A DNA stretch of 64,000 bases from contig CANQTH010000001.1 in NCBI GenBank assembly GCA_947626795.1, forward strand, positions 37,554 through 101,553, in the 5' to 3' direction. Within the stretch, counting starts at the first letter, position 1. Each line of letters begins with the position of its first letter. Source of the DNA: an uncultured Lachnospiraceae bacterium. GTDB lineage: Bacteria > Bacillota > Clostridia > Lachnospirales > Lachnospiraceae. Shown piece by piece: positions 1 through 64,000 of the stretch. A model generated the notes under the pieces. It searched no databases, was not told the origin of the DNA, and saw nothing but the letters and a program-made list of their open reading frames with translations. A program made the translations under genes and the position numbers.

Positions 1-2
1 TA

Positions 3-389
3 TTTGACGCCATACAAGTCGAACGCCGCCTGGATCCTGCCGTCTTCCCCATTCTGCCCGTGCAGCGCCAGGAACACGATATCCGCCTTCCTGCAAAGCG
101 CAACGACGTTTGGCCCGAACAGACTGCCGCTCTGGTCCTTCCGGCTCTTCTTTACCGCCTCAATGTCCGGCGCCTCCGACGAGATCTCCCGCGCCTGGAC
201 GCTCGCCTCCTCGGAACGCTCGAAAATGCCGTCCAGATCCGCTCCTTCTTCTTCCCCATATCCCATAAACACATCCAGCAGGATGACGTTATGCCCATTT
301 TCCCGCAGCGCGCCCGCCACGTTCTCCCCCGTCACGAAAGACACGTCGCGCTCCGTGCTAAGCCCTCCCGCCAATACTACGATATCCAT
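3..389 (-). CDS. ddl: D-alanine--D-alanine ligase, 5' part (runs off window start)
   Basis: Manual translation MDIVVLAGGLSTERDVS...DIVFLALHGQNGEDGRIQAAFDLYGVKY carries the Ddl GGxSxERxVS and LHGxxGEDG motifs; GGAGG RBS upstream; absent from ORF track. Confidence 0.9.
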   Translation of the reverse strand, partial: MDIVVLAGGLSTERDVSFVTGENVAGALRENGHNVILLDVFMGYGEEEGADLDGIFERSEEASVQAREISSEAPDIEAVKKSRKDQSGSLFGPNVVALCRKADIVFLALHGQNGEDGRIQAAFDLYGVK

Positions 390-518
390 ACAAACCTCCC
401 ATCTTCGCAAGACAGCGCGCCCTTAGTGCCGCTGTCAGCCGCCTCGTCTGCCGGCCCGATCTTCCCGCCCATGCGAGAAAACGCCCCCATCTCATTCCGT
501 TGAGGGCTTCCCGATCCA

Positions 519-1046
519 TTAAAATTCCGGCTCGATCAATCCGTACGTATTTCCTTTTCTCTTATAGACGACGTTCACCTGTTCCGTCTCCGCATTCTGG
601 AACACGAAGAAGTTATGCCCCAACAGCTCCATCTGCACGCAGGCGTCTTCCGGATACATCGGTTTCATCCCGAAGCGCTTGGTGCGGATGATCTTGACTT
701 CTTCCTCGTCCTCCACCTCTTTCTCGATAAATTCCTTCTGGAAATTCGCCGCCGCCTGCTGCTGGTCGATGATCTTGTTCTTATACCGCTTCAACTGGCG
801 CTCGATGACTTCCTCCACCAGATCTATGGAAACATACATATCATTGCTTACCTGCTCCGACCGGATGATGTTCCCCTTTACCGGAATCGTAACCTCTATC
901 TTCTGCCGCTCTTTTTCCACGCTCAGCGTCACAGAAATATCTGTCTTGGGCGTAAAGTACCGTTCCAGCTTCGACAGCTTATCTTCCACTGCCTTACGCA
1001 GTCCTTCTGTTATATCAATATTCTTCCCGCTAATTATAATATGCAT
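519..1046 (-). CDS. hpf: Ribosome hibernation promoting factor (long HPF)
   Basis: MHIIISGKNIDITEGLR...DMYVSIDLV...KPMYPEDACVQMELLGHNFFVF; start corrected to ATG 1046. Confidence 0.92.
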   Translation of the reverse strand: MHIIISGKNIDITEGLRKAVEDKLSKLERYFTPKTDISVTLSVEKERQKIEVTIPVKGNIIRSEQVSNDMYVSIDLVEEVIERQLKRYKNKIIDQQQAAANFQKEFIEKEVEDEEEVKIIRTKRFGMKPMYPEDACVQMELLGHNFFVFQNAETEQVNVVYKRKGNTYGLIEPEF

Positions 1047-1176
1047 GATACACAGCCCCTTTACTTTTTTTTGGATTATATCACATTGCAGTCTCAAATA
1101 CAAGAAATCCGTGGGATTTCTTGACATTTTCGGGCAGAAAGGATAGGATGGGATTAAGAAAAAGAAAGGGCATATC

Positions 1177-1911
1177 ATGAAACCAAGAACCGCTTTCATC
1201 ACCGGAGCCTCCCACGGCATCGGGCGCGCCATCGCCGCCAAATTCGCCAGCGAAGGCTATCTGCTCGCGATCAACTGCCACCGCTCGGGGGACGCGCTGC
1301 GCGCATACGCCGGGGAACTTTCCCAGATCAGCCGCCTGCCCTGCCTGCCGCTTGTGGGGGACGCAAGCGACGAGGCCTTTCTCGCGCAGGCGTTCCGCAC
1401 GATCGGGCAGGAGCTTGGCTCTGTGGACGTTTTAATCAACAACGCCGGGATCTCGCACGTCGGCCTCCTGACCGACATGAGCTTAGACGAGTGGCAGCGC
1501 GTTTTGGACGTCAACCTCACGTCGCTGTTCTGCTGCTGCAAACACGCGATCCCAGGAATGGTGCAGAAAAAATCCGGCTCGATCTTAAATATCTCTTCCG
1601 TCTGGGGCATCGCCGGGGCTTCCTGCGAAGTGGCCTATTCCGCTTCCAAGGGCGGCGTCAACGCCTTCACGAAGGCCTTGGCGAAGGAGCTTGCCCCCAG
1701 CGGGATTTCCGTCAACGCGATCGCCTGCGGCGTCATCGACACCCGGATGAACCAGGGGTTTTCCGCCGGGGAACGCGCCCGGCTCGCCGAAGAGATCCCC
1801 GCCGGGCGTTTCGGCACGCCGCAGGAAGTCGCCGAGCTTGCGTTTTCCATCGCAAATGCGCCCGCCTACCTGACCGGGCAGGTCGTCTCCCTGGACGGCG
1901 CCTGGCTGTAA
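1177..1911 (+). CDS. SDR oxidoreductase (FabG/YmfI-like)
   Basis: TGASHGIG, NNAG and YSASK motifs. Confidence 0.88.
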   Translation: MKPRTAFITGASHGIGRAIAAKFASEGYLLAINCHRSGDALRAYAGELSQISRLPCLPLVGDASDEAFLAQAFRTIGQELGSVDVLINNAGISHVGLLTDMSLDEWQRVLDVNLTSLFCCCKHAIPGMVQKKSGSILNISSVWGIAGASCEVAYSASKGGVNAFTKALAKELAPSGISVNAIACGVIDTRMNQGFSAGERARLAEEIPAGRFGTPQEVAELAFSIANAPAYLTGQVVSLDGAWL

Positions 1912-1995
1912 CGCAGACGCCCCTCGCGGCAGCCGCCAAATGGACGGCGTCCGCCGGGCTCGCTGCTCGCGGGAATAGAGGAAAGGAGACATTCA

Positions 1996-2298
1996 ATGGA
2001 AGAACAGAAACACCCGCACGAACACCAGCACATCCATGCCCACGAACAGACGCAGGCCGTCTTAAACCGGATGTCCCGCGCGATCGGGCATATGGAAGCC
2101 GTAAAGCGCATGGTCGAAGACGGGCGCGACTGCAGCGAGGTCCTCGTCCAGATCGCCGCCGTCCGCTCCGCCATCAACAACATCGGGAAGATCATCTTAG
2201 AAGACCATATCTCGCACTGCATCGTCGACGCCGTGGAGAACGGCGACCAACAGGCCTTAGACGACTTAAAAAATGCGATCGGGCAATTCGTGAAATGA
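1996..2298 (+). CDS. CsoR/RcnR-family metal-sensing repressor with His-rich N-terminus
   Basis: RMSRAIGHMEAV..RDCSEVLVQIAAVRSA..EDHISHC; N-terminal HPHEHQHIHAHE. Confidence 0.88.
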   Translation: MEEQKHPHEHQHIHAHEQTQAVLNRMSRAIGHMEAVKRMVEDGRDCSEVLVQIAAVRSAINNIGKIILEDHISHCIVDAVENGDQQALDDLKNAIGQFVK

Positions 2299-2320
2299 CT
2301 GCGAGCCGCATCCGGTTCAC

Positions 2321-2824
2321 TCAATAAGCCCGGATGGTATCGTTCTCGTCCTCGGACGTGTTCTGGATCTTCCGGATCTCCACGTAATACCCGTACGTCT
2401 CATTGACCGCCACGTAGACGCGGTCGCCTTCTTTGTGGCCAAGGACCGCCTTCCCCAGCGGGGATTCCGTGCTGATCAGGTTCTTCATGGAATTTCCCCG
2501 GATGGACGTCACCAGGCGGAACACCTGCTCCTCATCATCCTCCTCAAAATATACCGTGACCGTGTTGTTGATCCCCACCTCATCCTCTTTCGAGACGTCG
2601 GACACGATCTCCGCCGTCTTCAGCATCCGCTCCAGGTACCGGATCCGGCTCTCGTTCTTGTTCTTGTCCTTTTTCGCGGCATGATACTCGAAATTCTCGC
2701 TCAGGTCGCCGTGCGCCCGCGCCTCCTTTACCGCCTCGATCGCCTCCTTGCGCACGACCAGCTTCCGGTACTCGATCTCCTCCTCTATCTTTTTTACGTC
2801 GCTTTTTGTCAATTGCTCCCTCAA
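2321..2824 (-). CDS. greA: GreA/GreB family transcription elongation factor
   Basis: ARAHGDLSENFEYHAAK and ISTESPLGKAVLG; TTG start with GGAGG RBS. Confidence 0.85.
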   Translation of the reverse strand: MREQLTKSDVKKIEEEIEYRKLVVRKEAIEAVKEARAHGDLSENFEYHAAKKDKNKNESRIRYLERMLKTAEIVSDVSKEDEVGINNTVTVYFEEDDEEQVFRLVTSIRGNSMKNLISTESPLGKAVLGHKEGDRVYVAVNETYGYYVEIRKIQNTSEDENDTIRAY

Positions 2825-2943
2825 AGCTATCTTCCTCCCTTTCCAAGACCCCGGGCGGACGCGTATCTTCCGCGCGGCCGCCCCAGTTTGATCCAATAGT
2901 AACAACTTAGCTCAAAAAAAGCAAAAAATCAAGCATTTTTTAT

Positions 2944-2972
2944 TTGACAAGCCAAAAAAAATATGTTATTAT
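2944..2972 (+). promoter_or_regulatory. sigma-A promoter of tRNA-Pro
   Basis: TTGACA-17 nt-TATTAT with extended TG, 13 nt before the tRNA. Confidence 0.75.
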
Positions 2973-2985
2973 GCCATAGTGACAG

Positions 2986-3059
2986 CGATGCGTGGCTCAG
3001 CTTGGTAGAGCGCTGCGTTCGGGACGCAGAGGTCGCAGGTTCAAATCCTGTCGCATCGA
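2986..3059 (+). tRNA. tRNA-Pro(CGG)
   Basis: Acceptor CGATGCG/CGCATCG, anticodon arm CTGCG-TTCGGGA-CGCAG, T-loop GGTTCAAATCC. Confidence 0.95.
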
Positions 3060-3212
3060 TTACACTTGGATTTCAGTGCGGAAAGCGTGTAAATCCTTGG
3101 CAGGGGCGGCTTCCAGAGGTTTCAATGAGAAATCTCCGGAAGCTTCTTTTCATCATCTGAGGGCAGAAAATATAGCTGATTTCGTCTAGTTCTACAAAAA
3201 GTTCTACAAAAC

Positions 3213-3389
3213 TTAATGGAATAAGTCTGCACATGATCCAGACAGTTCTTCAAGGTCATCAGGCGTTTCATTCAGACGTTTTTTGTTAAAATGGCTGTAT
3301 ATGTTCAAAGTTGTGCTGGTGTCTGAATGCCCAAGCCAGATATGATACGTGCAATTATATCTGCTATGTGCTAAACTTAAATCGTCCAT
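3213..3389 (-). pseudogene. Chimeric remnant: IS200/IS605 tnpA N-terminus joined to a tyrosine-integrase C-terminus
   Basis: MDDLSLAHSRYNCTYHI (TnpA start) directly followed by WLGHSDTSTTLNIYSH (integrase LGH..Y catalytic end); CCCCGGC-GGA-GCTGGGG hairpin at about 3497-3516. Confidence 0.7.
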
Positions 3390-3701
3390 TGGACACCTCC
3401 GCTGTATTTTGATGTGGTTTGCCAGACCTACATTCATTATACAGCGAAGGTTTTTATTTCGGTACTCTGCTCACCGCCTCCGGCATCTGGTTAGTCTCCC
3501 CAGCTCCGCCGGGGGATTTATACTGTTTCATTAAAAACAGGGGAGCCAATTCCAGTGGATATGCCAAATGAAAGCAGGTATGTTTAGGGAACGTTTAAAA
3601 GATGATTCTATTTGGAAGTACAAAAAATAGAATGCAGGAAACCTTTTGGATTTAAAGTCTCCTGCATTCTCTGCACTTTAAAGATGTAACACAAATACTG
3701 C

Positions 3702-4571
3702 TTAATTTTCTTCCAACATCTTTATTTCATTCAAAGAAAGCCTTGATATGTCGGCAATCTCATCTAACGTATATCTGCCGGATTTTAGCATTCGGATCGC
3801 AGTTATTTTTTGCTCTTGTTGCATACCTTGCTGTATGCCTTCTTCTATTTTGGATTTGTCTCTTAAAATTAACCGTGGCTCCATAAGTTCCATCAATGAT
3901 TCATACATGCTCTCATCCTCCATCATTTTCCTGATAAGCTGTTTGTTTGCGTCTATACTGACTTTTAGGACAGAATCTGCCATCTCCTTGTCAAATTCTC
4001 CTTTCAGTCCGCTTACCCGTTTCAATAACTGTTTTACATCTTCTTTTTGAAGTTTTTCGGAAAGGGATTTTAACCAGACATGTCCATCTCCCTCTAATTC
4101 CTTTGTAACAATAATTTGCAAAGGAAACAGGCTGCCCGTATGGATGCGGTATATCCCTTTGCGGGAACAGGTTGTTTCAAATCCTTTTTCAGAAAGATAT
4201 TTAAAAAGCCTCTCCGGTTTCCCTTCCCTGATGATCGTTGTTGTAATATCATCTTCATTTATCCCGGCAGATGCAGTTCCAGCAGTCTTATAGATACAGG
4301 CATATCCTTGTACTTTATAAAATGTGTTGATGTTCAGTTCGTCTCCGGGAGATTTGTATTCTATGATATTATGCCCCCGGAAAAACAGCCCTATTTCGTT
4401 TTTCAGTTCAACAGCTGGATCTTTTTTGATGATCAGCAAATCGGTTTCCAGCGGTTTCGTGTTCAGGTTATACTCTTTTTCAAAAATCAGATCATTTCTG
4501 TTTTCCTTAAATTCCAAGTTCATGGCAGCGACAAATCCCGGATGCCATTGTATTTTCGTATCTTCCATCAA
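3702..4571 (-). CDS. PD-(D/E)xK nuclease, Rpn/YhgA-like, copy 1
   Basis: PLETDLL..NIIEYKS nuclease core; C-terminal EEGIQQG..AIRMLK..LDEIADISRLSLNEI typical of Rpn proteins. Confidence 0.7.
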   Translation of the reverse strand: MMEDTKIQWHPGFVAAMNLEFKENRNDLIFEKEYNLNTKPLETDLLIIKKDPAVELKNEIGLFFRGHNIIEYKSPGDELNINTFYKVQGYACIYKTAGTASAGINEDDITTTIIREGKPERLFKYLSEKGFETTCSRKGIYRIHTGSLFPLQIIVTKELEGDGHVWLKSLSEKLQKEDVKQLLKRVSGLKGEFDKEMADSVLKVSIDANKQLIRKMMEDESMYESLMELMEPRLILRDKSKIEEGIQQGMQQEQKITAIRMLKSGRYTLDEIADISRLSLNEIKMLEEN

Positions 4572-4898
4572 GCAACTCCTTTTCTTAATTGGATTATATC
4601 ATATTTTGAGGATTTTACAACATAGCCGGCACGCCCGTTTTCAATAAAAATTCTACAAAAGTTCTACAAAATAAATTTTTGAAAAAATCAGCGAAATTGT
4701 GGGATGGAAAAATCCAATCCGGGAAACCCTTGAAAATAAAAGCTTTCAAAGCTGTCAGATGAATTTTGAAAATACGGTATTGTTTGGGGGATGTCAGCAG
4801 GGTTATTGTATTTGAACGCAAAAAAAGAATGCAGGAAACCTTTTGGATTTAAAGTCTCCTGCATTCTCTGCACTTTAAAGATGTAACACAAATACTGC

Positions 4899-5768
4899 TT
4901 AATTTTCTTCCAACATCTTTATTTCATTCAAAGAAAGCCTTGATATGTCGGCAATCTCATCTAACGTATATCTGCCGGATTTTAGCATTCGGATCGCAGT
5001 TATTTTTTGCTCTTGTTGCATACCTTGCTGTATGCCTTCTTCTATTTTGGATTTGTCTCTTAAAATTAACCGTGGCTCCATAAGTTCCATCAATGATTCA
5101 TACATGCTCTCATCCTCCATCATTTTCCTGATAAGCTGTTTGTTTGCGTCTATACTGACTTTTAGGACAGAATCTGCCATCTCCTTGTCAAATTCTCCTT
5201 TCAGTCCGCTTACCCGTTTCAATAACTGTTTTACATCTTCTTTTTGAAGTTTTTCGGAAAGGGATTTTAACCAGACATGTCCATCTCCCTCTAATTCCTT
5301 TGTAACAATAATTTGCAAAGGAAACAGGCTGCCCGTATGGATGCGGTATATCCCTTTGCGGGAACAGGTTGTTTCAAATCCTTTTTCAGAAAGATATTTA
5401 AAAAGCCTCTCCGGTTTCCCTTCCCTGATGATCGTTGTTGTAATATCATCTTCATTTATCCCGGCAGATGCAGTTCCAGCAGTCTTATAGATACAGGCAT
5501 ATCCTTGTACTTTATAAAATGTGTTGATGTTCAGTTCGTCTCCGGGAGATTTGTATTCTATGATATTATGCCCCCGGAAAAACAGCCCTATTTCGTTTTT
5601 CAGTTCAACAGCTGGATCTTTTTTGATGATCAGCAAATCGGTTTCCAGCGGTTTCGTGTTCAGGTTATACTCTTTTTCAAAAATCAGATCATTTCTGTTT
5701 TCCTTAAATTCCAAGTTCATGGCAGCGACAAATCCCGGATGCCATTGTATTTTCGTATCTTCCATCAA
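4899..5768 (-). CDS. PD-(D/E)xK nuclease, Rpn/YhgA-like, copy 2
   Basis: Protein identical to 3702..4571. Confidence 0.7.
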   Translation of the reverse strand: MMEDTKIQWHPGFVAAMNLEFKENRNDLIFEKEYNLNTKPLETDLLIIKKDPAVELKNEIGLFFRGHNIIEYKSPGDELNINTFYKVQGYACIYKTAGTASAGINEDDITTTIIREGKPERLFKYLSEKGFETTCSRKGIYRIHTGSLFPLQIIVTKELEGDGHVWLKSLSEKLQKEDVKQLLKRVSGLKGEFDKEMADSVLKVSIDANKQLIRKMMEDESMYESLMELMEPRLILRDKSKIEEGIQQGMQQEQKITAIRMLKSGRYTLDEIADISRLSLNEIKMLEEN

Positions 5769-5960
5769 GCAACTCCTTTTCTTAATTGGATTATATCATA
5801 TTTTGAGGATTTTACAACATAGCCGGCACGCCCGTTTTCAATACGCCAGATTTTAAAGGGCGGTGGAATTTACTTTTTCACTGGAATTTCGGATTGCAAG
5901 TCAGCCCCGTTTTCAATAAAAATTCAAATCCCTGTCGCATCGATTCTTGGCAGGGGCGCT

Positions 5961-5995
5961 GGAAAGTCTTTCCAGAAGGCTTTCCGGTCTTTTTT
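5961..5995 (+). terminator. Intrinsic terminator, probably the native tRNA-Pro terminator displaced by the island
   Basis: GGAAAGTCTT...AAGGCTTTCC stem followed by a T-run. Confidence 0.6.
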
Positions 5996-6141
5996 ATACA
6001 GACAAAAAACGCACAAAAAACAAAAAACGCAATCCATAAAATTTTACTTGTAATCCGGGGAAATTTGTATTAAAATATACTCCAAGCTACCGCAAGGCGG
6101 CTAAAGGGAAGATTCATTTTATTTATAAGGAGGATTTAAGT

Positions 6142-6312
6142 ATGGCATACGTAATTACAGATTCTTGTGTAAGCTGCGGTACGTGCGAAGGGGAATGTCC
6201 AGTAGGGGCGATCTCCGCTGGCGACGGCAAGTATGAGATTGCAGAAGATACCTGCATCGACTGCGGTACATGCGCAGGGGCTTGCCCGACAGGCGCGATC
6301 GAGCAGGGTTAA
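6142..6312 (+). CDS. fdx: 2[4Fe-4S] ferredoxin (56 aa)
   Basis: Manual translation MAYVITDSCVSCGTCEGECPVGAI...CIDCGTCAGACPTGAIEQG; two CxxCxxCxxxCP motifs; AGGAGG RBS; missed by ORF track. Confidence 0.95.
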   Translation: MAYVITDSCVSCGTCEGECPVGAISAGDGKYEIAEDTCIDCGTCAGACPTGAIEQG

Positions 6313-6381
6313 TTTTCCGTAACAGGGCAGCCGCAAGGCTGAACGGTTAATTTTTCCTGCAAATTCAGTTTTATGGACAAA

Positions 6382-6489
6382 AGGGGCTGTCGCCTCAAGG
6401 AACGCAAAGCGCGAACGGTCGCATCGCCCGATTCCGGGCGTCGTGCCGTATCTTACGCGCCTGGCCTGATCCTTGCCGCGGCAGCCCTT
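6382..6489. repeat. Long imperfect inverted repeat between convergent fdx and merR (terminator or MITE-like)
   Basis: AGGGGCTGTCGC...CAAGGA and TCCTTG...GCGGCAGCCCTT ends. Confidence 0.45.
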
Positions 6490-6504
6490 GTCTGAATCCC
6501 CGGC

Positions 6505-7125
6505 CTATGTCGTCAGGTTCGGGTTCAGCTTCTTCTCCTTCCGCAGGAACCTGCGGTTCTCGGCTTCTTTCGCTTTCTTTTCCTTCTTCGCGCGCCTCCC
6601 GCTCTTTCCCGCGCGGATGGCTTCGTCCAGCTTGCGGAATCTCTCTTCTTCCGCCTCGTCCTGCTCCCGCATCAGATAATTCATTTCCTTCAAGACGCGG
6701 TCGCCCACCTGGAGGCCCACTTCCTTTCCCAACGCCTGGTTATTCTCCTCGATCGCCTGCTTGACAAGCGACGCCATCATCGCGCGGAATTGCTCCAGCC
6801 TCGCCGCGTTTGGCGCGGCATGGGTCTGCTGCTCCGGCAGCCTCTTCTGTGCCGGCCCCGGATATTCCAAGTCCGCCTGGGCAACGTCCTGGCCCTGCTT
6901 TTGGATATTATGTATCATCATGCGGATGGCCTTGAGCTGATAGCCCTCTTCCTTCCACTCTTTTATCTTTTGGAACTGCGCTATATTCTCTTCTGTGTAA
7001 TAGCGGTGTCCCATCTCGTTGCGGGGAATCTGGAGTTCCAACTCTTCTTCCCAATAACGCAGCACATGGGACTCAACATTGACAATATTTGCCGCATCCG
7101 AAATCATATAGCGTGTCGCTTCCAC
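6505..7125 (-). CDS. MerR-family HTH protein with coiled-coil C-terminus
   Basis: YMISDAANIVNVESHVLRYWEEEL..RNEMGHRYYT; GTG start after AAGGAGG. Confidence 0.85.
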   Translation of the reverse strand: MEATRYMISDAANIVNVESHVLRYWEEELELQIPRNEMGHRYYTEENIAQFQKIKEWKEEGYQLKAIRMMIHNIQKQGQDVAQADLEYPGPAQKRLPEQQTHAAPNAARLEQFRAMMASLVKQAIEENNQALGKEVGLQVGDRVLKEMNYLMREQDEAEEERFRKLDEAIRAGKSGRRAKKEKKAKEAENRRFLRKEKKLNPNLTT

Positions 7126-7307
7126 ATCTTTACCTCCTTTTCGGGAATATTTCCGACAAGACGGATCAGCATGGCATTCCCCTTTCCGCCGTCCGGCGGG
7201 CATGGGGCTTGTCCCCGTATGCTGATTCTATTGTACCGATTTCCTCCTCCGGTTACAATCTTTTTTCATCGTGAAATCTCGACAAGAATCTATGCGTTCA
7301 CGGCGCG

Positions 7308-8639
7308 TCAGCGCTTTTCCATATTCACGAATTTGGTATACTGTGGCAGCCAGACTAAATTGACCGTCCCGACCGGGCCGTTCCTCTGCTTGGCAATGAT
7401 GATCTCCGCTACGTTTTTCTCCGCCGAGTCCTTGTTATAATAATCGTCCCGGTAAATGAACATCACGACATCCGCGTCCTGCTCGATCGCCCCCGACTCG
7501 CGCAGGTCGGACAGCATCGGCCTGTGGTCGGGCCTCTGCTCCACCTGGCGGCTCAGCTGCGAAAGCGCGATGATCGGGACGTCCAACTCTCGCGCCAGCC
7601 CTTTCAGCGCGCGGGAGATATCGGAAATCTCCTGCTGCCTGGAATCCGTCCTCCGGCTGGACGTCATGAGCTGCAGATAATCTATGATGACCAGCTTCAG
7701 GCCATTCTCGATCTTATATTTCCTGCATTTGGAACGCAGCTCGGAAACCGTGATGGACGGCGTATCGTCTATGATCACCTTGGAGCGCGCGATGACCCCC
7801 GCGCCTTCGATCAGCTTCTCCCAGTCCTGATCCGCCAGGTTCCCGGAGCGCAGAAGCTGCGCGTCGATGCGGGCCTCTAGGGAAAAGAGGCGGTTCACCA
7901 ACTGCTCCTTCGACATTTCCAGGCTGAAGATCGCCGTGCATAAGTTGCTGTGGAACGCGACGTACTGGGCGATATTTAACGCAAACGCCGTCTTCCCCAT
8001 GGAAGGGCGCGCCGCGATCAGGATCAGGTCGGACGGCTGCAGCCCCGACATCCGATAGTCCAGGTCGGCAAACCCGGTCGCGATCCCCGTGACGTTCCCT
8101 TTTAACTTAGAGAGGATCTCGATCTTTTCCAGCGCGCCGACTACCAGATCCTTGATCGGGACGTAATCCGACCCGTCCCGGTCCTGGAGCAGCCCGAAGA
8201 TCTTCTTTTCCGCATCCTCCCGGATATCCGCCAGGCTGTCCTGCCCCAGGTAGCATCGGTTCGCGATGTCCTCGCTTGCTCGGATGAACCTGCGCAGCGC
8301 TGCCTTTTCCTTCACGATCTTGATATAATATCTCACATTGGCCGACGTCGGCACCGACGCGATCAGCCCGCCGACAAATTCCAGGCTGCTCACCTCCGGC
8401 GGGGCGTCCTTTTTCCGCAGGCGGTCCTGCAGCGTGACCATGTCCACCGCCTGGCCCTCGTTGGAAAGCTCCCCGATCGCTTCGAACAAAAGGCCGTACT
8501 GCTGATGATAAAAATCTTCCCGCGTCAAAGCTTCGAGCGCGGACAGGGCGGCGTCGCTGTCCATGATCATGCAGCCGACGACGGACTGCTCCGCCTCTAA
8601 ACTATTCGGCATCGTGCGCCGGATCAGGGCTTCTTCCAT
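7308..8639 (-). CDS. dnaB: Replicative DNA helicase
   Basis: AARPSMGKT, IDYLQLM, LSDLRESGAIEQDAD, KQRNGP. Confidence 0.97.
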   Translation of the reverse strand: MEEALIRRTMPNSLEAEQSVVGCMIMDSDAALSALEALTREDFYHQQYGLLFEAIGELSNEGQAVDMVTLQDRLRKKDAPPEVSSLEFVGGLIASVPTSANVRYYIKIVKEKAALRRFIRASEDIANRCYLGQDSLADIREDAEKKIFGLLQDRDGSDYVPIKDLVVGALEKIEILSKLKGNVTGIATGFADLDYRMSGLQPSDLILIAARPSMGKTAFALNIAQYVAFHSNLCTAIFSLEMSKEQLVNRLFSLEARIDAQLLRSGNLADQDWEKLIEGAGVIARSKVIIDDTPSITVSELRSKCRKYKIENGLKLVIIDYLQLMTSSRRTDSRQQEISDISRALKGLARELDVPIIALSQLSRQVEQRPDHRPMLSDLRESGAIEQDADVVMFIYRDDYYNKDSAEKNVAEIIIAKQRNGPVGTVNLVWLPQYTKFVNMEKR

Positions 8640-8672
8640 AAGAGCCTCCTTTTCTTCCGTAACGGCCGCGCG

Positions 8673-9122
8673 CTATCCTTCTGTCACGTTCACCTTGAGC
8701 GTCCCCGTCACCTTCGGATGGAACTTGACCGTCACCTCATGGACGCCCAAAGTCTTTAGCCCGCCCTCCGGGAGCTGCATCTTCTTCTTGTCCAGCTCCA
8801 TCGAAAGCTGCTCTTTGGCCGCCGCCGCGATCTCCTTCGTCGAGATCGAGCCGAACGTCTTGCCGCCTTCCCCGGTCTTTAACGTCACGGTCACTTCCTT
8901 GCCGCCGATCTCTTCCGCCAGTGCCTTCGCCGCGTCCAGGTTCTCCTGCGCGATCCGCTCCTCGCGGCGGTTCCTCTGCTTTAGCTCGTTCAAGTTCTTC
9001 TGGGTCGCCTCCACGCCCAGCTTTTTCGGCAGGATCAGGTTCCTGGCATAGCCGTCGCTGACTTTCACGACGTCGCCCCTTTTCCCCAAAGACTTCACAT
9101 CTTCCAATAAGATCACTTTCAT
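8673..9122 (-). CDS. rplI: 50S ribosomal protein L9
   Basis: MKVILLEDVKSLGKRGDVVKVSDGYARNLILP; synteny with dnaB and gdpP. Confidence 0.97.
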   Translation of the reverse strand: MKVILLEDVKSLGKRGDVVKVSDGYARNLILPKKLGVEATQKNLNELKQRNRREERIAQENLDAAKALAEEIGGKEVTVTLKTGEGGKTFGSISTKEIAAAAKEQLSMELDKKKMQLPEGGLKTLGVHEVTVKFHPKVTGTLKVNVTEG

Positions 9123-11170
9123 ATCTCCAAATCTCCTTCTTCCAACATCTGGTCTAACGTTTCTTGTATCCTCCGCTTGGCCTCCTGCACCGTGCAGCCC
9201 TCTAACTGCGCGCCCGCCACGTTCAGATGGCCGCCGCCGCCCATGCGCTCCATGATGATCTGGACGTTGATCTCATCAATGGACCGAGAGCTGATATAGA
9301 TCTTGCCATGGTATTCCGTCAGGACGAAGGAGGCCTTGATCCCTATGATATTCAGCAGCTCGTTCGCCGCCTGCGCGCCCGCGATCGTCGGGCTTTCCAC
9401 GCTGCTGTCCGCCGGGCAGATGGAGATCGCGAACGCCCCCCGGTAAACATCCGCGTGGCGCACCGCCTCCGCGCGCGCCTTATAAGCCGCCATATCGTCC
9501 CGCAGAAGCTTCCGCACCCGCGTCACCTCCGCGCCGCAGCGGCGCAGGTAGGCTGCCGCCTCAAACGTCCGCACGCCCGTCTTCGTCATGAAATTATTCG
9601 TATCGATCAAAATGCCCGCGTAGATGCTGTCCGCCTCGTTGGGCTTCAGATGGATCTTCTCATTGAAATACTGCAGGACTTCCGCGACCATCTCGCAGGT
9701 GGAGGACGCGTACGGCTCGATATAGGAAAGCACGGCGTTCTCTATGACCTCGCTGCTCTGCCTGTGGTGGTCGAACACCACGATATTCTTCGAGCGCGTC
9801 AAAAGCTCCGGGCATTCCGTATAATTTGGGCGGTTCGTGTCCACGACCACGACCACGCTCTGGCTCGTCAGAAGCTCCAGCGCCCTGGCACTGTTGACAA
9901 ACATATCCGCCGGGTAGCCTTTCTCCTCCGAAAAGCATTCCTTCATCGGGCGCAGGGAAGACGTGACCTCGTTCAGGACGATATGCGTCTTCTTCTTGAG
10001 GACCTGAGCCGCGCAGAAAATGCCGACCGCCGCCCCGAACGAATCCATGTCGCTGATGTTGTGGCCCATGACAAAGACCTGCTCCCGGCTCTCGATGATC
10101 TCGCGGAGCGCATGGGCTTTCACGCGCGCCTTCACGCGCGTCATCTTCTCCATCTGGCGCGACTTGCCGCCGTAATAAGAGATCTTGTCCCCTTCCTTGA
10201 TCACGGCCTGGTCACCGCCCCTGCCAAGCGCAATGTCGATCGCCATGCGGGAATACTCGTATTTCTGGGTATAGCTGCCCTCGCTGACGCCGACCCCGAC
10301 GCTCAGCGTGACGGCCATCTCGTTCCCGATCTTGATCGTCTTCACGTCTTCTAAGACGCTGAACTTGTCCGCCGCGAACTCATCCAGGTATTTGCGCTTG
10401 AATACGATAAAATACTTGTCTTTTTCCAATTTCTTGACCACGCCGTCCCGCTCGGAGAAATATTTGCTCACCTTGCGGTCCACCAAAGCCACCAAAAGAG
10501 AACGCTTGACTTCTTCCACGCTGTCGAGCGCCTCTTCGTAATTGTCGATATAGACCAGCGCGGACACGAGCTGCTGCTCCCGGTTCGCGCGGATATACGC
10601 GTGAAGCTCCGTCTCGTCGAACAGATACAACGCCATGAGGAAGCTGTCCGCCTTCCCCAAGCCCAGCGTCCGCTTCTCCTGCTCGCCGCCGTCAAAATAG
10701 AGCTTGTCCGCGCCGACGCGGTAAACGCGCCCGCCCCACTCCATCTCAATCTGCCCGTCCCCTTCCTTCCCCAGGGCCTCTTTCGTAAGCGCCGGGAAGA
10801 TCGTGGAAACAGGCTTGTGGTATTTCTTATCCTTTTCCGTTATCTTTGCGAACTTCTGGTTCATCCACAGGATCTTGCCGCCGTCGTCGAGCAGCGCGTA
10901 CGGGATCTCGAACTCGTCCAGCAGCTTCTTCTGGACCGTCCCGTACTGGGTCGCGAAATTGATCGCCGCGCGGCGCATCACGGCCTTGTTCGCCAGATAC
11001 GTCAGCAGCCACGTCAAAAAATGCGCCGCCGCAAAGATCAGCGCGCAGATGCCGTAACGCCTGTCAAAATAAAACATCCCCGCGCCTGCCAGCAAGATCA
11101 GTATTGTCAAAACCAATGGCCAGCGCATAAAATTTAATAGCCGGCCAGTGGGCCCATCCGTTTTTTTCAT
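9119..11170 (-). CDS. gdpP: c-di-AMP phosphodiesterase (TM-PAS-GGDEF-like-DHH/DHHA1)
   Basis: MGHNISDMDSFG, VVVDT, FDHH, GGGGH; gdpP-rplI-dnaB synteny. Confidence 0.92.
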   Translation of the reverse strand: MKKTDGPTGRLLNFMRWPLVLTILILLAGAGMFYFDRRYGICALIFAAAHFLTWLLTYLANKAVMRRAAINFATQYGTVQKKLLDEFEIPYALLDDGGKILWMNQKFAKITEKDKKYHKPVSTIFPALTKEALGKEGDGQIEMEWGGRVYRVGADKLYFDGGEQEKRTLGLGKADSFLMALYLFDETELHAYIRANREQQLVSALVYIDNYEEALDSVEEVKRSLLVALVDRKVSKYFSERDGVVKKLEKDKYFIVFKRKYLDEFAADKFSVLEDVKTIKIGNEMAVTLSVGVGVSEGSYTQKYEYSRMAIDIALGRGGDQAVIKEGDKISYYGGKSRQMEKMTRVKARVKAHALREIIESREQVFVMGHNISDMDSFGAAVGIFCAAQVLKKKTHIVLNEVTSSLRPMKECFSEEKGYPADMFVNSARALELLTSQSVVVVVDTNRPNYTECPELLTRSKNIVVFDHHRQSSEVIENAVLSYIEPYASSTCEMVAEVLQYFNEKIHLKPNEADSIYAGILIDTNNFMTKTGVRTFEAAAYLRRCGAEVTRVRKLLRDDMAAYKARAEAVRHADVYRGAFAISICPADSSVESPTIAGAQAANELLNIIGIKASFVLTEYHGKIYISSRSIDEINVQIIMERMGGGGHLNVAGAQLEGCTVQEAKRRIQETLDQMLEEGDLEI

Positions 11171-11302
11171 GTATTTTCTCCTACAGGCAAACGGTTTGCC
11201 CGCCGCCTGCGCAACTAGTATACCATTTTTCACGGAAAAGTTAAAGTTCTTTTTTCCCATAGTTACGGAATGGAATTTTTTTCACGAATTTTTTAGAAAT
11301 TC

Positions 11303-11331
11303 TTTACTATTTTCTTATAGTGTGCTATAGT
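11303..11331 (+). promoter_or_regulatory. Putative sigma-A promoter for the YEKP-leader gene
   Basis: TTTACT-17 nt-TATAGT with extended TG. Confidence 0.5.
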
Positions 11332-11376
11332 AATCTTGGTAAGCATTCATTTGTGTTTTTTGAAAGGGGGTTCATA

Positions 11377-11826
11377 ATGCGTAATTATGAAAAACCAATG
11401 GTCATGGTAAGTGACGGGTTGAGCGAAGGCATCTATGCGGCGAGCGGCGCCACAGAATCCGCGGACTGCTGGACAGTCGAGCCGGTATCCGTCCAAGACT
11501 GGAATGGCTCCCATCATGTATTCGAGATTCGTTGCAAGCATTCTACAGCAGTAGAGCACATTTCTTCCGGGACAACAGTAACGCTTACATTTAACAATGC
11601 TTTAACGGATGCTTATTCTGAATTTGCCTGCTCATTCAGCGGCAGCACGGTCACAGTCACCCGCGAGCTGCACGCGAACGCTTATAAGTCTGGCGATACC
11701 ATGACTTACAAGGTATGGGTAAAGGCTGCCGACGAAGCGACGACGAAGGCGATTTCCTGCATTGGCGCGACCATTTCCTGCACGAAATCCATCAACGTCC
11801 AGGGCGGCGGGGCGAACGGCTCCTGA
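11377..11826 (+). CDS. 149-aa protein with a lasso-like YxxP leader and a beta-rich, Cys-containing domain; putative RRE/ABC substrate
   Basis: MRNYEKPMVMVSDGLSEGIYAASG followed by Thr/Ser/Val-rich strands; AAAGGGGG RBS; no hydrophobic Sec signal; directly upstream of an ABC exporter. Confidence 0.75.
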   Translation: MRNYEKPMVMVSDGLSEGIYAASGATESADCWTVEPVSVQDWNGSHHVFEIRCKHSTAVEHISSGTTVTLTFNNALTDAYSEFACSFSGSTVTVTRELHANAYKSGDTMTYKVWVKAADEATTKAISCIGATISCTKSINVQGGGANGS

Positions 11827-11859
11827 CGCAGATCAGATGCGGATCCATGTATTGGGGAA

Positions 11860-11890
11860 GGCAGCGCTTGTTTCAAGCGCTGCCATTTTC
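11860..11890 (+). terminator. Hairpin terminator/attenuator between the putative cargo gene and the ABC transporter
   Basis: Perfect 10-bp stem GGCAGCGCTT-GTTTC-AAGCGCTGCC followed by ATTTTC. Confidence 0.6.
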
Positions 11891-12037
11891 ATCGGATGAG
11901 GGAAGATTCCCGCCTCTCTATCTGTCCGTATCCGCGGCGTGAGTTTTCCCCCATCTGATCAACCCTCCGTGAAGGCGGGCCTTGAACGGATCCGTCCCTT
12001 CCATGGCGCATACGCATAAGAGAAAGGATCCTACCCC

Positions 12038-13993
12038 ATGAGAGAAAAGCTCAAGTTCTATTTCGGGCGCATCAAAGCCGGACGCCTTGCCGAAATGAAG
12101 CGGCAGACGCTCTGGATCTACCAATACGCCAGGCGCTACTGGCTCATCATGATCTTCTACACCCTTTTGGGCATGGTCGGGACGGCCGTCTCGCTGCTCT
12201 CCAGCCTGGTTTCCAAGGATCTCGTGGACATCATCACCGGACATGAGGCGGGGGAAGTCGTCAAGACGTTCGCCATCATGATCGGCTTAAATGTCGGGAC
12301 GACGTTCTTAAACCAGATCTCCGATTACGCTTCCAGCTACCTGAGCCTGAAAGTGGATTCTGAGATCAAGGCCGACATTTTCTCGAAGATCCTGGTGACG
12401 GACTGGGAATCCCTGACGACTTACCACACGGGCGACCTTCTGACGCGCTGGAGTTCCGACGCCTCCGCCATCTCGAACGGCGTCCTGAACTTCATCCCCA
12501 ACGCCGTCATTTATTTGTTCCGCTTCATCAGCGCGTTTTCCATGGTCATCTATTACGACGCCTCGTTCGCCATATTCGCTTTCCTTGGGATGCCCGTGAG
12601 CCTGCTGCTCTCCAAGACGCTCTTGAACCGCATGGTGAACAACAACCAGCGCAGCGCGGCGATGGGGGCGAAAATGTCCGGCTTTAACCAGGAGACGTTT
12701 TCCAACATCCAGACCATCAAGGCGTTCGACTTGATCCATCTGTACGTCGCGCGGCTCAAGCAGCTCCAGAAGGAATACATCGATATGAAGCTGGATTTCC
12801 AGAAAATGTCGATGGGGACGTCGCTGCTCTTATCGACCGTCGCGCTCCTCGTCTCCTACGCCTCCTACGGCTGGGGCATTTACCGCGTATTCAGCAACGC
12901 CATCAGCTACGGCACGATGACGATGTTCCTAAGCCTCTCCGGGACGCTGACCGGGACGCTGCACAATTTGACGTCCCTCATCCCGACGACGATCTCTCTT
13001 ACGACCTCCGCCGGGCGTCTGATGGACATCATCGAGATGCCGCGCGAGGATTACAGCCAGGATGATGAGGCCGAGCGCTTCTTCCAGGCCAACCGGGCGC
13101 AGGGCATCAGCCTTTCCGTCAAGGGCCTGGATTACTCTTACAGCAACGGGACGGAAGTCTTCCGGGGCGCGTCTTTGGAAGCGCGCCCGCATGAGGTCGT
13201 CGCGCTCGTCGGCCCGTCCGGCGAGGGCAAGACCACAATGATCCGCCTGATCTTATCGCTGATGCGCGCCCAGGGCGGAACCGCCATGCTCTACGGCGGC
13301 GCGGCGGCAGATCCCTCATCCGGAAACGGCGGCGCGGCAGCAGACCCACCATCCGGGGACGGCGGCGCGGCGGCAGATCCCTCATCCGGGGACGACGGCG
13401 CGGCGGCAGACCCGCCATCCGGGGACGGCGGCGCGGCGGCAGACCCGCCATCCGGGAATGGCGGCAGCCCTTCCGCAAGCGGCGGCTCTTCTGCGGATGA
13501 CGGCATCCCCCTGACGCCTTCCACGCGGAAGCTCTTTTCCTATGTGCCGCAGGGCAACACAATGTTCTCCGGCACGATCGCGGAAAATATGCGGAACGTC
13601 AAACCGGACGCCACCGACGAGGAGATCGTGGACGTCTTAAAACTCTCCTGCGCCTGGGATTTCGTGAACAGGCTGCCGGATGGCATCAACAGCGAGATCA
13701 AAGAACGCGGCGGCGGCTTCTCCGAGGGGCAGGCCCAGCGGCTTTCCATCGCGAGGGCCCTGCTGCGACGCTCGCCTATCCTTCTTTTGGATGAGGCGAC
13801 TTCCGCCCTGGACGTCGCGACCGAGCGCAGCGTTCTGCGGAACATCATGTCGGATGAATATCCGAGAACGTGCATCGTGACGACGCACCGCCCGTCCGTG
13901 CTGAATATCTGCAAACGGGTCTATGCCATCCGCGACAAGAAATGCGTCGTCCTCAACGAGGACGAGATCGACGAGATGGTGCGTGGGTTCTGA
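12038..13993 (+). CDS. ABC exporter (TMD+NBD fusion, no C39 peptidase domain)
   Basis: TM helices, Walker A GPSGEGKTT, signature FSEGQAQR, Walker B LLLDEATSALD. Confidence 0.93.
   Translation: MREKLKFYFGRIKAGRLAEMKRQTLWIYQYARRYWLIMIFYTLLGMVGTAVSLLSSLVSKDLVDIITGHEAGEVVKTFAIMIGLNVGTTFLNQISDYASSYLSLKVDSEIKADIFSKILVTDWESLTTYHTGDLLTRWSSDASAISNGVLNFIPNAVIYLFRFISAFSMVIYYDASFAIFAFLGMPVSLLLSKTLLNRMVNNNQRSAAMGAKMSGFNQETFSNIQTIKAFDLIHLYVARLKQLQKEYIDMKLDFQKMSMGTSLLLSTVALLVSYASYGWGIYRVFSNAISYGTMTMFLSLSGTLTGTLHNLTSLIPTTISLTTSAGRLMDIIEMPREDYSQDDEAERFFQANRAQGISLSVKGLDYSYSNGTEVFRGASLEARPHEVVALVGPSGEGKTTMIRLILSLMRAQGGTAMLYGGAAADPSSGNGGAAADPPSGDGGAAADPSSGDDGAAADPPSGDGGAAADPPSGNGGSPSASGGSSADDGIPLTPSTRKLFSYVPQGNTMFSGTIAENMRNVKPDATDEEIVDVLKLSCAWDFVNRLPDGINSEIKERGGGFSEGQAQRLSIARALLRRSPILLLDEATSALDVATERSVLRNIMSDEYPRTCIVTTHRPSVLNICKRVYAIRDKKCVVLNEDEIDEMVRGF
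13295..13462 (+). repeat. Five in-frame 33-bp repeats (GGAAADP[S/P]SG[N/D]) inside the ABC NBD
   Basis: Visible in DNA and protein between Walker A and YVPQ. Confidence 0.9.
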
Positions 13994-14155
13994 TCCCCGC
14001 CATGCATAAAGCAGGCAGGCTGCCGAAGAATTTGGGGGGCGGATAAGATCCTGATCCCCGCGCCGCATCTCCCACGGCAACGCGTCCCACATGACGAGTT
14101 TGGGGCGGATAAGGCCGCGTCCTGATCCCTGCCATGCATAAAGCAGGCAGGCCTC
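13988..14155. repeat. Intergenic direct repeat CTGATCCC(C/T)GCCATGCATAAAGCAGGCAGGC x2, plus a partial middle copy
   Basis: Copies at about 13990 and 14122; the first begins on the ABC stop codon. Confidence 0.7.
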
Positions 14156-14175
14156 CCAATTTCAGGGGCCGCCGA

Positions 14176-15390
14176 TCAGGAAAACAGCTTCATCCTGCCG
14201 ATCAGCCTGCTGCGCTTCCCGGCTTTCTTTAAGATCTCCCGCCCCTTTACCTTGCGGACGGCGCGGTTGTTATGGAGGAAGCGCGCAAGCGTCGCTGCCC
14301 AGAGCGCGGGCCACAGCAGAAACACCTTCCCGGCGGACGGGTAATTCAGGTGCATCTGATGGTGGAACTCCCGCACATAGGCGTTAAGCCCCGTCCCGCG
14401 CATCGCCACCATCCGCTGGCTCTCGTCATGCCCGAACTCCCCCGCCGCAAAGACTTCTTCCATAAAATCCTCCAAAACCTTCGCGGAAACCGATTGCCCG
14501 CCCGACCGGAACACGGCCCGGTCCTCCCGAAGCCCCAGATATCTTACGCACGCGCCGTCCAATATGCGGACGAAGCCTTCCGTCCCGCTCTCTTTCACGA
14601 GACGCAAAAACACTTCTTTTTCTTCCGGCCGCACCTCGCGGTCCCAAAAAACGACCCAGTCGCACAAAAATTTCAGCCCGAATCCCGCGCGCAGGAAATG
14701 CTGCAGCATATGGACGATCAGGTAGAACGCGTGATAAGCGTCCGAGGGTTGGTAAAACGGAACGCCCCACGCCTCGTTCAAGACCATGTGATCTCCATAT
14801 TCCGGGGCCAGTTCTTCCAGATATTGATTCATCTTCCGGCTCTCAAACGGCTCCGCCAGCATACTGTGGATCTCCACGGAAATGCCTTCTTCATTTACCA
14901 TCTCCAAATGGTGCAGCGCCGTCTGGCCCTCCAGCTCCTTGAACCCGTCCTCCTTTAAGATATTCGCGGCGCGCAGGAACTCCCCTCTGTCCGGGATCAG
15001 GATATCCACGTCCCCGGACTTGCGCAGCTCCGGCGTCGGATAATAAGACGCGGTAGCCGCGCCTTTCAGCACGATCGCGCGGATCCCGTTCTTCTCCAAT
15101 TCCCGCGTGACATATTTTGTCAAAAAAAGCAGCCGATAGTTCGAGCGCACGACGACTTTCGCCGGATTTCGGACCGCCGCCTCCCAGCTTTCCGGATCCT
15201 CTTGCCCGCCCAGGGCGGCGAGCAGCGGCAAGACCGCGTGCCGCCTGGCAATCTCCGCCATCTTAAAAAAAAGAGGCCCATCCTTTTCTATGTCAGCTTT
15301 TCGCCCTTCCCGGCGCAGCGCAGCCGCCAGCCCTTCCAGCAGCATCTTTTCCGCCCCGCCCATTTTTGCCGTCTGTTTTTTCTCCTGCAT
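14176..15390 (-). CDS. Nucleotidyltransferase family protein (NTP_transf_5-like)
   Basis: VLKGAATASYYPTPELRKSGDVDILI, VEIH, HMLQHF..GFGLKFLCDW. Confidence 0.85.
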   Translation of the reverse strand: MQEKKQTAKMGGAEKMLLEGLAAALRREGRKADIEKDGPLFFKMAEIARRHAVLPLLAALGGQEDPESWEAAVRNPAKVVVRSNYRLLFLTKYVTRELEKNGIRAIVLKGAATASYYPTPELRKSGDVDILIPDRGEFLRAANILKEDGFKELEGQTALHHLEMVNEEGISVEIHSMLAEPFESRKMNQYLEELAPEYGDHMVLNEAWGVPFYQPSDAYHAFYLIVHMLQHFLRAGFGLKFLCDWVVFWDREVRPEEKEVFLRLVKESGTEGFVRILDGACVRYLGLREDRAVFRSGGQSVSAKVLEDFMEEVFAAGEFGHDESQRMVAMRGTGLNAYVREFHHQMHLNYPSAGKVFLLWPALWAATLARFLHNNRAVRKVKGREILKKAGKRSRLIGRMKLFS

Positions 15391-15468
15391 AGCTCCCTCC
15401 ACTGGCGCGCCGCCTTCCCGCTTCCCGCAAGCCTCTCATCTGTGATCGTTCAACTTAGATTCCCTCTT

Positions 15469-15548
15469 GGCTGAATTTTCATACCTCTACGGACTTTGCG
15501 GAAAGCGCAAAGCCCCGAGCCGAACCATTACGCCCATACAATTCAGCC
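15469..15548. repeat. REP-like structured intergenic element, copy A
   Basis: 38-bp core 15488-15525 matches 43307-43344 at 32/38; internal CTTTGCG-GAAAG-CGCAAAG hairpin; outer IR GGCTGAATT/AATTCAGCC. Confidence 0.55.
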
Positions 15549-15555
15549 TGTTCCC

Positions 15556-17112
15556 TCATCTTTTCCTTGCCCTGCCGCGGAATTTCTCCCACAAGCCGCG
15601 CGCTTTCTGGCGCAGGAAGCGAAATTCCTTCGTCCGCCCGTAAACGACCAAAAACCAGAGGTTGGGCAGGACGATGCAGACCGCGAGCCGCCCCGCAAGC
15701 TCCTGCCACAGCCCTAAGCCGCGCGCCGCCAGCGCGGCGCACAGGGCGTCGGCCGCGCGCCATCCAACGCCAATGACCGCCGCGTACGCGAGATAGCGCA
15801 GGAAATAGCTGGCGCAGGGCTTGTGGAAACCGTATTTGTACAGCACGTACGGCTCAACCCACAAAGAGGTGAGCGCCATGCTCAAAAGCGTCCCCAGGAA
15901 CACGCCCAGCGTCCCCATCCAATGCGCCAGCAAAAGCGAGATCCCCAGGTTCGCAAGCGCCTCCGCGATCGCCTTGTGCCTGTCATACCAGAACAGTCCC
16001 ATGGAATCCCGGAACGTCAGCGCGGCGTTGCGCATCCCGTTGAGGAAAAAATTCAGGCACAGCACAAACACGACGGTTTTCGGGAAAACGTACTGCTCCC
16101 CGAAGCTGATCGCTATGAATGGATTGAGAATCTCGTACAGGCAGATCGCCGCAAACCCGTACATCCACTGGCCGATGAAAAACACGGCCTCGAACACTTC
16201 CCGGACATGCCCCTCGCCCTCCGTCGCGCCCAGGTTCCCGACGCTGGCCGTGATCCCCTGGTAGACCTGGTTCAGCATCTGTCTTACAGACCCGATCACC
16301 AGATAATAATTGGAATAGCTCCCGACGCTGGCAAGCCCCACGAACGCCGACAGCAGCAGGTTGTCCGTGTTGTTGACGATCACCGTCCCCACCTTATGCA
16401 TCAGCATGGCCCGGATATTGGCAAAGATCTCCTTTTTCTCCTTCTCCGGGAGCGGCGCGGGGCTTTTTTCCTTCAGAAACGGATAAAGGCTGTCCGCCCG
16501 AAGCGAGATGCAGACGTTGCACAAAACCGTCGTCGCGATGTTGATCAGCAAGAACAGGATAAAGTCATGCCAGACCAGCAGGACTATCATCTGCAGGACG
16601 TCCTGCAGAACCCAGGACATCGTCTGGTAAAACGTGCCGATATATAAAAGCTGGTTCGCGTCCATCAGCGTTTTCTTGTAGATCAGAAGATACGAGCAGA
16701 CGGTATTGGCAAGGTAGAGCGCATAGATCAAAGTCAGGTTCCCGACGTTCTCATAATCCTTGATGAAATATCCCAAAAACGGGATCAGCGCGCCGCCCGC
16801 CACTGCCACGACCGCCGCCGCCGCAAAATAGAATTTCCGGAAGAGCTGCATGAGCGACCTCTGCTTTTCTGTGTCGCCCTGCGCGATCGGGCGGTAAAGC
16901 GCGTAGGTGATCGCCGTCCCGACCCCCATCTCGGACAGGGACAGCACCTGGATGATATCGACGAACAGCCCGTTCACCCCGACGTAGCTCTTGCTCAACG
17001 TATGCGTGAACACGACCCGCAGCGCATACCCCATCACGATCGCCGTCAGACGGGAGATCAGCGCCACTGTCGTATTCCGCGCAGAATATTCCGTCCTGGT
17101 CTTCCTTTCCAT
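15556..17112 (-). CDS. Wzx/MATE-like polysaccharide flippase
   Basis: Polytopic; LSLSEMGVGTAITYALYRPIA, NNTDNLLLSAFVG, SNYYLVI. Confidence 0.88.
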   Translation of the reverse strand: MERKTRTEYSARNTTVALISRLTAIVMGYALRVVFTHTLSKSYVGVNGLFVDIIQVLSLSEMGVGTAITYALYRPIAQGDTEKQRSLMQLFRKFYFAAAAVVAVAGGALIPFLGYFIKDYENVGNLTLIYALYLANTVCSYLLIYKKTLMDANQLLYIGTFYQTMSWVLQDVLQMIVLLVWHDFILFLLINIATTVLCNVCISLRADSLYPFLKEKSPAPLPEKEKKEIFANIRAMLMHKVGTVIVNNTDNLLLSAFVGLASVGSYSNYYLVIGSVRQMLNQVYQGITASVGNLGATEGEGHVREVFEAVFFIGQWMYGFAAICLYEILNPFIAISFGEQYVFPKTVVFVLCLNFFLNGMRNAALTFRDSMGLFWYDRHKAIAEALANLGISLLLAHWMGTLGVFLGTLLSMALTSLWVEPYVLYKYGFHKPCASYFLRYLAYAAVIGVGWRAADALCAALAARGLGLWQELAGRLAVCIVLPNLWFLVVYGRTKEFRFLRQKARGLWEKFRGRARKR

Positions 17113-17137
17113 CCGAATCGCCCTCCCTATATCCGTC

Positions 17138-17349
17138 CTCATTTCTCAAACGAGGATTTTTCCGGCAGCGCGCTTGCTGCCCGCCTCCCCCATTTCCCGA
17201 ACAGGGATTTCCCGGCGGCGCACCCTCTCTCATTTCTCAAACGAGGATTTCCCGGCAGCGCGCCTTACGCCTCTCTCCCCTTCCCGAACAGGGATTTCCC
17301 GGCGGCGCACCCTCTCTCATTTCTCAAACGAGGATTTTTCCGGCAGCGC
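17138..17349. repeat. Three copies (period about 87-91 bp) of the Stealth gene 3' end
   Basis: CTCATTTCTCAAACGAGGATTT..CCGGCAGCGC at 17138, 17229 and 17316; the last contains the real stop. Confidence 0.85.
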
Positions 17350-18363
17350 CTGTTCCAGCGCCTCCATGACCTGCCGCTTCGCGCGCGCAAAATCGATCGG
17401 CTCGTTGGCGTCGTTGACGCAGACGATCTTCGCCTTGCGCCTCGCGATCGTTTTCATCAGCGCGGGGTTGTCGCTCTTCACGTCAAAATAACGGAATCCC
17501 CGCAGGACATTTTTTGCACGGAAATTCCCGGATAATTTCTGCCACTCCCGCGCGAGGTACTGGCTCACATCCCCTTTATCCCGGAAACGGTGGCGGCACG
17601 TACTATCCAAAAGCTCCGCCTCCTTCTCCCAAAGCTCCCGGTACGTCCCCTTCAAGAACGGGGCCGCCCCGTGCGCCGTGAAAAACCCGGTATAACGCGG
17701 GAACACCATCTCCAGCAGATTATAAAAAAAGTAGAGTGGGGGATAGCCGACCTTAAAATAATTGCCCGGCTGGCGTTTCACGTTCTCCCGCTTGGAAAAA
17801 TGCTTCGACAGCGCAAGCGCGTTGTTCATATAGATGTAGGTCATGACCGGGTTCTCCGGGTTCGCGACGACGGGCTGGAACGCCAGCATATCGCAGGGCT
17901 TCCCGCCGATGAAAAAATCTTCTTTTTTCAGCTCATCGATCAGGAGCATATCGTCGTTAAAGTAGACGAACTGCTCTGAAAGGCCCTCGATCCGGTGCAT
18001 ATTCCACTCGATCGTATGGGAATTGAACGTGGGCAGGTATTCCGGCGGGATGTAGTCCTCGTGGCGCACGATATGCAGCTTCGGATGGGAAACGTCCAGC
18101 CAATCCGGCAGATGCCCCCAGGTGATGAAATGGATCTTCCGCACCCAGGGCGCGTATTTTTCCACGCCCCGAAACCAATACTGCAGGATGCCCCAGTCGC
18201 GGTAACGCTCGTCGGCGTCGTCGGTCCCGTCCCAGCCGCCTCCCGCTTCTTTGCCTCCTTCGCGTCCGAACTCCCGCTCGCGGCACGCCCTCTTTTCCCG
18301 CCGCCAGTTCTCGTCGCCGCCATCCACCCAGGTAATGACGAAATCAATTTCCTCTTCCCGCAT
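17317..18363 (-). CDS. Stealth-family phosphoglycosyl transferase
   Basis: IDFVITWVDG (CR1), LPTFNSHTIE..GLSEQFVYFNDD (CR2), CRHRFR, CVND. Confidence 0.93.
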   Translation of the reverse strand: MREEEIDFVITWVDGGDENWRREKRACREREFGREGGKEAGGGWDGTDDADERYRDWGILQYWFRGVEKYAPWVRKIHFITWGHLPDWLDVSHPKLHIVRHEDYIPPEYLPTFNSHTIEWNMHRIEGLSEQFVYFNDDMLLIDELKKEDFFIGGKPCDMLAFQPVVANPENPVMTYIYMNNALALSKHFSKRENVKRQPGNYFKVGYPPLYFFYNLLEMVFPRYTGFFTAHGAAPFLKGTYRELWEKEAELLDSTCRHRFRDKGDVSQYLAREWQKLSGNFRAKNVLRGFRYFDVKSDNPALMKTIARRKAKIVCVNDANEPIDFARAKRQVMEALEQALPEKSSFEK

Positions 18364-18496
18364 ATTTCCATTCCTCCCGCAAATATGTTATACTGGCCTT
18401 AGACATACGCAAATTCAAGACTCGCGCGCGATCCGGGCCTGCTTTTGCAGACATCTTCCGATCCGGATCTTTGCGCATCCTCACGGAGGTTCCCTT

Positions 18497-19933
18497 ATGA
18501 AAAAGAAACGTCTCCTTATCATCCCATGCGCCCTGCTCCTGGCGGCCTTAGCCGCCGCGGGGATCGCCGCGCGCCAATTTTACTTAGAACGATATTATGT
18601 CGTCTCCTGCCAGAGCGCGCCGTATGAAGACACGGCCAGGCTTCTGTCCAACCCGTACTGCGGCTGGTACCGCATTTACGGCTACGCGCTCTCGGACTCC
18701 GCACCGCCGGACATGGAGGCCATGCAAAAAAATATCGCCTCGGACGACAACGAGCTGGTTCTTTTGGAACTCAACCTGCGGAATTACGCTGCTTCCGACA
18801 TCAGCCCGACAGGGCTTGCCCAATTGGAATCCATCCTGTCCGCCTGGGAGGCGTCCGGCAAGCAGCTCATCCTGCGCTTCCTGTATGACTGGGACGGCAA
18901 GGCCAGGGAAACCGAACCGGACGACATCTCCGTCATCAAGCGCCACATGGAACAGGCCGCAAAGGCCGTCAACCGCCATAAAAGCTGCGTCTACCTGCTG
19001 CAGGGCATCTTTGTGGGCAATTGCGGGGAAATGAACAATTCCAATTATATGGCCGCAGAGCAGATGCGCGAGCTTGCCGCATATCTGGACTCCGTTATCG
19101 ACAAGTCGATCTTCCTGTCCGTGCGCACCCCGGCGCATTACCGCGCCATCAGCCAGTCCTTCGACCCTTTGCCCGCCGAGAAAGCATTTTCCGGCGCGAT
19201 CGAGGCAAGAACCGGGCTGTTCAACGACGGGATGCTCGGCTCCGCCAGCGACCTGGGCACCTACGGGGAGACGCCCCTCGCCGAAGCGGCGGACTTTAAC
19301 GGAAAAGGTACGCGCGCGGAAGAGATCGCGTTCCAAAACGCCCTCTGCCAGTATGTGCCGAACGGCGGCGAGGCCGTCCTGGACAACGAATACAACGATT
19401 TCCCCAACGCCGTCGCCGACCTGCGCGAAATGCACGTCTCCTACTTAGACTGCGGCTACGACCTCGCCGTGCTGGAAAAATGGCGCGGCAGCTCTTACGG
19501 GGGGGACGGCTGCTTCCACGGCGGGGACGGCTGCTCCTACATCGGCGCGCACCTTGGCTACCGCTATGCCTTCCGCTCCTCTGACTGCAGCTTCGACCCG
19601 TTCCGCGACGGGACCGCCGCCTTTTCTCTCACCATCGAAAACAGCGGCTTCGCGAACAGCTACCGCCCCTTCTCCTCCGTCGTGACCGTGCTGCGCGAAG
19701 ACGGGAGCGTCTGCGACGCCATCCCCGTCCGCTCCGACGCGCGCCTTTGGAAGAGCGGGGAATCCGTCACGCTCCAAGTCCCGCTCGACGTCTGCGCCTA
19801 TAAGGAAGGGACTTACCGCATTTACTATCGGCTGTCCGACCCGGCCTTGGACGGCCGCACCATCCTGTTCGCCAACACGCTGTCCTTATCCGAATACGGC
19901 TATCCAATCGCCACGCTGACCGTCGAGAAGTAA
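18497..19933 (+). CDS. DUF4874/DUF4832-type putative glycoside hydrolase with N-terminal signal/anchor
   Basis: NPYCGWY, LRFLYDWDG, GIFVGNCGEMN, GLFNDG, PNGGE, HLGYR; hydrophobic N-terminus. Confidence 0.7.
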   Translation: MKKKRLLIIPCALLLAALAAAGIAARQFYLERYYVVSCQSAPYEDTARLLSNPYCGWYRIYGYALSDSAPPDMEAMQKNIASDDNELVLLELNLRNYAASDISPTGLAQLESILSAWEASGKQLILRFLYDWDGKARETEPDDISVIKRHMEQAAKAVNRHKSCVYLLQGIFVGNCGEMNNSNYMAAEQMRELAAYLDSVIDKSIFLSVRTPAHYRAISQSFDPLPAEKAFSGAIEARTGLFNDGMLGSASDLGTYGETPLAEAADFNGKGTRAEEIAFQNALCQYVPNGGEAVLDNEYNDFPNAVADLREMHVSYLDCGYDLAVLEKWRGSSYGGDGCFHGGDGCSYIGAHLGYRYAFRSSDCSFDPFRDGTAAFSLTIENSGFANSYRPFSSVVTVLREDGSVCDAIPVRSDARLWKSGESVTLQVPLDVCAYKEGTYRIYYRLSDPALDGRTILFANTLSLSEYGYPIATLTVEK

Positions 19934-20005
19934 AACGGACGATCCTGGAACTTTCCGGCGGCGTGACACGGATATCCAATCGCCACACTGACTGTCGAGA
20001 AGTAA
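19901..20005. repeat. 33-bp 3' end of the DUF4832 gene duplicated 72 bp downstream
   Basis: TATCCAATCGCCAC(G/A)CTGAC(C/T)GTCGAGAAGTAA at 19901 and 19973. Confidence 0.85.
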
Positions 20006-20021
20006 TGCGGCGTTCCTTCCC

Positions 20022-21305
20022 TTACTTCATAAACGTCCCCAGGCAGACGCTTCCGTCCGCACCAGACGGATTCGCAAACAAAATTGTCCGCCCGTCACGC
20101 TTTCTGCGCATGGAAAGCGACAGGACGCGCGCGTTTTCTTCCAATTCCTTGTCCAGCGCCACGGACATCTCCCTTTTTTCCTGCGGCCGCACGCCGCGCA
20201 GGCGTTCCGGCAAAACGACCGTTTCCGCCCTGCCGCCCGCCGTCTTGACCGAAAGCGCAAGCTCCGCTTCCTCATACAGCGGCGCGAATCCCGTATTCTC
20301 GATCCAGATCCGCAGGGCCCTGTCTTTTTTCCCGAACAGCTCCGCCCCACGCACAACAAGGCGGTACCCTAAGTGGCAGCCGATATAGTGGAGCGCGCTG
20401 CACCCGTCCCACGGGCCGTCCCCTTCCCAGGTTTCCGCCTCCCATTCCTTCAGGCGCGCGGCGTCATGCGTCCGGTTCAGGTATGTGGCGCGCGCAAGCC
20501 GCAGCTCCCTTGCCGCCTCTTTCCCATCAATCGAAAGCCCGCTCACGGCCTCTCCGCCATAAGGGACGCGCGCGGACGCCCGCCCGATGAACGCCAGCTC
20601 CTCCTGCCTGTCCCAACGGCCCAGCCACCCGGCTTCCTTTGCCTCCTGGCTGCCGAATGTCCCCAGATCGTCGGCGGAGCCGAACATCCCGTCATTGAAC
20701 AGGCCGATCCTGCCGTCGCCCGTCCCTTCGCCCGCCGGATGCAGCATCCACCACTGCTGCGGCGTGCGCACCGCCGCCGGGATATCCCCAAAGGCTTCCC
20801 GCCACGCCTGCATCAACTGCCGCAGACGCTCCTCTGATAAGAACTTCGAGCCGTGCATTTCCCCCCAGTTCCCGACAAACAGGCCCTGCGCCACCGCGAT
20901 CTGCCTGCGGAACTTCACAGCGGACGCGCCGACCTGCCGGATATGGCCCAGCACGGTCTTTAAAAATTCCGGCTCGCGCTCCATCCCGCGTCCCTCGCGG
21001 TCATAAACGACGCGCAGGATGACGTCTTTCCCATGCGCCTGGAAAAACCCCAGGATCTCCTCGAAGCGCAGCAGCGCGTCCTGCGGGATCTTGGAATCGC
21101 GGAACGCGCCGATGTCCGCCAGCACGAGCGCCAGCGATTCTTCCTCGCGAAGGCTCCAGCGCAGCTCTTCCAGATCCGTCTCTTCCCCTAAGCCAAACGG
21201 ATAGATCCGGTACCATCCGCAGGCGGGATTCGTTAAATATGCCGTGCTCTCCTCAAACAGCGCAGGCGCGAAGCGGGCCTGCCTCTTTTTCTTAATAAAG
21301 CTCAT
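20022..21305 (-). CDS. Second DUF4832-type paralogue, no signal peptide
   Basis: NPACGWY, LRVVYD, GLFVGNWGEMH, GLFNDG, PYGGE, HLGYR. Confidence 0.7.
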   Translation of the reverse strand: MSFIKKKRQARFAPALFEESTAYLTNPACGWYRIYPFGLGEETDLEELRWSLREEESLALVLADIGAFRDSKIPQDALLRFEEILGFFQAHGKDVILRVVYDREGRGMEREPEFLKTVLGHIRQVGASAVKFRRQIAVAQGLFVGNWGEMHGSKFLSEERLRQLMQAWREAFGDIPAAVRTPQQWWMLHPAGEGTGDGRIGLFNDGMFGSADDLGTFGSQEAKEAGWLGRWDRQEELAFIGRASARVPYGGEAVSGLSIDGKEAARELRLARATYLNRTHDAARLKEWEAETWEGDGPWDGCSALHYIGCHLGYRLVVRGAELFGKKDRALRIWIENTGFAPLYEEAELALSVKTAGGRAETVVLPERLRGVRPQEKREMSVALDKELEENARVLSLSMRRKRDGRTILFANPSGADGSVCLGTFMK

Positions 21306-22077
21306 CTGAAATCTTTTCCTCTGTCTCCAGCTTAAATACTTTTATGCGGAACAGCACCGCCAGGATGGAAAAAAACATCCGGAACATATAGATGACGGGC
21401 CGCCAGCCGGAATGCATGCTGAACCCCTTCGTGCGGGGATGCATCACCGCCGGGATCTCCCGGATCTGGAAGCCCAGCAGGAGCATCTGCATGATCATAT
21501 TCGCGTCTGGGTATTTGTCGTCAAAATGCCCGTATTGGGAATAATACAGGGCCGTCCTGCGGTTCAGCCCCTGCAGCCCGGTCGTCGGATCCGCGATCGC
21601 CCGCCCGGTCGCCATCCGTATCATGGCGCGGAACAGGCGGTAGGCAAATTTCTTGATGGCGGTCGTCTCGAACTCGGAGCTGCCCGGCATGAAGCGCGAT
21701 CCAAGGACAATATCCGGCGCCCGCCCGTTCCCGTCTTTCGTCTTCAGCTCCCGGTAGATCTTCGGGATATTGCAGACGTCGTGCTGCCCATCCGCATCCA
21801 TCTGGATCACATACTGGTAATCGCGCCGGATGGCATATTTGTAGCCAAGCTGCAGCGCGCTTCCGTAGCCCAAATTGAACACATGGGTCACAAGCGCGTG
21901 CTTCCGCTCCTTCACCACCCAGTTCGTGGCGTCCTGAGACGCGTCGTTCATCACCAGCACGTCCGCAAATTCCCGTATTTCCGGCTTTTCAAGCTGCTCA
22001 AGCACTTTCGGGATATTTTTTTCTTCGTTATACGCAGGAATGATGATCAATACTTCCTTATGCGCCCTCTCGCCCAT
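21292..22077 (-). CDS. GT2 glycosyltransferase (DPM1/PpgS-like)
   Basis: IIIPAYNEE, MNDASQD, QMDADGQH, VLGSRF, DPTTG. Confidence 0.9.
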   Translation of the reverse strand: MGERAHKEVLIIIPAYNEEKNIPKVLEQLEKPEIREFADVLVMNDASQDATNWVVKERKHALVTHVFNLGYGSALQLGYKYAIRRDYQYVIQMDADGQHDVCNIPKIYRELKTKDGNGRAPDIVLGSRFMPGSSEFETTAIKKFAYRLFRAMIRMATGRAIADPTTGLQGLNRRTALYYSQYGHFDDKYPDANMIMQMLLLGFQIREIPAVMHPRTKGFSMHSGWRPVIYMFRMFFSILAVLFRIKVFKLETEEKISDELY

Positions 22078-22133
22078 AGCCAATCTCCTTCCCCTCTCGC
22101 TTCCTTCGTATGCCCCGGCCGCCTTGCGCCTTT

Positions 22134-22260
22134 CCTTATCGCGGCAGGCCTGGCAGCTCCTGCTTTCCCCCTGCGGTCCCTGCCCCGCCCTTATCGCGGC
22201 AGGCCTGGCGGCTCCTGCTTTCCCCCTGTGATCCCTGCCCCGTCCTTATTGCAACAGGCT
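22134..22260. repeat. 55-bp tandem repeat anchored on the GT4 stop codon
   Basis: CCTTAT(C/T)GC(GG/AA)CAGG at 22134, 22189 and 22244. Confidence 0.75.
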
Positions 22261-23451
22261 CAGCAGCATCTGCATTTCCTCTGTGTTCCCGAGCGGCCTC
22301 TTCCCGGCGGCTTCCCCCAGCCGCTCCCGCTTTTCCTTATCGTCGATCAAAGACGCCACGCACCGGAAAATGCCGTCCTCGGACAGCTCGCAGAGCAGCC
22401 CGTCCACGCCGTCCTCCACCTGCTCGCGGTTCCCGTTGCAGTCGGACGCGATGATGGCGCAGCCAAGCGCCTGCGCTTCCTGGATGGCGATGCTCTTTCC
22501 CTCGAACCGGGTCGCATGGACATAGATGTCGCATTGCCGATAGTACGGATACGGGTTCTCCACCGCCCCCAGCAGCTTGAAATCCCGTTCCAGCCCCAGG
22601 CTCTTTTGCTGCCGCTCCAGGCTCTCCCGCTGGTCGCCTTCCCCAAGGACATACCAGCGCGCCCGGTATCCGGCGTCTTTCAGCTTCTTCATGGCGCCAA
22701 GCGCGACGTCGTACGCCTTCTGGTGCGTGAGCCGCCCGACCGTGAGCAACCGTATCCCTGCAAATCGGTCGGAAAACCCGCCCGGCCGGTCCGCCATTTC
22801 CAAGATCCGGTCCCGGTTAATGATATTGTGGAAGACCTGCGTCTTCCCCGCCCATTCCGGATAGACTTGCAAAAACGCCGTGCGGACTTCTTCTGAGACC
22901 CCGAAGATCCGATCGAACTTCGCATAGCAGTCCCGGTCCATCTTCCGCGTGTATCCGGCGCTCCCGTAGTCAATATGCACAAACGCCGCTTTTTTCCCTG
23001 CCTTCACATGATCCGCCGTAAAATACGTCGCGCCGCCTTCCAGATACGCGACCGCTAAGTCGTATTCCTCCTCCGGGTACTCGCCGCCGTCCGAAAGCAG
23101 CCGCCAGAACAGCTTATCCGCCCGGAACGCCTTCTGCCTGCGCATCTCGTTGGCGGCGACCGCCATGCCCCACAGCTTCCTTCCCCATTTCCCATTGCGG
23201 AAAAAGCTCCGAACTACAGCCTTCTTTATGTGGCGGCGGCCGTTTTCCGAAAGCACGGACGTGTCCCTGTATTCGCGGTTCAGCAGCCTCACATGGCCCG
23301 GCAGCTCGCGCACAAGCTCTCCCTGCCCCAGGACCACGTACACGGAAATCTCATATTCTTCCTCGGGAAGGAGGCGCATCAGCTCTAACATCGCCATTTC
23401 CGCCCCGGCGCGCCCCAACGTATTGATGACAAACAAAATCTTTTTCTTCAT
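22246..23451 (-). CDS. GT4 glycosyltransferase
   Basis: LGRAGAEMAM, VGRLTHQKAYD, RFEGKSIAIQEA. Confidence 0.9.
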   Translation of the reverse strand: MKKKILFVINTLGRAGAEMAMLELMRLLPEEEYEISVYVVLGQGELVRELPGHVRLLNREYRDTSVLSENGRRHIKKAVVRSFFRNGKWGRKLWGMAVAANEMRRQKAFRADKLFWRLLSDGGEYPEEEYDLAVAYLEGGATYFTADHVKAGKKAAFVHIDYGSAGYTRKMDRDCYAKFDRIFGVSEEVRTAFLQVYPEWAGKTQVFHNIINRDRILEMADRPGGFSDRFAGIRLLTVGRLTHQKAYDVALGAMKKLKDAGYRARWYVLGEGDQRESLERQQKSLGLERDFKLLGAVENPYPYYRQCDIYVHATRFEGKSIAIQEAQALGCAIIASDCNGNREQVEDGVDGLLCELSEDGIFRCVASLIDDKEKRERLGEAAGKRPLGNTEEMQMLLSLLQ

Positions 23452-23452
23452 C

Positions 23453-23833
23453 CTACCCTTTTCCCTCTTCGACGGACTCTTCTTCCTTTAATTTCTGCAA
23501 AAGGATCTCGTTTTCCTGGTTCAAAAGCGATACGTGCATCGCAAGCTCCTGGTTCTTGCGGAGAAGCTGCGAGACGGCGCAGCTTAGGTAAAAAAAGCAG
23601 ATCAGGATCGAGAGGCTGATCAGAAGGAACGCCGGGACGGCCTCCCCCGGCACGATCCTCGTCCAGTCCGACAGCCCGGGCACCGCCCCCAGCAAAATAA
23701 ATACGATGGAGAACGCGCCCCAGCAGAGCATGAACCCGACTGTGATCTTCTGATAGACAAACGACAGGAAGTCAAGGATAAGGAGCGCGATCCCCTCGAT
23801 CACCGTCACCACGCATAAAAATACCGACGTCAT
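23453..23833 (-). CDS. DUF2304-like small membrane protein
   Basis: Three TM segments followed by LLRKNQELAMHVSLL. Confidence 0.7.
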   Translation of the reverse strand: MTSVFLCVVTVIEGIALLILDFLSFVYQKITVGFMLCWGAFSIVFILLGAVPGLSDWTRIVPGEAVPAFLLISLSILICFFYLSCAVSQLLRKNQELAMHVSLLNQENEILLQKLKEEESVEEGKG

Positions 23834-25305
23834 TCCGCTTTCACCACCCCTTCTTTTTTCCTGTCCCGACGCGCGTCATATACCTTGGAGGGGAGCGCGG
23901 CCCCCTTTCCATAGTCGATCAGCGTCCCCCGGCAGAAGATATGCTCGTCTAAATGCCGCTCCACCCATCGGAGCCGGAAATAGGCGACGCCCCAGCCCAC
24001 GAGCGATCCCGCCGCGACGCCGATCCCGTACCATTTCTCGGAAAGTCCCGCGGCGTAAACGCTCACGGCGAACGTGACCAGCACGAAAGCGATCGCCGCC
24101 GCCAGCGCGCCCGCCAGGTCATTGTAGTAATATAAAAATATGATGGCGGAATACATTAAGAACAAAATAAAGTATCCTGCCGCGAGGCACGGGTAGATCT
24201 GCATCACCAGCCCGGAAAACCCGTATTGGGGCAGCATGACGACGCAGATCAGGAACACGCTGATGGAGATGATGAACTGGATGCGCGCGAGCGCCATAAG
24301 CTCCGAAGCGAGCTGGCGGAACATCCGGTTCTGCGCGTTGCGGATATCCACGCCCCGTCCGCCGATCACGGCTTCCGAATATCCTTTGTATTTGTCGCGG
24401 AAATGCATTTCCAGCCTTGAGATCAAAATGACCGTCGCGGAAATGTTCGTGAACATCGCGAGGCAGCTCGCCATGTCGTAGGCGGGCGCGCAGACGAAGC
24501 TCTCCGCCACCGTCATCTTGATGTCCGTCGCCCAGAATACGAAATTGTGGATGTAAAGCCCCGCCGTATAGAGCGTGTTGATGATGACGAGCGGCCACAG
24601 CTTGCGGAAATAGCGCAGCACGGGACGGTACCTCCCGCTGTTTTTCTTAAAATACCGCTTGATCATGGCGATCTCCTGGCAGGCGATCAGCAAGAACCCC
24701 GCCACGATGGACACCAGCATCGAATTTGTCACCGGGAAGGAAAACACGCGCACCAATACCAGAGACATCAGCAGGGACGCCGCCATCCCCACGAAGAAGA
24801 AGATCGTGATCTTCTTGTAATCCTTGCAGATCTGAATATACAAGATCGAGTAGAACACCAGCACGCAGGCGATATACCCGCAGAATCCTGTAAACACGTA
24901 CAGGATGCCGATCTTCCCGACGACCGCCTCATGGATGCAGAACGGGATCCCGGTCAGGCAGCCTAAGAAGACGCTCATGGCAAGCCCCACGTAAAAGCAG
25001 GGGATGATATCCTCATACTTCTCCTCAAAGATCACGTCCGACATATAGCGGGAAAGCAGCGCGTTAAACGGCGCTGTCGTAAGCAGGGAGAAAACAAACA
25101 TATATAAGATCGTGCAGGAAAATAACTCCCGCGGCGCGTAAGGCTCCTTGGAAAGCCCAAGCGCCTCCCCCATCACGACAATATTCCCTATGACCAGAAA
25201 CATCGGCGCGACGGTGACGACCGCGCTGTACCCGAACCCGATCAGGTCGGACACCAGCGTATTTTTCTCAAAAATGCGGTTCAGCTTTACTCCTATCCCT
25301 GCCAT
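23830..25305 (-). CDS. pelG: Pel exopolysaccharide transporter PelG
   Basis: MAGIG..L start, SRYMSD, IHNFVFW, PAYDMASCLA; follows pelF. Confidence 0.88.
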   Translation of the reverse strand: MAGIGVKLNRIFEKNTLVSDLIGFGYSAVVTVAPMFLVIGNIVVMGEALGLSKEPYAPRELFSCTILYMFVFSLLTTAPFNALLSRYMSDVIFEEKYEDIIPCFYVGLAMSVFLGCLTGIPFCIHEAVVGKIGILYVFTGFCGYIACVLVFYSILYIQICKDYKKITIFFFVGMAASLLMSLVLVRVFSFPVTNSMLVSIVAGFLLIACQEIAMIKRYFKKNSGRYRPVLRYFRKLWPLVIINTLYTAGLYIHNFVFWATDIKMTVAESFVCAPAYDMASCLAMFTNISATVILISRLEMHFRDKYKGYSEAVIGGRGVDIRNAQNRMFRQLASELMALARIQFIISISVFLICVVMLPQYGFSGLVMQIYPCLAAGYFILFLMYSAIIFLYYYNDLAGALAAAIAFVLVTFAVSVYAAGLSEKWYGIGVAAGSLVGWGVAYFRLRWVERHLDEHIFCRGTLIDYGKGAALPSKVYDARRDRKKEGVVKAE

Positions 25306-25338
25306 AGCGGCAACCATGCCTCCTCTCTACCGAAAACC

Positions 25339-27018
25339 CTATGCCTTGTCCTCGGATCCCTTATCCGGCTTATCCTCCGGTTTCTCATCCGGCCAGCTCA
25401 GCTCGCTCTCGGATCCCTTATCCGGCTTATCCTCCGGTTCCTCATCCGGCCAGCTCATCTCCCCATCGGATTCCTCCTCCGGCTCGCTCTCGGATCCCTT
25501 ATCCGGCTTATCCTCCGGTTCCTCATCCGGCCAGTCCGGCCCATCCCCGGACGGCTCAGACGCCTCTTCCTCCAGATACGTCCAGTTGCGCGGCATCCCA
25601 TCCTCAAAATCCGTATAGATCTCGTCATACGTCTTTTTCATGTCGGAGATCGTATACTTGGACATCAGGCGCCGATAGCCGTTCTCCCCCATCCGCGTCC
25701 GCCGCTCGGAATTGTTGGCAAGCTCCAGGATCGCCTGGGAGATCTCCTCAATGTTCATGATGTGGGTCAAGATCCCCGCTTCCCCGAACTCGTCGCCTTC
25801 CCCGTATAAAAGCCCCCGGCAGTTCCCCACGTCCGTAGCTATGACGGGCTTGTGCGCGGCGTAGCTTTCCAGGATCGTGAGCGGCTGCCCCTCGCTGATG
25901 CTCGTTAAGATCGTCATGTCCATGCGCCCGAGGTAATCCTTGACATTGATCCTCCCGGTGAACACAATGTCCTTTACCTGCATCGTCTCCACCAGGTCAA
26001 AACATTCCTGCGCATACTCCTTATCCTCGTCATAAGGCCCCATGACCCACAGCTTTAGCCGCGGCTGCCGCGCCTTCGCGTAGGCGAACGCCTGGATCAT
26101 GGTCTTCACGTCCTTGATCGGCGTCACGCGCAGGACGGCCCCGACATTGATGAACGCCTGATCCTCCTCCGTCTTGGGGGCGAGACTGTCAAACCCCTCG
26201 ATATTGATCCCGTTCGGCGTCACGACGGTCTTATCCTCCGGGCAGCCCAGCTCGATCTGCAGCTCGCGCGCATGCTCGTACAGGCTCGTCACCAGATCCG
26301 CCCTGTCGTAGGCGAGCTTGGACATCTTGCGGAACTGCTCGATCCAGATATTCTTGTAGATGCCCTTCACCCATTTCGCCTTGATCAATTCCTCCTCGCG
26401 CTCCCTGGTATAGATCCCATGCTCCGAGATCAGCAGGCGGCTCCCGTGGCGGTAGTTCGCCATACTCCCCAACACGCCCGCGTACCCGGTCGCCACGCAG
26501 TGGTACAGATCAGCAGGCGGCACATCCATTTTCAGCGTGTGGAACAGCGGCAGGTAAATGGAGCGCATCGTCCACAGGAAATCCGAAAAGACTACCTGGC
26601 TGTAATTCAGATTATAGCAGTCCGACACGATGTGGAAGAAATCCGGCCCCATCAAAAGCTCGTTCAGCGACAGCCCCGGCTTCTGGAAAAACCGGAACAG
26701 CGTGTGCCAGTCGATCTTCTGGTTCAGGACCAGGCTTCGGATCGCCTTATACTCGCTTTCGTTCAGCTTCAAGGCCTTCTTCTTCCGGTTGTCGCACCAA
26801 TCCACGTCCTCTAAGTACAGTTCATGCACCTCGGTCAGGTTCTCCGGGAGGTCGTACAGGAACTTCCCCCGGTAAGAACGGTTCGCCACGATCGTGAGCA
26901 AAATGAACTCCGTATCCGGAAACGACCGGATCAGGCTATGGATCCAGCTCGACACACCGCCGACCACATATGGATAACACCCTTCTGCAACTATGCAGAC
27001 CTTCAAATAACCAGCCAT
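25339..27018 (-). CDS. pelF: Pel GT4 glycosyltransferase PelF with acidic repeat tail
   Basis: EGCYPYVVGGVSSW, HCVATGYAG, SEHGIYTRER, RVTPIKD, SISEGQPL. Confidence 0.92.
   Translation of the reverse strand: MAGYLKVCIVAEGCYPYVVGGVSSWIHSLIRSFPDTEFILLTIVANRSYRGKFLYDLPENLTEVHELYLEDVDWCDNRKKKALKLNESEYKAIRSLVLNQKIDWHTLFRFFQKPGLSLNELLMGPDFFHIVSDCYNLNYSQVVFSDFLWTMRSIYLPLFHTLKMDVPPADLYHCVATGYAGVLGSMANYRHGSRLLISEHGIYTREREEELIKAKWVKGIYKNIWIEQFRKMSKLAYDRADLVTSLYEHARELQIELGCPEDKTVVTPNGINIEGFDSLAPKTEEDQAFINVGAVLRVTPIKDVKTMIQAFAYAKARQPRLKLWVMGPYDEDKEYAQECFDLVETMQVKDIVFTGRINVKDYLGRMDMTILTSISEGQPLTILESYAAHKPVIATDVGNCRGLLYGEGDEFGEAGILTHIMNIEEISQAILELANNSERRTRMGENGYRRLMSKYTISDMKKTYDEIYTDFEDGMPRNWTYLEEEASEPSGDGPDWPDEEPEDKPDKGSESEPEEESDGEMSWPDEEPEDKPDKGSESELSWPDEKPEDKPDKGSEDKA
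25345..25560 (-). repeat. Acidic repeat in the PelF C-terminus (WPDEEPEDKPDKGSE x3)
   Basis: Visible in DNA and protein. Confidence 0.85.
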
Positions 27019-27075
27019 TCGCCTCTGCCCCTAACTTTGCCCGCCGCTTCCCGCAGGCAGTCTTCCTTCCATGCC

Positions 27076-28935
27076 TTAATCATAATATCGCTTCTGCGCC
27101 CCCTTCAGCTTGATCTGCACCTCGCGGCTTTTCGCCGTGATCAGGTATACGCTTTCCTCGATCTCCTCCGCTTCCGCCCCGATGATTCCCTCAATCTCCT
27201 CGCCGTGCGTCCGCAGCAGGAGCCACGCCTTCTCGTCGAAATTATCCAGATGGATGGAAATGACGTCCCGCACCCGCCGATACGTATAATCCAACGCCAG
27301 GAACTTGCGGATATTCAGATTGCTCTCGGCGAGGGTCGTCTTGTTGAACTTCCGGAATTTCTTCCAATACGTGCTGGTGTTGCCCGCGAATTTCCGCGCC
27401 AGCTTTTCCCAGGAATCCTCGTCGCTCGACGGGTATGCAATCGGATTTAAGTCAATCTGGATGTTGGAATAGCCGAGCGCCGTCTGGATGCTCACCATGC
27501 GCAGGTCCTCGCTGAATTTGTGGCTGTACCCGTCGCAGACGCCCCGCTGCTTTATGATGGTTCCGAAGCCATAGTCAACCATCCAGTCGCTGTCCCCATA
27601 GTCTTCGAATATAGTGCGCACGGTCTTGAGCCTGTCGCGCCCCAAAGCCTGCTGCATCTCGCCGTCGCCCAGATTCCCCTGATAAAATGAGAGGATGGAG
27701 TAATCCGGCACGACCGCGTCCAGAAACCCGATATCCTGATCCAGCTTCTCCGAGACGCCGACTCCCTTCCCGTGCGTCCCCGAAAGCCCCGTCTCCGCGC
27801 CCTGCTCCTGGAACAGCTTCATATAGTAGACCAGCATATCCTCTTCCGGGTTGTTCTCATCGAAATATTCCATCTGCGGCATGATCATGCACGTCATCTT
27901 ATAGGAATTTTGCTGCGCCACGGACACCAGCCCCGGCCATACGATATCGCGGTACACGGCCTTGAGCGACTGGCTGTAGCGTTCCATCATCTCGTCCTCG
28001 TTCTCGTCGGACAGATCCGGGAAATTCAAGACGACCAGATTCTGCGCGTTAATGATCGGATAGACGTCATATCCTTTCATCTCGTACATGATCGCGCTTA
28101 AGATCCCAAGTCCCTCATTTCCTGCGAGATAATCGCCGTTTACCGCAAATATGAATGAATTGCGGTAGCTGTTGCGCCAGATCACCGCCGGGAGGTTCTG
28201 GTTGCGCATGATGACGTCGCCGTTTTCCATCAGCCCGTATTCTTCCATCGTGTCGTCTTCCATCATCCCGTACAGGAACACCTTCGTGCCGGACGACACG
28301 CGATACCACGGCATGGACAGCTTTAAGTCCTGCTGCGTCTTCTCCATCGTGTCGTCGAGGATGTATTCTTTCGCCCCGCCCAGCAAAAACCCGTCCATCA
28401 CGCGGATGCCCTCCGCCTTGATCTTCTCTTCCACCACCTCGCGGATGCCGAGCATCGATCGGAGCTGCGCGGAATCCTCCACCTCTTTCACATCCGGCAG
28501 GTTGCAGAAGACCATGTGGACGCCCTCGCCCGATAATTTGCCCAGCGTCAGGAGGTCTTTTTCGATATCCAGGTAATTCGCGTCGATAAAGACGGCTTCC
28601 GGCAGGGCCTCCTCATCGATCTCATAATCCGAGAGCGAGCGGTAACTCTCCAGGCAGCGCTTCGTATAAGAACACCACTCCGCCATGACCCTTCCTGTGG
28701 GCGTCCCCGTCTCGTCACCGATGTAAACGGCATACCGCCCTTTCCCCTTCCATTCCCCGTCGTCCTTCGTCGCCCCGGCGAGCAGCTTTTCCTCCTGCTT
28801 CGGGTTCGCCGACCTCTCATATTCATTTTTCCCATATGGATTCACGCGATCCTTTAAGATCTCCGGAATCTGAAACATGAACATGACCACCAGCATGATG
28901 ACCGTGATGGTGAAAAAATTCCTGCGGGATACCAT
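27076..28935 (-). CDS. DUF2194 protein (PelA-DA-like putative deacetylase)
   Basis: Position just before pelF; N-terminal TM; DIVWPGLV and GYDVYPIINA segments. Confidence 0.65.
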   Translation of the reverse strand: MVSRRNFFTITVIMLVVMFMFQIPEILKDRVNPYGKNEYERSANPKQEEKLLAGATKDDGEWKGKGRYAVYIGDETGTPTGRVMAEWCSYTKRCLESYRSLSDYEIDEEALPEAVFIDANYLDIEKDLLTLGKLSGEGVHMVFCNLPDVKEVEDSAQLRSMLGIREVVEEKIKAEGIRVMDGFLLGGAKEYILDDTMEKTQQDLKLSMPWYRVSSGTKVFLYGMMEDDTMEEYGLMENGDVIMRNQNLPAVIWRNSYRNSFIFAVNGDYLAGNEGLGILSAIMYEMKGYDVYPIINAQNLVVLNFPDLSDENEDEMMERYSQSLKAVYRDIVWPGLVSVAQQNSYKMTCMIMPQMEYFDENNPEEDMLVYYMKLFQEQGAETGLSGTHGKGVGVSEKLDQDIGFLDAVVPDYSILSFYQGNLGDGEMQQALGRDRLKTVRTIFEDYGDSDWMVDYGFGTIIKQRGVCDGYSHKFSEDLRMVSIQTALGYSNIQIDLNPIAYPSSDEDSWEKLARKFAGNTSTYWKKFRKFNKTTLAESNLNIRKFLALDYTYRRVRDVISIHLDNFDEKAWLLLRTHGEEIEGIIGAEAEEIEESVYLITAKSREVQIKLKGAQKRYYD

Positions 28936-28956
28936 AGAAAAACCTCCGCTGTAAGA

Positions 28957-31692
28957 TCACTGCAATGCAAAATTGAACGGGCGGTACAGATCCTGCTCCA
29001 CGCAATAGCAGACAAAATTGCCCGATTCATAATATACCTTCATATCGTCCGGGTACAGCTTTTGGAACGCCTGCGCCCAGCGGTACAATTTCGACATCTC
29101 GATCAGGCGGTTATGTCCCTGGTACATCGTGATCCCGGACCCGCCCGGGAGCGGCTCCGCGGCCGCCTCGTCCGAGACTTCCGGCTCGTCCCCCCGATAC
29201 GCCCTCGCGTACACGATCGGCACTTTCTCAATGAAAAAATAGACTTTCGCCGTCGGAATGGTGATCACTGTGTCCCCGAGCTTCTCGACGTCCTTCAAAA
29301 ACGTATGCACCTCATGGTGATACCCGAAATCCTCCCCCATACGCAGCTCATCGTTGGCGGAGCAGATCGTCCATGTGAAATTTTCGTTGTCATGGATGAT
29401 ATTCGTCAGGCACATGATCGCGTCGTTCGTCTGCAGCGGCTGCCGGTCCGGCGGATTCCGGATCAGCCCTTCCTGGTCCGCGTAGCATACCACGGCCGCC
29501 AGCGCAGCCAGGGAAAGGACGTTCTTTACCCACCGCAGCCATCTCCACTGCGCCCATCCTAAGAAAAGCTGCAGCACGGCGTCCACGCACAGGCTCCACG
29601 CCGCCGCAAGCACATAGGCGAAAAAGATACAGGTCCGGATCGCGTCCATGAGCGTCGGAAGCCCCAGCCGGGAGGACGCCTGCAGGATCGCGAGCACAAA
29701 CAGCCCCGCCGAGAGGGAGAGGCACCTCGCCCCATAATCCGCCTGGCGTATCAGGAAAAACAGCAGCGAGATCGCAGCCAGAAACGCGATCGCCCCGACC
29801 AGCGCCATCTGAAATACCGGATAGCTGTCCGAGATGATATAGATCTCCATGGCATTCCAGAACGCGTCAAAAGCAGAGCGCGCTTTCGCCGTCAGCCGCT
29901 CCATGAGCGGCTCTTTTTTCACAGGCGCAATCTGGCCGCCCTGCTGCACATTCCCCAAATCCCCGCCGCTTATCCCGGCGGTTCCTCCCATGCCCTGCAT
30001 ATCCTGCCCCTGCGCGGTTCCACCAGCCTGCTGCTGCACGGTTCCCACAGGCTGCGCCTGCTCCGTCGTCTGCACGGTATCCTTGTTGCCCTTGCCGGAA
30101 ATGACGTTCATGCCCCAGCCGAGCGACCCCTGCAGGGGCGTCCCCATCAGGAACGCGACGAACATCGGGAAAATCGAGATTGCGAGGGAAGCGATCCCGG
30201 CCAGCATGACCTTCCGAAAATACTTCGGGCGGAACAAGCGGAACCCGTACCCGACAGCCACGCCGACGCACAGAAGCCCCGCGATCATCGTATCGTAAAA
30301 ATGCGCGGAAAGCGACATGCCAAAACTGATGGCGAATCCCGCCAAATACCAGAAATCCTCTGTTTTTGGCTTCCGCTCTTTGCCCGCCCTCTTTTCCTTC
30401 CTTTTCGTGATCCATCTTAAAAGCCTTGCCCTTATGCCTCTGCGCCCCTCCGCGGCCAGCTCCGGTTTTTCGGATTCTATCCCGGCTGCCGCAAGGCCTT
30501 CTTCGGACAGTTCCGCCTCGATCCCGGCTACCGCAAGGCCTTCTTCGGGCCATTCCATTTCTGCATCGTCGTCCACGTCCCAGTCCCAGTCATCGGCAGT
30601 TTTTGTTTTCGCTTTCTTCGGCTCTACCCCGGCTGCCGCAAGGCCTTCTTCGGGCAGTTCCGCTTTTGCATCGCCGTCCAGATCCCAATCCCGGTCGTTG
30701 GATGTTTTTGTTTTCTCTTTTTCCGATTCCACCACGGCAGAGGCCGTTTCCTGCTCTCCATCCGTTTTTTGCTCCTTTTCCGCCTTATCCAGTTCCTTCC
30801 TCTTCTTAAAGAACGCGAACAGATAATAGATCGGCGGCAGGATGAAGAGCATACCGAACTCCTGCGGCAGCGTGCTGAAATAGCGGATATACGTATTTTC
30901 GCCGAATATTCCCAGGAACACATACAGGAACATCCCGATATACGGCGCAAATTTGGACTTGCAGCAATACTTGGCGAACGCAAGCAGCATATAATGTATC
31001 ATCAGGTTCTGTGCGAAGCAGAATACCCGCAGCAGCACATAAGTCGGTATGGAAAATATCTCATGCAGGAAATACATGACGCAATGGAAGCCGAACGGAT
31101 AGATGCCCGCGACAAAGATCTGATTCTTCCCCAGGTAATTGATCCAATAATTATGCACCGGGAGGTCTGACTCGCAATAGCCGTAATGCCGCAGGAGGTT
31201 CGTGCCGTACATATAGCAAAGCCCCGCCGTCAGCGTGGCAAACAGTAGGATATCGGGAAGATTCCTCCCGATGCGCACAAACAGCCCCTTCACCGCCCTT
31301 TTCATCTGCTTCCAGACGACCGCGCGGACGCGGCGCAAAAACAGTCGGATCCCGAACTGCCCGCCCGCTATGCGCTCCAGGCGGTCGAACCCCGCGCGCA
31401 CCGCACGCACCGGATTCTTTTTGTACAGATAGGTGTAGATCCCCACGCACGGGATCACGGTAAACAAAAATAAGGTCGCGCGGTTTGAGATGTGAAGCAG
31501 TTCCAACAGGAACACCAGGTTCATCATATAGAAATTTCCCACCATCTGGTAGGTGATGAACCGCTCGCAGAACCGCAGGCGCCGGATCTTCCGGTACAGC
31601 AGCACCGCCGGGAGCAAAAATGTCATCACAAGATAAGCCGCAAGGCACCCCGCCCATTGCAGGATCGTCAAAACTTCCATTGGCACTGCCAT
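28957..31692 (-). CDS. Large polytopic membrane protein, possible GT-C glycosyltransferase
   Basis: Many TM helices; loop GYCESDLPVHNYW..GIYPFGFH; PQEFG; acidic repeat insertion; soluble C-terminal domain. Confidence 0.5.
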   Translation of the reverse strand: MAVPMEVLTILQWAGCLAAYLVMTFLLPAVLLYRKIRRLRFCERFITYQMVGNFYMMNLVFLLELLHISNRATLFLFTVIPCVGIYTYLYKKNPVRAVRAGFDRLERIAGGQFGIRLFLRRVRAVVWKQMKRAVKGLFVRIGRNLPDILLFATLTAGLCYMYGTNLLRHYGYCESDLPVHNYWINYLGKNQIFVAGIYPFGFHCVMYFLHEIFSIPTYVLLRVFCFAQNLMIHYMLLAFAKYCCKSKFAPYIGMFLYVFLGIFGENTYIRYFSTLPQEFGMLFILPPIYYLFAFFKKRKELDKAEKEQKTDGEQETASAVVESEKEKTKTSNDRDWDLDGDAKAELPEEGLAAAGVEPKKAKTKTADDWDWDVDDDAEMEWPEEGLAVAGIEAELSEEGLAAAGIESEKPELAAEGRRGIRARLLRWITKRKEKRAGKERKPKTEDFWYLAGFAISFGMSLSAHFYDTMIAGLLCVGVAVGYGFRLFRPKYFRKVMLAGIASLAISIFPMFVAFLMGTPLQGSLGWGMNVISGKGNKDTVQTTEQAQPVGTVQQQAGGTAQGQDMQGMGGTAGISGGDLGNVQQGGQIAPVKKEPLMERLTAKARSAFDAFWNAMEIYIISDSYPVFQMALVGAIAFLAAISLLFFLIRQADYGARCLSLSAGLFVLAILQASSRLGLPTLMDAIRTCIFFAYVLAAAWSLCVDAVLQLFLGWAQWRWLRWVKNVLSLAALAAVVCYADQEGLIRNPPDRQPLQTNDAIMCLTNIIHDNENFTWTICSANDELRMGEDFGYHHEVHTFLKDVEKLGDTVITIPTAKVYFFIEKVPIVYARAYRGDEPEVSDEAAAEPLPGGSGITMYQGHNRLIEMSKLYRWAQAFQKLYPDDMKVYYESGNFVCYCVEQDLYRPFNFALQ

Positions 31693-31714
31693 CACCTCCT
31701 TTTTCTCCGTATCT

Positions 31715-31880
31715 CATGCGCCCGTTTAGCTGAATTCCTGTGCGGCCCTAACGCCGCCTGTTTGCTGAACTCCCGGGCGATCTGACGCCGCCCGCTTAGC
31801 TAAACTCCGGAGCGGCCCTAACGCCGCCCGCTTAGCTGAACTCCCGGGCAATCTAACGCCGCCCGCTTAGCTGAACGTCC
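31715..31880. repeat. About 35-bp tandem repeat x5 anchored on the pelE stop codon
   Basis: ACGCCGCCCGCTTAGCTGAAC-like units at about 31721, 31751, 31785, 31821 and 31856. Confidence 0.8.
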
Positions 31881-33273
31881 GGATCAGCGCCAGCGTCTCC
31901 CGGTCGATCACGATGCTCGACTTTTTCAACGCCTCCAGCGTCTCAAAAAATTTATCCTTCTGCTGCGACGTAAAATACAGCTTCAGCTTGCTCGTGTAGC
32001 TGGAAAGCTCGTCCGGATACTGCTCCGCCGCGCGGTCGCACCACTTTTCCATCTCCTCAAAATCCTTCACGTCCAGCAGACGCAGGCAGATCCACTCATA
32101 ATACTGGCTGGTAAAGCGATATCGGTTCTTGCGGTAGAGCGTCTCGCCCACCTCGGAAAAGATCTTTACCATGTTCGCCTGCTCCATCTCCGTGAAGACC
32201 TTCTGCTCTAACACATTGTTCATATAAGGGATCAGGTAGTATTCGCAATCCGTCTCCCCGTCCTCTTCTTTCTCAATCTCACGCCGGACTTTCTGCACAT
32301 TCCCGCGGAAATTATTCAGCTCGTCCTGCAAAACGGAAGCCGCGTAATGCGACGTCTCGGAGTCCTGGCTGTTTAGGGCCAGCGCGATCGCAGCTAAGGA
32401 ATTTTGGACGTCGCCTCGGATGACGTTCAGCATCAGGCTCCGCAGGCTCTCCTTGTCGCTGACAGCGATCGCCTCTTCCAACGGGGCCATGTTCCGCTCC
32501 CGTTCCTCGTCCGCGCGGTCGTTCGTCCGCACGCGCTCTTTGCTGAAAACGACGTCTTCTAAGCTGACGTCCTGCCGGAACACGAACAGGAACAGCAAAT
32601 GGCCCACTCCGAAGAAGATCGGCCCAACGACCGGGCAGAACAGCATGATGAAAAACCGAATGACATATACGATCCTGCCGTCCTGCATCGGGATTTCTTC
32701 CTCCTCGGGCTTCCCGCCCTCTTCCAAGTCGCCCCGTATCTCATCCAAAACAGGCGTGTGGGACCGTTTCCCTGCGGTGGCTTCTTTCGCCTCCGGCTTT
32801 TCTTCCGCGGCTTCTTCTTTCTCGGGCTTCCCGTCCTCTTCTTTCCGGACGTCCCGAGCCTGATCATCGTCCTCGGAATCCTTGCCGCTTTCTCCGTCTT
32901 CCCCCGGCTTCCCGCCCTCTTCTTTCCGAACGTCCCGAGCCTGATCATCGTCCTCGGAATCCTTGCCGCTTTCTCCGTCTTCCCCCGGCTTCCCACCCTC
33001 TTCTTTTCGGACGTCCCGAGTCTGATCCTCGTCCTCGGAATTTTCGCCCTCTTCTTCCTGGATATCCCGAGCCCAATCATCGTCCTCGGAATCTTCTCCG
33101 TCCTCTTCATCCGCGTCGCCCACGGCCTCCCGGATCACGTCCAACCCTGTCTTCTCTTCCGCCTCTTTTTTCTCCCGCCTCCGGATGTAGGACAGCCCGA
33201 AGATCAGATATAACACAGATACGATCGTGTTCACCAGGAGAATGCAGCAGAAGACGATCTCCCTTCCCGTCAT
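31867..33273 (-). CDS. pelE: PelE-like protein with acidic repeat insertion
   Basis: TM, PLEEAI..DSETSHYAAS, helical C-terminus; follows pelD; 78-bp tandem repeat at about 32841-32996. Confidence 0.7.
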   Translation of the reverse strand: MTGREIVFCCILLVNTIVSVLYLIFGLSYIRRREKKEAEEKTGLDVIREAVGDADEEDGEDSEDDDWARDIQEEEGENSEDEDQTRDVRKEEGGKPGEDGESGKDSEDDDQARDVRKEEGGKPGEDGESGKDSEDDDQARDVRKEEDGKPEKEEAAEEKPEAKEATAGKRSHTPVLDEIRGDLEEGGKPEEEEIPMQDGRIVYVIRFFIMLFCPVVGPIFFGVGHLLFLFVFRQDVSLEDVVFSKERVRTNDRADEERERNMAPLEEAIAVSDKESLRSLMLNVIRGDVQNSLAAIALALNSQDSETSHYAASVLQDELNNFRGNVQKVRREIEKEEDGETDCEYYLIPYMNNVLEQKVFTEMEQANMVKIFSEVGETLYRKNRYRFTSQYYEWICLRLLDVKDFEEMEKWCDRAAEQYPDELSSYTSKLKLYFTSQQKDKFFETLEALKKSSIVIDRETLALIRTFS

Positions 33274-35468
33274 ATCCCCACATCCTCTTGAATGAAGCTT
33301 CGGTACCCGACATTCTCAAACCGCCGGATCACAAAATCGGCGTCCGCCTCATTTGTATTAGAAAGCAGCGCGTAAAGCCGCCCGTTTGCCATCTTCCCGA
33401 TATAATCGCTCTGGCGCATCAGCTTCGCCAGCTCGTCGCCGGATTTTTCCAGATCTTTCCCATCCGTCTCGATCTCCAATATAGCGCATTCCGTAAGCCC
33501 CTTGTTCCTGGCGGTCAGATATGCGCGGACCAGCGACTCGAACGCGTCCGTGTCCAGCACTTTCGTCCCCTCCAGATACCGCTGCTGCTCCAGGGCATCC
33601 AGGTAGCGGTTCGCGCGCAGCACGGCGTTCTGGATCAGGTAGCCGATGATGATCAGCATGTTCGCCTGGCTGAGAGTCATGCGTTCCCACGGGATCCCCC
33701 AGACCATCAGGATCAGCTGCATCTCGTCCTCCGCGAAGATGGCGTCCGCCATCAGCGGGTACTGCGGATCCATGCTCCGGTTGATAAACACGCGTTTTTC
33801 CTTCAGGAGGCTGTACATATCCTCCATCTTCGTATATTCAATGGAATTGCCCAATTCCCTCGCCTTCGGCGAAGTCGCGGAAAAAAGACGCGCAAAAGAA
33901 CGGTTCGCGACCGTGTAGATCGCCACGTCCTTGCTGTCCACCAGGCGCGCGAGGACTTCAGCCGCATAAAACAGCACCTCCGACGGCTCGTACTGATCCA
34001 GGCTGGACGTAATCTCATAGATTTTCCCGAAACTGTCATTCTGGTTGACAAGCTGCACCTCCAGCATATTCTTAATGCGGACGTTGCTTGTGTTGATGTC
34101 CTGGATGTCGTCCAGCTGCGTCACCATATATTGGACTTCGTGCTTATTCTCATTGCGGATATTGCGCAGCCTGTCCTTCATATAGCCGACCGCCAGTCCC
34201 AGGATGAAAAGCTGCGCGATCCAGACATACGTGTTGTAATCCAGCAGGACTTCCAGCCCCGTACGGGTGTACATCTGCCGGAAGCAGTAGCCCCCGACCG
34301 CCAGCACCGCCGAAAACGTCGCCTGCTGCTGCCCGTACACGATCGCGAACAGAAGCACATACAGCAGATAAAAGTCCAGGTTCGCGAAATACCTGCTCCC
34401 GACCGCCCGGTTGTTCAGCATGAAAAACGGGATGAAGCAGACCATATTTTCAATAAAAGGGACCAGCGCGGTAAAAATGACGCGGAACGTCTGCCGCCAG
34501 CTCCGGTTCCGCTTCCCGCGGATATCCTCCACGTCGACAAAGCTGCTGCTGTATTTCCGGATGTACCTTACCATCTTGACGGCGACCTCGTTGACATGAT
34601 GGAAGATCGTCAGACCGAACTCGCTCGCGAACGCGCGGTTCTCCAAGATCACGCGCACCGTGCCGCCCACGGTGTTGTCCGTGATGGACGCCTCTTTTCC
34701 CATCTCCTTCTGGATCATCTTGGCGAGATCCATTTCGTTGATCTCCTCGCCAGATGAGATATGGTAAAGCCCCTGCTTGAGTTCCGGGGCGGCGACCACT
34801 TTATAGATCGCCTCCACCGCGTCGTCCACGTACAGCATGGAAAAGACCTTGTTCGCATTCGCCTGGATATACCCCGTGCGGACGGCCTCAACGCACATCT
34901 TCGCGCAGGGATTGGACTCGACCGCGTACTGGTTCGCCCCGCCGCTCCGATCCGGCATCATATACAGATGGTCCATGCGCAGGATCACCGTATCGACGCC
35001 CATCGTCTGCTTATAGTTCCGGCAGACCTCCTCTCCCTGGACGATCGCCACGCTCCGGAAACTGTAAGCCGACGGCTCCTCCCGCTCGTCGATGTCGTTC
35101 GGGTACGACTGGGAATAGACCTCCTCCGAAGAAAGGTAGATGAACCGACCGCCTTTCAGCATGGAAAACGACGTGAGGACGTTCTGCAGGGCCGTCTGGT
35201 AACGCACGGACTCTTTCCGGGGATCCGACCAGTCGAAATTGGAATCGTACACGCCCAGGAAGATCGTGACATTCGGGCGGACGCTGTCGAAAATCTCCTT
35301 GAGGCAGTCGCTCTCGTACGGGAAACGGTATTTCTCGTAGGCGTTCTTATAGCTGCCGACCTGCGTCTTGCTCCCGGTCAGCACATAGCAGCGATGCCCC
35401 TCTTTATTCAGCTTGTTTATCATCGTCCTCATCAGCTCATTGTCGCTGCCGACCAGCAAAATCTCCAT
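33270..35468 (-). CDS. pelD: PelD-like protein fused to an N-terminal degenerate NAD-epimerase domain
   Basis: SDR-fold N-terminus (YLSSEEVY), TM bundle, GAF-like region, degenerate GGDEF with RxxD (RQSD). Confidence 0.72.
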   Translation of the reverse strand: MEILLVGSDNELMRTMINKLNKEGHRCYVLTGSKTQVGSYKNAYEKYRFPYESDCLKEIFDSVRPNVTIFLGVYDSNFDWSDPRKESVRYQTALQNVLTSFSMLKGGRFIYLSSEEVYSQSYPNDIDEREEPSAYSFRSVAIVQGEEVCRNYKQTMGVDTVILRMDHLYMMPDRSGGANQYAVESNPCAKMCVEAVRTGYIQANANKVFSMLYVDDAVEAIYKVVAAPELKQGLYHISSGEEINEMDLAKMIQKEMGKEASITDNTVGGTVRVILENRAFASEFGLTIFHHVNEVAVKMVRYIRKYSSSFVDVEDIRGKRNRSWRQTFRVIFTALVPFIENMVCFIPFFMLNNRAVGSRYFANLDFYLLYVLLFAIVYGQQQATFSAVLAVGGYCFRQMYTRTGLEVLLDYNTYVWIAQLFILGLAVGYMKDRLRNIRNENKHEVQYMVTQLDDIQDINTSNVRIKNMLEVQLVNQNDSFGKIYEITSSLDQYEPSEVLFYAAEVLARLVDSKDVAIYTVANRSFARLFSATSPKARELGNSIEYTKMEDMYSLLKEKRVFINRSMDPQYPLMADAIFAEDEMQLILMVWGIPWERMTLSQANMLIIIGYLIQNAVLRANRYLDALEQQRYLEGTKVLDTDAFESLVRAYLTARNKGLTECAILEIETDGKDLEKSGDELAKLMRQSDYIGKMANGRLYALLSNTNEADADFVIRRFENVGYRSFIQEDVGI

Positions 35469-35537
35469 ATCTACCTCCCTTGGGCCTTTCCGGAAACAGG
35501 ATCGGAACTATCCGGCGCCAAGGCCCGCAAGCGGATC

Positions 35538-35789
35538 TTAAAACCCCGCCGCCCGCAAACCTTCCAAAAATTGCCGGGTGTCCTCCGCGGCCTCCGCCCG
35601 GCTGATCCCGTACTGCCCGCTTAGGTACGCCGCGATCTCTTCCACGCCCGCGCCGCCGTCCGCAAGCTCCCATATTTTTGCCGCGCTCTCGTTCAGCTCG
35701 ATCGGCGGCTTGTAATGCTTCCCGTCCTGCTCCATGTCCAGAAGCCAGTAGCTTCCCGCCGCTTCCCTGAGCCTGTGCCTTTTCTCCAT
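35538..35789 (-). CDS. PqqD-family RiPP recognition element (stand-alone RRE)
   Basis: 83 aa; LNESAAKIWE...VEEIAAYLSGQYGISRAEAAEDTRQFLEGL is the PqqD wHTH pattern. Confidence 0.85.
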   Translation of the reverse strand: MEKRHRLREAAGSYWLLDMEQDGKHYKPPIELNESAAKIWELADGGAGVEEIAAYLSGQYGISRAEAAEDTRQFLEGLRAAGF

Positions 35790-35829
35790 CCGCATCCCCT
35801 CGTTACCAAAACCCATGCCCCGCAGCCGC

Positions 35830-35925
35830 CCGCCTCTCTTAAAGAGGGCCTCGTTTCCTGCGGTTCACAATGCGCTGCGCCTTGCAATCATCCGCCTCTC
35901 TTAAAGAGGGCCTCGTTTCCTGCGG
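35830..35925. repeat. 34-bp exact duplication of the S26 peptidase 3' end (period 62)
   Basis: CCGCCTCTCTTAAAGAGGGCCTCGTTTCCTGCGG at 35830 and 35892. Confidence 0.9.
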
Positions 35926-36347
35926 AACAAAACGTGGATCGCCACCGCCACCTTGTGGCGGATCGGGCGCATCCGCAGCCACAAAGCGGCATACAGGCGG
36001 TAAGGGACGGATCGGACGGCGCATTGCCTTCCCTTCCGCACGAAAGCCACCATCTTTCCCCGGAGCTGATCTTCCCGGAGCGGCCCTTCCACCTGCGTCT
36101 GGTTGTCGCCCACCATATAATACCCATCCGGCCCCGCCTTCCAAACGCGATGCAGCACCAGGATGCCGCCGTCCCTCCGGTAAAGCACGACGTCCCCGCG
36201 CCCGGGCCGCCCGTCAAGCGGCTCGATGACGACGCTGTCCCGTCCCGGCACGAGCGTCGGGTACATACTGTAGCCGTTTACCGCCGTCTGGATCATCTTC
36301 CCTTCCCGCAGCAACTGCTCGATATCAATTTTGGCTTCCATGCCCAT
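35901..36347 (-). CDS. S24/S26-family peptidase
   Basis: GYSMYPTL (catalytic Ser), GDVVLYRR, LHRV (His in place of Lys), GDN; no N-terminal TM. Confidence 0.82.
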   Translation of the reverse strand: MGMEAKIDIEQLLREGKMIQTAVNGYSMYPTLVPGRDSVVIEPLDGRPGRGDVVLYRRDGGILVLHRVWKAGPDGYYMVGDNQTQVEGPLREDQLRGKMVAFVRKGRQCAVRSVPYRLYAALWLRMRPIRHKVAVAIHVLFRRKRGPL

Positions 36348-36509
36348 CCCTGCCGATCCGCTGTATTCCTTCCGGAACTTTGCGCCTGCCGCAAAGCCCG
36401 GCTATTTTTCCACGTCATTTTATTATAGCATTCTTTGTCTGAAAATGCTATAGCCTAATCAGAAAAAGGTTTTAACGGTTTTAACCGTAATCTCTTAAAA
36501 AATCCCCCA

Positions 36510-36560
36510 AAAAAAGGCTGCCGCGATCGATCTGTCCATCGGTTGCGGCGGCCCTTTTCC
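36510..36560 (-). terminator. Intrinsic terminator after the GRE operon
   Basis: GGCTGCCGCGATCG...CGGTTGCGGCGGCC stem flanked by A/T runs. Confidence 0.6.
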
Positions 36561-36712
36561 TGCGCCTGGCTCAAACTATCCGTATTTTCTGCTCTAAGCC
36601 CAAACTATCCGTATTTCCTGCGCCTGGCCCAAACTATCTATATTTCCTGCTCTAAGCCCAAACTATCCGTATTTCCCGCGCCTGGCCCACACTATCTATA
36701 TTTCCTGCGCCC
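36556..36712. repeat. 29-bp tandem array x5 (alternating A/B units)
   Basis: CA(A/C)ACTATC at 36572, 36601, 36630, 36659 and 36688. Confidence 0.85.
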
Positions 36713-36730
36713 GGTCTAACAATCCCGCAT

Positions 36731-39265
36731 TCAGAACGACAGTTCCGTGCGGTGGATCAGATCCATCTGCAGCGGCTTCCCAAGCTCCACGAAGTACGCG
36801 CTGTACCCGGCCACGCGCACCAGCATATCCTTGTAATCCTCCGGTTTTTTCATCGCCGCCCGCATCATCTCGCTGCTCATGATGTTAAACTGGCAATGCA
36901 TCGCCTTCTTGGAAAAATAAGCCCCGATGAAGCCGACCAGGTTCTCGCGGCCTTCCTCCCCCGCGACGCATTCCGGCGGGAATTTCCAGTTCAGGAGCGT
37001 CCCGTTCGTCGCGAGGCTGTGATCCACCTTCGTGACGGAATTGGCGATCGCGGTCGGGCCGCTGATATCGTGGGACGCCATCTGCGTATGCACCGGCCCC
37101 ATATTGTCGGACAGCGGCTCCCCGGCTTTCCGCCCGTCCAAAGAAGCGGCCAGATCCATGCCAAGGCTCACGTTGGCGTTCACCGTATAGACGCCCGGGC
37201 AGAACGTCCCCCCGCGCGGGTTCTTCCTGTTCGAGACGTTCCTGCAGTAGCAATTGAACACTTCCTGGAACAGCTCGTCCGCGTAGTCGTCGTCGTTTCC
37301 GTAATGATGGACTTTTCCGCTGTTCACCAGCGCATAGAGGACGTCATGCCCTTCCCAGTTGTCCGCGATCGCCTGCATCAGCTCTTCCCCGGTATACTTC
37401 TTCTCGTCAAACACCAACTGCTTGATCGTGGAGAGGGCGTCCGCGCAAGTGCCGATGCCGCTCGCCTGCGGCCCTGTGAAATTGTATCTCGCGCCGCCTT
37501 CCCCCAGATCTTTCCCCTGCTGCATACATCCCTCAAAGAAGGCGGAAGCATACGGGATCGGCTTTAATTTCCGATGCGCCTCGTCAATGAGGTTAATGCC
37601 CTCGCACATCAGCCCCGTCCAATAATTCACCTGCCGGTCAAAGCTTGCGAGGACTTCCTCCATGCTCTTGCATTCCGTCAGCCTCCCGGTGTCCGGCCCT
37701 AAGGATTTTCCGGCCCCGGCGCACTGCGCGTAGCGCGGGCAGCCGCTCCCGCAGCCGATGCACCGCCCGCCGTTTAACGCAAGCTCCAGCACTTTTGCGA
37801 GGTTCATGTAAGCGGCGTCGTGAAGCCCGTATTCCTGCCCTGCCAGATCCGGCTCCACGCAGCCGACCACTTCGTAATTCCTGGCTTCTTCCAGGCTCAT
37901 CCCCTTGCGCCGCATGGCCTCGATCGCCGCGTCGTCGTTGAACAGCTTCGGATGCCCGTACCCGGCGCGGATGCATTCCACGGCCTTCACGCGAAGCTCG
38001 CGGGGCGTCCCCTTATGCATTCGGACGCAGAGCCACGGGTTCATCATCCGCGTATGGACGGAAGCCTCCAGCATCATGAACGTAAGGTCGTTCGTCACGT
38101 CATTCCCGTTCTCGTTCACGCCGCCGATCGTCAGGGACTCCCCGCCCCAGCCGCGGCCGTTGCGCACCCGCACGGTCATCCTGTCCTTGAGCTTGGACGG
38201 GTTGCCCATCTTCACATACGCGCATTCCAGCAGCTCCTGGGCAAATTCCTTCGAGATCTCATGGTTCTCGATATCCTGCTCATAATAAGGATACAGCCAT
38301 TGGTCCATCCGCCCGTAGGACACGGAATGCCCGTTCGACTCAATGAGCGTGATCGTCGTCGCGAAATGCCAAAGCTGGATCGCCTGCCACATGGTGGCCG
38401 CCGGGCCGCCCGCGATCTGCCTGCAGTTCTCCGCGATCTGCAAAAGCTCCATCTTCCGCTTCGGGTCCTGCTCCTCTACGCTCTGCAAAAGTGCCAGCGG
38501 CACAAACCGCTTGATGTAATCGCAGGACGCCTGAAGCTCCATTTCCATCGCCTCGTAAAATTCCTTCTTTTCTAAGTATTCCGGGCTTTCCAACTGGCCG
38601 GAGGCCTCCGCCTCCCGCCGGGCCGCCGCGAGATTCTCCTTCGCCTCCGCGATCAGCCCCTGGTAGCCGACGCGCAAAAGCTTCTCATAATCCATGACAA
38701 AATGCCCGATCCCGCCGAAATGGTAGAGGTTCGTCATATAAACGCGCTTCCCCATCTCGCTGCCTTTCCGATGTTCTTCGTCCATCGCGGCCTCCACGGC
38801 GTCCGCCACGGTCTTCCCGCGCCAAAATTCCAAAAGCCCCAGCAATTCCTCCCTGTCTTCCTCCGTGATATAAAACTTGTCATGCTCGCGCTGGTCGAAC
38901 GGATGGTGCAGCAGCTCGTCAATGATCCATTCCACGGAAAACTCCGGGTAAATGGGGGCCGCCTTCGCCGGAGCCGCGAGCTCCCCGACGATCAGCTCAT
39001 CGTCATAGATCTGGATCTCCACATTTTCCAGGATATTCTTTAAGGCATACGCCGTCTTCATCTTCGGGGACGCGTCAGGATGCTCCTGATAAGCCTGCGT
39101 GACCAGGCGCGCCCGCTGGATGTCTATGTTGAATTTCCGGTCCAGGAACACGCTCCGCAAGCGGTTCACCCGCTCGTACGGGGAAAAATCGTCATGCCCT
39201 ACCCTGTATCCCACGCCATAATTCATATCATACGGCTCTGTGCCGCAAGGATGCTTCTTACTCAT
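36731..39265 (-). CDS. Glycyl-radical enzyme, diol-dehydratase-like clade (not PFL)
   Basis: Gly loop RVAGYSAYF; single-Cys loop VGCVEP; ESNGHS, GLHD, GIGH and PGVY motifs. Confidence 0.88.
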   Translation of the reverse strand: MSKKHPCGTEPYDMNYGVGYRVGHDDFSPYERVNRLRSVFLDRKFNIDIQRARLVTQAYQEHPDASPKMKTAYALKNILENVEIQIYDDELIVGELAAPAKAAPIYPEFSVEWIIDELLHHPFDQREHDKFYITEEDREELLGLLEFWRGKTVADAVEAAMDEEHRKGSEMGKRVYMTNLYHFGGIGHFVMDYEKLLRVGYQGLIAEAKENLAAARREAEASGQLESPEYLEKKEFYEAMEMELQASCDYIKRFVPLALLQSVEEQDPKRKMELLQIAENCRQIAGGPAATMWQAIQLWHFATTITLIESNGHSVSYGRMDQWLYPYYEQDIENHEISKEFAQELLECAYVKMGNPSKLKDRMTVRVRNGRGWGGESLTIGGVNENGNDVTNDLTFMMLEASVHTRMMNPWLCVRMHKGTPRELRVKAVECIRAGYGHPKLFNDDAAIEAMRRKGMSLEEARNYEVVGCVEPDLAGQEYGLHDAAYMNLAKVLELALNGGRCIGCGSGCPRYAQCAGAGKSLGPDTGRLTECKSMEEVLASFDRQVNYWTGLMCEGINLIDEAHRKLKPIPYASAFFEGCMQQGKDLGEGGARYNFTGPQASGIGTCADALSTIKQLVFDEKKYTGEELMQAIADNWEGHDVLYALVNSGKVHHYGNDDDYADELFQEVFNCYCRNVSNRKNPRGGTFCPGVYTVNANVSLGMDLAASLDGRKAGEPLSDNMGPVHTQMASHDISGPTAIANSVTKVDHSLATNGTLLNWKFPPECVAGEEGRENLVGFIGAYFSKKAMHCQFNIMSSEMMRAAMKKPEDYKDMLVRVAGYSAYFVELGKPLQMDLIHRTELSF

Positions 39266-40223
39266 CTTTTTTACCCTCCTTCGTGGTCGTTCCGGCAATG
39301 CACGGGATGCCCCGGCGATTAAAATATGCCGCGAATCCTTTCACTTTCTCGCTGAATTTATCTTTATCCACCTCTATGCCCTCCATCGGGTAGGGGATGC
39401 ACAAAGAAGCGTACTTCTCTTCCCCCAGGCGCATAAATTCCAATAATTGGAGCTGCAGGATCTTCCCTTCCAGCTTCCCGCAGAGGAAATCCGCCGTAGC
39501 TTCCATGTTTTCCTCCGCGTCGTTGACCCCCGGTATCACGGGAATCCGCAAAATGAGCGGCTTTCCCGCCCGCGTCAGCCTCTCGATGTTCTCCAGGATC
39601 CGTTCGTTCCCAATCCCGGTATATTTCTTATGGACCGCCGAGTCCATATGCTTCACATCCGAGATGTACAGGTCCGTGACCGGAAGCGTCCGCGCGACCA
39701 CGTCCCATTCCGGGCAGAGCGTCGTCTCCAGGCAGGTATGGACGCCTTCTTTTTTGCATTCCTCAAACAGCCCCGCGACAAATCCCGCCTGCAGGAGCGG
39801 CTCGCCCCCGGATACCGTGACGCCGCCGCCGGAGTTCTTATAATAAGGAATGTCTTTCCTTATCACCTCCATCGCTTCCGCCACCGTGATCTTCTTCCCC
39901 CACTGCTTGATGGCGTCCGCCGGGCAGGCCTCCGCGCACTTCACGCAGTTAGCGCACCGTTCCTTTTCTATGGCGGCCAGCTTCCCGTCCCGGAACAGGA
40001 GCGCCCCCTGGCCGCATTGCTTCACGCAGCTGCCGCATTTGTCAAGCCCTAAGCATTTTGAAGGATAGATCCCCGCCTGTATGTAAGGCTTGTGGCTTTC
40101 CGGGTTCCCGCACCACTTACAGCTTAGCGGGCATCCTTTTAAGAAAAGCTCCGTCCGGATCCCCGGCCCGTCGTGTATCGTATAACGCTGCACATTGAAC
40201 ACAATTCCCGTTTCCTGCTCCAT
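39258..40223 (-). CDS. GRE activating enzyme (radical SAM with ferredoxin insert)
   Basis: HDGPGIRT, CPLSCKWC, two extra CxxCxxC-type clusters, SGGEPLLQ; overlaps the GRE start. Confidence 0.93.
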   Translation of the reverse strand: MEQETGIVFNVQRYTIHDGPGIRTELFLKGCPLSCKWCGNPESHKPYIQAGIYPSKCLGLDKCGSCVKQCGQGALLFRDGKLAAIEKERCANCVKCAEACPADAIKQWGKKITVAEAMEVIRKDIPYYKNSGGGVTVSGGEPLLQAGFVAGLFEECKKEGVHTCLETTLCPEWDVVARTLPVTDLYISDVKHMDSAVHKKYTGIGNERILENIERLTRAGKPLILRIPVIPGVNDAEENMEATADFLCGKLEGKILQLQLLEFMRLGEEKYASLCIPYPMEGIEVDKDKFSEKVKGFAAYFNRRGIPCIAGTTTKEGKKDE

Positions 40224-40332
40224 ATCCCACTCCCATCCGGCTTAGTCCCGCGGGCATATGCCCCGCGCGGGTATGATCAACATTAGCTGCCATCCTCATG
40301 CTTTTGTTTTTTCATATCATGATGTCGTAATG

Positions 40333-40460
40333 GAATTAAACCACAAAAATTTTGCATTGTTATTCCGTATCAGAATTAAAATTTGAGAATTTTGTGTGAT
40401 TATTCCGTTACAGAATTAAAAACACGAATTTTTTTGTTTTAATTCCGTATTAGAATTATA
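40333..40460. promoter_or_regulatory. 40-bp-periodic operator-like array between the divergent GRE and ABC operons
   Basis: (T/A)ATTC-N7-GAATT at 40361, 40401 and 40441, plus an in-phase GAATT at 40333. Confidence 0.55.
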
Positions 40461-40521
40461 ATTCAAATTAACCGTGCTATTTTACAACTCGTAATCAAAT
40501 TTCACAAACAGGAGGTATAAG

Positions 40522-41286
40522 ATGTTGGAAGATTCGATCAAAAAAGTAGGTTATGCCGCAGAGTACCTTGCGCTTACCGCCGCGATCCTGGCGTTATGGT
40601 TTTTCCTGGACGTGCATGGGGACTTAAATCCCGTCATCATGCCGTCGCCTTCCAAAGTGGCCGATACGCTCGGCTCGCTGATCGGGAAAGGCGCTTTATG
40701 GGGGGATCTGCTGATCAGCGTCGGGCGTGTGCTGAAAGGATATCTCATCGCCGCGTCGCTCGGCATCGTGCTTGGCATCCTGATCGGCCTTTCCAAGCAT
40801 CTGGAGCGTTTTACGAACCTGCTCGTGCAGCTCATAAAGCCGATCCCGCCGATCGCATGGATCCCTCTTGTCATCCTCTGGTTCGGCATCGGGGAAAGCG
40901 GAAAAATCTTCCTGATTTTTCTTGGAGGTTTTTTCACCATACTAATTAATGTAATTGATGGGATCCGGCAGGCGGACCCGAAGCTGATCGAGGTTTCCGC
41001 CTCGATGGAGACGCCGCTTTTAAAGCACATCTTCCTTATGGTAATCCCAAGCGCGGCCCCGAGCATCTTCACCGGCCTGCGCACGGGGCTAAGCTCCTGC
41101 TGGATGTGCGTGGTGGCCGCGGAGCTGGTTTCCTCCAGCACAGGCCTTGGCTACCTGATCATGAACGCGCGGCAGTTCGGGCGGACGGACGTCGTCCTCA
41201 TCGGGATGCTGACGATCGGCATCATCGGGAAGATCATGGATTCCCTTTTGAAAGTCGCAGAAAAATCAGTCATTCGTTGGAATTAG
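40522..41286 (+). CDS. ABC permease, SsuC/TauC family
   Basis: KPIPPIAWIPLVILWFGIGE, WMCVVAAELV..GLGYLI. Confidence 0.9.
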   Translation: MLEDSIKKVGYAAEYLALTAAILALWFFLDVHGDLNPVIMPSPSKVADTLGSLIGKGALWGDLLISVGRVLKGYLIAASLGIVLGILIGLSKHLERFTNLLVQLIKPIPPIAWIPLVILWFGIGESGKIFLIFLGGFFTILINVIDGIRQADPKLIEVSASMETPLLKHIFLMVIPSAAPSIFTGLRTGLSSCWMCVVAAELVSSSTGLGYLIMNARQFGRTDVVLIGMLTIGIIGKIMDSLLKVAEKSVIRWN

Positions 41287-41298
41287 GAGGGATTGAAG

Positions 41299-42147
41299 AT
41301 GAAGATCACAGAAATACAGAGCGCGAAAGCGTCAGAGGCACGGCAAAACGACAGCTACATATCCGTGAAGAACCTAAGCAAGTATTTTGAGCGCAAAGGC
41401 GAAAGCCTCCATGTGCTGGACAACATTTCCTTTCAGGTAAAGAAGGGGGAGACGGTCTGCATCGTGGGCGCGAGCGGATGCGGGAAAAGCACGCTCCTGC
41501 GTGCGATCGCGGGGCTGGACGCCAACCATGACGGCATCGTCACCGTAGACGGGGCCGACGTCACGAACCCGGCGAAGGAGCGGGGCATGGTCTTCCAGGA
41601 ACACCGCCTCTTCCCCTGGCTCACAGTCGAGCAGAACATTGGCTACGCCTTAAACGGCGTGAGCAAGGAAGAGCGCAGGCGGCTCGTCCACGAGCATGTC
41701 AAGCTCGTCGGGCTGCGCGGATTTGAGAAAGTCTATCCCAGGCAGCTTTCCGGCGGCATGGCGCAGCGCGCGGGCATCGCGCGGGCCCTGGTGAACAATC
41801 CCTCCGTCCTGCTCTTAGACGAGCCGTTCGGGGCGCTGGACACATTCACCAAGATCTCCATGCAAAAAGAGCTGAAAAACATCCAAAAACAGTCGCACAC
41901 GACCATGATCCTGGTGACGCACGACATCGACGAGGCCGTATTTTTGGCGGACCGGATCTTCGTCCTGTCCGCAAGGCCCGGGAAGATCAAACGCATCGTC
42001 CCCGTCACCCTGCCGGAGCCGCGCGACCGCAACAGCTATGAATTCCTGGAGATCCGCAAGACGATCTACGACGAGTTTTTCGCGGAAGGACAGGATTTAG
42101 AAGTTCCAAAAGGAAAACGGAAAAAACCCCGCATCAGCGTGGGTTAA
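41299..42147 (+). CDS. ABC ATPase, SsuB/TauB family
   Basis: GASGCGKST, FQEHRLFPW, LSGGMAQR, LLDEPFGALD. Confidence 0.92.
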   Translation: MKITEIQSAKASEARQNDSYISVKNLSKYFERKGESLHVLDNISFQVKKGETVCIVGASGCGKSTLLRAIAGLDANHDGIVTVDGADVTNPAKERGMVFQEHRLFPWLTVEQNIGYALNGVSKEERRRLVHEHVKLVGLRGFEKVYPRQLSGGMAQRAGIARALVNNPSVLLLDEPFGALDTFTKISMQKELKNIQKQSHTTMILVTHDIDEAVFLADRIFVLSARPGKIKRIVPVTLPEPRDRNSYEFLEIRKTIYDEFFAEGQDLEVPKGKRKKPRISVG

Positions 42148-42171
42148 TATACAAGAAAAGGAGATATCATC

Positions 42172-43221
42172 ATGAAAAAAAGATTTTTAGCAACCGTAAT
42201 GGCAGTCATCCTCGGAGCGTCCGCCCTCGCGGGCTGCGGCAATGATTCCGGCGGCAATTCCGGAACGAACGCGGGAAGCGCAGATACCGAAGAAAGCGCG
42301 GACGCGAAAGGCGACCGGGAGGTGCGGATCGCCATCCAGCCTTCCGCTGCTTTTATCCCGCTCTATGTCGCGCGGGAAAGCGGCTGGATCGAAGAAGCCC
42401 TCTCCGACCTGGGCGTCACCGTCACCTGGAACGATTTTGAATCCGGCCCGCCTATGAACGAGTCGCTCTCTTCCGGGGCTTCCGACATCGGCGTGATGGG
42501 CGACGTCCCGACCGTATCCGGCATCGCGGCCGGGCAGGAATCCGAGATCGTGGCGATCGCGGCCGACGGCCCGCTCTCTTACGCAATGCTCGTAAGCAAG
42601 GATTCCGACCTTGAATCCCCGGCGGACTTAGCCGGGAAGACCATCGGCGTGACGCTTGGCTCTACCGGGCATAACCTGGCGGACAAGCTGCTCACGAAGG
42701 CAGGCCTGGACATCAATTCCGACGTTGAGCTTGTCAACATCGCTACCGGGGACGCGGCCTCCGTCCTTTCGACCGGGGAAGTGGACGCCGTCTGCATCTG
42801 GGAGCCGAACGTGACAAGGCTGGTAGAGGACGGCACAGCAAAGATCATCGGGGACGGCTCCGAATGCGGCCTGCTTGGGGTAAACCCGATCATCGCGAGG
42901 GCTGAATACGCCCAGGAGAACGCGGACGTCATCGAGGCCATCATCGAGCAGTACGCAAGGGCTGCAGCTTCCTTGGACAACCTGGACGACGACGTGAAGG
43001 CGAAAGTGTCCGACTACCTCTCCCTTGAGCCGGATCAGCTTTCAAAAGTGATCGAGAAATACGAGTACAACGTCGTATTCTCTGACGCGGATACGGAGAA
43101 CCTCCAGGATACGATCTCCTTCCTGGTAAAGATCGGGAACCTGGAAGAGGAATACGACATCGAGCCTTACGTGAAGAAAGAGTATACGGAAAACGCGGAC
43201 ATCTCCGAATATATAAAGTAA
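42172..43221 (+). CDS. Aliphatic-sulfonate-type substrate-binding lipoprotein (SsuA-like)
   Basis: Lipobox LAGC; FESGPPMNE, DIGVMGDVP, WEP. Confidence 0.85.
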   Translation: MKKRFLATVMAVILGASALAGCGNDSGGNSGTNAGSADTEESADAKGDREVRIAIQPSAAFIPLYVARESGWIEEALSDLGVTVTWNDFESGPPMNESLSSGASDIGVMGDVPTVSGIAAGQESEIVAIAADGPLSYAMLVSKDSDLESPADLAGKTIGVTLGSTGHNLADKLLTKAGLDINSDVELVNIATGDAASVLSTGEVDAVCIWEPNVTRLVEDGTAKIIGDGSECGLLGVNPIIARAEYAQENADVIEAIIEQYARAAASLDNLDDDVKAKVSDYLSLEPDQLSKVIEKYEYNVVFSDADTENLQDTISFLVKIGNLEEEYDIEPYVKKEYTENADISEYIK

Positions 43222-43287
43222 AAACCGATAAAGAAACATTTACAAACATTCCATTATCATGTATGATGTATCGTGGAAAATGGGGGT

Positions 43288-43348
43288 AACAGTTCAGTCT
43301 CACAGTTACGGACTTTGCGGTAAGTGCAAATTCCCGGGCTGAACTGTT
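43288..43348. repeat. REP-like structured intergenic element, copy B
   Basis: Core shared with 15488-15525; outer IR AACAGTTCAG/CTGAACTGTT. Confidence 0.55.
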
Positions 43349-43399
43349 GCGAAAAAGAGGCTTCCATTGGCAGCCTTGAAAAACCAAAAGGAGGACGTT

Positions 43400-44494
43400 A
43401 TGAAGAACAAATTTGTAAAGACACTTGCCATCTGCCTTGGCTTTTCGCTCCTTGCAGCAGGATGCGGGAACAGCGGGCAAAACAACCAGTCCGCAAATGG
43501 GACGGAGCAGGATGAAGCCGCGAATGAAAACGCGCAGGAAGAAACCGCGAATGAAAACGCGCAGGAAGAAACCGCGGATGAAAACACGGAAGGCGACGCG
43601 GGGGACGCGAGCCTCAACATCGCATACCAGTACGGCTTAGCTTACGCGCCTGTCGGCCTGATGAAAGAACAAGGACTGATCGAGAAGACATATGAGGAAG
43701 AAACCGGGAAGAAAGTAACCGTCACCTGGACGCAGATGAGTTCCGGCGCGGACATCAATACCGGGATTTCCGGCGGAAGCTTAAACGTCGGCTTCATGGG
43801 CGTCGGGCCTGCCGTCACCGGGGTCACGAAAGGGGTTGGATACAAGATTTTCTCCAACGTCTCCGGGCAGGAACACGGACTTATGACAAACGATGAGAGC
43901 ATCCAGTCCTTTGACGACCTGATCGGCAGCGACCACCAGATCGCGCTTGTCAACATCGGATCTTTCCAGCATATCATCCTGGCCCTGGCTTTGGAAAACG
44001 CAGGCTACGACCCGCACGCGCTGGATTCCAACATCGTCGCGATGGCGCATCCGGACGGCATGTCGGCCTTAGAAAGCGGTAACATTTCCTGCCACCTGAC
44101 CTCCAGCCCTTATATTTTTGAGGAACGCGGGGAAGAGAACCTGCATGAGATCAAAGACGTCTCTGACGCGTGGGGCGTGGACGGCTCCTTTATCGTAGGC
44201 GTGGCTTCCGAAACGCTGCACGACAACGATCCGGAGCTTTACCAGGCATTGTGCGACGCTTTGAAAGAAGCGATCGATATGCTGAACAACAGCCCGGAAG
44301 AAGCGGCGAAGATCACCTGCGAGTTTGACGGGAACAGCGAAGGAGACGAGCTGGCATATATTAAGGAAAGCAATTACACGGTCGAGACAAAAGGCTTGTT
44401 TGAGCTGGCGTCCTTCATGGCCCGGAACAACTTTATCGACACTACGCCGAACGCTTATGAGGATCTTGTCTTCGATAACGTGACCGGGGACTGA
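43400..44494 (+). CDS. Second NitT/TauT-type substrate-binding lipoprotein
   Basis: Lipobox AAGC; IAYQYGLAYAP, AMAHPD; GGAGG RBS. Confidence 0.82.
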   Translation: MKNKFVKTLAICLGFSLLAAGCGNSGQNNQSANGTEQDEAANENAQEETANENAQEETADENTEGDAGDASLNIAYQYGLAYAPVGLMKEQGLIEKTYEEETGKKVTVTWTQMSSGADINTGISGGSLNVGFMGVGPAVTGVTKGVGYKIFSNVSGQEHGLMTNDESIQSFDDLIGSDHQIALVNIGSFQHIILALALENAGYDPHALDSNIVAMAHPDGMSALESGNISCHLTSSPYIFEERGEENLHEIKDVSDAWGVDGSFIVGVASETLHDNDPELYQALCDALKEAIDMLNNSPEEAAKITCEFDGNSEGDELAYIKESNYTVETKGLFELASFMARNNFIDTTPNAYEDLVFDNVTGD

Positions 44495-44594
44495 CCCAAA
44501 GCGGTTAGGATTACGAGAGCATAAAAAGTTATCTTTAACATTTGAACTGTGCCGTCACGGCACGCAATCCCTTTTCATTATCTTTTTCTAACAG

Positions 44595-44626
44595 GCGGCA
44601 GGAATGAGAAAACCTGCCGCTTTTTT
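44595..44626 (+). terminator. Intrinsic terminator
   Basis: GCGGCAGG-10 nt-CCTGCCGC-TTTTTT. Confidence 0.75.
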
Positions 44627-44659
44627 AAATGAATGAGGTCACAAATTGTGACTTCAAAG

Positions 44660-44756
44660 AGCTGACAGAGCGGAATATGGGGCAATAATCATTGCGAAAT
44701 TAGCCAAAAAAATTGACTGCAGAATACGGAAAAGGTTTTACCAAAACTAATTTATA
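44660..44756 (+). pseudogene. DUF1016/YhcG N-terminal fragment (frameshifted)
   Basis: RAEYGAIIIAKLAKK / LTAEYGKGFTKTNLY with a shift in an A7 run; cut by the IS end. Confidence 0.65.
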
Positions 44757-44864
44757 TAGTGTCTGCTGATTGACGCTGTAACACTTGATTTTACTGACTT
44801 TTTGACACTAAGTAAATTTCATAGAAGTGGAAGATATTGAAAATAGCCAATATATTATCTATAA

Positions 44865-44901
44865 TTGACAAAATCCGTATTTTTAGATAAAATATTATCT
44901 A
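44865..44901 (+). promoter_or_regulatory. sigma-A promoter and palindromic operator; probably a leaderless transcript
   Basis: TTGACA-17-TAAAAT ends 7 nt before the ATG; TAGATAA-AATA-TTATCTA overlaps the -10 and start. Confidence 0.65.
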
Positions 44902-45188
44902 TGAATGCGGATTTTTTATTTTTTAAAACACCAAATGAAATACAAAAGATGATAGCTTCCAATGAAAGAAAATGCAGAAAGGCGGCAAAGCTAACACAGG
45001 AACAATTGAGCGAGAAATCGGGTGTTAGTCTTGGGTCTTTAAAACGCTTTGAAACAACAGGTGAGATTTCCTTACATTCTTTGTTGAAACTTGCAGTGGT
45101 ATTGGAGCAAGAAAGAGAATTTATGGAATTGTTTGAAAAAAAGCAGTACAACTCAATACAGGAGGTTATTGATGAACAGAATTCATAA
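44901..45188 (+). CDS. XRE HTH antitoxin (HipB-like)
   Basis: RKAAKLTQEQLSEKSGVSLGSLKRFETTG; overlaps the hipA start. Confidence 0.85.
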   Translation: MNADFLFFKTPNEIQKMIASNERKCRKAAKLTQEQLSEKSGVSLGSLKRFETTGEISLHSLLKLAVVLEQEREFMELFEKKQYNSIQEVIDEQNS

Positions 45189-46314
45189 ATTGGATGTATT
45201 CTATCATAATCGCAAGGTGGGAACCCTTGCAACGACAAAGGACAAGAGAATAGCTTTTTCCTATGATGCAGAGTGGCTAGCGCAAGGCTTTATAATAAGT
45301 CCTTTTAGTTTGCCTTTAAAGAGAGAAGTTTTTATTCCTAGAATGGAACCCTTTGAGGGAGTATACGGAGTATTTGCAGATAGTCTGCCGGATGGCTGGG
45401 GACGCTTGCTATTAGACCGTTTTTTGGTGCAGCAGGGAGAAAATCCTGCTAGTGTAGATAACTTGACCAGACTTGCAATTGTGGGGAGTGTAGGCTTAGG
45501 CGCCTTAGAATATCGTCCGTCCATGGAGATGGAACAGCAGCGGCAGGAAGAAGACTGGGATACTCTTTCAGAAAAATGTCATAAGGTATTGCAGTCGGAA
45601 TATGTGGAGAACTTGGATGAACTGGTGGCGCTAGGGGGGTCTTCTGGAGGTGCCAGACCTAAGGTTATGACAAAATATAAGGGAGAAGAGTGGATTATCA
45701 AGTTTCCGGCTACTATGGATAGAGAGGATATTGGAGAACTGGAATATCGGTATAACTGTTGTGCAAAGAAGTGTGGAATAGAGGTTGCGGAAACACGGTT
45801 ATTTGAATCAAAGAAGTGTAGCGGTTACTTTGGAACAAAGCGTTTTGACCGGATATATGATGAACAGGGGAAAGAACAAAAGATTCATATGATTTCTGTA
45901 AGTGCAGTGTTGGAAACATCACATAGGATTCCAAATCTTGATTATCATATATTGATGAAATTAACATTGGAGCTGACAAAGGACTATCAAGAAGTAGAGA
46001 AGATGTTTCGATGGATGTGCTTTAATGTGTTTGCTCATAATCGTGATGATCATTCTAAAAATTTTTCCTATTTATACGATGAAAAGAAGGGGCAGTATGT
46101 GCTGTCTCCGGCATATGACTTAACGTACAGCAATTCAATTGGAGGAGAACACGCAACATGTGTCAATGGAAATGGTGTAAATCCTGGAATAAGTGACATT
46201 CTTGCGGTTGCAAAGGGGATTGGTATTGCGGGTGAAAAAGCAAGGAACATTGCAAGAGAAATACAAGAAATTGTACAAAATGAATTAGGGGATGTGCAAA
46301 GACTTGGTAGTTAG
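45172..46314 (+). CDS. hipA: HipA-family kinase toxin
   Basis: DSLPDGWG, SSGGARPK, NRDDHSKNFS, LSPAYD. Confidence 0.9.
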   Translation: MNRIHKLDVFYHNRKVGTLATTKDKRIAFSYDAEWLAQGFIISPFSLPLKREVFIPRMEPFEGVYGVFADSLPDGWGRLLLDRFLVQQGENPASVDNLTRLAIVGSVGLGALEYRPSMEMEQQRQEEDWDTLSEKCHKVLQSEYVENLDELVALGGSSGGARPKVMTKYKGEEWIIKFPATMDREDIGELEYRYNCCAKKCGIEVAETRLFESKKCSGYFGTKRFDRIYDEQGKEQKIHMISVSAVLETSHRIPNLDYHILMKLTLELTKDYQEVEKMFRWMCFNVFAHNRDDHSKNFSYLYDEKKGQYVLSPAYDLTYSNSIGGEHATCVNGNGVNPGISDILAVAKGIGIAGEKARNIAREIQEIVQNELGDVQRLGS

Positions 46315-46456
46315 TGTCTGCTGATTGACGCTGTAACACTTGATTTTACTGACTTTTTACATGAAATCTGGTATAATATTTGCAAGGGTTTCAGCAAAAT
46401 AGAATCATTTTCCTTGTAGGTTTTCAAAGAATCTCACGAGCAGAGGGGCAAAAACC

Positions 46457-46783
46457 ATGTACAAACCAATTGACAAGTCACAACATTCATTTCTTGACTT
46501 CAATCAGCCAATGGGGCTGCATATGAATCCGGACAATCGCTGGATTAAAATGGCAGGCCGTATCCCTTGGGATGAGTTTGAGATAAAATATGCGGAACTC
46601 TTTCCCAGTGATACCGGCAACGCTGCCAAACCGCTTCGCATGGCGCTGGGGGCATTGATCATCCAGACCAAGTTTCAGTTTTCCGATCGCGAACTTGTGG
46701 AGCAGCTTACAGAGAACCCATATCTGCAGCGCTTTATCGGACTTCCCGGCTATCAGGAAGAGGCTCCGTATCAGCAGACACTA
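46457..46783 (+). pseudogene. IS5-family transposase, N-terminal third only
   Basis: NRWIKMA..IPWDEFE..AKPLRMALGALII..SDRELVEQLTENPYLQRFIG; no DDE domain before the right IR. Confidence 0.8.
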
Positions 46784-46950
46784 ATTATATTTTAAAGTGT
46801 TTTGTATTGATTGATTTAAAAATTGAGAAAATCACTCATCAGGATGTAGGGCAGATGGATATGTATATTCGTATGTATGATGAATTAAAACGTAGCGAGG
46901 GTGACAATCCCACTATTGGTATTGTTCTTTGTGCTGATACAGATGAAGAA
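46784..46950 (+). pseudogene. DUF1016/YhcG C-terminal fragment
   Basis: NYILKCFVLIDLKIEKITHQDVGQMDMYIRMYDELKRSEGDNPTIGIVLC. Confidence 0.75.
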
Positions 46951-46968
46951 CTCCGGCTTATTTTTCCG

Positions 46969-46997
46969 TTGACATCCCATCCGGGGCATAGTATACT
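46969..46997 (+). promoter_or_regulatory. sigma-A promoter of mntP
   Basis: TTGACA-17-TATACT. Confidence 0.8.
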
Positions 46998-47002
46998 AGT
47001 CC

Positions 47003-47110
47003 AAATGAATCCCATGAGGGAGCAGCGAGCATATGCCATTACGATTTTTTAAGCCTGGCTTATTTTAAATTGCGGGACTCACGCATAGCCGTATGGTTAT
47101 GCCTGGGTCT
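47003..47110 (+). ncRNA. Probable yybP-ykoY Mn2+ riboswitch
   Basis: AGGGAGCAGC..CCATTACG..CCTGGC..GCGGGACTC resemble the conserved segments; hairpin GCATAGCC-GTAT-GGTTATGC; lies upstream of mntP. Confidence 0.6.
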
Positions 47111-47142
47111 TTTGTCATCCAAGACGACAGGAGGAAATACAA

Positions 47143-47727
47143 ATGAAATGGAGTTTTCTATTTATCTTGAACAGCGTCCTGCTCGGCGCCGGGCTTGCCA
47201 TGGACGCCTTTTCCGTATCGATGGCGAACGGCTTGAATGAGCCAGAAATGAGAAAAAAGAAAATGGCCGGGATCGCCGGGGTATTCACCGGGTTTCAGTT
47301 TGCCATGCCGATGGTCGGATGGGTCTGCGTCCATACGATCGTCCAATACTTCCAGGCCTTTGAGAAAGCCATACCCTGGATCGCGCTTCTCCTTCTTGCC
47401 ATTATCGGAGGGGAAATGCTGATGGAAGGTTTCCGCAGCAAAGACACCGAAGAAGAATCTCCCGGCCTTGGCGTCAAGGCGCTGCTCATCCAGGGCGTCG
47501 CGACCTCCATCGACGCGCTGTCCGTCGGCTTCACCATCGCCGGGTACGGATGGGCCATGGCCCTGGCGGCCTGCGTCATCATCGCAGCCGTCACGTTCGT
47601 CATCTGCATGGCGGGCCTTGCGATCGGCAAAGGGTTCGGGACAAGGCTGTCGAACAAAGCGCAGATCCTTGGCGGCGTCATCTTGATCGCAATCGGGATC
47701 GAGATCTTTGTCAGAGGGGTTTTTTAA
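47143..47727 (+). CDS. mntP: Manganese efflux pump
   Basis: GLAMDAFSVS and ATSIDALSVG motifs. Confidence 0.9.
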   Translation: MKWSFLFILNSVLLGAGLAMDAFSVSMANGLNEPEMRKKKMAGIAGVFTGFQFAMPMVGWVCVHTIVQYFQAFEKAIPWIALLLLAIIGGEMLMEGFRSKDTEEESPGLGVKALLIQGVATSIDALSVGFTIAGYGWAMALAACVIIAAVTFVICMAGLAIGKGFGTRLSNKAQILGGVILIAIGIEIFVRGVF

Positions 47728-47738
47728 AAGCGCATCCT

Positions 47739-48383
47739 CTATTGGTGCGCTTTTTTGCGGATTTCTTCTACCAGCTTATGTACCGTTGTGCATGGACACA
47801 TTTCAGACGGCTTGTCCATCCCATTTTTCAAATATTGCGCAAGGCGGGATTCCGCGATCCGAATGGCTTCTTCTTCATCGCCATAGCGGTTCAGCATGGC
47901 ATAAATCTGCCTGTTGGATTTTTTATATTCCTGGCCGCTTTTCTTCAGAAAGACATTCGCAAATTCCCGACAGCAATGAACCGAATCCTGGCTATTGCGC
48001 ATTTTTCCAAAGTAGGCGTCAAACCAAATCTCTATGCACGGATTCGACCAGCCAACACGGATGCCCTCTCGCTCGGCATTCTCTATGATCTGATCGAAGC
48101 CCGTCACCCGGTCTCTGTCAAATACGATCCAAGGTTCCCCATATTGAGGCTCCATAGCCGCCTGCTCCCTGCACGCCGAGACAAGCGACTCCGTTTTTGC
48201 CTTGGAAACCTTAATCACGATCCGGCCCCGTAAATTCTCTGGAAGGGAATCCCTAAGCCCATACAGATAATTTTCTTCCGTTTCCTTTGTATCTGTCACG
48301 ATAAAATAATATCCAAGATCCGGAACCCTTTTACGAAAATTATCCCTTCTTGCGCGTTTTCCTCTCCTGTCTTCTTTCGCCAT
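47739..48383 (-). CDS. RloB-family protein (AbiLii-like)
   Basis: IVTDTKETEENY, WIVFDRD, WSNPCIEIWF, PCTTVHKLV. Confidence 0.85.
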   Translation of the reverse strand: MAKEDRRGKRARRDNFRKRVPDLGYYFIVTDTKETEENYLYGLRDSLPENLRGRIVIKVSKAKTESLVSACREQAAMEPQYGEPWIVFDRDRVTGFDQIIENAEREGIRVGWSNPCIEIWFDAYFGKMRNSQDSVHCCREFANVFLKKSGQEYKKSNRQIYAMLNRYGDEEEAIRIAESRLAQYLKNGMDKPSEMCPCTTVHKLVEEIRKKAHQ

Positions 48384-48419
48384 GCATTTTCTCCTTCCGA
48401 AACATATCAAAATGAACTT

Positions 48420-49664
48420 TTACAAAGATTTCAATGCAGGGATCGCGCCATATTTTCCCAGCATATAATTCTTCTCATAACTTTCATCTTTTCGGATCTT
48501 CGCGCCATCTTCATCCACAAAATCTGCCAGGGAATAGAGCGAAGAAACGCCGTCTTTATCCTTTTCTGTAAACCATATCTCATCCCGGCGGAGCAGGCCG
48601 TTAGAAAGCTGCCAAGAATCATGAGCCGTGAATGCCAACTGGGCGTGATTCGGATTGCTCGTAGGATCTAAAAAAACGATCAGGAAATTTCTGACCAGCA
48701 AAGGATGCAGTCTGGCATTTAATTCATCAACGAACAGTATCCCGCCATTTTCCAACGTGTCCTGCAAGGCAGGATACAATGCGAACATCTTTAAAGTCCC
48801 ATCCGACTCTTCTTCTAATGGAATTGACGCGCTTCCCCCGTGAACCATGCGGTGGATCGCGTCAATCTTAACGCGTTCCCGTTCCTCGTCCTCCCCCTTC
48901 ATGACCTCGGCATGAAATCCTATAATAGAAGGGTCAAAGGACGAAAAATACGCCACCACCTTATCCTGAACGGCTTTATCCGCCGCAAATCCCTCCGGCA
49001 TGAGAGAAGAAAGGAACATATTTTCATACGGATCTCCAAAATTAGCAAAATTCGCATGATAGAACCAATCCCGGACAAACTTCAATTTCTCAATTTTCAG
49101 CTTTGCCCCCAAAGAAACAATGAGAACTTCCTTATTCAAGGAGATCCGGATCAGTTCCTGGCTCTTGGCCGGAAGGCCGGACAGATCCAATTCATCCCTG
49201 CTGCGATAGAAAACCTGCTTATACTCACGGGCGGTCTTGGATTTTGAATTTAGCCATTCCTCGATGACCCCATCGCGATCCAGCGTAAATCCATAATTGT
49301 ACGACTTAAACCCATTCTCTTCGGTATCCATAAAATAAACTTCAAAAGAAGACGCCGCGTCCCTGCTGTCAGCATCAAATAAAAAAGGGGAATATTTCCA
49401 TTTCCTTCCCTTCCCCTTTTTCCCATCGGAATCTCCCCCATAGGAAAACGATTCCATCACATAAGTTACCATATAGCGAAAAGCCTCTATCACATTTGAC
49501 TTTCCGCTTGCATTCGCGCCAAAAATAGCCGCTGCAGGCAATAATCTCTCATGTCCGGCAGAAATGACACGATCCGAATGCTCAGTGATCTTCGTTGCGG
49601 AGAAATCTAAGATCGTATCGTCCCGGAAGGACTTAAAATTTTTAAAACGAAATTGTATCAGCAT
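48420..49664 (-). CDS. AAA_21/RloA-like ATPase (AbiLi-like)
   Basis: FKNFKSF, FGANASGKSN, EESDGT, VDELNARLHP, RRDEIWFTEK, YMLGKYGAIP. Confidence 0.87.
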   Translation of the reverse strand: MLIQFRFKNFKSFRDDTILDFSATKITEHSDRVISAGHERLLPAAAIFGANASGKSNVIEAFRYMVTYVMESFSYGGDSDGKKGKGRKWKYSPFLFDADSRDAASSFEVYFMDTEENGFKSYNYGFTLDRDGVIEEWLNSKSKTAREYKQVFYRSRDELDLSGLPAKSQELIRISLNKEVLIVSLGAKLKIEKLKFVRDWFYHANFANFGDPYENMFLSSLMPEGFAADKAVQDKVVAYFSSFDPSIIGFHAEVMKGEDEERERVKIDAIHRMVHGGSASIPLEEESDGTLKMFALYPALQDTLENGGILFVDELNARLHPLLVRNFLIVFLDPTSNPNHAQLAFTAHDSWQLSNGLLRRDEIWFTEKDKDGVSSLYSLADFVDEDGAKIRKDESYEKNYMLGKYGAIPALKSL

Positions 49665-49777
49665 GACGCATTCCCTCCCTTCTTCTATTATACGCAAAAA
49701 TCCTCAAAAAAACAACATTTATATGAGAATAATTCTCAAATAAATGTTGTTTTTTCTTGAAATTTCTAATTTTCCTG

Positions 49778-50224
49778 TCATCCTCTTTTCCTGTATCCCT
49801 TAAAAAACGCCCGCAGGTTGCCCAACGCCTGCACCAGAACCTCAATCTGCTCTTCGTCCAGCCCCTCTAACGTCGCCTTCACCATCTCGTTATGGAACCG
49901 CTCATGATGTTCATACGCGCGCACGCCTTTTTCCGAAAGGCATATCAGCACCACCCTCCGGTCGATCTCGCTGCGCATTCGGTTCACATACCCTTTTTTC
50001 ACCAGATTGTTGACGGCTATCGTCAAAGTCCCGACTGTCACGGACAGATCCTTCGCCACTGTGGACATACTCTTCGGGTCTTCTTTCCCGATCGCCTCTA
50101 TGATATGCATATCCTTATTGGAAATATCCTTAAATTCATCCGTGATGATGGCTTTTTCCTCGATATCCATGATCTCGTTGAAAAGTTTTACCAGTACTTC
50201 GTTGATCGTGCTGAAGCTATCCAC
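49778..50224 (-). CDS. MarR-family regulator
   Basis: VTVGTLTIAVNNLVKKGYVNR..DRRVV. Confidence 0.9.
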   Translation of the reverse strand: MDSFSTINEVLVKLFNEIMDIEEKAIITDEFKDISNKDMHIIEAIGKEDPKSMSTVAKDLSVTVGTLTIAVNNLVKKGYVNRMRSEIDRRVVLICLSEKGVRAYEHHERFHNEMVKATLEGLDEEQIEVLVQALGNLRAFFKGYRKRG

Positions 50225-50341
50225 AAAAATACCTCCCGTTAAAATGATTGTATTTTATTATATCACAATCCAAAAATGAACGCACATTTTTTTCGTTTTG
50301 GCATAAGATAGAGAAACCATATCGTTTGGAGATGTGATATC

Positions 50342-50962
50342 ATGCTCAATTACTTATGGGGTTTCATGATCTTGATCGGCGTCGTCTACGCCGCTTTCAC
50401 CGGAAACCTCCCGGCTGTCACGAACGCGGCTCTGGATTCCTCAAAGGAAGCCGTCGCCCTCTGCATCACCATGCTCGGGGTCATGTCCTTATGGGTGGGC
50501 GTCATGCGGATTGCTGAAAACTGCGGGATCATAAAAGGCGCGGCGCGTATGCTGGATCCCCTGCTGCGCTTCATGTTCCCGGACATCCCGAAAGGCCATA
50601 AGGCGAACGAATATATCTCCACCAACATCATCGCCAATATGTTCGGCTTAGGATGGGCGGCGACCCCGGCCGGATTGAAGGCCATGGAAGAAATGGGTGC
50701 CTTGAACCGCCACAGCAAACGGGCGAGCAAGGATATGTGTACCTTTCTGATCCTCAACGTCTCGGCGCTGCAGCTCATCCCGGTCAACATGATCGCATAC
50801 CGCAGCCAATACGGCTCGGCAAACCCGGCGGGCATCTTAGGGCCTTCCATGATCGCCAATCTCGTCTCCGCACTGTCCGGCGTCGTCTTCGCAAAGGCCA
50901 TGCGCGCCCTCCCGGAGAAAAACAAGCCCCGTACATATGAAAAAAGGAGGTTTCCGCAATGA
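50342..50962 (+). CDS. spmA: Spore maturation protein A
   Basis: ANMFGLGWAATPAGLKAM; overlaps spmB. Confidence 0.88.
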   Translation: MLNYLWGFMILIGVVYAAFTGNLPAVTNAALDSSKEAVALCITMLGVMSLWVGVMRIAENCGIIKGAARMLDPLLRFMFPDIPKGHKANEYISTNIIANMFGLGWAATPAGLKAMEEMGALNRHSKRASKDMCTFLILNVSALQLIPVNMIAYRSQYGSANPAGILGPSMIANLVSALSGVVFAKAMRALPEKNKPRTYEKRRFPQ

Positions 50963-51486
50963 AAGCCCTCCTTTTCTTATCTGACGCCATGATACCGATC
51001 TTTCTATTTTCCATCGTAGGATATGGGCTTTTGAGCCGCCGCCCCGTCTACGACGACTTCATCAAAGGGGCGAAAGACGGCTTCCAGACCGTCATAGGGA
51101 TCATGCCAACCCTGATCGGCCTTATGGTCGGCGTGGGCGTGCTGCGCGCTTCCGGCTTCCTGGACTTTGTCTCCTCGTTCCTCAGCGTCTTTGCGGAGCC
51201 GCTCCGCTTCCCAGCGGAACTCATCCCGGCAGCCATCGTGAAAATGTTCTCTTCCTCCGCGGCGACCGGGCTTGTGCTGGATATTTTTAAGGAGCATGGG
51301 CCGGATTCCTACTGCGGGACGATGATCTCCATCATCATGAGCTGCACGGAAACGATCTTTTACACGATGAGCGTCTATTTTATGGCCGCAAAAGTGCAGA
51401 AAACGCGCTACACGCTGGCGGGCGCCCTCGTCACGACGCTGGCCGGGACAGCCGCGAGCGTGATTTTAACGCAGCTCCTCTTCTAA
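50959..51486 (+). CDS. spmB: Spore maturation protein B
   Basis: FIKGAKDG, SCTETIFYTMSVYF, KTRY. Confidence 0.88.
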   Translation: MKALLFLSDAMIPIFLFSIVGYGLLSRRPVYDDFIKGAKDGFQTVIGIMPTLIGLMVGVGVLRASGFLDFVSSFLSVFAEPLRFPAELIPAAIVKMFSSSAATGLVLDIFKEHGPDSYCGTMISIIMSCTETIFYTMSVYFMAAKVQKTRYTLAGALVTTLAGTAASVILTQLLF

Positions 51487-51558
51487 GAGAACAAACCCTT
51501 GCTTAGGAAACGCGATTGGGCATCGCGAGCGCAATCCTGACGCAGCTCCTCTTCTAAG
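51453..51558. repeat. spmB 3' end duplicated 71 bp downstream
   Basis: CGCGAGCG..ACGCAGCTCCTCTTCTAAG at 51453 and 51524. Confidence 0.8.
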
Positions 51559-51590
51559 GACGAACCGTGCTTAGAAAACGCCGCTCTTCT

Positions 51591-53027
51591 CTAAGGACGC
51601 CGCGCGCCGCCCATCTTTTTCAAATACCGATCCGTTTCCGCCGCGACCACGCCGCTTAGGGAAAGAAGCGCGATCAGGTTCGGGATCGCCATCAGGCCGT
51701 TAAAGATATCCGCGATCGTCCACACGGCGGAAACCGTCATAAACGGCCCGATGAACACACAGAGGATATATATCCAGCGGTACGCTTTCACGACCTTCTG
51801 CTTCCCGCCCGTCAGATATTCCAGGCATTTCTCGCTGTAATAATCCCATCCGAGGATCGTCGTGAACGCGAAGAACACCAGGCACATCATCAGGATGAAG
51901 GACGAGACGGCGGGCGCGAAGGGAAGCCCTTCCTGGAACGCCCTTGTCGTCACCTCCACGCCTTCAAGGCCGACGTCCCACGACCCCGTGATCACGATGG
52001 TAAGCCCCGTCATCGTACAGATGATGATCGTGTCGATCACCGTTCCCAGCATGGATACCAGCCCCTGCGCCGCAGGCTCGTCTGTCTGCACGGCGGCAGC
52101 GGCGATCGGCGCGCTCCCTAAGCCCGCCTCATTCGAGAAGATTCCTCTCGCGATTCCGTTTTGCACAGCGGCCATCATAGCCCCAAGCGCCCCGCCCGCG
52201 GCTGCCCTAAGCCCAAACGCGCTTTTTACGATCGTCGCGAAGGCTGCCGGGATCTCGGAAATATGTAAGAATAATACCAAAGCGGCGGACAGGACATAAG
52301 CCGCGGCCATGAACGGCACGACCACCTGGGCCACGCCGGAAATCCTCTGGATGCCGCCGATGACCACAAGCGCGACGCAGGCCGTCAGGATCACGCCCGC
52401 GATTATGACCGTCCAGGAATATTCCCTGCCAAGCAGGCGGACGGACCATTGGCTGTCCGGGTCAAAGAAGTTGTTCACCGCGCCTGTGATGCCGTTGATC
52501 TGGGTAAACGTCCCGATCCCCAAAAGCCCTGCCAGAACTCCGAACAGCGCGAAAAGCTTTCCCAACCATTTCCAATTCTTTCCCATTCCCCGCTCAATAT
52601 AGCAGAATGGCCCGCCCACGATATGCCCGTCGTCCGCGACCACACGGTACTTGATCGCCAGCAGGCATTCCGCGTATTTCGTGGCTGTGCCAAAAACGGC
52701 GGCCGCCACCATCCAGAACAGCGCGCCCGGCCCCCCGGCGACGATCGCCGTCGCGACGCCCACGATATTGCCCGTCCCGATCGTCGCGGATAACGCCGTG
52801 CAAAGCGCGCCAAAGCTGGAAACCTCCCCGCTCTCCCCGGATTTCTCATTCGCGAGAAGATTGCGGATCGCTAACGGGAGCCTCCTCACCTGCAGCCCTT
52901 TTAAGCGGATCGTCAAAAATATCCCGACGGAAAGGATCAGCACGATCAGAGGAATCCCCCAGACATATCCGTCGATCTTCGTTAAAATCTCATCGCTTTT
53001 CTCAAAAAAAACATCCATCTTCACCAT
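51591..53027 (-). CDS. Alanine/glycine:cation symporter (AlsT/AGCS)
   Basis: TIGTGNIVGVA, GGPGALFWM, RGIFSNEAGLGSAP, DTIIICTMTG. Confidence 0.93.
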   Translation of the reverse strand: MVKMDVFFEKSDEILTKIDGYVWGIPLIVLILSVGIFLTIRLKGLQVRRLPLAIRNLLANEKSGESGEVSSFGALCTALSATIGTGNIVGVATAIVAGGPGALFWMVAAAVFGTATKYAECLLAIKYRVVADDGHIVGGPFCYIERGMGKNWKWLGKLFALFGVLAGLLGIGTFTQINGITGAVNNFFDPDSQWSVRLLGREYSWTVIIAGVILTACVALVVIGGIQRISGVAQVVVPFMAAAYVLSAALVLFLHISEIPAAFATIVKSAFGLRAAAGGALGAMMAAVQNGIARGIFSNEAGLGSAPIAAAAVQTDEPAAQGLVSMLGTVIDTIIICTMTGLTIVITGSWDVGLEGVEVTTRAFQEGLPFAPAVSSFILMMCLVFFAFTTILGWDYYSEKCLEYLTGGKQKVVKAYRWIYILCVFIGPFMTVSAVWTIADIFNGLMAIPNLIALLSLSGVVAAETDRYLKKMGGARRP

Positions 53028-53098
53028 ATGCAGGATCCGATCCTGCTTTCCTCCTGTCAGATAATCTTTTCCAAATCCGCCCGCGAGAATCCGAACCG

Positions 53099-53941
53099 TC
53101 AGTCCAGATACCGCCCGATCTGCGGCATCCAATCCCCCAAAAACAATTCGTCCCGCATCACCCCTTCAAAGATCGGCGTGAAAAAATCCGCCGCAAGCCG
53201 CACGACCTCCCCCCATGGCGGATACTTCTCCCCCTCGCGCCTCCCCTGGCTTTTCCATCTTTTTTCCATGTATCTGTAATTCTCATAGCTTTTGATCGTG
53301 TCAAGCCGCCTTTCCACGGACGGGATCGGGTTTTCCGACAAGATATAGGAAAATCTTTCCCACACCTTCCTCCCGTTCATCGGCTCTTCCACCAGGATAT
53401 CGTAAATTTCCTTATACCAGGACAAATCTTTTATTAGCTCCAGGCCAACCAGGATCTCATAAAAACACCGCGACACATATTCCTCCGGCGGGAACGTGCT
53501 GTATGAGATCTTCCCTTCCCCCCAATAATTTTCCTCCAATTCCTTTTCCTGCAGGCTGACCGGGCTTCCTCGGTACGGGATCAGGAAGATCTGGAACGGG
53601 ACGCGGTAGCAGCCTTCCGAAATTTCCAAAAAAACAGGCGGCCCTGCATTCGCGCCTTCCCTTTTTTCCTGCAAAACAACCCTCAAAGAGCCTTCCGCTC
53701 CGTTTTCCGGCAAAAAGATCCGCTCCAATCCCTGCACAGCCTCCCGCATCTCCTCTTCCAGGACGAAAAATCCCAAAGAGCTTATGATATGCCTGCGGAA
53801 ACGATCCGGAGCAAGCAGACGGCTGTTTCTCAGCAAAAGTTTCTGGTTGAGCGGGGACTGCGAAATCTCCCATAAGATCTTTTCCGCGCCGCGCCGCGCT
53901 GTCAGATAGACGGACAAGGCTTCCCCCTTCCCCGCCCCCAT
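53099..53941 (-). CDS. Degenerate AbiEii-like partner protein
   Basis: TAATG-coupled to AbiEi; AbiEii-like length and C-terminus, but no recognisable KGG or DxD motif. Confidence 0.45.
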   Translation of the reverse strand: MGAGKGEALSVYLTARRGAEKILWEISQSPLNQKLLLRNSRLLAPDRFRRHIISSLGFFVLEEEMREAVQGLERIFLPENGAEGSLRVVLQEKREGANAGPPVFLEISEGCYRVPFQIFLIPYRGSPVSLQEKELEENYWGEGKISYSTFPPEEYVSRCFYEILVGLELIKDLSWYKEIYDILVEEPMNGRKVWERFSYILSENPIPSVERRLDTIKSYENYRYMEKRWKSQGRREGEKYPPWGEVVRLAADFFTPIFEGVMRDELFLGDWMPQIGRYLD

Positions 53942-54561
53942 TACAGCCACACCCCGATCCGGTCCTGGACTTTTTTCGTCACTTTCCGTATCTTCGCATA
54001 TTCCATCAATCTCTGAATGTCCTTCTTAGGTTCGGCAATGTAACTGCGGAGCGACTGCTGCATCACTTCCCTGCTCAGCTTCTCCTCGAACTTCAGGCAA
54101 TCGCAGATCAAACGTTCCTTATTATAGATAGAAATCTTTCCTTCTCCCAATTCCATTTCTTCCACGCCCAGTCTTAAGACGTCCTGTTCCACATAATAAG
54201 GCTGAACCGGAGGGAACGCGATCTTGAACCTGGACTTTGAGGTGTCCTTGTCAAAAGCTATATGCCAGCACGCCGGGCGGATATCCAGATAGCCCTGGTA
54301 AAACAAAGCGCTTTCCATGCAAAGCACGCCGTCTGGGAACAATTCGCAGACCATCGTCTCCTCCGGCTTGCCGGAAAATCCCATGCTGTAATACCCATTC
54401 TTCACCCGCTCCAACACGCCTTTTTTCACAAGCCCCTGGATCTTGCGGTAGCTGACCGACAAGTCATATAGTTCGGAAGTCTTCATCAATCCTCCGCGGC
54501 GTTCCATTTCCTGACTGATCTTTTCCACTAAATCTTCCATTTTTCCGCTCAATTTTCCCAT
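53941..54561 (-). CDS. Type IV TA antitoxin, AbiEi family
   Basis: N-terminal wHTH (LERVKNGYY), GVLCMESALFY, YNKERLICD. Confidence 0.8.
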   Translation of the reverse strand: MGKLSGKMEDLVEKISQEMERRGGLMKTSELYDLSVSYRKIQGLVKKGVLERVKNGYYSMGFSGKPEETMVCELFPDGVLCMESALFYQGYLDIRPACWHIAFDKDTSKSRFKIAFPPVQPYYVEQDVLRLGVEEMELGEGKISIYNKERLICDCLKFEEKLSREVMQQSLRSYIAEPKKDIQRLMEYAKIRKVTKKVQDRIGVWL

Positions 54562-54805
54562 CCCACAACAGCCCAGCGTCCTAACAGTTACCTCGTTTTA
54601 TTATATTCTTATCTTTTTTTCCTGTCAATTATGCATCTTTACAAACGCCCCCAAATCCTTTAAACTGATTACAGTTCATTGGTCGACCAGCGAACCGTAA
54701 CTTAAACTGCTGCTATGAAAAAGAGAGCGCCTAAGACAGGCTCGCGCGTTCCATTTTCTTTTGCGCAGACACCAAGACTTGCATGATTTTTTGGAGGAAA
54801 AAGCC

Positions 54806-55312
54806 ATGGGGCAATACGACCGATTACGGAAAAATCCATCCCGTGAAACCTGTGAATCCATCATCCGGCGGATCTTGTCCGCTGAGATCTCAGAGCGCGG
54901 GCAAAACAGGCATTTTCGGCACAGTTCTGACTTCCTGCCTTATTTTGAGTCCCTCTACCCCTCTTCGGAAAGCCTTGCAAAACAAGTGCAGCGGGCCGTC
55001 AAGTCCATGGATATGGCAAAAGACGGGGACGGCTTCTATATCATCAACAAGACGCAGGAGCAGATCCGGCAGGAAGAAGAATTGAAGCATTTCTTCCAGG
55101 CTTCCGAAACGGTCTTAGGCAGCTTGGAAGGATGCGAGACAGTTTTCCTAAGATCTGCAAAAGTCAGTCTGGATTACCTGATCCACCTGATCTCTTCCAC
55201 GGACACGCTCAAGGACAAATACGCGACCATGGTAAAAGCGTCGAACGGCGTCCTCATCTATACGGAAAATAAAGAGGAGCTGCTCGCCCTGTTAAAACCG
55301 CTCCTTTCATAG
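54806..55312 (+). CDS. Hypothetical protein, possibly a divergent ArgR-fold regulator
   Basis: GGAGG RBS; N-terminal helical region ending KDGDGFY, then an alpha/beta C-terminal domain. Confidence 0.4.
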   Translation: MGQYDRLRKNPSRETCESIIRRILSAEISERGQNRHFRHSSDFLPYFESLYPSSESLAKQVQRAVKSMDMAKDGDGFYIINKTQEQIRQEEELKHFFQASETVLGSLEGCETVFLRSAKVSLDYLIHLISSTDTLKDKYATMVKASNGVLIYTENKEELLALLKPLLS

Positions 55313-55462
55313 AACGTCTTTGATTTGACAGATTATTTTAAATATATAAAGTAATTTTCTATAAATAATGTCTTACTTTTTCAATGTACATGAACTTAAA
55401 AAAGACAATGAATATTGTCTTTTTTAAGTTCTTTTTTCTTGTTTTATCGTCTATTATTGATT

Positions 55463-56902
55463 TTAGAACCGTTTGCGCCGTTTTTTCTTGATCTTGATCT
55501 CCTTGAAGTTCATCCTGCGCTGCTTCCTGCATTCAAGTTTATACTTGATCAGGTAAAAGTTGTCGATAAAACGGTAGATTCCAAATCCGATCGCTGCCAA
55601 GAGGATCAGGGCCGCCGCCCCGATCGCGATATATTTCAGATTGATCCGGACCACTTTGTCTTCCTGCGCGCCTGTCTCCTGCCCATCCGTCTGCGCGCCC
55701 GTCTCCTGCGCGTCCGCCTGTCCTTTTTCTCCCTCTTTTCCTTCTTCGCCCGTCTTTTCCTTCTTGTGGAACTTGAACTCAGGAGCTTTCGCCCCCGTGA
55801 TCTCGATGTCCGCCGAGCCGACGTCCCGGCCCGCGTAACGGTACTGGATGCTGCCTATGACGTCTTTCGAGGAATTGTCCTCCACCACCTTCGAAGAAGC
55901 GTCCGTAAACGCCGCCGCCTTCGGCAGGACAATGGAACTGTTCTTGTTTAACTCGGCAAACGATTCCTCGCTTTCAAAAATCTTATTCTCATCGATCTGC
56001 TGCTCGTAATTTTTCTCATTCTCGCTGATATTCCACAACTGGAAATTTTCAAAGCAATAATCGAATAACGTCCTCGTGTCCAAATAGTGGTTCGGCGTCT
56101 CCTCCTTCATCACGACGCAGATCAGCGTCATCCCGTCCTTTTCCGCGAACGTGACAAGCGTGCTCCGCGCCGCGTTCGTATATCCCGTTTTCCCGCCGAT
56201 GCAGTAATCATACAGGTAAGCCTTATCGTCCCGATAGGGATTCAGCATCTTATGGTGGTTGACAAGGTATGTCTCCTCGGAATGCTTGTTCGTAGGGGGG
56301 ATCGTATACCGCTTCGTACCGACGACCATGCGGAATATGTCGTTCTTCAAGGCTTCCTTTGAGATCAGCGCCATGTCGTAAGCGCTTGTCCAATGCTCTT
56401 CATCCGGCAGCCCGTTCGGGTTATTGAAATGCGTGTCCTTGCATCCCAATTCCTTCGCCTTTTTATTCATCATATTGATGAAATCGCCGTACGTCCCGCC
56501 CGTATGTTCCGCGATCGCATATGCGCATTCATTGGCGGATTCCAACATCATCCCGTAAAGGCATTCCTCCATCGTCATGACTTCGCCGACGTCCCTGGAG
56601 ATGCCCGAGCCTTCCGTCTTATAGACCGCGTCGCTGGAAAACGTCACGTTCTCATCCAGCTTGCTGTTCTCCAGAGCCAGGAGGATCGTCATGATCTTGG
56701 TAATGCTCGCAGGATAAGAGTGTTCATGGGAATTTTTCTCATATAATACCGTCCCTGTGGAGGCTTCCATCACGACCGCGGACTCGCCTATGATCGTAGG
56801 CCCTTCCGGCCAGTATTCTTCCGCCCGCACTGATAAGCTGTTCCCCTGCAGGAGAAATGAGATTCCCACCAGGAAACATATCCATTTTTTTCTCTTCCTC
56901 AT
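55463..56902 (-). CDS. D-alanyl-D-alanine carboxypeptidase (S11) with C-terminal TM
   Basis: PASITK, SAN, NPNGL, GGKTG. Confidence 0.92.
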   Translation of the reverse strand: MRKRKKWICFLVGISFLLQGNSLSVRAEEYWPEGPTIIGESAVVMEASTGTVLYEKNSHEHSYPASITKIMTILLALENSKLDENVTFSSDAVYKTEGSGISRDVGEVMTMEECLYGMMLESANECAYAIAEHTGGTYGDFINMMNKKAKELGCKDTHFNNPNGLPDEEHWTSAYDMALISKEALKNDIFRMVVGTKRYTIPPTNKHSEETYLVNHHKMLNPYRDDKAYLYDYCIGGKTGYTNAARSTLVTFAEKDGMTLICVVMKEETPNHYLDTRTLFDYCFENFQLWNISENEKNYEQQIDENKIFESEESFAELNKNSSIVLPKAAAFTDASSKVVEDNSSKDVIGSIQYRYAGRDVGSADIEITGAKAPEFKFHKKEKTGEEGKEGEKGQADAQETGAQTDGQETGAQEDKVVRINLKYIAIGAAALILLAAIGFGIYRFIDNFYLIKYKLECRKQRRMNFKEIKIKKKRRKRF

Positions 56903-57135
56903 CAATCTTCTCCTTACCGCGTCTTTCGTACTGTTCCGATAGTTGAGCTATTACTATTTTTTACAAATATATTACGTTTAGTATATCATAATTTTTCTTC
57001 CTTTTCTACGTATTTTATTATATAATTACCATAATGGTAATCATATTCTTACGCATCCAGACAGTAAAGTGTCTGAATACTGTGTGAACAACAACGTAAT
57101 AGTCCAGCCTTTCGGCTTAACATATGGAGGCGTTT

Positions 57136-57777
57136 ATGAGATTACGGAACATTCCAGGCTCACGGGAAGCGATCGCGTCCAGCCAGTGGTGCGTCCAGGA
57201 ACCGGAGCTGCAAAAAGGCCGTTGGCGCTCATTTTTCGGAAATGACAATCCCATCCAGATTGAAATCGGCATGGGGAAAGGCAAGTTTCTTTTGGAACTC
57301 GCAAAAAGAAATCCGGATGTCAATTATCTTGGGATTGAGAAATATTCCAGCGTGCTTCTGCGCGCGCTTCAGAAAATAGAGGAAGAACCTCTGCCGAACG
57401 TCCGCTTCATCCGCATGGAGGCGGAATCTCTCTGCGACGTCTTTGGGGAAGGGGAGATTGCAAAGATTTATCTCAACTTTTCCGATCCCTGGCCAAAAGA
57501 CCGCCACGCCAAACGCCGCCTGACTTCGCGCCAGTTTTTTTTGCGCTATGACATCATCCTGGCGGAAAACGGGACGGTGGAATTTAAGACGGACAACAAA
57601 GATCTGTTCGCCTTCTCTTTAGAAGAGATAAAAGAAGCGGGATGGGACTTGGACGACTTCACCTGGGACCTGCACCATGACGACGCGAGGAACGCCAAAA
57701 ATATCACGACAGAATATGAGGAACGTTTTTCCTCCATGGGCAACCCAATCTGCAAGCTGACTGCTTCCCGGTCATGA
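57136..57777 (+). CDS. trmB: tRNA (guanine-N7)-methyltransferase
   Basis: EIGMGKG, FSDPWPKDRHAKRRL, FKTDN, TEYE. Confidence 0.95.
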   Translation: MRLRNIPGSREAIASSQWCVQEPELQKGRWRSFFGNDNPIQIEIGMGKGKFLLELAKRNPDVNYLGIEKYSSVLLRALQKIEEEPLPNVRFIRMEAESLCDVFGEGEIAKIYLNFSDPWPKDRHAKRRLTSRQFFLRYDIILAENGTVEFKTDNKDLFAFSLEEIKEAGWDLDDFTWDLHHDDARNAKNITTEYEERFSSMGNPICKLTASRS

Positions 57778-57934
57778 AAATTATCACAGAATATGAGGAA
57801 CGTTTTTCCTCCATGGGCAACACGATCTGCAAGCTGACTGCTTCCCGGTCATGAAAACCATGATAGAATATGAGGAACGTTTTTCCTCCATGGGCAATCT
57901 GATCTGCAAGCTGTCCGCTTCCCGGTCATGAAAA
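57711..57934. repeat. Three 70-bp copies (period 77) of the trmB 3' end
   Basis: AGAATATGAGGAACG...CCCGGTCATGAAAA at 57711, 57788 and 57865. Confidence 0.92.
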
Positions 57935-58008
57935 CTTGACACGCGCGCCTGCCGTTTCTTCCCGCAGATAACGGGAGAAAGCGCAGGCGCGCGAATTATT
58001 TTACGCGA

Positions 58009-59640
58009 TCATTTTATCTCGTCCACCCTTACCGGGTCGTCCCCTTCTTCATAAGAAATCTGTATCCTGTCGCCCGTATTGTATTTTATGATATCCAAAA
58101 GATCTGTATTTGAGAGATCGACGTCGAAGATCTCTTCCCGCCCTTCTATAGAGAAATAGATGTGGGAAGTCCCTTCTATGTTGACCGGCATCATATTCTG
58201 GATCGTCCCGGAAGCGTCCTTCCTCTCCTCGCTGGCTGTCCCTGTGATCCCATTCGTCTTCAAAAGCTGGCTGTACGCCTTCTCGCATTCCCGGATAGAA
58301 TCCCCCGTCGCGACCCACTGGTATTTCTGGATATTCACCATGGCGTACATTTTGACCAGGCCCGCGCCGTCCTTCAACGCCATAAAATACGTAGGCTCTC
58401 CTGATATATTCAAAAGCAGCGGGAACGTCGCCTCATAACCTAAGTTCTGCACCTGTCCTTCCGCGGAAGACATCGCGGACCCTTCCGTCGCCCCCTCGAT
58501 CTTATAAAAACGCGTTTCCATCGTGCGCTGGTTCATCAGCACGAATCCGACGTTCGACTGATCGCCGCTGACGCTCGTCACGCCGGAATATACCCAAATG
58601 TCGTCGTCCAGCGCAATATAATTGTACCCATCGGTCGTCTGCAGGCAGTCCTTCTGCCCTAAGATGCTGTTGAAAAACCCATGCTTCAAGACCCCGTTAT
58701 AATCATAAAGTCCCGTAAGAAGCTCAGCCTGATACACCTTATCCACCCATTGCGGAACATCTTTAATGTCGTAATTCGTGCATTCCCCCGTGACGGCGTT
58801 GCAGATCACGACGTTTCCTATCGTCTCCCCGCCGAAAAGCCCGATGTTGAATTTCTTTACCGGACAGATCCAATAAGGCGTCCCTTCCTCGTCAATCTCG
58901 AAGAAAATCTGATCCGCGAAAATGAAAGTCGGGTAATTGAACCGAAGATGACGGTAAATATTCCTGTTTAAATATTCAAAAGGAGAATATTTGATTCCTT
59001 CTTTCAGCTTCACGCATTCCGTGTCCTGCGTCGCCATGTCGATCTTGATATACGCCGGAATCCCTTCCCTCTGATTTGTCAGCCATTTAATCGGGCTTGC
59101 ATAGACCAATGGAGATACGCGGACGGGTCTGTTATTCAGGTTGATCTGGCTGTAATCCTCCGATACCTCGAACTGGGAAACCATATCGACCATGCTCCCC
59201 ATCTTGCGGTCGCCCAAGAGCGCCGCGGAATCCTTATCCAAAAGAGGGATCGTATTGTAATCCACCTGAGAGATATCGCTTACGAAATCGCGCTCTTCCA
59301 CATTCATAAGACCCTGGTATTTTTTCGCATTGATGATCGGGGACGACAAAAGCGAGCCGATCACTAATATCACGAAAAGCACGGCTGCCGCGCCAAATCC
59401 TATCTTCGCGAGGATGCTCGACTTCACGCAGTCAGCGACCCGGTCCCGATATCCCATCTTCCTGTCTTTCAGAAATTTTCGGAAAGCGGCCGCCGCTCCG
59501 ACAAATAATACCGCCCCGATCAAAAACCACCATGTCCCCAGGGAATGGATGTTAAATGCCGGGATCGTGATATAATAATACAGGAAAGCCAAAATAGCTG
59601 CCAAAACGATGATCACGATGTTCATTTTTGCTTTTTTCAT
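58009..59640 (-). CDS. Conserved membrane-anchored protein of unknown function
   Basis: N-terminal TM helices and a large soluble domain; AGGAG RBS. Confidence 0.7.
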   Translation of the reverse strand: MKKAKMNIVIIVLAAILAFLYYYITIPAFNIHSLGTWWFLIGAVLFVGAAAAFRKFLKDRKMGYRDRVADCVKSSILAKIGFGAAAVLFVILVIGSLLSSPIINAKKYQGLMNVEERDFVSDISQVDYNTIPLLDKDSAALLGDRKMGSMVDMVSQFEVSEDYSQINLNNRPVRVSPLVYASPIKWLTNQREGIPAYIKIDMATQDTECVKLKEGIKYSPFEYLNRNIYRHLRFNYPTFIFADQIFFEIDEEGTPYWICPVKKFNIGLFGGETIGNVVICNAVTGECTNYDIKDVPQWVDKVYQAELLTGLYDYNGVLKHGFFNSILGQKDCLQTTDGYNYIALDDDIWVYSGVTSVSGDQSNVGFVLMNQRTMETRFYKIEGATEGSAMSSAEGQVQNLGYEATFPLLLNISGEPTYFMALKDGAGLVKMYAMVNIQKYQWVATGDSIRECEKAYSQLLKTNGITGTASEERKDASGTIQNMMPVNIEGTSHIYFSIEGREEIFDVDLSNTDLLDIIKYNTGDRIQISYEEGDDPVRVDEIK

Positions 59641-59711
59641 AGTATTTCTCCTTTGTCTGTTTTTTTTCTTTTCCAGTTCTAAAAAAAATATAAAAAAAAT
59701 TAAAAAAGTCC

Positions 59712-59740
59712 TTGCAATTTTAAAATATATATTATATAAT
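59712..59740 (+). promoter_or_regulatory. sigma-A promoter of tRNA-Lys
   Basis: TTGCAA-17-TATAAT. Confidence 0.7.
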
Positions 59741-59779
59741 AAGTTTCGTCTTGAAGAGACAATAAAAAATATATCGTTT

Positions 59780-59852
59780 GCGCTTCTAGCTCAGTTGGAA
59801 GAGCACCTGACTCTTAATCAGGGTGTCCAGGGTTCGAGCCCCTGGAGGCGCA
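59780..59852 (+). tRNA. tRNA-Lys(CTT)
   Basis: Anticodon arm CCTGA-CTCTTAA-TCAGG; GGTTCGAGCC T-arm. Confidence 0.95.
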
Positions 59853-59904
59853 TGTAAAGCACTGTTTTTGATGACTGTGAGCATTGGGAACGGTGTTTTT
59901 TTTG

Positions 59905-60039
59905 TCATTTTTTCGGCTCGTTCAAAATCTTGTTGATTTCCCGCATAGATTGTTCGATCTCGCTCATCTTTTTCGCAAAAGAAGGCTTTTTATAACAAAA
60001 TTCCGCCAGCTTCTGCTTCATGGATTTTCGGTTTTTCAT
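59905..60039 (-). CDS. Possible 44-aa basic small protein
   Basis: MKNRKSMKQKLAEFCYKKPSF...EPKK; open frame only, no clear RBS. Confidence 0.25.
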   Translation of the reverse strand: MKNRKSMKQKLAEFCYKKPSFAKKMSEIEQSMREINKILNEPKK

Positions 60040-60356
60040 ATTATATTCAAGATCCCTGTTCCTTTTCTTTCCTATTATATGCCCTTAAGCTTTTCTTGAT
60101 ACAAAAACCGAATTATGATCAGACGGGAAACGGCTTCCATTTCTATAAGTGATAAGTAACAAGCTCGTATCTGTGGCGTGATCCAATCCTCTGTCTGATC
60201 AACGCTCCGCGAAGGCGCGTGTACTACTGGCACACGTCTGACGCCAACGCGAACGTGAAGATCCTTGTCTATCTGATAAACATATCATATGCCATCGGCA
60301 CACGTCTGGCGCCGACCGAAACGGAATGCAGGGCGGAAAGTTTAGACGGCCGCATT

Positions 60357-62309
60357 TCACATATTTGCGATCAACGCCGCGATGTCCTCCGGACTCATCA
60401 TCTTGTTTGGATCGGACAGATCCGGCATCGGCGGTTTTTCCTCTTCCACGATCGGCTCTGCTTTCTCAGGCAGGTCTTCCAGCATCACATTCGAGATCAG
60501 GGCTGCGATATCCTCCGGACTCATCATTTTCCCCGGGTCGGACAGATCCGGCATCGGCGGCTTCTCCGCCTGCTGCCCGCCGCCTGCGAAAGATGTATCC
60601 GGCGTCACACCGTCTTTTTTCGCTGCAGCAGGCTCATTCGCCGAAACGCCGTCCGGCAAAGTATCCACGATCACAGCGTCATCATCCGGCAAAGTATCTA
60701 CAATTACAGTATCATCATCCGGCAAAGTATCCACGACCACTGTGTCTTCATCAGGCAAGGTGTCCACGACCACTGTATCTTCATCCGGCAAGGTATCTAC
60801 AACCACTGTGTCTTCATCAGGCAAGGTGTCCACGACCACTGTGTCTTCATCCGGCAAGGTATCCACGACCACTGTATCTTCATCCGGCAAGGTATCCACA
60901 AACATATCATCATCCGACAAAGTATCTACCGTTACCGCATCTGCTGTCGCTTCTTCCGTGCTTGCCAGCAACGCCGCTATATCCTCTGGCGTCATCATCT
61001 TATTTGGATCGGACAGATCTGGCTTTGATGATTCCGCCTTCTTTGCTGGCTCTTCCTTTACTGGCTCTTCCTTCGGTTCTTCTGCTGTCTCTTCTTCCGT
61101 GCTTGCCAGCAACGCCGCTATATCCTCCGGCGTCATCATTTTGTTTGGATCAGACAGATCTGGCTTTGATGATTCTGTCTCCTTTGTTGGTTCTTCTTTG
61201 ATTGGCTCTTCCTTCGGTTCTTCTGCTGTCGCTTCTTCCGTGCTTGCCAGCAACGCCGCTATATCTTCCGGCGTCATCATTTTGTTTGGATCAGACAGAT
61301 CTGGTTTTGGTGATTCCGCCTTCTTTGCTGGCTCTTCCTTTACTGGCTCTTCCTTCGGTTCTTCTGCTGTTGCTTCCTCTGTGCTTGCCAGCAACGCCGC
61401 TATGTCTTCCGGCGTCATCATCTTATTTGGATCAGACAGATCTGGTTTTGGTGATTCCGCCTTCTTTGCTGGTTCTTCCTTTGGAGATTCTTCTACAGTC
61501 TCTTCAAATGAAATATCTTCCATCAGGGAATCTTCAACTGATGTTTCCGCAACTGGGCGGCTTGTTTCAATTGCCGCTTCCGCAACTGGGCGGCTTGCCG
61601 TTTCCGACGCCAGCCGCTTTGCTTCCCGCTTCAGCTCTTCTCGTGTTTCCTGGATTCCTTCCGTTATCGTATGGTTTTCTTCCTTAATTAAGTCCTCCAA
61701 TCCTAAAAGCTTGTTCAGAAGTTCTTTCTCTCCCTCTTCCAGGCTATGGAACTCCGTCCCATAATCATCCCCGCCGCCCATCTGCGCCAGGATTTCTTCC
61801 TTCATTTCGGCAATGGCCTTTTGAAATTCATCCATGCGGGTCAGCAATTTATCATTTGAGTTCATCAGTGCTTCGGTATTTTCCTTGCTGCGCCCAACGG
61901 TGACTTTCGAGACTTTTTTATAACTTTCCATCAGGCTGTTAAACATAGAAGCTATTTTTTTCTGGTTCAAATTGCTTCTCTTTTCCAACGGCATGATCAT
62001 CTGGCCGATAAAATTCATTTTGTCGTCCAGTTCTTTTATTTTTTTCTGGTTGCTGGCGTAAGTCGATTTTCCCAGCTTCGCGAGATTCTCATACTGTTCG
62101 TCCCGGAAGGCGTTTTCCGCCTCGGCCCACTGCAGCCATCGGTTCAAGGCCATCACGCTGCAGACCAGCGTTACCAGCGCGGCCGCCGCCAGTGCAAGGT
62201 ATAGCTCCGGCATATGAATGATCATATAAATATCTGATAAAATCACAAATAATAGGATAACTGAAATTAAGACTGGTTTTTTCTTTTGCGGTTGATTTTC
62301 TCTCATCAT
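60357..62309 (-). CDS. Membrane-anchored coiled-coil/acidic repeat protein
   Basis: Two N-terminal TMs; six PDLSDP[N/G]KMM[T/S]PEDIAAL motifs (four at 141-bp period); 8-9 DTLPD units at 33-bp period. Confidence 0.8.
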   Translation of the reverse strand: MMRENQPQKKKPVLISVILLFVILSDIYMIIHMPELYLALAAAALVTLVCSVMALNRWLQWAEAENAFRDEQYENLAKLGKSTYASNQKKIKELDDKMNFIGQMIMPLEKRSNLNQKKIASMFNSLMESYKKVSKVTVGRSKENTEALMNSNDKLLTRMDEFQKAIAEMKEEILAQMGGGDDYGTEFHSLEEGEKELLNKLLGLEDLIKEENHTITEGIQETREELKREAKRLASETASRPVAEAAIETSRPVAETSVEDSLMEDISFEETVEESPKEEPAKKAESPKPDLSDPNKMMTPEDIAALLASTEEATAEEPKEEPVKEEPAKKAESPKPDLSDPNKMMTPEDIAALLASTEEATAEEPKEEPIKEEPTKETESSKPDLSDPNKMMTPEDIAALLASTEEETAEEPKEEPVKEEPAKKAESSKPDLSDPNKMMTPEDIAALLASTEEATADAVTVDTLSDDDMFVDTLPDEDTVVVDTLPDEDTVVVDTLPDEDTVVVDTLPDEDTVVVDTLPDEDTVVVDTLPDDDTVIVDTLPDDDAVIVDTLPDGVSANEPAAAKKDGVTPDTSFAGGGQQAEKPPMPDLSDPGKMMSPEDIAALISNVMLEDLPEKAEPIVEEEKPPMPDLSDPNKMMSPEDIAALIANM

Positions 62310-62546
62310 GTTCTCCTTTATACCATTGAGGCATTTTTAACTTGCCTGATCTTACGCCTTCGTCACAGGCCTGCAAAACATTCTGCTTTTTCAGGCATCT
62401 TCTGATGAAACTTTACATTTCTTGTTTTCTATTGTACCAAATCTTTCATCTTTTTACCATACAAATTTTTCAGAAAATAAACACGCCGAAAACCTTGAAA
62501 TATCAATGTTTTCGGCGATATGCTTAATATAATAAGAAGATTTCTG

Positions 62547-62729
62547 TTATTTAACTATAAATTCCTCTGCTTCTGTATCAGTAAGTGGTCTGCCTAATTC
62601 TTTTGCAAGTTCAATCATTTTACGCCATTCATACTGTTTACCATCAGACGGCTCTGTTAATCTGCTGTCTTTTGCATAATAAGCAATATCATGTGTATGC
62701 TCTGTCGCTTTTTCAACCATCGCCAACAT
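62547..62729 (-). CDS. Small protein (60 aa), putative antitoxin partner
   Basis: Closely coupled downstream of the GNAT-like gene (GGTGGTGAT RBS spans its stop). Confidence 0.55.
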   Translation of the reverse strand: MLAMVEKATEHTHDIAYYAKDSRLTEPSDGKQYEWRKMIELAKELGRPLTDTEAEEFIVK

Positions 62730-62737
62730 ATCACCAC

Positions 62738-63235
62738 CTACTTTCTCATATATTTGTCTAGTAATATCCTTGCAGCATTTTCATCAATATACATTCTTCT
62801 GTCACGAAATACCTCTGCATTCAGCTTTTCTTTATAATACTCCACCAAATCACTTTTTGCCGTAAACGCAACAAAACCATCACAACCGGCATCAAAGCTT
62901 ACCTGACAGGCAATTGCAAATAAATGTGCGCCAACTCCTTCATATCTTCCTGTGTGGCTGTAATTATGCGGCGCAGTTTCTACAATATCCACATCAGCTA
63001 CTCCGCCGTTAATTTTCAACGAAACCCTGCCCTGAACCGTATCGTCACCTTTCAAGAACAGTTCATATATATCATACCCGTTTTTCTCTGTGATACTCCA
63101 GTTAAATTTCCATCCTTTATAATCTTTCGGTTTTATCGGAGTTTCTCGCATCCGATATTCCGTTTCCACTTTCTCACCAGTATTTGTATCTATCAGGCAG
63201 TCTGTAATCTTGTCAATTAAAATATCAACTTCCAT
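62738..63235 (-). CDS. GNAT-fold protein, putative toxin
   Basis: VDIVETAPHN..YEGVGAHLFAIACQVS..GFVAFTAK..LVEYY resembles GNAT motifs A and B. Confidence 0.6.
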   Translation of the reverse strand: MEVDILIDKITDCLIDTNTGEKVETEYRMRETPIKPKDYKGWKFNWSITEKNGYDIYELFLKGDDTVQGRVSLKINGGVADVDIVETAPHNYSHTGRYEGVGAHLFAIACQVSFDAGCDGFVAFTAKSDLVEYYKEKLNAEVFRDRRMYIDENAARILLDKYMRK

Positions 63236-63347
63236 CTTATATATATATCTCCTCTATTCTTTTTTATTTTATCATATTTTGTTGCAAAATGCTACTAAAA
63301 ACACGCCGAAAACCTTGAAATATCAATGTTTTCGGCGTTACGTCTGA

Positions 63348-63421
63348 CGTCGCTAAGAGGATTTGAACCTCCGGCCTACCGCTTAGGAGGCGGTCGCTCT
63401 ATCCAACTGAGCTATAGCGAC
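63348..63421 (-). tRNA. tRNA-Arg(CCT)
   Basis: Reverse complement gives acceptor GTCGCTA/TAGCGAC and anticodon arm ACCGC-CTCCTAA-GCGGT. Confidence 0.95.
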
Positions 63422-63523
63422 ATTTGGAAATCGCTATGCAACTTCCAACGGGCTTTATTATAACATTTTTTTCTAAAGGATACAACTGTTTTATTCTTAA
63501 ATTTCAATTTTTTTGTGAGTTTT

Positions 63524-64000
63524 TTATAAGCTGTAATGAACCTGCCCCTGCATCCAGATCGTCCCCTTGAATCTCCGACCCACCGCAGGCTCGCCGATCA
63601 GATCCTCCTGATTGATGCAGACGTCAAAGATCATGTTGTTGCTGTTCAACGTCAGGATGCAGCATTTTTCCTTTGTGTCCCGGTTCTCCACGATGAAATA
63701 ATCCAGGATTTCCCCCATGATGCTGTATTGGTCGCTCTCAATCCCGTAAGGCATGAAATACGTATCAACGACGGAGAGAATGTCTTCCGTCAAAACCCGT
63801 TTTGACACCATGCTGTAAGTATCGATGTCTTCCAACGTCAAGCTCTCCATCGCCTCTTCGTCGCCTTCCCTGGCGGCCGCGATCAAATGATTGCGGTTAT
63901 TCTTATACTGTTCCCCGCTCTTTATCTGGGACTCATTCTTATAAATCGGAAGCACGATCTTCCCTTCTAAAGACAGCGCGGACACCGTCGTGTTCACCTG
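63524..64000 (-). CDS. DUF3881-like protein, 3' part (starts beyond window)
   Basis: AAREGDEEAMESLT..FMPYGIESD..GEPAVGRRFKG. Confidence 0.65.
   Translation of the reverse strand, partial: QVNTTVSALSLEGKIVLPIYKNESQIKSGEQYKNNRNHLIAAAREGDEEAMESLTLEDIDTYSMVSKRVLTEDILSVVDTYFMPYGIESDQYSIMGEILDYFIVENRDTKEKCCILTLNSNNMIFDVCINQEDLIGEPAVGRRFKGTIWMQGQVHYSL

Follow-up and report, generated by a model that had tools for sequence, protein, structure and literature searches.

The linear polyphosphorylated peptides (LPPs) are a RiPP family of Bacilli that was described in 2026 (Popov et al., Nat Commun 2026, PMC13381572). LPP systems comprise five core genes and are set in capsule loci; they have been reported from Bacilli only, with one short-peptide precursor characterised experimentally (PMC13381572). 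In the Paenibacillus system, a SipW-like peptidase removes the leader in an RRE-dependent manner and an HprK-like kinase polyphosphorylates Ser3 of the core; Y-16 and P-13 of the leader bind the recognition element LppB, and the precursor LppA is cleaved in the pattern FET/xxS, the slash marking the cut (PMC13381572). The Pfam family NTP_transf_5 and the model TIGR02203 are also recorded in LPP clusters (PMC13381572).

The window analysed here, a stretch of 64,000 nucleotides from an uncultured Lachnospiraceae bacterium, holds the same core set: a precursor, a PqqD element, a SipW-like (TIGR02228-type) peptidase, an NTP_transf_5 protein and an MsbA-like exporter. The HprK-like (TIGR04249-type) kinase of LPP systems is present in loci related to the window but absent from its 64 kb, and both the LPP and the Lachnospiraceae systems lie in polysaccharide loci. 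We consider it likely that the locus is a new Lachnospiraceae variant of the LPP systems with protein-sized, CBM2-like cores. The precursor gene and its flanking signals are:

11303-11331, forward strand: promoter-like −35/−10 hexamers, TTTACT-17-TATAGT with a TG extension, from a consensus scan (pattern match alone)
11377-11826, forward strand: precursor gene, LPP-type leader plus CBM2-like beta-sandwich, 149 aa, from the ORF and its translation
11386-11406, forward strand: YxxPxV(L) motif, Y4-E-K-P7-M-V-M10, expected to bind the recognition element
11425-11448, forward strand: block E17-G-I-Y-A-A-S23-G24, with candidate phospho-Ser23 and a probable cut at about I19/Y20, by analogy with LppA
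11449-11466, forward strand: variable linker ATESAD
11467-11802, forward strand: beta-sandwich domain, C31 to Q142, from AlphaFold, Foldseek and conservation
11860-11894, forward strand: intrinsic-terminator-like hairpin with a T-rich tail, between the precursor and exporter genes

The ORF runs from an ATG at 11377 to a stop codon at 11824-11826, with an AAGGGGG ribosome-binding site (a consensus match only) on its 5' side, and the protein begins MRNYEKPMVMVSDGLSEGIYAASG. Its 24-residue N-terminus, which we term the leader, has no hydrophobic core: no Sec-type h-region was found within residues 1-30, where the best 10-residue Kyte-Doolittle mean is 0.89, and the highest 19-residue mean over the whole precursor is 0.81. 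Hydropathy thus confirms the view of the first-pass annotation that the leader is not a Sec signal. The same annotation had read the N-terminus as a lasso-style (YxxP) leader separate from the cargo domain, and conservation bears this out: over 129 representatives (clustering at 50% identity), the mean consensus frequency of the leader is 0.71, twice the 0.35 of the domain, and that of the linker is 0.19. Among these divergent relatives, the YxxP residues are nearly fixed (Y4 in 98%, P7 in 100%), as is the second block (E17 in 100%, G18 in 91%, Y20 in 92%, S23 in 96% and G24 in 95%), and of 154 cargoes, spanning every class, 99% have a Ser at the same anchored position. Residues 1-28 are disordered in the AlphaFold model.

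The leader recurs well beyond this gene. A degenerate DNA pattern for it matched once in the window against 0.00 expected from 100 shuffles; a stricter pattern, with the Lys codon fixed, occurred in at least 119 stretches of species-representative genomes, and among the matches listed 112 were real N-terminal leaders on an ORF and 3 were obvious chance matches. At least four unrelated protein families of these genomes begin with the leader, among them a large beta-sandwich superfamily, two Cys-rich families (one of ~120 aa, the other small) and CBM_2 (28.1 bits vs the Pfam cut-off of 24). The genome-wide pattern scan therefore upholds the earlier expectation that one leader serves unrelated C-terminal domains: the 146 cargoes that carry it fall into 12 clusters by sequence, and a true CBM_2 is among them. 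The small Cys-rich class surfaced in a profile search with 48-aa N-termini; run against a set of 5.8 billion proteins, such a profile returned 22 short proteins, mostly fragments. The leader strings do not occur in the literature searched, where "ScmC" gave unrelated acronyms only. A donor-strand or other structural role of the N-terminus was ruled out because this predicted disordered segment also heads unrelated folds.

The leaders of the two groups can be compared residue by residue. Both start with MKxYxxPxVL and carry a near-invariant Ser after a conserved block, on precursors of 35-200 aa with variable C-termini. A Tyr-anchored alignment shows Y1, P4, V6 and L7 to be common to LPP and Lachnospiraceae leaders (the window protein carries Met where the leader families have L7), and it places the near-invariant Ser at position 19 in LPP vs position 20 in Lachnospiraceae leaders. 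The second halves differ: E14 G15 V16 Y17 A18 A19 S20 stands against F14 E15 T16 x x S19 of LPP, that is, NEELAEGVYAASG against the LPP consensus HQxIxFETxxS (full motif YxxPxVLxHQxIxFETxxS), so that cleavage and modification sites are not confidently transferable from one group to the other. Further differences concern the host (Bacilli for LPP, Lachnospiraceae here), the kinase, which in Lachnospiraceae relatives is fused to a recognition element of its own, the terminator of the precursor directly 5' of the exporter gene, which is a Lachnospiraceae feature, and the lasso cluster, of which there is none near the window system, unlike LPP. The cores differ as well: those of the precursors in the LPP supplement are short and of low complexity, whereas those here are folded and 90-160 residues long, CBM2 included. 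The match of the leader tag suggests that an LPP-type system of gut Lachnospiraceae handles whole folded proteins beside short peptides.

C-terminal of the leader, the precursor is rich in Thr (13.6%), Ser (12.0%), Ala (11.2%) and Val (8.8%), and the protein has five Cys residues (31, 53, 85, 128 and 135), a composition in keeping with the Thr/Ser/Val-rich, five-Cys protein described at first pass. It belongs to the cargo family that we call class A (C-terminal motif NVQG), in which identity between genera is 65-90%. There are 256 close homologues, each of 146-150 aa, and relatives of the precursor form 291 clusters at 50% identity. Neither Pfam nor NCBIfam assigns a family to cargo classes A to E, the window protein included. 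Sequence searches of the PDB with profiles of the cargo, the leader and the peptidase gave no significant match, and an Rfam scan around the precursor gene gave no riboswitch or other RNA family. An RTX-like reading of the C-terminal GGGADGN tail was dropped on inspection because the tail does not fit GGxGxD.

CBM2 modules bind carbohydrates through exposed aromatic residues, and CBM2a modules have a disulfide between Cys residues near the ends of the domain. In the AlphaFold model of the window protein, the beta-sandwich spans residues 32-139 (block mean pLDDT 72-95); C31/C135, H55, H61 and F72 are conserved, as are Trp 32, 42 and 114 in close homologues. All four Foldseek matches in the PDB at E < 1e-3 are CBM2 modules (6qfs, 3ndy_E among them), followed by 2rtt, 1exg and 2cwr, with TM-scores that are low (0.37-0.63). 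The domain thus resembles CBM2 modules, its best matches being those of Cex, EngD and chitinases, in its beta-sandwich of ~105 residues and in a conserved Cys near either end, like the CBM2a disulfide. It differs from CBM2 (PF00553) and stands alone, with no attached enzyme: Pfam CBM_2 gave no match to the window protein at E up to 0.1, whereas a sibling cargo class with the identical leader type is a genuine Pfam CBM_2. With CBM2 modules at the top of the structural search and a true CBM_2 among the siblings, the CBM2-like fold proposed earlier is supported, albeit by a weak similarity. The most plausible ligand of the mature product is a glycan of the cell surface or matrix, and a putative matrix or adhesin role of the cargo is plausible. 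The conserved context lends no support to the further suggestion that this glycan is Pel: only 2 of ~116 related loci have Pel genes beside the system, which rules out Pel association as a conserved feature.

The partner genes of the window lie partly beside the precursor and partly 24 kb away:

12038-13993, forward strand: ABCB-type half-transporter exporter (LppD-like), no C39, by Pfam ABC_membrane plus ABC_tran
14176-15402, reverse strand: NTP_transf_5 (PF14907) protein, LppN/PsmN-like, Pfam E 1.6e-35
15556-17142, reverse strand: Wzx-like flippase-type membrane protein, accessory glycan module, by a weak NCBIfam WZX_like match
17317-18363, reverse strand: Stealth-family hexose-1-phosphate transferase, accessory glycan module, by Pfam Stealth CR1-CR4
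18494-19933, forward strand: DUF4874/DUF4832 protein, accessory, by Pfam; recurs in related loci
20022-21305, reverse strand: second DUF4874/DUF4832 copy, by Pfam
35538-35816, reverse strand: stand-alone PqqD-type RiPP recognition element (LppB-like), Pfam PqqD E 3.9e-15
35901-36347, reverse strand: soluble SipW/Sec11-type leader peptidase (LppS-like), family HMM 191 bits

The recognition element and the peptidase, whose genes are 84 nt apart, are reached past a Pel-like operon. In BLASTP, the PqqD protein matches LPP recognition elements to E 6e-6 vs 0.29 for the paeninodin-type lasso B1, and it matches the N-terminal domain of the HMM of the RRE-kinase family, in which the RRE domain has the lasso and LPP recognition elements TbiB1, PbaB1 and LppB as its best solved relatives. 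The peptidase scores below cut-off against both TIGR02228 (E 3.3e-7) and Peptidase_S24 (E 3.7e-4); its family is homologous to the LPP cluster-1 peptidases (hhalign 98.9%, E 1.3e-17), and by BLASTP the window enzyme is closer to the unstudied clusters 4 and 20 of the LPP paper than to cluster 1. Ser27, His66 and Asp81 are invariant in the family, and the Ser27/His66 spacing of 39 residues equals that of S29/H68 in LppS. Its model (pLDDT 84) has SipA, LexA, UmuD and SpsB as top Foldseek matches, which is the signal-peptidase/LexA fold, and hydropathy reveals no membrane segment. An HprK-like kinase was not found in the 64-kb window, where an HMM from 48 RRE-kinase fusions detects only the PqqD protein and tblastn is negative; the kinase may be encoded elsewhere in the source genome.

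Among NCBIfam models the exporter is best matched by TIGR02204 and TIGR02203, both for MsbA, and it is 63% identical to its orthologue at the related locus L001. It gives no match to Peptidase_C39, and its transmembrane domain begins at residue 38. Its nearest solved relatives are generic ABCB transporters and so do not help to identify the substrate. For an ABCB-type exporter, a folded domain of ~115 residues would be unusual cargo. The DUF4874/DUF4832 neighbour begins with a classical signal peptide, MKKKRLLIIPCALLLAALAAAG.

The arrangement recurs in related loci, where cargo genes are often found within polysaccharide loci. Among 112 related 8-kb blocks, 73 contain the orthologous ABC exporter, 53 an RRE-HprK-like fusion, 34 an NTP_transf_5 gene, 33 an S26-like peptidase and 24 a Wzx-like homologue; the Stealth gene also recurs beside related systems. 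The recognition element is often fused to an HprK-like P-loop domain, and its presence in these loci substantiates the expected co-occurrence of the leader with lasso-B1-like recognition elements. The order of cargo, hairpin and exporter, pointed out at first pass, is kept as well: 24 of the 27 assessable class A loci have an exporter orthologue directly downstream in the same orientation, and a hairpin comparable to that of the window (stem-loop 11860-11884, 11 pairs of which 8 are G-C, 3-nt loop, ΔG ~ −24.6 kcal/mol) occupies the same place in ~20 of 24 loci, with ΔG of −16 to −27 kcal/mol.

These observations bear on a simpler account, in which the precursor is an ordinary cytoplasmic protein whose N-terminus is part of the fold or an interaction tag, and the exporter is unrelated to it. 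Such an account would agree with the missing Sec signal, with the absence of the kinase from the 64-kb window and with export being itself a prediction. However, the same N-terminus heads unrelated folds; it is a predicted disordered segment, with variable linkers between it and the domain; the exporter gene is strictly syntenic; and a recognition element and a peptidase co-occur. We regard this account as highly improbable. What we likely have instead is a precursor whose leader guides its post-translational processing and its export, within a Lachnospiraceae branch of the LPP-type RiPP systems.

Other known systems share parts of this design. The paeninodin/pseudomycoidin lasso clusters of Bacillota resemble it in a (Y/W)xxP leader bound by PqqD (B1), in an ABC exporter, and in the modification of a Ser, which an HprK-type kinase phosphorylates and an NTP transferase then glycosylates. 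However, neither the Asn-synthetase-like cyclase nor the B2 cysteine protease of lasso clusters was found among the Pfam-scanned genes of the window or the called genes of loci L001-L006; a serine signal-peptidase-like enzyme takes the place of B2, and a folded protein is made rather than a threaded lasso peptide of ~20 residues. The beta-sandwich matrix protein TasA of B. subtilis has a dedicated archaeal/ER-type signal peptidase, SipW, and is encoded near exopolysaccharide genes; the Sec signal of TasA is hydrophobic, and SipW sits in the membrane. The locus likewise pairs a SipW-type peptidase homologue with a beta-sandwich cargo, but combines them with a hydrophilic leader, a peptidase free of membrane segments, a recognition element and predicted ABC export. 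With double-glycine/PCAT systems it shares a hydrophilic N-terminal leader, a dedicated ABCB-type exporter adjoining the cargo gene and, as the layout suggests, a high cargo-to-transporter expression by design; it departs from them in an exporter without C39, another leader motif and a separate, RRE-guided serine peptidase.

We propose the following route. Transcription of the precursor gene would start at a promoter of its own and would mostly stop at the hairpin, whose position is conserved and whose effect on stoichiometry we infer. The YxKPxV(L) motif of the disordered N-terminus would bind the PqqD-type element, by homology with LppB and LppA. In most related genomes such an element also occurs fused to an HprK-like P-loop domain, which would phosphorylate Ser23 in YAASG, the serine common to the cargo classes. 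The recognition element would offer the EG(I/V)YAAS block to the soluble SipW-like serine peptidase; the leader would then be removed, with a cut near I19/Y20 judging by position. Because the peptidase has no membrane segment, processing is probably cytoplasmic. NTP_transf_5, perhaps with Stealth and Wzx-like proteins, might speculatively add a sugar or sugar-phosphate to the phosphoserine. The adjacent downstream ABC exporter would export the product, as strict synteny suggests, and the mature form would be a CBM2-like beta-sandwich of ~125 residues with a short tether. Cleavage, phosphorylation and export in the Lachnospiraceae members are all inferred steps. The first-pass annotation had seen a plausible signal-peptidase-type site after YAASG. 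The enzyme is indeed there, as an LppS homologue that co-occurs with the cargoes; the site is probably not where it was placed, since positional analogy with the characterised LppA precursor makes a cut before Ser23 more likely than one after YAASG, and Ser23 would then remain on the product as a phosphorylation site.

The linker leads to a different proposal for the N-terminus: that it is retained, modified or surface-bound, as an anchor or docking peptide, with the linker as a stalk presenting the beta-sandwich. Some relatives have insertions of 36-80 residues at the linker, Pro/Thr- or Gly/Glu-rich, such as are typical of tethers; the residues common to all cargo classes are confined to the N-terminus; and Stealth, NTP_transf_5 and flippase-like genes adjoin. 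Yet a dedicated LppS-homologous leader peptidase co-occurs with the cargoes, the leader is removed in the characterised LPP system, and a tether is equally compatible with a leader cut off before Ser23 and a Ser23 that is modified afterwards, so that we think retention quite unlikely. Starting from leader removal, it is also conceivable, though doubtful, that Ser23 is polyphosphorylated after cleavage and then sugar-phosphate-linked, through NTP_transf_5, Stealth and Wzx-like genes, to the cell's own capsule or exopolysaccharide, thereby covalently anchoring a repertoire of small CBM-like proteins. If true, such a phosphoglycosyl N-terminal anchor would be a route distinct from sortase, lipoprotein and S-layer-homology anchoring, would explain the variable stalk-like linkers and would give LPP systems a biological role.

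A secreted antagonist, i.e. a bacteriocin- or lectin-like toxin exported by a leader and a dedicated ABC transporter like class II bacteriocins and drawn from an arsenal of cargoes, seems very unlikely to us. Leader, dedicated exporter and the presence of several small, diversified cargoes in one locus and one genome would all suit a toxin, as would the two-component regulators present in some related loci and the distribution of LPP systems, which is patchy, transfer-prone and, according to the authors, typical of conflict systems (PMC13381572). However, the 65-90% identity of class A between genera indicates purifying rather than diversifying selection, no conserved adjacent immunity gene is obvious in related loci, the exporter has no C39 peptidase domain, the setting is that of polysaccharide loci, and a plain CBM_2 makes up one cargo class.

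Cultured carriers include Anaerobutyricum hallii DSM 3353, Coprococcus catus, Blautia acetigignens, Fusicatenibacter faecihominis and Roseburia porci. Taken as an LPP-type system, the locus suggests that LPP has a far larger sister branch in Lachnospiraceae, one that includes the cultured human-gut genera Anaerobutyricum, Coprococcus, Blautia, Roseburia, Lachnospira and Fusicatenibacter and that applies the LPP logic of leader, RRE, peptidase and exporter to whole folded domains, genuine carbohydrate-binding modules included. If this is true, RiPP-style leader recognition would reach into Sec-independent protein secretion or surface display, and LPP function could be tested directly, by glycan binding and by association with the matrix or capsule. 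It would also provide a portable 20-residue export tag for important gut commensals and give annotation to several large families of "hypothetical" proteins.

Comparison of leader-bearing loci shows the leader of the window protein to be modular and to co-occur with a recognition element, a signal-peptidase-like enzyme, an NTP_transf_5 protein and an exporter; the peptidase and recognition element are homologous to the machinery of linear polyphosphorylated peptides (LPPs) and lasso peptides, and the terminator behind the precursor gene is conserved. The genes concerned and their surroundings are as follows.

Features of the window
11303-11331, +: promoter-like hexamers TTTACT-17 nt-TATAGT with TG extension (consensus match only)
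7 nt 5' of the precursor ORF, +: ribosome-binding site AAGGGGG (consensus match only)
11377-11826, +: precursor ORF (ATG 11377, stop 11824-11826), 149 residues, beginning MRNYEKPMVMVSDGLSEGIYAASG
11860-11884, 3' of the precursor: hairpin of 11 pairs (8 G-C) with T-rich tail, dG ~ -24.6 kcal/mol
12038-13993, 3' of the hairpin: ABC exporter (half-transporter)
14176-15402: NTP_transf_5
15556-21305: Wzx-like gene, Stealth gene, two DUF4874/DUF4832 genes
23830-31695: Pel-like exopolysaccharide operon with PelG, PelF (DUF3492 + GT1), a DUF2194 protein and a 912-aa protein without Pfam match
35538-35816: stand-alone PqqD protein, 24 kb from the precursor, past the Pel-like operon
35901-36347: signal-peptidase-like gene, adjoining the PqqD gene
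36731-40223; 45091-46314; 48420-49697: unrelated neighbours (PFL-like glycyl-radical enzyme and radical-SAM activase; HipA-like kinase toxin; AAA_21 (AbiEii-type) ATPase)

The Pel-like operon, whose 912-aa protein has homologues in related loci L001, L083, L099 and L107, splits the LPP-like gene set in two; a family HMM found no HprK-like domain in the whole 64 kb. Directly beside the PqqD gene, the 732-aa product of 33270-35468 starts with an RmlD/epimerase domain, while its ~470 C-terminal residues have no family match; related locus L098 holds its homologue together with PqqD and peptidase genes. The nucleotide-binding domain of the exporter carries an in-frame tandem repeat (13293-13465; 33 bp x 5.2 copies) that encodes GGAAADP(P/S)SG(N/D) units directly past the Walker A region and is absent from the L001 orthologue (588 aa vs. 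651 in the window). Beside a tRNA gene (2986-3059), a perfect 1018-bp direct duplication (3629-4646 and 4826-5843; 1197-bp spacing) may be of recent origin or else an artefact of the assembly; the 289-codon ORF in each copy has no Pfam match.

The first-pass annotation described the precursor accurately: residues 1-30 contain no hydrophobic core (top 10-residue hydropathy mean 0.89), unlike the neighbouring DUF4874/DUF4832 protein with its textbook signal peptide; the part past the leader has five Cys and abundant Thr, Ser, Ala and Val; and the gene lies between promoter-like hexamers and a hairpin that precedes the transporter. The cargo-hairpin-transporter layout it noted recurs: in 24 of 27 assessable loci the exporter is the gene immediately 3' of the class A cargo (a leader-bearing protein of the window protein's own class) and shares its strand, and a strong hairpin with a T-tail, its sequence varying by locus, stands between them in ~20 of 24; this order is therefore a conserved design. 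Among 112 blocks of 8 kb, cut at arbitrary places around the leader-pattern matches listed, 73 hold an orthologue of the window exporter, 53 a ~390-residue protein with an N-terminal PqqD domain and then a P-loop domain weakly matching HprK-related kinase B and ScmC, 34 an NTP_transf_5 protein and 33 a signal-peptidase-like protein of ~150 residues; Wzx-like, Stealth and DUF4874/DUF4832 proteins occur in fewer. One fusion of recognition element and kinase (alignment A4, seventh sequence) has FVSSDGTNW in place of the P-loop FSGxSGxGKST and may be a degenerate, non-catalytic adaptor.

We found 256 close homologues of the window protein (146-150 residues) in Lachnospiraceae, and a full profile search with its family gave 291 clusters at 50% identity. 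Across an alignment of 129 full-length representatives, mean consensus frequency is 0.71 for residues 1-24 and 0.19 for the linker (25-30), against 0.35 for the domain, in favour of the earlier reading of the N-terminus as a leader; P7 and E17 are invariant, and Y4, G18, Y20, S23 and G24 are kept at 91-98%. In some relatives the junction of conserved block and domain is the exact site of insertions of 36-80 residues, Pro/Thr- or Gly/Glu-rich, so the two are separate modules. Near the precursor homologue in the first three homologous loci, a second gene (~120 codons) encodes the same N-terminus, joined to a C-terminal part that is unrelated and rich in Cys.

Species-representative genomes, scanned for the leader with a degenerate DNA pattern, gave at least 119 matching stretches; among the 119 matches listed, 112 open an ORF with a genuine leader and 3 are clearly fortuitous. 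Carriers among these matches are mostly labelled Lachnospiraceae or genera usually placed there, with a few MAGs labelled merely 'bacterium' or 'Bacillota' and a handful labelled Erysipelotrichaceae, Solobacterium, Oscillospiraceae, Intestinibacillus or Bacteroides. Genuine cargo genes in L043, L037, L046, L098 and L099 (MAGs labelled Bacteroides, Solobacterium, Erysipelotrichaceae, Intestinibacillus and Oscillospiraceae), with at least one accessory gene in each block, could reflect horizontal transfer or mis-binning.

The leader heads unrelated cargo families: among the matches listed, 146 cargoes have a core of 40 residues or longer and form 12 sequence clusters, i.e. a large beta-sandwich superfamily to which the window protein belongs, a Cys-rich family (25 members), a small Cys-rich family (5 members), a true Pfam CBM_2 family (28.1 bits vs. 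a cut-off of 24), one pair and seven singletons. The CBM_2 family apart, the cargo classes tested (A to E) match no Pfam or NCBIfam model. A strongly conserved Cys-rich cargo of ~120 aa with the same leader (L001:9553-9906, L003:9335-9703(-), L005:9015-9380(-); motif PKCDSxYMxGVWQAPDYSDW...GCLGCPANT...NRKPSWEKKGYGPDDPVTDWxM) usually adjoins the class A gene; it has no Pfam or NCBIfam model and no copy in the 64-kb window. Tandem leader-bearing genes of different classes, up to three per locus, occur in L024, L031, L054, L078, L106, L111 and others; several genomes have two or three separate leader loci (e.g. MGBC100080, with L034, L048 and L078), some with no exporter within the block. These arrangements suggest that the machinery is trans-acting. 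That the precursor is a cytoplasmic protein and the exporter an unrelated neighbour is highly improbable, being at odds with both leader modularity and exporter synteny.

AlphaFold, with a 28-sequence alignment, predicted a beta-sandwich at residues 32-139 (block mean pLDDT 72-95), and residues 1-28 and 143-149 have pLDDT < 50. The CBM2-type fold first proposed is borne out in part: all four Foldseek PDB matches with E < 1e-3 are CBM2 modules (Cellulomonas fimi Cex binding domain, C. cellulovorans EngD CBM2), with more CBM2 chitin- and cellulose-binding domains lower in the list, but TM-scores for CBM2 matches are modest (0.37-0.49 by query length, at most 0.63 by target length) and the Pfam CBM_2 profile does not match the window protein. 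'CBM2-like' is a fair description of the predicted fold, which does not thereby prove CBM2 family membership. The C-terminus of many class A proteins carries a conserved C-(T/x)-(K/H)-x-x-N-V-Q-G motif and then a GGADGN-type or G(F/Y)D-type tail; a related beta-sandwich class ends in CNHDCGQH.

LPP clusters, described in Bacilli, lie within capsule loci and comprise genes for the SipW-like peptidase LppS, the discrete recognition element LppB, the HprK-like kinase LppK, the MsbA-like exporter LppD and the uncharacterised NTP transferase LppN; their precursors (35-200 residues) are conserved at the N-terminus (YxxPxVLxHQxIxFETxxS) and variable at the C-terminus (Popov et al., Nat Commun 2026, PMC13381572). 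The authors of that study showed that LppS, to which LppB presents the leader on binding its YxxP motif, cleaves after FET, and that LppK places several phosphates on core Ser3; they also suggested a link to biofilm formation (PMC13381572). The models in their supplementary tables (NTP_transf_5, PqqD, TIGR02228, TIGR02203, TIGR04249) are those matched, some weakly, in the present system. Against LPP sequences drawn from that supplement, the Lachnospiraceae peptidase family gave an hhalign probability of 98.9% (E 1.3e-17); the window peptidase is 24-34% identical to the LPP cluster and 35-37% to clusters 4 and 20, which hold the few Lachnospiraceae entries and were left unstudied (PMC13381572). 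The window PqqD protein is closer to LPP recognition elements (E down to 6e-6) than to paeninodin-type lasso B1 (E 0.29). When aligned at the Tyr, the two leaders have Y1, P4, V6 and L7 in common at consensus level, whereas past L7 the LPP leader has F14-E15-T16, x-x-S19 and the present one E14-G15-V16-Y17-A18-A19-S20-G21; the Ser of this block occurs in 99% of 154 cargoes, in all classes. Besides this distinct second half, the present system differs in its folded, CBM-type cores, in the fusion of the kinase to a recognition element of its own (in related loci) and in a much larger family.

The window peptidase has no membrane segment; its family (887 homologues, close ones named 'S24/S26 family peptidase' in some NCBI records) has invariant Ser27 (GYSMYP), His66 (LVLHR) and Asp81 (GDNQ), and its AlphaFold model (mean pLDDT 84) has SipA (a signal-peptidase homologue), LexA, UmuD and SpsB as top structural matches. 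An N-terminus that stays uncleaved and serves as an anchor would agree with the long linkers, but is at odds with a dedicated peptidase, and we consider it unlikely. By analogy with the LPP experiments, cleavage would instead begin with the YxKP part of the leader binding the PqqD protein, which would present the EG(I/V)YAAS block to the peptidase; because this enzyme is soluble, processing would be cytoplasmic. The cut would fall, by position, near I19|Y20, making Ser23 the fourth residue of the product and a candidate phosphorylation site. The classical signal-peptidase rule calls for small residues at -3/-1 and would allow cleavage after S23 or G24 instead; LppS is not bound by it, since it cuts after F-E-T. 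Synteny suggests that the adjacent ABC transporter exports the product. More speculatively, the NTP_transf_5, Stealth and Wzx-like genes might add further glycosyl or sugar-phosphate modification (pseudomycoidin biosynthesis requires an NTP transferase of this kind for hexose addition to phosphoserine), and the mature domain might bind glycan.

The CBM2-like fold, a sibling cargo class that is a true CBM_2 and the polysaccharide surroundings would all suit a putative matrix or adhesin role. The Pel binding once proposed finds no support in the conserved context: PelG/PelF homologues occur in only 2 of ~116 related loci, unlike the NTP_transf_5, Wzx-like and Stealth module, which recurs often. 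A bacteriocin-like arsenal would agree with the leader, exporter and cargo diversity, yet seems quite unlikely, as class A is 65-90% identical across genera and no obvious conserved immunity gene lies beside the cargo.

This kind of system has been known since May 2026 only (PMC13381572). We found no description of the Lachnospiraceae branch in that paper or other searchable literature; the leader strings are absent from searchable papers, and signal peptidases, S26 and S24 go unmentioned in a 2023 review of RiPP leader peptidases. The branch is of considerable interest on two counts: it opens the function of LPP systems to testing, and it suggests that proteins could be exported or displayed independently of Sec in major gut commensals.

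Follow-up and report, generated by a model that had tools for sequence, protein, structure and literature searches.

Recurrent copying of gene 3' ends, stop codons included, in a Lachnospiraceae lineage is probably ordinary tandem duplication filtered by selection

In a 64-kb stretch of a rabbit-gut Lachnospiraceae genome (the window), each of the eight genes examined by name (8/8) is followed immediately by additional, diverged copies of its own 3' end, between one and four in number, that include the stop codon. These arrays are real, derived and lineage-specific. They are best explained, with a probability of roughly 0.7, by a high lineage-wide rate of tandem duplication through slippage or microhomology, the products of which are filtered by selection. 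The phenomenon looks like an ordinary duplication process under a selection filter, with no new mechanism.

The repeats were located using TRF and self-BLAST and were then aligned (Table 1). All eight cases in which the first-pass annotation described a recopied 3' end and stop codon are confirmed in the sequence, and its copy numbers hold for Stealth (three), DUF4832 (two), GT4 (three), pelE (about five), the S26 peptidase (two) and trmB (three). The two spmB copies were also found, together with a partial third. The designation S26 is approximate because Pfam returns just a weak S24 match.

Table 1. Positions and composition of the repeat arrays in the window.
Array	Positions	Strand	Composition	Gene and landmarks
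ABC exporter 3' end	13986..14183	+	three diverged ~66-nt units, each starting TGATCC	gene 12038..13993(+), TGA 13991-13993; convergent NTP_transf_5 gene stop 14176-14178
Stealth 3' end	17138..17349	-	last 30 nt + TGA, three times, alternating with two diverged A' subunits	gene 17317..18363(-); array between its stop 17317-17319 and next gene ATG 17142
DUF4874/DUF4832 3' end	19896..20017	+	35 nt + TAA + 12 nt, twice, period 72	gene end 19933(+); 51-nt copies 19896-19946 and 19968-20017; convergent DUF4832 paralogue stop 20022-20024
GT1/GT4 glycosyltransferase 3' end	22133..22290	-	3' end + TAA, three times, period 55	gene 22246..23451(-); array between stop 22246-22248 and GT2 gene start 22083
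'pelE' 3' end	31719..31883	-	~10-16 nt coding + TAA + 25 nt non-ancestral sequence, ~5 copies	ORF 31867..33273(-); array between stop 31867-31869 and next gene RBS/ATG (31695)
S24/S26-like peptidase 3' end	35830..35925	-	34-mer (22 nt coding, TAA, 9 nt), twice	gene 35901..36347(-)
spmB 3' end	51453..51599	+	31 nt + TAA + 27 nt, twice, period 71, plus partial third	gene 50959..51486(+); convergent alsT-like gene stop 51591-51593
trmB 3' end	57697..57935	+	~66-78 nt + TGA, three times, period 77-80	gene 57124..57777(+); terminator-like hairpin ~57940-57995
PFL-like gene 3' UTR	36556..36711	-	29-nt unit, 58-nt superunit, 5.4 copies	terminator 36516-36553
In-frame, ABC exporter ORF	13293..13465	+	period 33/66	
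In-frame, PelF-like GT C-terminus	25350..25534	-	period 57, three copies, acidic WPDEEPEDKPDKGSE tail	
In-frame, 912-aa ORF	30003..30738	-	periods 24 and 105	
In-frame, 'pelE' ORF	32813..33108	-	periods 81 and 51	
In-frame, 650-aa ORF	60360..61482	-	periods 33/99, 126 and 141	

The coding share of a unit ranges from ~8% to 86%, matching the expectation for random breakpoints; the observed breakpoints lie between 5 and 78 nt ahead of the stop codon. The arrays do include the stop, but their anchoring on it had been overstated, as the relative position of the stop within the unit varies between ~8% and 86%. The ABC exporter array, earlier described as the weakest case, consists of diverged units (mean column identity 72%; the first and third share 94% over 34 nt) with only ~5 nt of coding sequence, and it therefore amounts to the entire spacer between two convergent stops. 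The DUF4874/DUF4832 array, with copies 86% identical, lies in the spacer that precedes the convergent DUF4832 paralogue, and the partial third spmB copy continues into the stop codon of the alsT-like gene, which is convergent. The Stealth superunit spans 87–91 nt, with its first and last copies identical at 34/34 positions, and the 'pelE' array is organized as a 35-nt unit in a 71-nt superunit. The GT1/GT4 coding anchor, previously described as short, measures ~38–42 nt. The peptidase 34-mers are 100% identical and lie 62 nt apart, with the TAA within the loop of a small hairpin. Each trmB copy ends ...GGTCATGA, and a long GC-rich hairpin follows the array. Copies are spaced 35–132 nt apart.

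The first-pass annotation had allowed that the repeats might be assembly artefacts, and repeats are a classic site of assembly errors. The copies nevertheless differ by substitutions, and independent Logan sequences from rabbit gut match three of the arrays in full and a fourth in part. Unitigs tile the Stealth array with 0 mismatches, one contig spans the DUF4832 array (19269–20097) and two contigs (22054–22413 and 22183–22528) span the GT1/GT4 array, the contigs with 0 differences. The trmB array is partially covered by contigs and unitigs of rabbit-gut runs; in other runs, related strains cover the stretch from copy 1 into copy 2 (93% identity) and that leading from copy 3 into flanking sequence (98%), and the array is common to these strains. 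No copy-number variants of the stop-spanning arrays were seen in Logan contigs at a depth of only ~3x, and one contig 'goes back 126' within the in-frame period-81 array of the 'pelE' ORF.

The ancestral state of the junctions was obtained from five syntenic Pel loci (L083, L084, L086, L087 and L090; PelG 77–79% identical, 44–50% GC), whose junctions are compact. They measure −4 to 44 nt in these relatives versus 88–182 nt in the window. The gaps are 2–23 nt between the ABC exporter and NTP_transf_5 genes, 4–41 nt between the peptidase and a PqqD-like gene, and 25–107 nt between GT1/GT4 and GT2; the convergent DUF4832 genes overlap or lie 4–20 nt apart. At the Stealth junction (9–12 nt), the C-terminus ...PEKSEFEK is conserved, and at the 'pelE' junction, where the stop abuts the RBS (gap of 12–44 nt), the C-terminus ...IRTF(S/G) is conserved. 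C-termini are conserved in all five relatives, and that of TrmB is conserved among homologues up to residue 216–217. The short junctions and the conservation of the C-termini identify the copies downstream as insertions that arose from native gene ends. The closest relative is L081, which has ~58% GC in the Pel cluster, like the window.

Repeat arrays are unusually dense in this lineage. The window contains 16 arrays with a period of at least 20; across 1.43 Mb of loci from other Lachnospiraceae, the rate is ~4.3 per 64 kb (Poisson P ~1e-5). L081 has 14.5 per 64 kb, with its own independent arrays at other sites, one of them spanning the PelF stop. The excess over background is ~10-fold for stop-spanning arrays (4 versus 0.4 expected at the same TRF threshold; P ~8e-4), ~3.5-fold for in-frame arrays and ~2-fold for purely intergenic arrays. 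High GC alone does not predict density within the background, where loci of 50–55% GC contain 1.25 arrays per 64 kb. An unrelated Lachnospiraceae contig, L155, carries a gene end and stop three times with a period of 80.

Reading frame separates the internal arrays from those at gene ends. All nine well-internal arrays of the window with a period of at least 20 have periods divisible by 3 (P ~5e-5), as do 61 of 64 internal arrays in the background. The periods of stop-including arrays (35, 55, 62, 71, 72 and 77) show no bias to multiples of 3. The PelF-like array ends 9 nt short of the stop, and the 'pelE' ORF encodes 468 residues, compared with 273–385 in relatives. A ninth 3'-flank array, that of the PFL-like gene, begins ~19 nt past the stop, which it excludes, and ends at a terminator. 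No stop-including array in the window duplicates an RBS or start, although about two start-containing duplications are expected for every stop-only one (0/8 observed; P ~1.5e-4). Arrays occupy 4/8 convergent, 5/37 co-directional and 1/7 divergent junctions. These junction counts, the frame of the internal periods and the uncopied RBS and start favour the earlier suggestion that only duplications sparing the ORF and RBS persist.

Under such duplication and selection, the lineage of the window and L081 would make or keep minisatellite-type duplications of 25–140 bp at several times the frequency found in its relatives. The likely first step would be replication slippage or tandem duplication mediated by microhomology. 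Unequal recombination between existing copies would follow and would explain the nested 35/71, 40/87, 29/58 and 33/99 periods. A tandem duplication should harm a gene only if both breakpoints fall inside it, and purifying selection would therefore leave three kinds of array: in-frame arrays within tolerant protein segments, arrays with the left end in a gene 3' end and the right end beyond the stop, and a few arrays in 3' UTRs. With ancestral junctions of ~0–45 nt, shorter than one unit, a surviving non-coding duplication would have had to begin within the preceding ORF and include its stop codon. Selection is assumed to remove duplications of an RBS or start, presumably because decoy initiation sites or shifted promoters would result. 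Together with the short junctions, such removal would make the apparent anchoring on stops a survivorship pattern. The molecular duplication mechanism, the selection against start-spanning events and the reason for the elevated rate are inferred.

AAAA(C) microhomology is found at the unit start and right flank of the trmB array, and the other arrays are too diverged or have an X-Y-X form. This form, rather than a clean XYXY, is observed in several arrays (peptidase, 34 nt plus 28 unique nt; DUF4832, 51 plus 21 nt) and counts against duplication filtered by selection, as it is not predicted by a single simple duplication. The deficit of start-containing duplications, the stop-only excess under uniform placement, the poor prediction of background density by GC and the unvarying copy number at ~3x coverage weigh on the same side.

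The weight given to the stop codon itself depends on the null model. Under uniform placement, stop-only events are expected to make up only 18% of non-internal events (28% without the start-containing classes), and the observed 8/10 is improbable (P 4e-5 to 1e-3). A null of GC-rich microhomology pairs, based on few pairs, predicts 51–70% stop-only among permitted non-coding events, so that 8/10 is unremarkable (P 0.06–0.33). The enrichment at stops thus stands against uniform placement and vanishes only under the GC-weighted microhomology null.

A mutational hot spot where translation ends is unlikely, but several patterns speak for it. Once the ribosome is released at the stop codon, RNA polymerase would be uncoupled and would backtrack, form R-loops or terminate; the replisome would stall at that point and restart through template switching, and tandem duplications would arise preferentially around stops. 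The stop-spanning excess above the in-frame and intergenic ones, the rejected uniform nulls and the lack of start-spanning arrays are compatible with this. At all four convergent junctions that bear arrays, it is the head-on (+) gene whose end was copied. However, the numbers of genes hit do not differ significantly between head-on (4/17) and co-directional (4/36) orientations. None of the eight stop-spanning units exceeds shuffled sequences in hairpin potential (DNA fold z −1.6 to +1.6), nor does the PFL 3'-UTR unit (z +0.2). Four arrays lie at operon-internal junctions, 9–44 nt in most relatives, without a terminator; a strong terminator adjoins only the trmB and PFL arrays. These fold values and terminator positions also reject slippage at hairpins or terminators. 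The scattered breakpoints, the many equally young in-frame arrays deep within ORFs and the GC-weighted null argue further against a hot spot. The termination-site mechanism proposed in the first-pass annotation is left unsupported, and it retains some weight because the 3'-versus-5' asymmetry is explained only through assumed selection. It is more doubtful still that duplications in this GC-rich lineage are initiated preferentially at translation ends, with stop codons as true mutational hot spots. Such hot spots would steadily lengthen 3' UTRs and intercistronic spacers, and the start-spanning lack and stop-spanning excess would reflect mutational bias, not selection.

There is a slim chance that the arrays persist for their function, as translation-uncoupling spacers, 3'-UTR stability or processing elements or binding sites, with gene-end copying the only harmless route to building them. 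Junctions that are tightly coupled in relatives, the stop abutting the RBS, are 110–174 nt long here within one EPS operon; the peptidase 34-mer is fully conserved and its spacer is not; and strains share the trmB array. Conversely, different arrays have neither sequence nor structure in common, their copies diverge freely (77–94% identity), relatives function without them and no Rfam family matches them. Some arrays lie between convergent genes, for which coupling has no relevance.

A dispersed mobile repeat family inserting beside stop codons, similar to MIRU, REP/BIME or MITE sequences, is very improbable. The intercistronic or 3' extragenic position, the tandem copies and the 35–90-nt units recall such families, but each unit copies its own gene's end, and 36 pairwise unit comparisons revealed no shared sequence between loci beyond that of shuffled controls. 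Neither a transposase nor a RAYT-like gene was detected in the window ORFs that were scanned. REP/BIME elements of enterobacteria similarly cluster as ~35-nt GC-rich units just past stops, often between convergent genes; REPs, however, are palindromic, form one family across the genome and are mobilised by RAYT transposases, and the window units are not palindromic beyond chance and not common to several loci. MIRUs form one dispersed family with shared sequence, whereas the window arrays are built from their own gene's 3' end, are unrelated between loci and avoid starts. MIRUs are 40–100-bp tandem units in operon intercistronic spaces that touch ORF boundaries with minimal harm to flanking genes; they are apparently mobile short repeats that insert at start codons and contain an ORF coupled to the gene downstream (PMC12548453). 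In the Stealth array, the one traced by eye in all frames, no consistent bridging ORF was found.

Equally improbable is an assembly artefact, given the evidence above, or a diversity-generating retroelement, in which a variable repeat at a gene 3' end is likewise paired with a nearby template copy: one such element would not explain eight targets whose units are unrelated, mismatches between genic and downstream copies involve all four bases and are not adenine-specific (13/36 at A, mostly transitions), and no reverse transcriptase domain was found by Pfam among ~50 distinct window ORFs, with small ORFs partly scanned. CRISPR-like repeat-spacer units produced by ectopic spacer integration were rejected on X/Y lengths that are not constant (34/28, 51/21 and 61/10) and on the other arrays, which have no variable spacer; Pfam scans of window ORFs detected no cas domain.

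Duplication filtered by selection places the arrays closest to minisatellite (VNTR) arrays arising via microhomology, with which they share head-to-tail locus-specific copies, a derived state, nested re-duplication and an in-frame bias within genes. Microhomology-mediated tandem duplications have been studied in S. pombe and E. coli (PMC8639346) and surveyed across domains, and they are reported to be the dominant source of bacterial tandem repeats, with long GC-rich arms far more prone (bioRxiv 10.64898/2026.02.28.708716). The trmB border microhomology and GC-rich context agree with such an origin. The window differs in that arms are unrecoverable for most arrays, several arrays contain non-repeated filler, density is lineage-specific and non-coding survivors lie nearly all at gene 3' ends, a distribution not described in PMC8639346 or bioRxiv 10.64898/2026.02.28.708716. 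The attL/attR sites of genomic islands and prophages also place a 3'-end copy with its stop downstream of an intact gene, but those copies arise by site-specific recombination and flank a kilobase-scale element, whereas the window copies are adjacent and have nothing between them. Separately from the stop-including arrays, 42-nt repeats at 62479 and 63299 lie beside a tRNA and may be of att type.

Head-to-tail repeats with periods of 24–141 nt, detected by Tandem Repeats Finder (TRF) and self-BLAST, are unusually numerous in the window, whose gene content according to Pfam scans comprises a Gram-positive-type Pel exopolysaccharide cluster and housekeeping genes. The window contains 16 arrays with a period of at least 20 nt, versus a rate of 4.3 per 64 kb over other Lachnospiraceae loci totalling 1.43 Mb (Poisson P ∼1e-5), and 4 stop-spanning arrays at the same TRF threshold, versus 0.4 expected (P ∼8e-4). 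The first-pass annotation had listed eight genes whose 3′ ends, stop codon included, recur downstream, and all eight were borne out when each case was read in the sequence; a ninth array lies in a 3′ UTR (see the table). The peptidase gene is weakly S24/S26-like in Pfam, and the 'pelE' ORF, which owes its name to the first-pass annotation, has no Pfam match. In the Stealth array, two diverged subunits alternate with the three 3′-end copies and are older than these copies. The units of the ABC exporter compose the entire spacer from its own stop codon to that of the convergent gene.

Repeat arrays at gene 3′ ends, and intergenic gaps at the same junctions in relatives and in the window
Gene	Gene coordinates (strand)	Array coordinates	Repeated unit and copies	Junction	Gap in relatives (nt)	Gap in window (nt)
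ABC exporter	12038–13993 (+)		three diverged ∼66-nt units 3′ of the gene	NTP_transf_5/ABC exporter	2–23	182
Stealth	17317–18363 (−)	17138–17349	final 30 nt plus TGA, three copies	Stealth to next gene	9–12	174
DUF4874/DUF4832	end at 19933		51 nt including TAA, two copies	convergent DUF4832 pair	−4 to 20	88
GT1/GT4	22246–23451 (−)		55-nt unit, three copies
'pelE' ORF	31867–33273 (−)		35-nt unit, five copies	'pelE' to next gene	12–44 (stop abutting RBS)	171
Peptidase	35901–36347 (−)	35830–35925	TAA-containing 34-mer, two copies, 100% identity, 62 nt apart	peptidase to PqqD-like gene	4–41	110
Pyruvate-formate-lyase-like		36556–36711	3′ UTR array, start ∼19 nt beyond stop
spmB	50959–51486 (+)		71-nt unit, two copies and a partial third
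trmB	57124–57777 (+)	57697–57935	terminal 66–78 nt plus TGA, three copies

Several arrays have repeated units separated by non-repeated sequence (X-Y-X) rather than clean tandem copies (XYXY). The sharpest case is the peptidase 34-mer, which folds into a small CCTCT/AGAGG hairpin whose loop contains the TAA stop codon. Its copies are identical and the 28 nt between them are unique, a pattern that one simple tandem duplication cannot account for.

The arrays are derived and specific to the lineage of the source organism, a rabbit-gut Lachnospiraceae bacterium whose TrmB has a best identity of 73% among GTDB species representatives and 70% in metagenome scans, with no exact-protein match found in a look-up. 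The comparison with close relatives covers the Pel half of the window, the spmB/trmB region lying outside it, and uses syntenic Pel loci reached via a PelG search. In the five relatives compared (L083, L084, L086, L087 and L090; PelG 77–79% identical; 44–50% GC), the array-bearing junctions of the window have compact counterparts. The C-terminal codons of the genes are kept in the relatives (e.g. ...PEKSEFEK and ...IRTF(S/G)); therefore, the genic copy is ancestral and the downstream copies are insertions. The relatives' junctions lack much of the unit sequence at 'pelE' and Stealth, so the histories of these arrays involve more than one step. In the lineage of the window, intercistronic spacers of the Pel operon were lengthened from ∼10 to ∼170 nt by tandem duplication, and this growth probably broke translational coupling in the operon.

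The closest relative, L081 (GCA_964580595.1; PelG 85% identical), is as array-rich as the window (14.5 per 64 kb) but at different sites. Four in-frame 117-nt repeats (L081 positions 7083–7516) extend the C-terminus of its PelG, which has 686 residues versus ∼491–495 elsewhere, and a 38-nt array (5451–5523) crosses the PelF stop codon; N gaps interrupt the L081 scaffold at the junctions of Stealth and DUF4832. The Pel cluster is GC-rich in both loci, with 58.5% GC in L081 and 57.8% in the window (13900–36400), versus 41.5–49.7% in relatives with 77–81% PelG identity. The tendency to form arrays is thus a trait of a GC-rich clade in which the arrays arise independently. An unrelated metagenomic Lachnospiraceae contig, L155, also carries a gene 3′ end, stop codon included, in three copies (11960–12260, period 80), and the phenomenon is therefore general, though rare elsewhere.

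Of the two explanations offered in the first-pass annotation, the more mundane is the best supported, with a probability of roughly 0.68: duplications persist only at places where ORF and RBS stay intact. Sequence evolution of this kind is already known, and the case described here is unusually dense and lineage-specific. A tandem duplication would harm a gene only if both breakpoints fell inside that same gene. All nine well-internal ORF arrays with a period of at least 20 nt in the window have periods divisible by 3 (24, 27, 27, 33, 33/99, 57, 81/51, 105 and 141; chance ∼5e-5), as do 61 of the 64 well-internal arrays in the background loci; this finding is affected neither by a row at 55721–55765 with a period of 19, readable also as a period of 9, nor by the weak 20/21-nt repeat described below. 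The stop-including arrays (periods 35, 55, 62, 71, 72 and 77) do not follow the rule, and this difference points to a general duplication process followed by a selection filter. The position of the stop codon within the unit is variable, with a coding share from ∼8% (ABC exporter) to 86% (trmB). Four of the 8 convergent junctions carry arrays, compared with 5 of 37 co-directional junctions and 1 of 7 divergent ones. The array at the divergent junction (window 40362–40463) consists of three copies of a motif with the palindrome AATTCCGTAnCAGAATT in the divergent promoter region that precedes an ABC transporter operon (40522..), and probably represents operator sites rather than a neutral array. 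No array with a period of at least 29 nt in the window copies an RBS or start codon, and the sole candidate, which is weak, is the 20/21-nt repeat where 53941..54561 begins.

The placement of the arrays was compared with two null models. When duplications of the observed sizes were placed uniformly on the array-collapsed window, non-internal events were 18% stop-only, 27% start-only, 8% stop plus start and 47% purely intergenic. This null is rejected by the observed eight stop-only versus two intergenic arrays (P = 4e-5), also with all start-containing events taken as lethal (P = 1e-3). In the second null, the opportunities for duplication were direct microhomology pairs 25–140 nt apart with GC-rich arms, which were weighted because published data show a far greater tendency to duplication for long GC-rich arms (bioRxiv 10.64898/2026.02.28.708716). 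Since the large spacers are AT-rich, stop-only events then compose 51–70% of the stop-only and intergenic events, and the observed 8 of 10 is unremarkable (P 0.06–0.33). Start-containing events are expected about twice as often as stop-only events under the microhomology null, and none was observed (0/8, P ∼1.5e-4). The survivorship explanation has to presume strong selection against duplicated RBS and start regions, which would be plausible.

This assumption is the main opening for a mechanistic rival such as the termination-linked explanation of the first-pass annotation. A stop-linked mutational hot spot is an improbable source of the stop-spanning arrays. Ten units were folded as DNA and compared with shuffles. 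The eight stop-spanning units have no excess structure (z −1.6 to +1.6), and the pyruvate-formate-lyase-like 3′-UTR unit (+0.2) and the operator-like 40362 unit (−2.0, the lowest) complete the set; a hairpin or terminator as the general cause was rejected because the units fold no better than shuffles. Pattern-based scans identified three or four obvious terminators and were otherwise uninformative. Four arrays lie at operon-internal junctions, where no terminator is present in any relative compared. By GC skew, the plus strand is lagging, so plus-strand genes are head-on to replication; 4 of the 17 head-on genes have arrays, compared with 4 of the 36 co-directional genes, a difference that is not significant, and replication direction was rejected as the cause.

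If the survivorship explanation is true, the window is a compact example of how selection sets where tandem duplications persist in a gene-dense genome, namely in frame within protein segments that tolerate them or where they span stop codons. For annotation, the arrays yield pseudo-3′-ends, and short-read assemblies will break there.

Between genic and downstream repeat copies, 21 differences are AT-to-GC and 11 are GC-to-AT; together with the high GC content of the Pel cluster, this excess fits an ongoing drive to higher GC in the clade. GC content as a sufficient cause of the raised array density was rejected because background loci of 50–55% GC are not array-rich. The clade combines a GC jump (∼45% to 58%) with a 3- to 10-fold minisatellite rise, a combination that points to altered replication or repair and whose origin is a question for evolutionary genomics. 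The preprint on microhomology-mediated tandem duplication implicates Rad27, whose bacterial counterpart is the Pol I 5′-nuclease/FEN-type flap endonuclease; if this enzyme, RecJ, MutS/MutL, RecQ or Ku/LigD were lost or altered in the GC-rich clade, the higher rate would be accounted for.

The remaining rivals were rejected. All-against-all alignments of units from different arrays are no better than shuffles, so the units do not form a MIRU-, REP- or MITE-like mobile family. A DGR is contradicted by genic/downstream differences that are mostly transitions at all bases and not adenine-specific, and Pfam scans of ∼50 distinct window ORFs found no RT. For the X-Y-X cases, CRISPR-like ectopic spacer integration was dropped because the lengths are inconsistent, and templated filler was rejected because neither strand of the rest of the window contains a source for the non-repeated spacers of the peptidase and DUF4832 arrays. 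An assembly artefact is refuted by Logan unitigs: in Logan contigs and unitigs from four rabbit-gut metagenome runs, the DUF4832 and GT1 arrays are covered and the Stealth array is tiled with 0 mismatches, the trmB array is covered in part, and its copy 1/copy 2 and copy 3/flank junctions are covered by low-depth contigs from other studies at 93–98% identity. The repeat copies differ by substitutions and therefore do not represent assembler stutter.

In run X4, one Logan contig steps back by 126 and carries 6 inserted letters within the in-frame 81-nt 'pelE' array (window 32835–32960), which may reflect a population variant in copy number or arrangement, or else an artefact of the unitig path. 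Contigs of runs X3 and X4 follow the ABC exporter to 13981 and then diverge into TCTGACAGCCGAAAGGCTG...; these samples appear to include a relative of the gene or strain whose 3′ end and downstream sequence differ.

Rfam has no matches at the arrays and only three tRNAs in the window. Just downstream of the tRNA gene 2986–3059, a ∼1.2-kb tandem duplication (3605–4646 and 4805–5843, 99.4% identity) gives two 289-residue ORFs (3702..4571 and 4899..5768) with a low GC3 of 0.41 and no Pfam match. Beside the tRNA gene 63348–63421 (−), an AT-rich 165-residue ORF (62738..63235) lies between 42-nt direct repeats (62479–62520 and 63299–63340, 98% identity), each a palindromic terminator-like hairpin; this arrangement looks like a small insertion with the terminator duplicated. 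An AT-rich island (44500–49700) encodes a HipA-like kinase (45091..46314) and a fragment of a DUF772 transposase (46457..46795), together with an AAA_21 ATPase (48420..49697)/RloB (47739..48410) pair that resembles a module for defence or abortive infection.

Follow-up and report, generated by a model that had tools for sequence, protein, structure and literature searches.

An hpfHG gene pair and a divergent SsuA-family ABC importer as a candidate DHPS system of a Lachnospiraceae bacterium

We analysed a window of 64,000 nucleotides, that is the whole stretch of DNA under study, from an uncultured Lachnospiraceae bacterium. It carries hpfG, which encodes a glycyl radical enzyme (GRE), and hpfH, which encodes a radical-SAM activase, both divergent from an ABC importer operon. 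We consider it highly probable that hpfHG forms a compact module equipped with an ABC importer of its own, and that the module handles DHPS. DHPS, (S)-2,3-dihydroxypropanesulfonate or (2S)-3-sulfopropanediol, is a C3 sulfonate released by gut bacteria breaking down the plant sulfosugar sulfoquinovose, and a major gut product of this breakdown. HpfG is an already known, oxygen-sensitive enzyme and the standard NCBI annotation would name the enzyme of the window automatically. What is unusual here is its neighbourhood, where the customary partner genes are missing and an ABC uptake system, as yet uncharacterised, is found in their place. Judged by its sequence, the enzyme is of a known kind, an HpfG DHPS dehydratase, and represents no new enzyme class. 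On balance, we favour an ordinary HpfG as the enzyme and, as the transporter, a first DHPS importer of the ABC type that HpfG and HpsG loci have in common.

The HpfG enzyme and its arginine loop

The hpfG gene (36731..39265, minus strand) encodes a predicted (S)-DHPS dehydratase of 844 amino acids, identified by its translation, Pfam, the NCBIfam model NF048009 and identity to orthologues. The listed open reading frame started at TTG 39298. The likely start is the alternative ATG at 39265, since it has a GGAGGG ribosome-binding site and gives an 8-nt overlap with the stop codon of the activase gene. Pfam matches were PFL-like (PF02901, E = 3.8e-199) and Gly_radical (PF01228, E = 2.2e-28), so a chance match is not an issue for the assignment as a GRE. 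Against the equivalog model NF048009 the enzyme scored 1491.8 bits (cut-off 1000), covering the model from position 1 to 824 of 824, and 1727.3 bits were obtained for the Klebsiella orthologue. It was 62.8-64.6% identical to the orthologues from Klebsiella, Hungatella hathewayi and Enterococcus and grouped within the clade that holds them. We infer the substrate from this family membership. Since the enzyme is 62-65% identical to orthologues of those that have been assayed, its specificity may have shifted.

All the motifs quoted in the preliminary description were present in the translation, namely GIGH (G185-H188), ESNGHS (E309-S314), GCVEP (G468-P472), GLHD (G480-D483) and PGVY (P690-Y693, 844-aa numbering), together with the glycyl motif RVAGYSAYF containing G820. 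The key residues of the enzyme are Gly820, Cys469, Glu471, His188, Asp483, Arg368 and Arg371. We observed that the catalytic residues of glycerol dehydratase (GD) Cys433, Glu435, His164, His281, Ser282, Asp447, Tyr640 and Gly763 were invariant in 80 of the 80 family members. The HpfG equivalents of the dehydratase residues are C469, E471, H188, H313/S314, D483 and Y693.

An altered FAGY-like segment, rich in arginine, had also been described. We observed that the loop R362-L378 of the translation (RMTVRVRNGRGWGGESL) indeed replaces, with RNGRGWGGESL, the segment HFGGYPMYQNL of GD and FAGYSLFQNL of 1,2-propanediol dehydratase (PD). The loop core, (V/L/F)R(N/S/Q)GRG(F/W)GGE, was conserved across the HpfG family, and RNGRG(F/W)GGE was identical in Klebsiella (L077, L082), Hungatella (L048) and Enterococcus (L046, L062). 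Among its arginines, only R368 and R371 are family-invariant; relatives have R, K or G at position 362, and position 366 is freely variable. The arginine-rich loop is thus real, with two conserved arginines, and is a signature of the whole HpfG family. The preliminary description had proposed an HpfG-like or new enzyme acting on a sulfonate or phosphate diol. The score, the clade and the loop bear out the HpfG-like part; since the striking loop is the ordinary HpfG signature, neither the new enzyme nor the phosphate diol gained support.

Alignment of the loop to GD was ambiguous, as HMMER set Tyr339 of GD opposite Gly375 and MAFFT deleted residues 336-339. Therefore, we used only the result shared by every alignment tried, in which Tyr339 falls on Gly or a gap: HpfG lacks the tyrosine side chain and has two additional arginines. 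We take Tyr339 to line the pocket of GD (C3 pocket), where PD has a corresponding Phe. The family-invariant Arg368 and Arg371 probably hold the sulfonate group, which is a concrete and testable proposal for sulfonate binding by HpfG. In an AlphaFold2 model of HpfG built from a 14-sequence alignment the mean pLDDT was 60, and the active-site core, with residues 348-412 and 463-484, was below 50, too low for the model to be used. No experimental structure of HpfG exists (PMC13450708).

The activase, the promoter region and the ABC importer

The hpfH gene (39258..40223, minus strand) lies directly upstream of hpfG and encodes a radical-SAM activase with a CxxxCxxC motif and two ferredoxin-like Cys clusters. 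It scored 324.5 bits on TIGR02494 (cut-off 174.35) and 491.3 bits on the HpfH equivalog NF048008 (cut-off 500). Despite this near miss of 8.7 bits, HpfH was by far the top-scoring NCBIfam model for the activase.

At the other end of hpfG, in its 3' untranslated region (36509..36711, minus strand), a tandem repeat with a 29-bp unit (5.4 copies, 36556-36711) is followed by a GC-rich hairpin (36516-36553) and a run of T. Hairpin and T-run together resemble an intrinsic terminator. The repeat unit was absent elsewhere in the window and from the 84 loci compared.

The divergent promoter region (40224..40521) contains three palindromes of the form ATTC-N7-GAAT with a regular spacing of exactly 40 bp (40362-40376, 40402-40416 and 40442-40456). 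There were 3 matches in the window, while 0.06 were expected by chance. Of the ABC-linked hpfHG loci tested, all but L015 and L031 had the palindrome at the corresponding position, as did L128 and L131; neither canonical hpfHG loci nor HpsG-linked loci had it upstream. Only the degenerate form was conserved, the exact string of the window being absent from other loci. The palindromes are probably the operator of a regulator encoded elsewhere than nearby. An Rfam scan of 35000-46000 returned nothing at E up to 0.1, hence we found no riboswitch in this interval.

The divergent importer with two binding proteins, described earlier as SsuABC-like, was confirmed by Pfam and NCBIfam. Its permease (40522..41286, plus strand; Pfam BPD_transp_1) is related to SsuC, TauC and SaoP, scored 181.7 bits on NCBIfam SsuC (cut-off 347) and was 75-81% identical in related loci. 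The ATPase (41293..42147, plus strand; Pfam ABC_tran) matched best the NCBIfam models for SaoA, nitrate and taurine ATPases, all below cut-off, and scored 187.7 bits on SsuB (cut-off 395). By these scores, the importer is SsuABC-like and not an SsuABC orthologue. The lipoprotein SBP1 (42172..43221, plus strand) passed the SsuA-family model TIGR01728 with 179.3 bits (cut-off 163.5), and its nearest solved structure was E. coli SsuA (2x26). It was 62-71% identical in 10 related hpfHG loci. Of the two binding proteins SBP1 is thus the conserved one, and it is probably the receptor for DHPS. SBP2 (43367..44494, plus strand) is a second SsuA/TauA-like lipoprotein binding protein by Pfam and NCBIfam, which probably starts at ATG 43400 rather than at TTG 43367. 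It was 30% identical to SBP1, scored 79.4 bits on TIGR01728 (below the same cut-off) and was found only in the window and in the closest relative (L022), which has SBP1 and SBP2 fused in a single ORF of 679 aa.

Relatives of SBP1 adjoined HpfG or HpsG in 25 loci. There were 36 complete ABC operons of the SBP1 type, of which 12 adjoined HpfG and 10 adjoined HpsG (for example L087, with 1369 bits on the HpsG model, cut-off 1000). The remaining 14 had no GRE within 8 kb, so this transporter family is not exclusive to GRE pathways. In 25 genomes, then, relatives of the importer have as neighbour one of two unrelated DHPS enzymes, HpfG or the sulfolyase HpsG, so its function is likely DHPS import. 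No paper within the searchable literature described an ABC-type DHPS importer; uptake was attributed there to TRAP systems only.

Gene context, proposed mechanism and alternative readings

No microcompartment shell or sulfite-reductase genes were found among the Pfam-scanned ORFs of the window (nearly all ORFs above 80 aa kept as gene calls). Using tblastn we detected no homologues of alcohol or aldehyde dehydrogenases (including Fe-ADH), CoA-transferases or AMP-ligases in 64 kb. Both results agree with the earlier remark that microcompartment, aldehyde reductase and sulfite-handling genes are not adjacent. Clustering gave no member of the TauE-like exporter family of canonical hpfHG loci in the window, and HpfD, HpfE and HpfXYZ were likewise not found in its 64 kb. 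Therefore the pathway, as seen here, is incomplete. The missing partner genes are a feature of the context, not of the HpfG enzyme itself.

The same arrangement was observed in a Lachnospiraceae subclade, whose members have the ABC importer instead of a nearby HpfD reductase, HpfE exporter and LuxR-type regulator. The pairing of ABC operon and hpfHG recurred in at least 14 genomes with a shared conserved operator. Two bridging loci of the same lineage (L031, L015) carry an SsuA-type ABC system, hpfHG, Fe-ADH and an aldehyde dehydrogenase together. There were 15 positions separating the ABC-linked subclade from the canonical clade, none of them catalytic. Near the pocket, the subclade has G(L/Y/F)HD, GHFVMDY and FCPGVYT, compared with GWHD, GHLAIDY and FSPGVYS. 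Lachnospiraceae carrying hpfHG without hpfD came from mouse, rabbit and chicken guts, and the sequence of the window was present in rabbit-gut metagenomes. The rabbit gut is a herbivore niche rich in sulfoquinovose (PMC13335735).

We propose that DHPS would be taken up by the ABC importer, by means of the permease, the ATPase, the conserved receptor SBP1 and the extra receptor SBP2. The radical-SAM activase HpfH would generate the radical of HpfG at Gly820. If the enzyme works as GD does, the radical would pass from Gly820 to Cys469, which would abstract hydrogen from the hydroxymethyl carbon of DHPS; Glu471 would deprotonate the hydroxyl of that carbon, His188 would protonate the neighbouring hydroxyl with departure of water, and the product radical would regain hydrogen to yield 3-sulfopropionaldehyde. 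The sulfonate would probably be held meanwhile by Arg368 and Arg371, in the loop that replaces the Tyr339 loop of GD. Reduction or oxidation of the aldehyde would fall to an enzyme whose gene lies beyond the 64-kb window.

Another reading starts from what marks the ABC-linked subclade: a separate importer and operator, a Cys4 insert (C502, C505, C509 and C515 in the window enzyme) and the absence of HpfD and HpfE. Rather than being simply a DHPS dehydratase, its enzyme could handle an undescribed sulfonated diol or the opposite enantiomer of DHPS, and SBP1 and SBP2 would each select a different cargo. We regard this as unlikely. It is unlikely, too, that the subclade acts on an anionic vicinal diol other than (S)-DHPS which the ABC system imports, be it (R)-DHPS, a different sulfonated polyol or a diol with a phosphono or phospho group. 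Such a substrate would agree with the absence of canonical HpfD, HpfE and LuxR-type regulator, with the separate operator and importer, with the substitutions beside the conserved pocket motifs (W481 to L/Y/F, S689 to C, G596 to F) and with the presence of the divergent SBP2. However, the HpfG equivalog cut-off was exceeded by almost 500 bits, both invariant arginines and all catalytic residues were identical to those of the canonical clade, and L031 and L015, of the same lineage, carry Fe-ADH. Moreover, relatives of the importer also serve HpsG, for which DHPS is to our knowledge the only known substrate, and the family of SBP1 is sulfonate-binding, not phosphate- or phosphonate-binding. Given this family and the ordinary HpfG loop, we rejected a phosphate-diol enzyme.

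An ordinary dehydratase of the neutral diols glycerol or 1,2-propanediol, with the sulfonate transporter adjacent by coincidence, is very improbable. The closest solved structures to HpfG were those of GD (1r8w, 633 bits) and PD (5i2a), all the diol-handling residues of GD are conserved and the enzyme scored above the TIGR01774 threshold. Nevertheless, it did not cluster at high identity with GD or PD, being only 41% identical to GD and placed on a long branch, and the Tyr339 loop is replaced. The window has no microcompartment genes and no 1,3-propanediol dehydrogenase, and the recurrence of the ABC operon with hpfHG under a conserved operator argues against coincidence. A microcompartment-associated diol dehydratase was rejected on the same loop, identity and gene content. 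A C-S lyase like HpsG or IslA, freeing sulfite from a sulfonate, is scarcely credible: the importer is of sulfonate type and its relatives serve HpsG, but the enzyme reached 490.6 bits on the HpsG model NF048011 (cut-off 1000), shares about 30% identity with an HpsG, matches the IslA and HpsG structures at only about 350 bits, and has no sulfite reductase or exporter in the window, while HpsG-linked loci carry NIR_SIR or a sulfhydrylase.

Significance and comparison with known systems

The reading of HpfG as a DHPS dehydratase matters for sulfide production in the gut, which is shaped by the route that DHPS takes. Dehydration by HpfG yields no sulfide, whereas cleavage by HpsG yields sulfite and then H2S. 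Since it recurs beside both DHPS-specific radical enzymes, this SsuA-family ABC system is a strong candidate DHPS importer, which would be the first of the ABC type. A survey of mouse-gut genomes, in which pathways were called from co-located gene clusters, reported Enterocloster as the only carrier of hpfGH (10.1101/2025.01.22.634256). As a Lachnospiraceae group carries hpfHG without hpfD, the survey may have missed some DHPS users of this kind.

The original HpfG paper is reportedly that of Liu et al. (PNAS, 2020). HpfG and HpfH are the DHPS dehydratase and activase of Klebsiella oxytoca, Hungatella hathewayi and Enterococcus gilvus (Chen et al. 2024, PMC11489063), and the orthologue clusters that we compared (regulator, HpfH, HpfG, TauE-like protein and Fe-ADH, with HpfXYZ added in Enterococcus) match the published ones (PMC11489063). 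The window shares with them the equivalog family, the catalytic residues, the loop and an activase gene directly upstream and translationally coupled. It differs in having a divergent ABC importer and a distinct operator, and no adjacent HpfD, HpfE (TauE-like), LuxR-type regulator or HpfXYZ. The Cys4 insert is shared with the Hungatella enzyme and is not present in those of Klebsiella and Enterococcus.

With GD of C. butyricum (1R8W/1R9D) and PD of R. inulinivorans (5I2A), the enzyme shares the fold, the Cys/Glu loop, His164, His281/Ser282, Asp447 and Tyr640 (GD numbering) and presumably the direct-elimination chemistry. It differs from them in sequence (40.8% identity to GD), in the loop (RNGRGWGG in place of FGGYPMY or FAGYSLF), in the lack of a microcompartment or 1,3-propanediol context and in the predicted substrate, which bears a sulfonate.

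HpsG (DHPS sulfolyase, 6LON) and the isethionate sulfite-lyases IslA/IseG are also GREs of gut anaerobes acting on C2/C3 hydroxy-sulfonates. HpsG further shares with the window enzyme the proposed substrate and, in other genomes, the same adjacent type of ABC importer. Unlike the predicted dehydratase, HpsG and IslA cleave the C-S bond and release sulfite. Their sulfonate is bound at another site of the barrel, by a triad of Arg, Gln and Arg (PMC13450708).

The importer resembles SsuABC and TauABC (E. coli SsuA 2X26, TauA 6SSY) in its architecture and in the match of SBP1 to the SsuA family. It differs in that the permease and ATPase fall well below the SsuC and SsuB cut-offs, in having two lipoprotein receptors, and in being linked to a catabolic GRE, not to the SsuDE desulfonation genes of sulfur starvation. 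The characterised DHPS uptake system is the TRAP transporter HpsKLM (PMC13335735). The proposed cargo is the same, as is the kind of association with hpsGH or hpfGH loci; HpsKLM is driven by an ion gradient, whereas the ABC importer of the window would be ATP-driven, and the fold family of the binding proteins differs too.

Organization of the hpf region

We found that the hpf region consists of six genes in two divergent units. The minus strand carries the radical-SAM activase hpfH (39258-40223), with a CxxxCxxC motif and two ferredoxin-like cysteine clusters, and directly after it the gene of the glycyl radical enzyme (GRE), hpfG (36731-39265, 844 aa). Preceded by a GGAGGG ribosome-binding site, hpfG starts at an ATG with an 8-nt overlap with the activase stop codon, and both genes are therefore translationally coupled. 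An AT-rich spacer of 298 bp separates this unit from the plus-strand genes, which encode the permease (40522-41286) and ATPase (41293-42147) of an ABC system, followed by SBP1 (42172-43221) and SBP2 (43367-44494), two NMT1/SsuA-type lipoprotein binding proteins. The divergent SsuABC-like importer with two binding proteins, noted in the preliminary description, was located on the plus strand at 40522-44494, and all motifs quoted there were found in their places in the translation of the GRE.

The stop codon of hpfG is followed by a 29-bp tandem repeat (5.4 copies, 36556-36711) and then by a strong terminator hairpin (36509-36553); the repeat occurs nowhere else in the window and was not found in the related loci. 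Further along the same strand, hpfG is closely followed by a small PqqD-like ORF (35538-35816) and a weakly Peptidase_S24-like one (35901-36347), with no evident tie to the hpf module. One flank of the region is a large Pel-like exopolysaccharide cluster (14176-35468), which encodes PelG (23830-25317), a DUF3492 and GT1 PelF-like glycosyltransferase (25339-27018), a Stealth protein (17317-18363), DUF2194 and an epimerase fusion. Long acidic D/E/K-rich repeats occur in several of its proteins (e.g. 31867-33273 and the C-terminus of 25339-27018). The other flank, directly after the ABC genes, is a low-GC stretch (42-47%, 44500-50300) with a HipA kinase (45091-46314), fragments of a DUF772 transposase and a YhcG nuclease (46457-47052), an RloB and AAA_21 pair (47739-49697), MntP and a MarR regulator. 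This stretch resembles the remains of a mobile element or a defence island.

Assignment of the glycyl radical enzyme

The preliminary description left two options for the GRE, an HpfG-like or a new enzyme. The former was supported: the protein scored 1491.8 bits against the NCBIfam equivalog model of HpfG, the (2S)-3-sulfopropanediol (DHPS) dehydratase, covering it end to end (curated cut-off 1000 bits). The score against the model of HpsG, the DHPS sulfolyase, was 490.6 bits, below the cut-off of 1000, and those on the HypD and CutC models were further below their cut-offs (1100 and 1050, respectively). By sequence, the nearest solved structures were the glycerol dehydratase (GD) of C. butyricum (1r8w, 633 bits), then 9rco and the propanediol dehydratase (PD, 5i2a), while the sulfonate C-S lyases IslA, IseG and HpsG gave structure matches of only about 350 bits. 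The second of these relatives, 9rco (597 bits), is a recent PDB entry for an 816-aa "Glycyl radical protein"; it is not HpfG, because its FAGY loop is of the GD/PD type.

Homologues 64-75% identical to the window enzyme are already named HpfG or DHPS dehydratase in NCBI records. We searched for relatives in one genome per species and obtained 80 loci, among them orthologues 62-65% identical from Klebsiella sp., K. spallanzanii, Hungatella hathewayi DSM 13479 and several Enterococcus species. In a neighbour-joining tree the window enzyme was placed inside a tight clade with these enzymes. GD was far off, at 41% identity, and the clustering with GD/PD at high identity, which had been named as a refuting result, was not observed.

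The segment HFGGYPMYQNL of GD is replaced in the window enzyme by an Arg-containing loop. We observed a conserved core, (V/L/F)-R-(N/S/Q)-G-R-G-(F/W)-G-G-E-(S/C)-L-T, in 120 database homologues and 80 genome copies, in which R368 and R371 were invariant. Of the arginines in the loop described earlier as Arg-rich, only these two were conserved, R362 being R, K or G among relatives and R366 freely variable. Since the Klebsiella, Hungatella and Enterococcus orthologues share the core, the loop is a general HpfG signature and not an oddity of the window, and the option of a new enzyme was not supported. The placement of GD Tyr339 depended on the alignment: HMMER set it opposite Gly375, and MAFFT deleted residues 336-339. 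Both showed the loss of the tyrosine side chain and, a few residues upstream, the gain of two arginines. We infer that R368 and R371 are putative sulfonate-binding residues. No experimental structure of HpfG is available (PMC13450708), and the predicted structure of the window enzyme, with a mean pLDDT of 60 and values under 50 in the active-site core, was too poor to place the arginines. The residues of GD chemistry, including Cys433, Glu435 and His164 with described mechanistic roles (PMC13450708), have invariant equivalents in the window enzyme (C469, E471, H188, H313/S314, D483, Y693 and G820).

Further, we noticed an insert of about 15 residues with the pattern Cys-x2-Cys-x3-Cys-x5-Cys (C502, C505, C509 and C515; 37720-37761, minus strand). 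It is nearly invariant in most Firmicutes HpfG members, Hungatella included, whereas it is missing from GD, PD, 9rco and the Klebsiella and Enterococcus orthologues. The insert may be a structural metal site; to our knowledge, no such site has been reported in HpfG.

The ABC importer and its predicted operator

SBP1 passed the SsuA-family model (179.3 bits, cut-off 163.5), and its closest solved relative was E. coli SsuA. The permease and ATPase were SsuC/SsuB-like, scoring well under the equivalog cut-offs. SBP1 is the conserved receptor of the system, with 62-71% identity across ten hpfHG loci. SBP2 shares 30% identity with SBP1 and was present, among the related loci, only in the window and its closest relative (L022), where both proteins form one fused 679-aa ORF (110-2149) that lacks SBP2's own signal peptide and acidic repeat linker.

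In the reverse direction, we searched genomes for SBP1 relatives of at least 43% identity and obtained 62 loci, 36 of them with a full ABC operon. An HpfG-type GRE adjoined 12 of the 36 operons and a different GRE 10 (14 and 11, respectively, when loci with a partner missed by ORF calling were added). This second GRE shares only 30% identity with HpfG and passes the NCBIfam HpsG model (1369 bits, cut-off 1000); its loci also encode a NIR_SIR sulfite reductase or a Cys/Met PLP enzyme, in keeping with a sulfolyase. Because HpfG and HpsG have a substrate in common, the simplest reading is that the SBP1-type ABC family imports DHPS, and this uncharacterised system is a well-supported candidate DHPS importer. 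No GRE was found within 8 kb of the remaining 14 operons, therefore the family is not exclusive to GRE pathways.

HpsG-type sulfolyases adjoin this ABC family in loci L087, L117-L126, L139 and L163, carried by Agathobacter, Butyrivibrio, Pseudobutyrivibrio, Eubacterium oxidoreducens, Anaerovibrio and rumen Treponema; one locus, L123, has three GRE genes. In some of them an assimilatory-type sulfite reductase or a sulfhydrylase is encoded as well, and this suggests the use of DHPS as a sulfur source in those bacteria.

The spacer between the divergent units (40224-40521) contains three copies of ATTCCGT(A/T)(T/A)(C/T)AGAAT (40362-40456), exactly 40 bp apart. They were the only matches in the window, with 0.06 expected. 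The degenerate palindrome ATTC-N7-GAAT was present in the same spacer in 13 of 13 loci with a divergent ABC operon and, in L128 and L131, upstream of the ABC-hpfHG operon, which is colinear there. Among ABC-linked hpfHG loci it was kept even where the enzyme was only 57% identical. It was not found in L015 and L031, upstream of canonical hpfHG, or in promoter regions of HpsG-linked loci. Altogether there were 65 matches in 1.47 Mb, 23 of them inside the above-named spacer and upstream regions of about 400 bp. The palindrome looks like the operator of a regulator unlinked to the cluster. In our reading it fits the T-N11-A pattern of LysR-type boxes. The regulator is possibly LysR-type; there was no LysR gene in the window. 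A riboswitch search found none.

Comparison with known hpf loci

We did not find an alcohol dehydrogenase, aldehyde dehydrogenase, CoA-transferase or AMP-ligase in the 64-kb window, therefore the fate of 3-sulfopropionaldehyde is not visible within it. Microcompartment shell and sulfite-handling genes were not found among the window ORFs scanned with Pfam either. Some relatives carry candidates for the downstream step. In L001 and L002 these are an aldehyde dehydrogenase of NAD type and an AMP-forming ligase; in L015 and L031 an aldehyde dehydrogenase and an Fe-alcohol dehydrogenase occur together with hpfHG and an SsuA-type ABC system.

In Klebsiella, Hungatella and Enterococcus the gene order is LuxR-type regulator, activase, GRE, TauE-like membrane protein, Fe-alcohol dehydrogenase and permease, with an additional CoA-acylating aldehyde dehydrogenase and two-subunit CoA ligase in Enterococcus. 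These loci match the published arrangement hpfHG-hpfE-hpfD(-hpfXYZ) (PMC11489063). The source of the window is probably a relative of Lachnospiraceae or Eubacterium from the rabbit gut. The subclade of the window enzyme (72-85% identity), whose members are mostly uncultured gut Lachnospiraceae of mouse, chicken and other hosts, differs in lacking the LuxR-type regulator, the exporter HpfE and the reductase HpfD; a divergent permease-ATPase-SBP operon adjoins hpfHG in 13 of its loci. Only 15 alignment positions, none of them catalytic, cleanly separated the ABC-linked from the canonical enzymes.

The papers covered by our search attribute the uptake of DHPS to TRAP systems (HpsKLM) and describe no ABC-type DHPS importer; other papers may do so. 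In summary, the window enzyme is a further member of the known HpfG family in a variant gene context.
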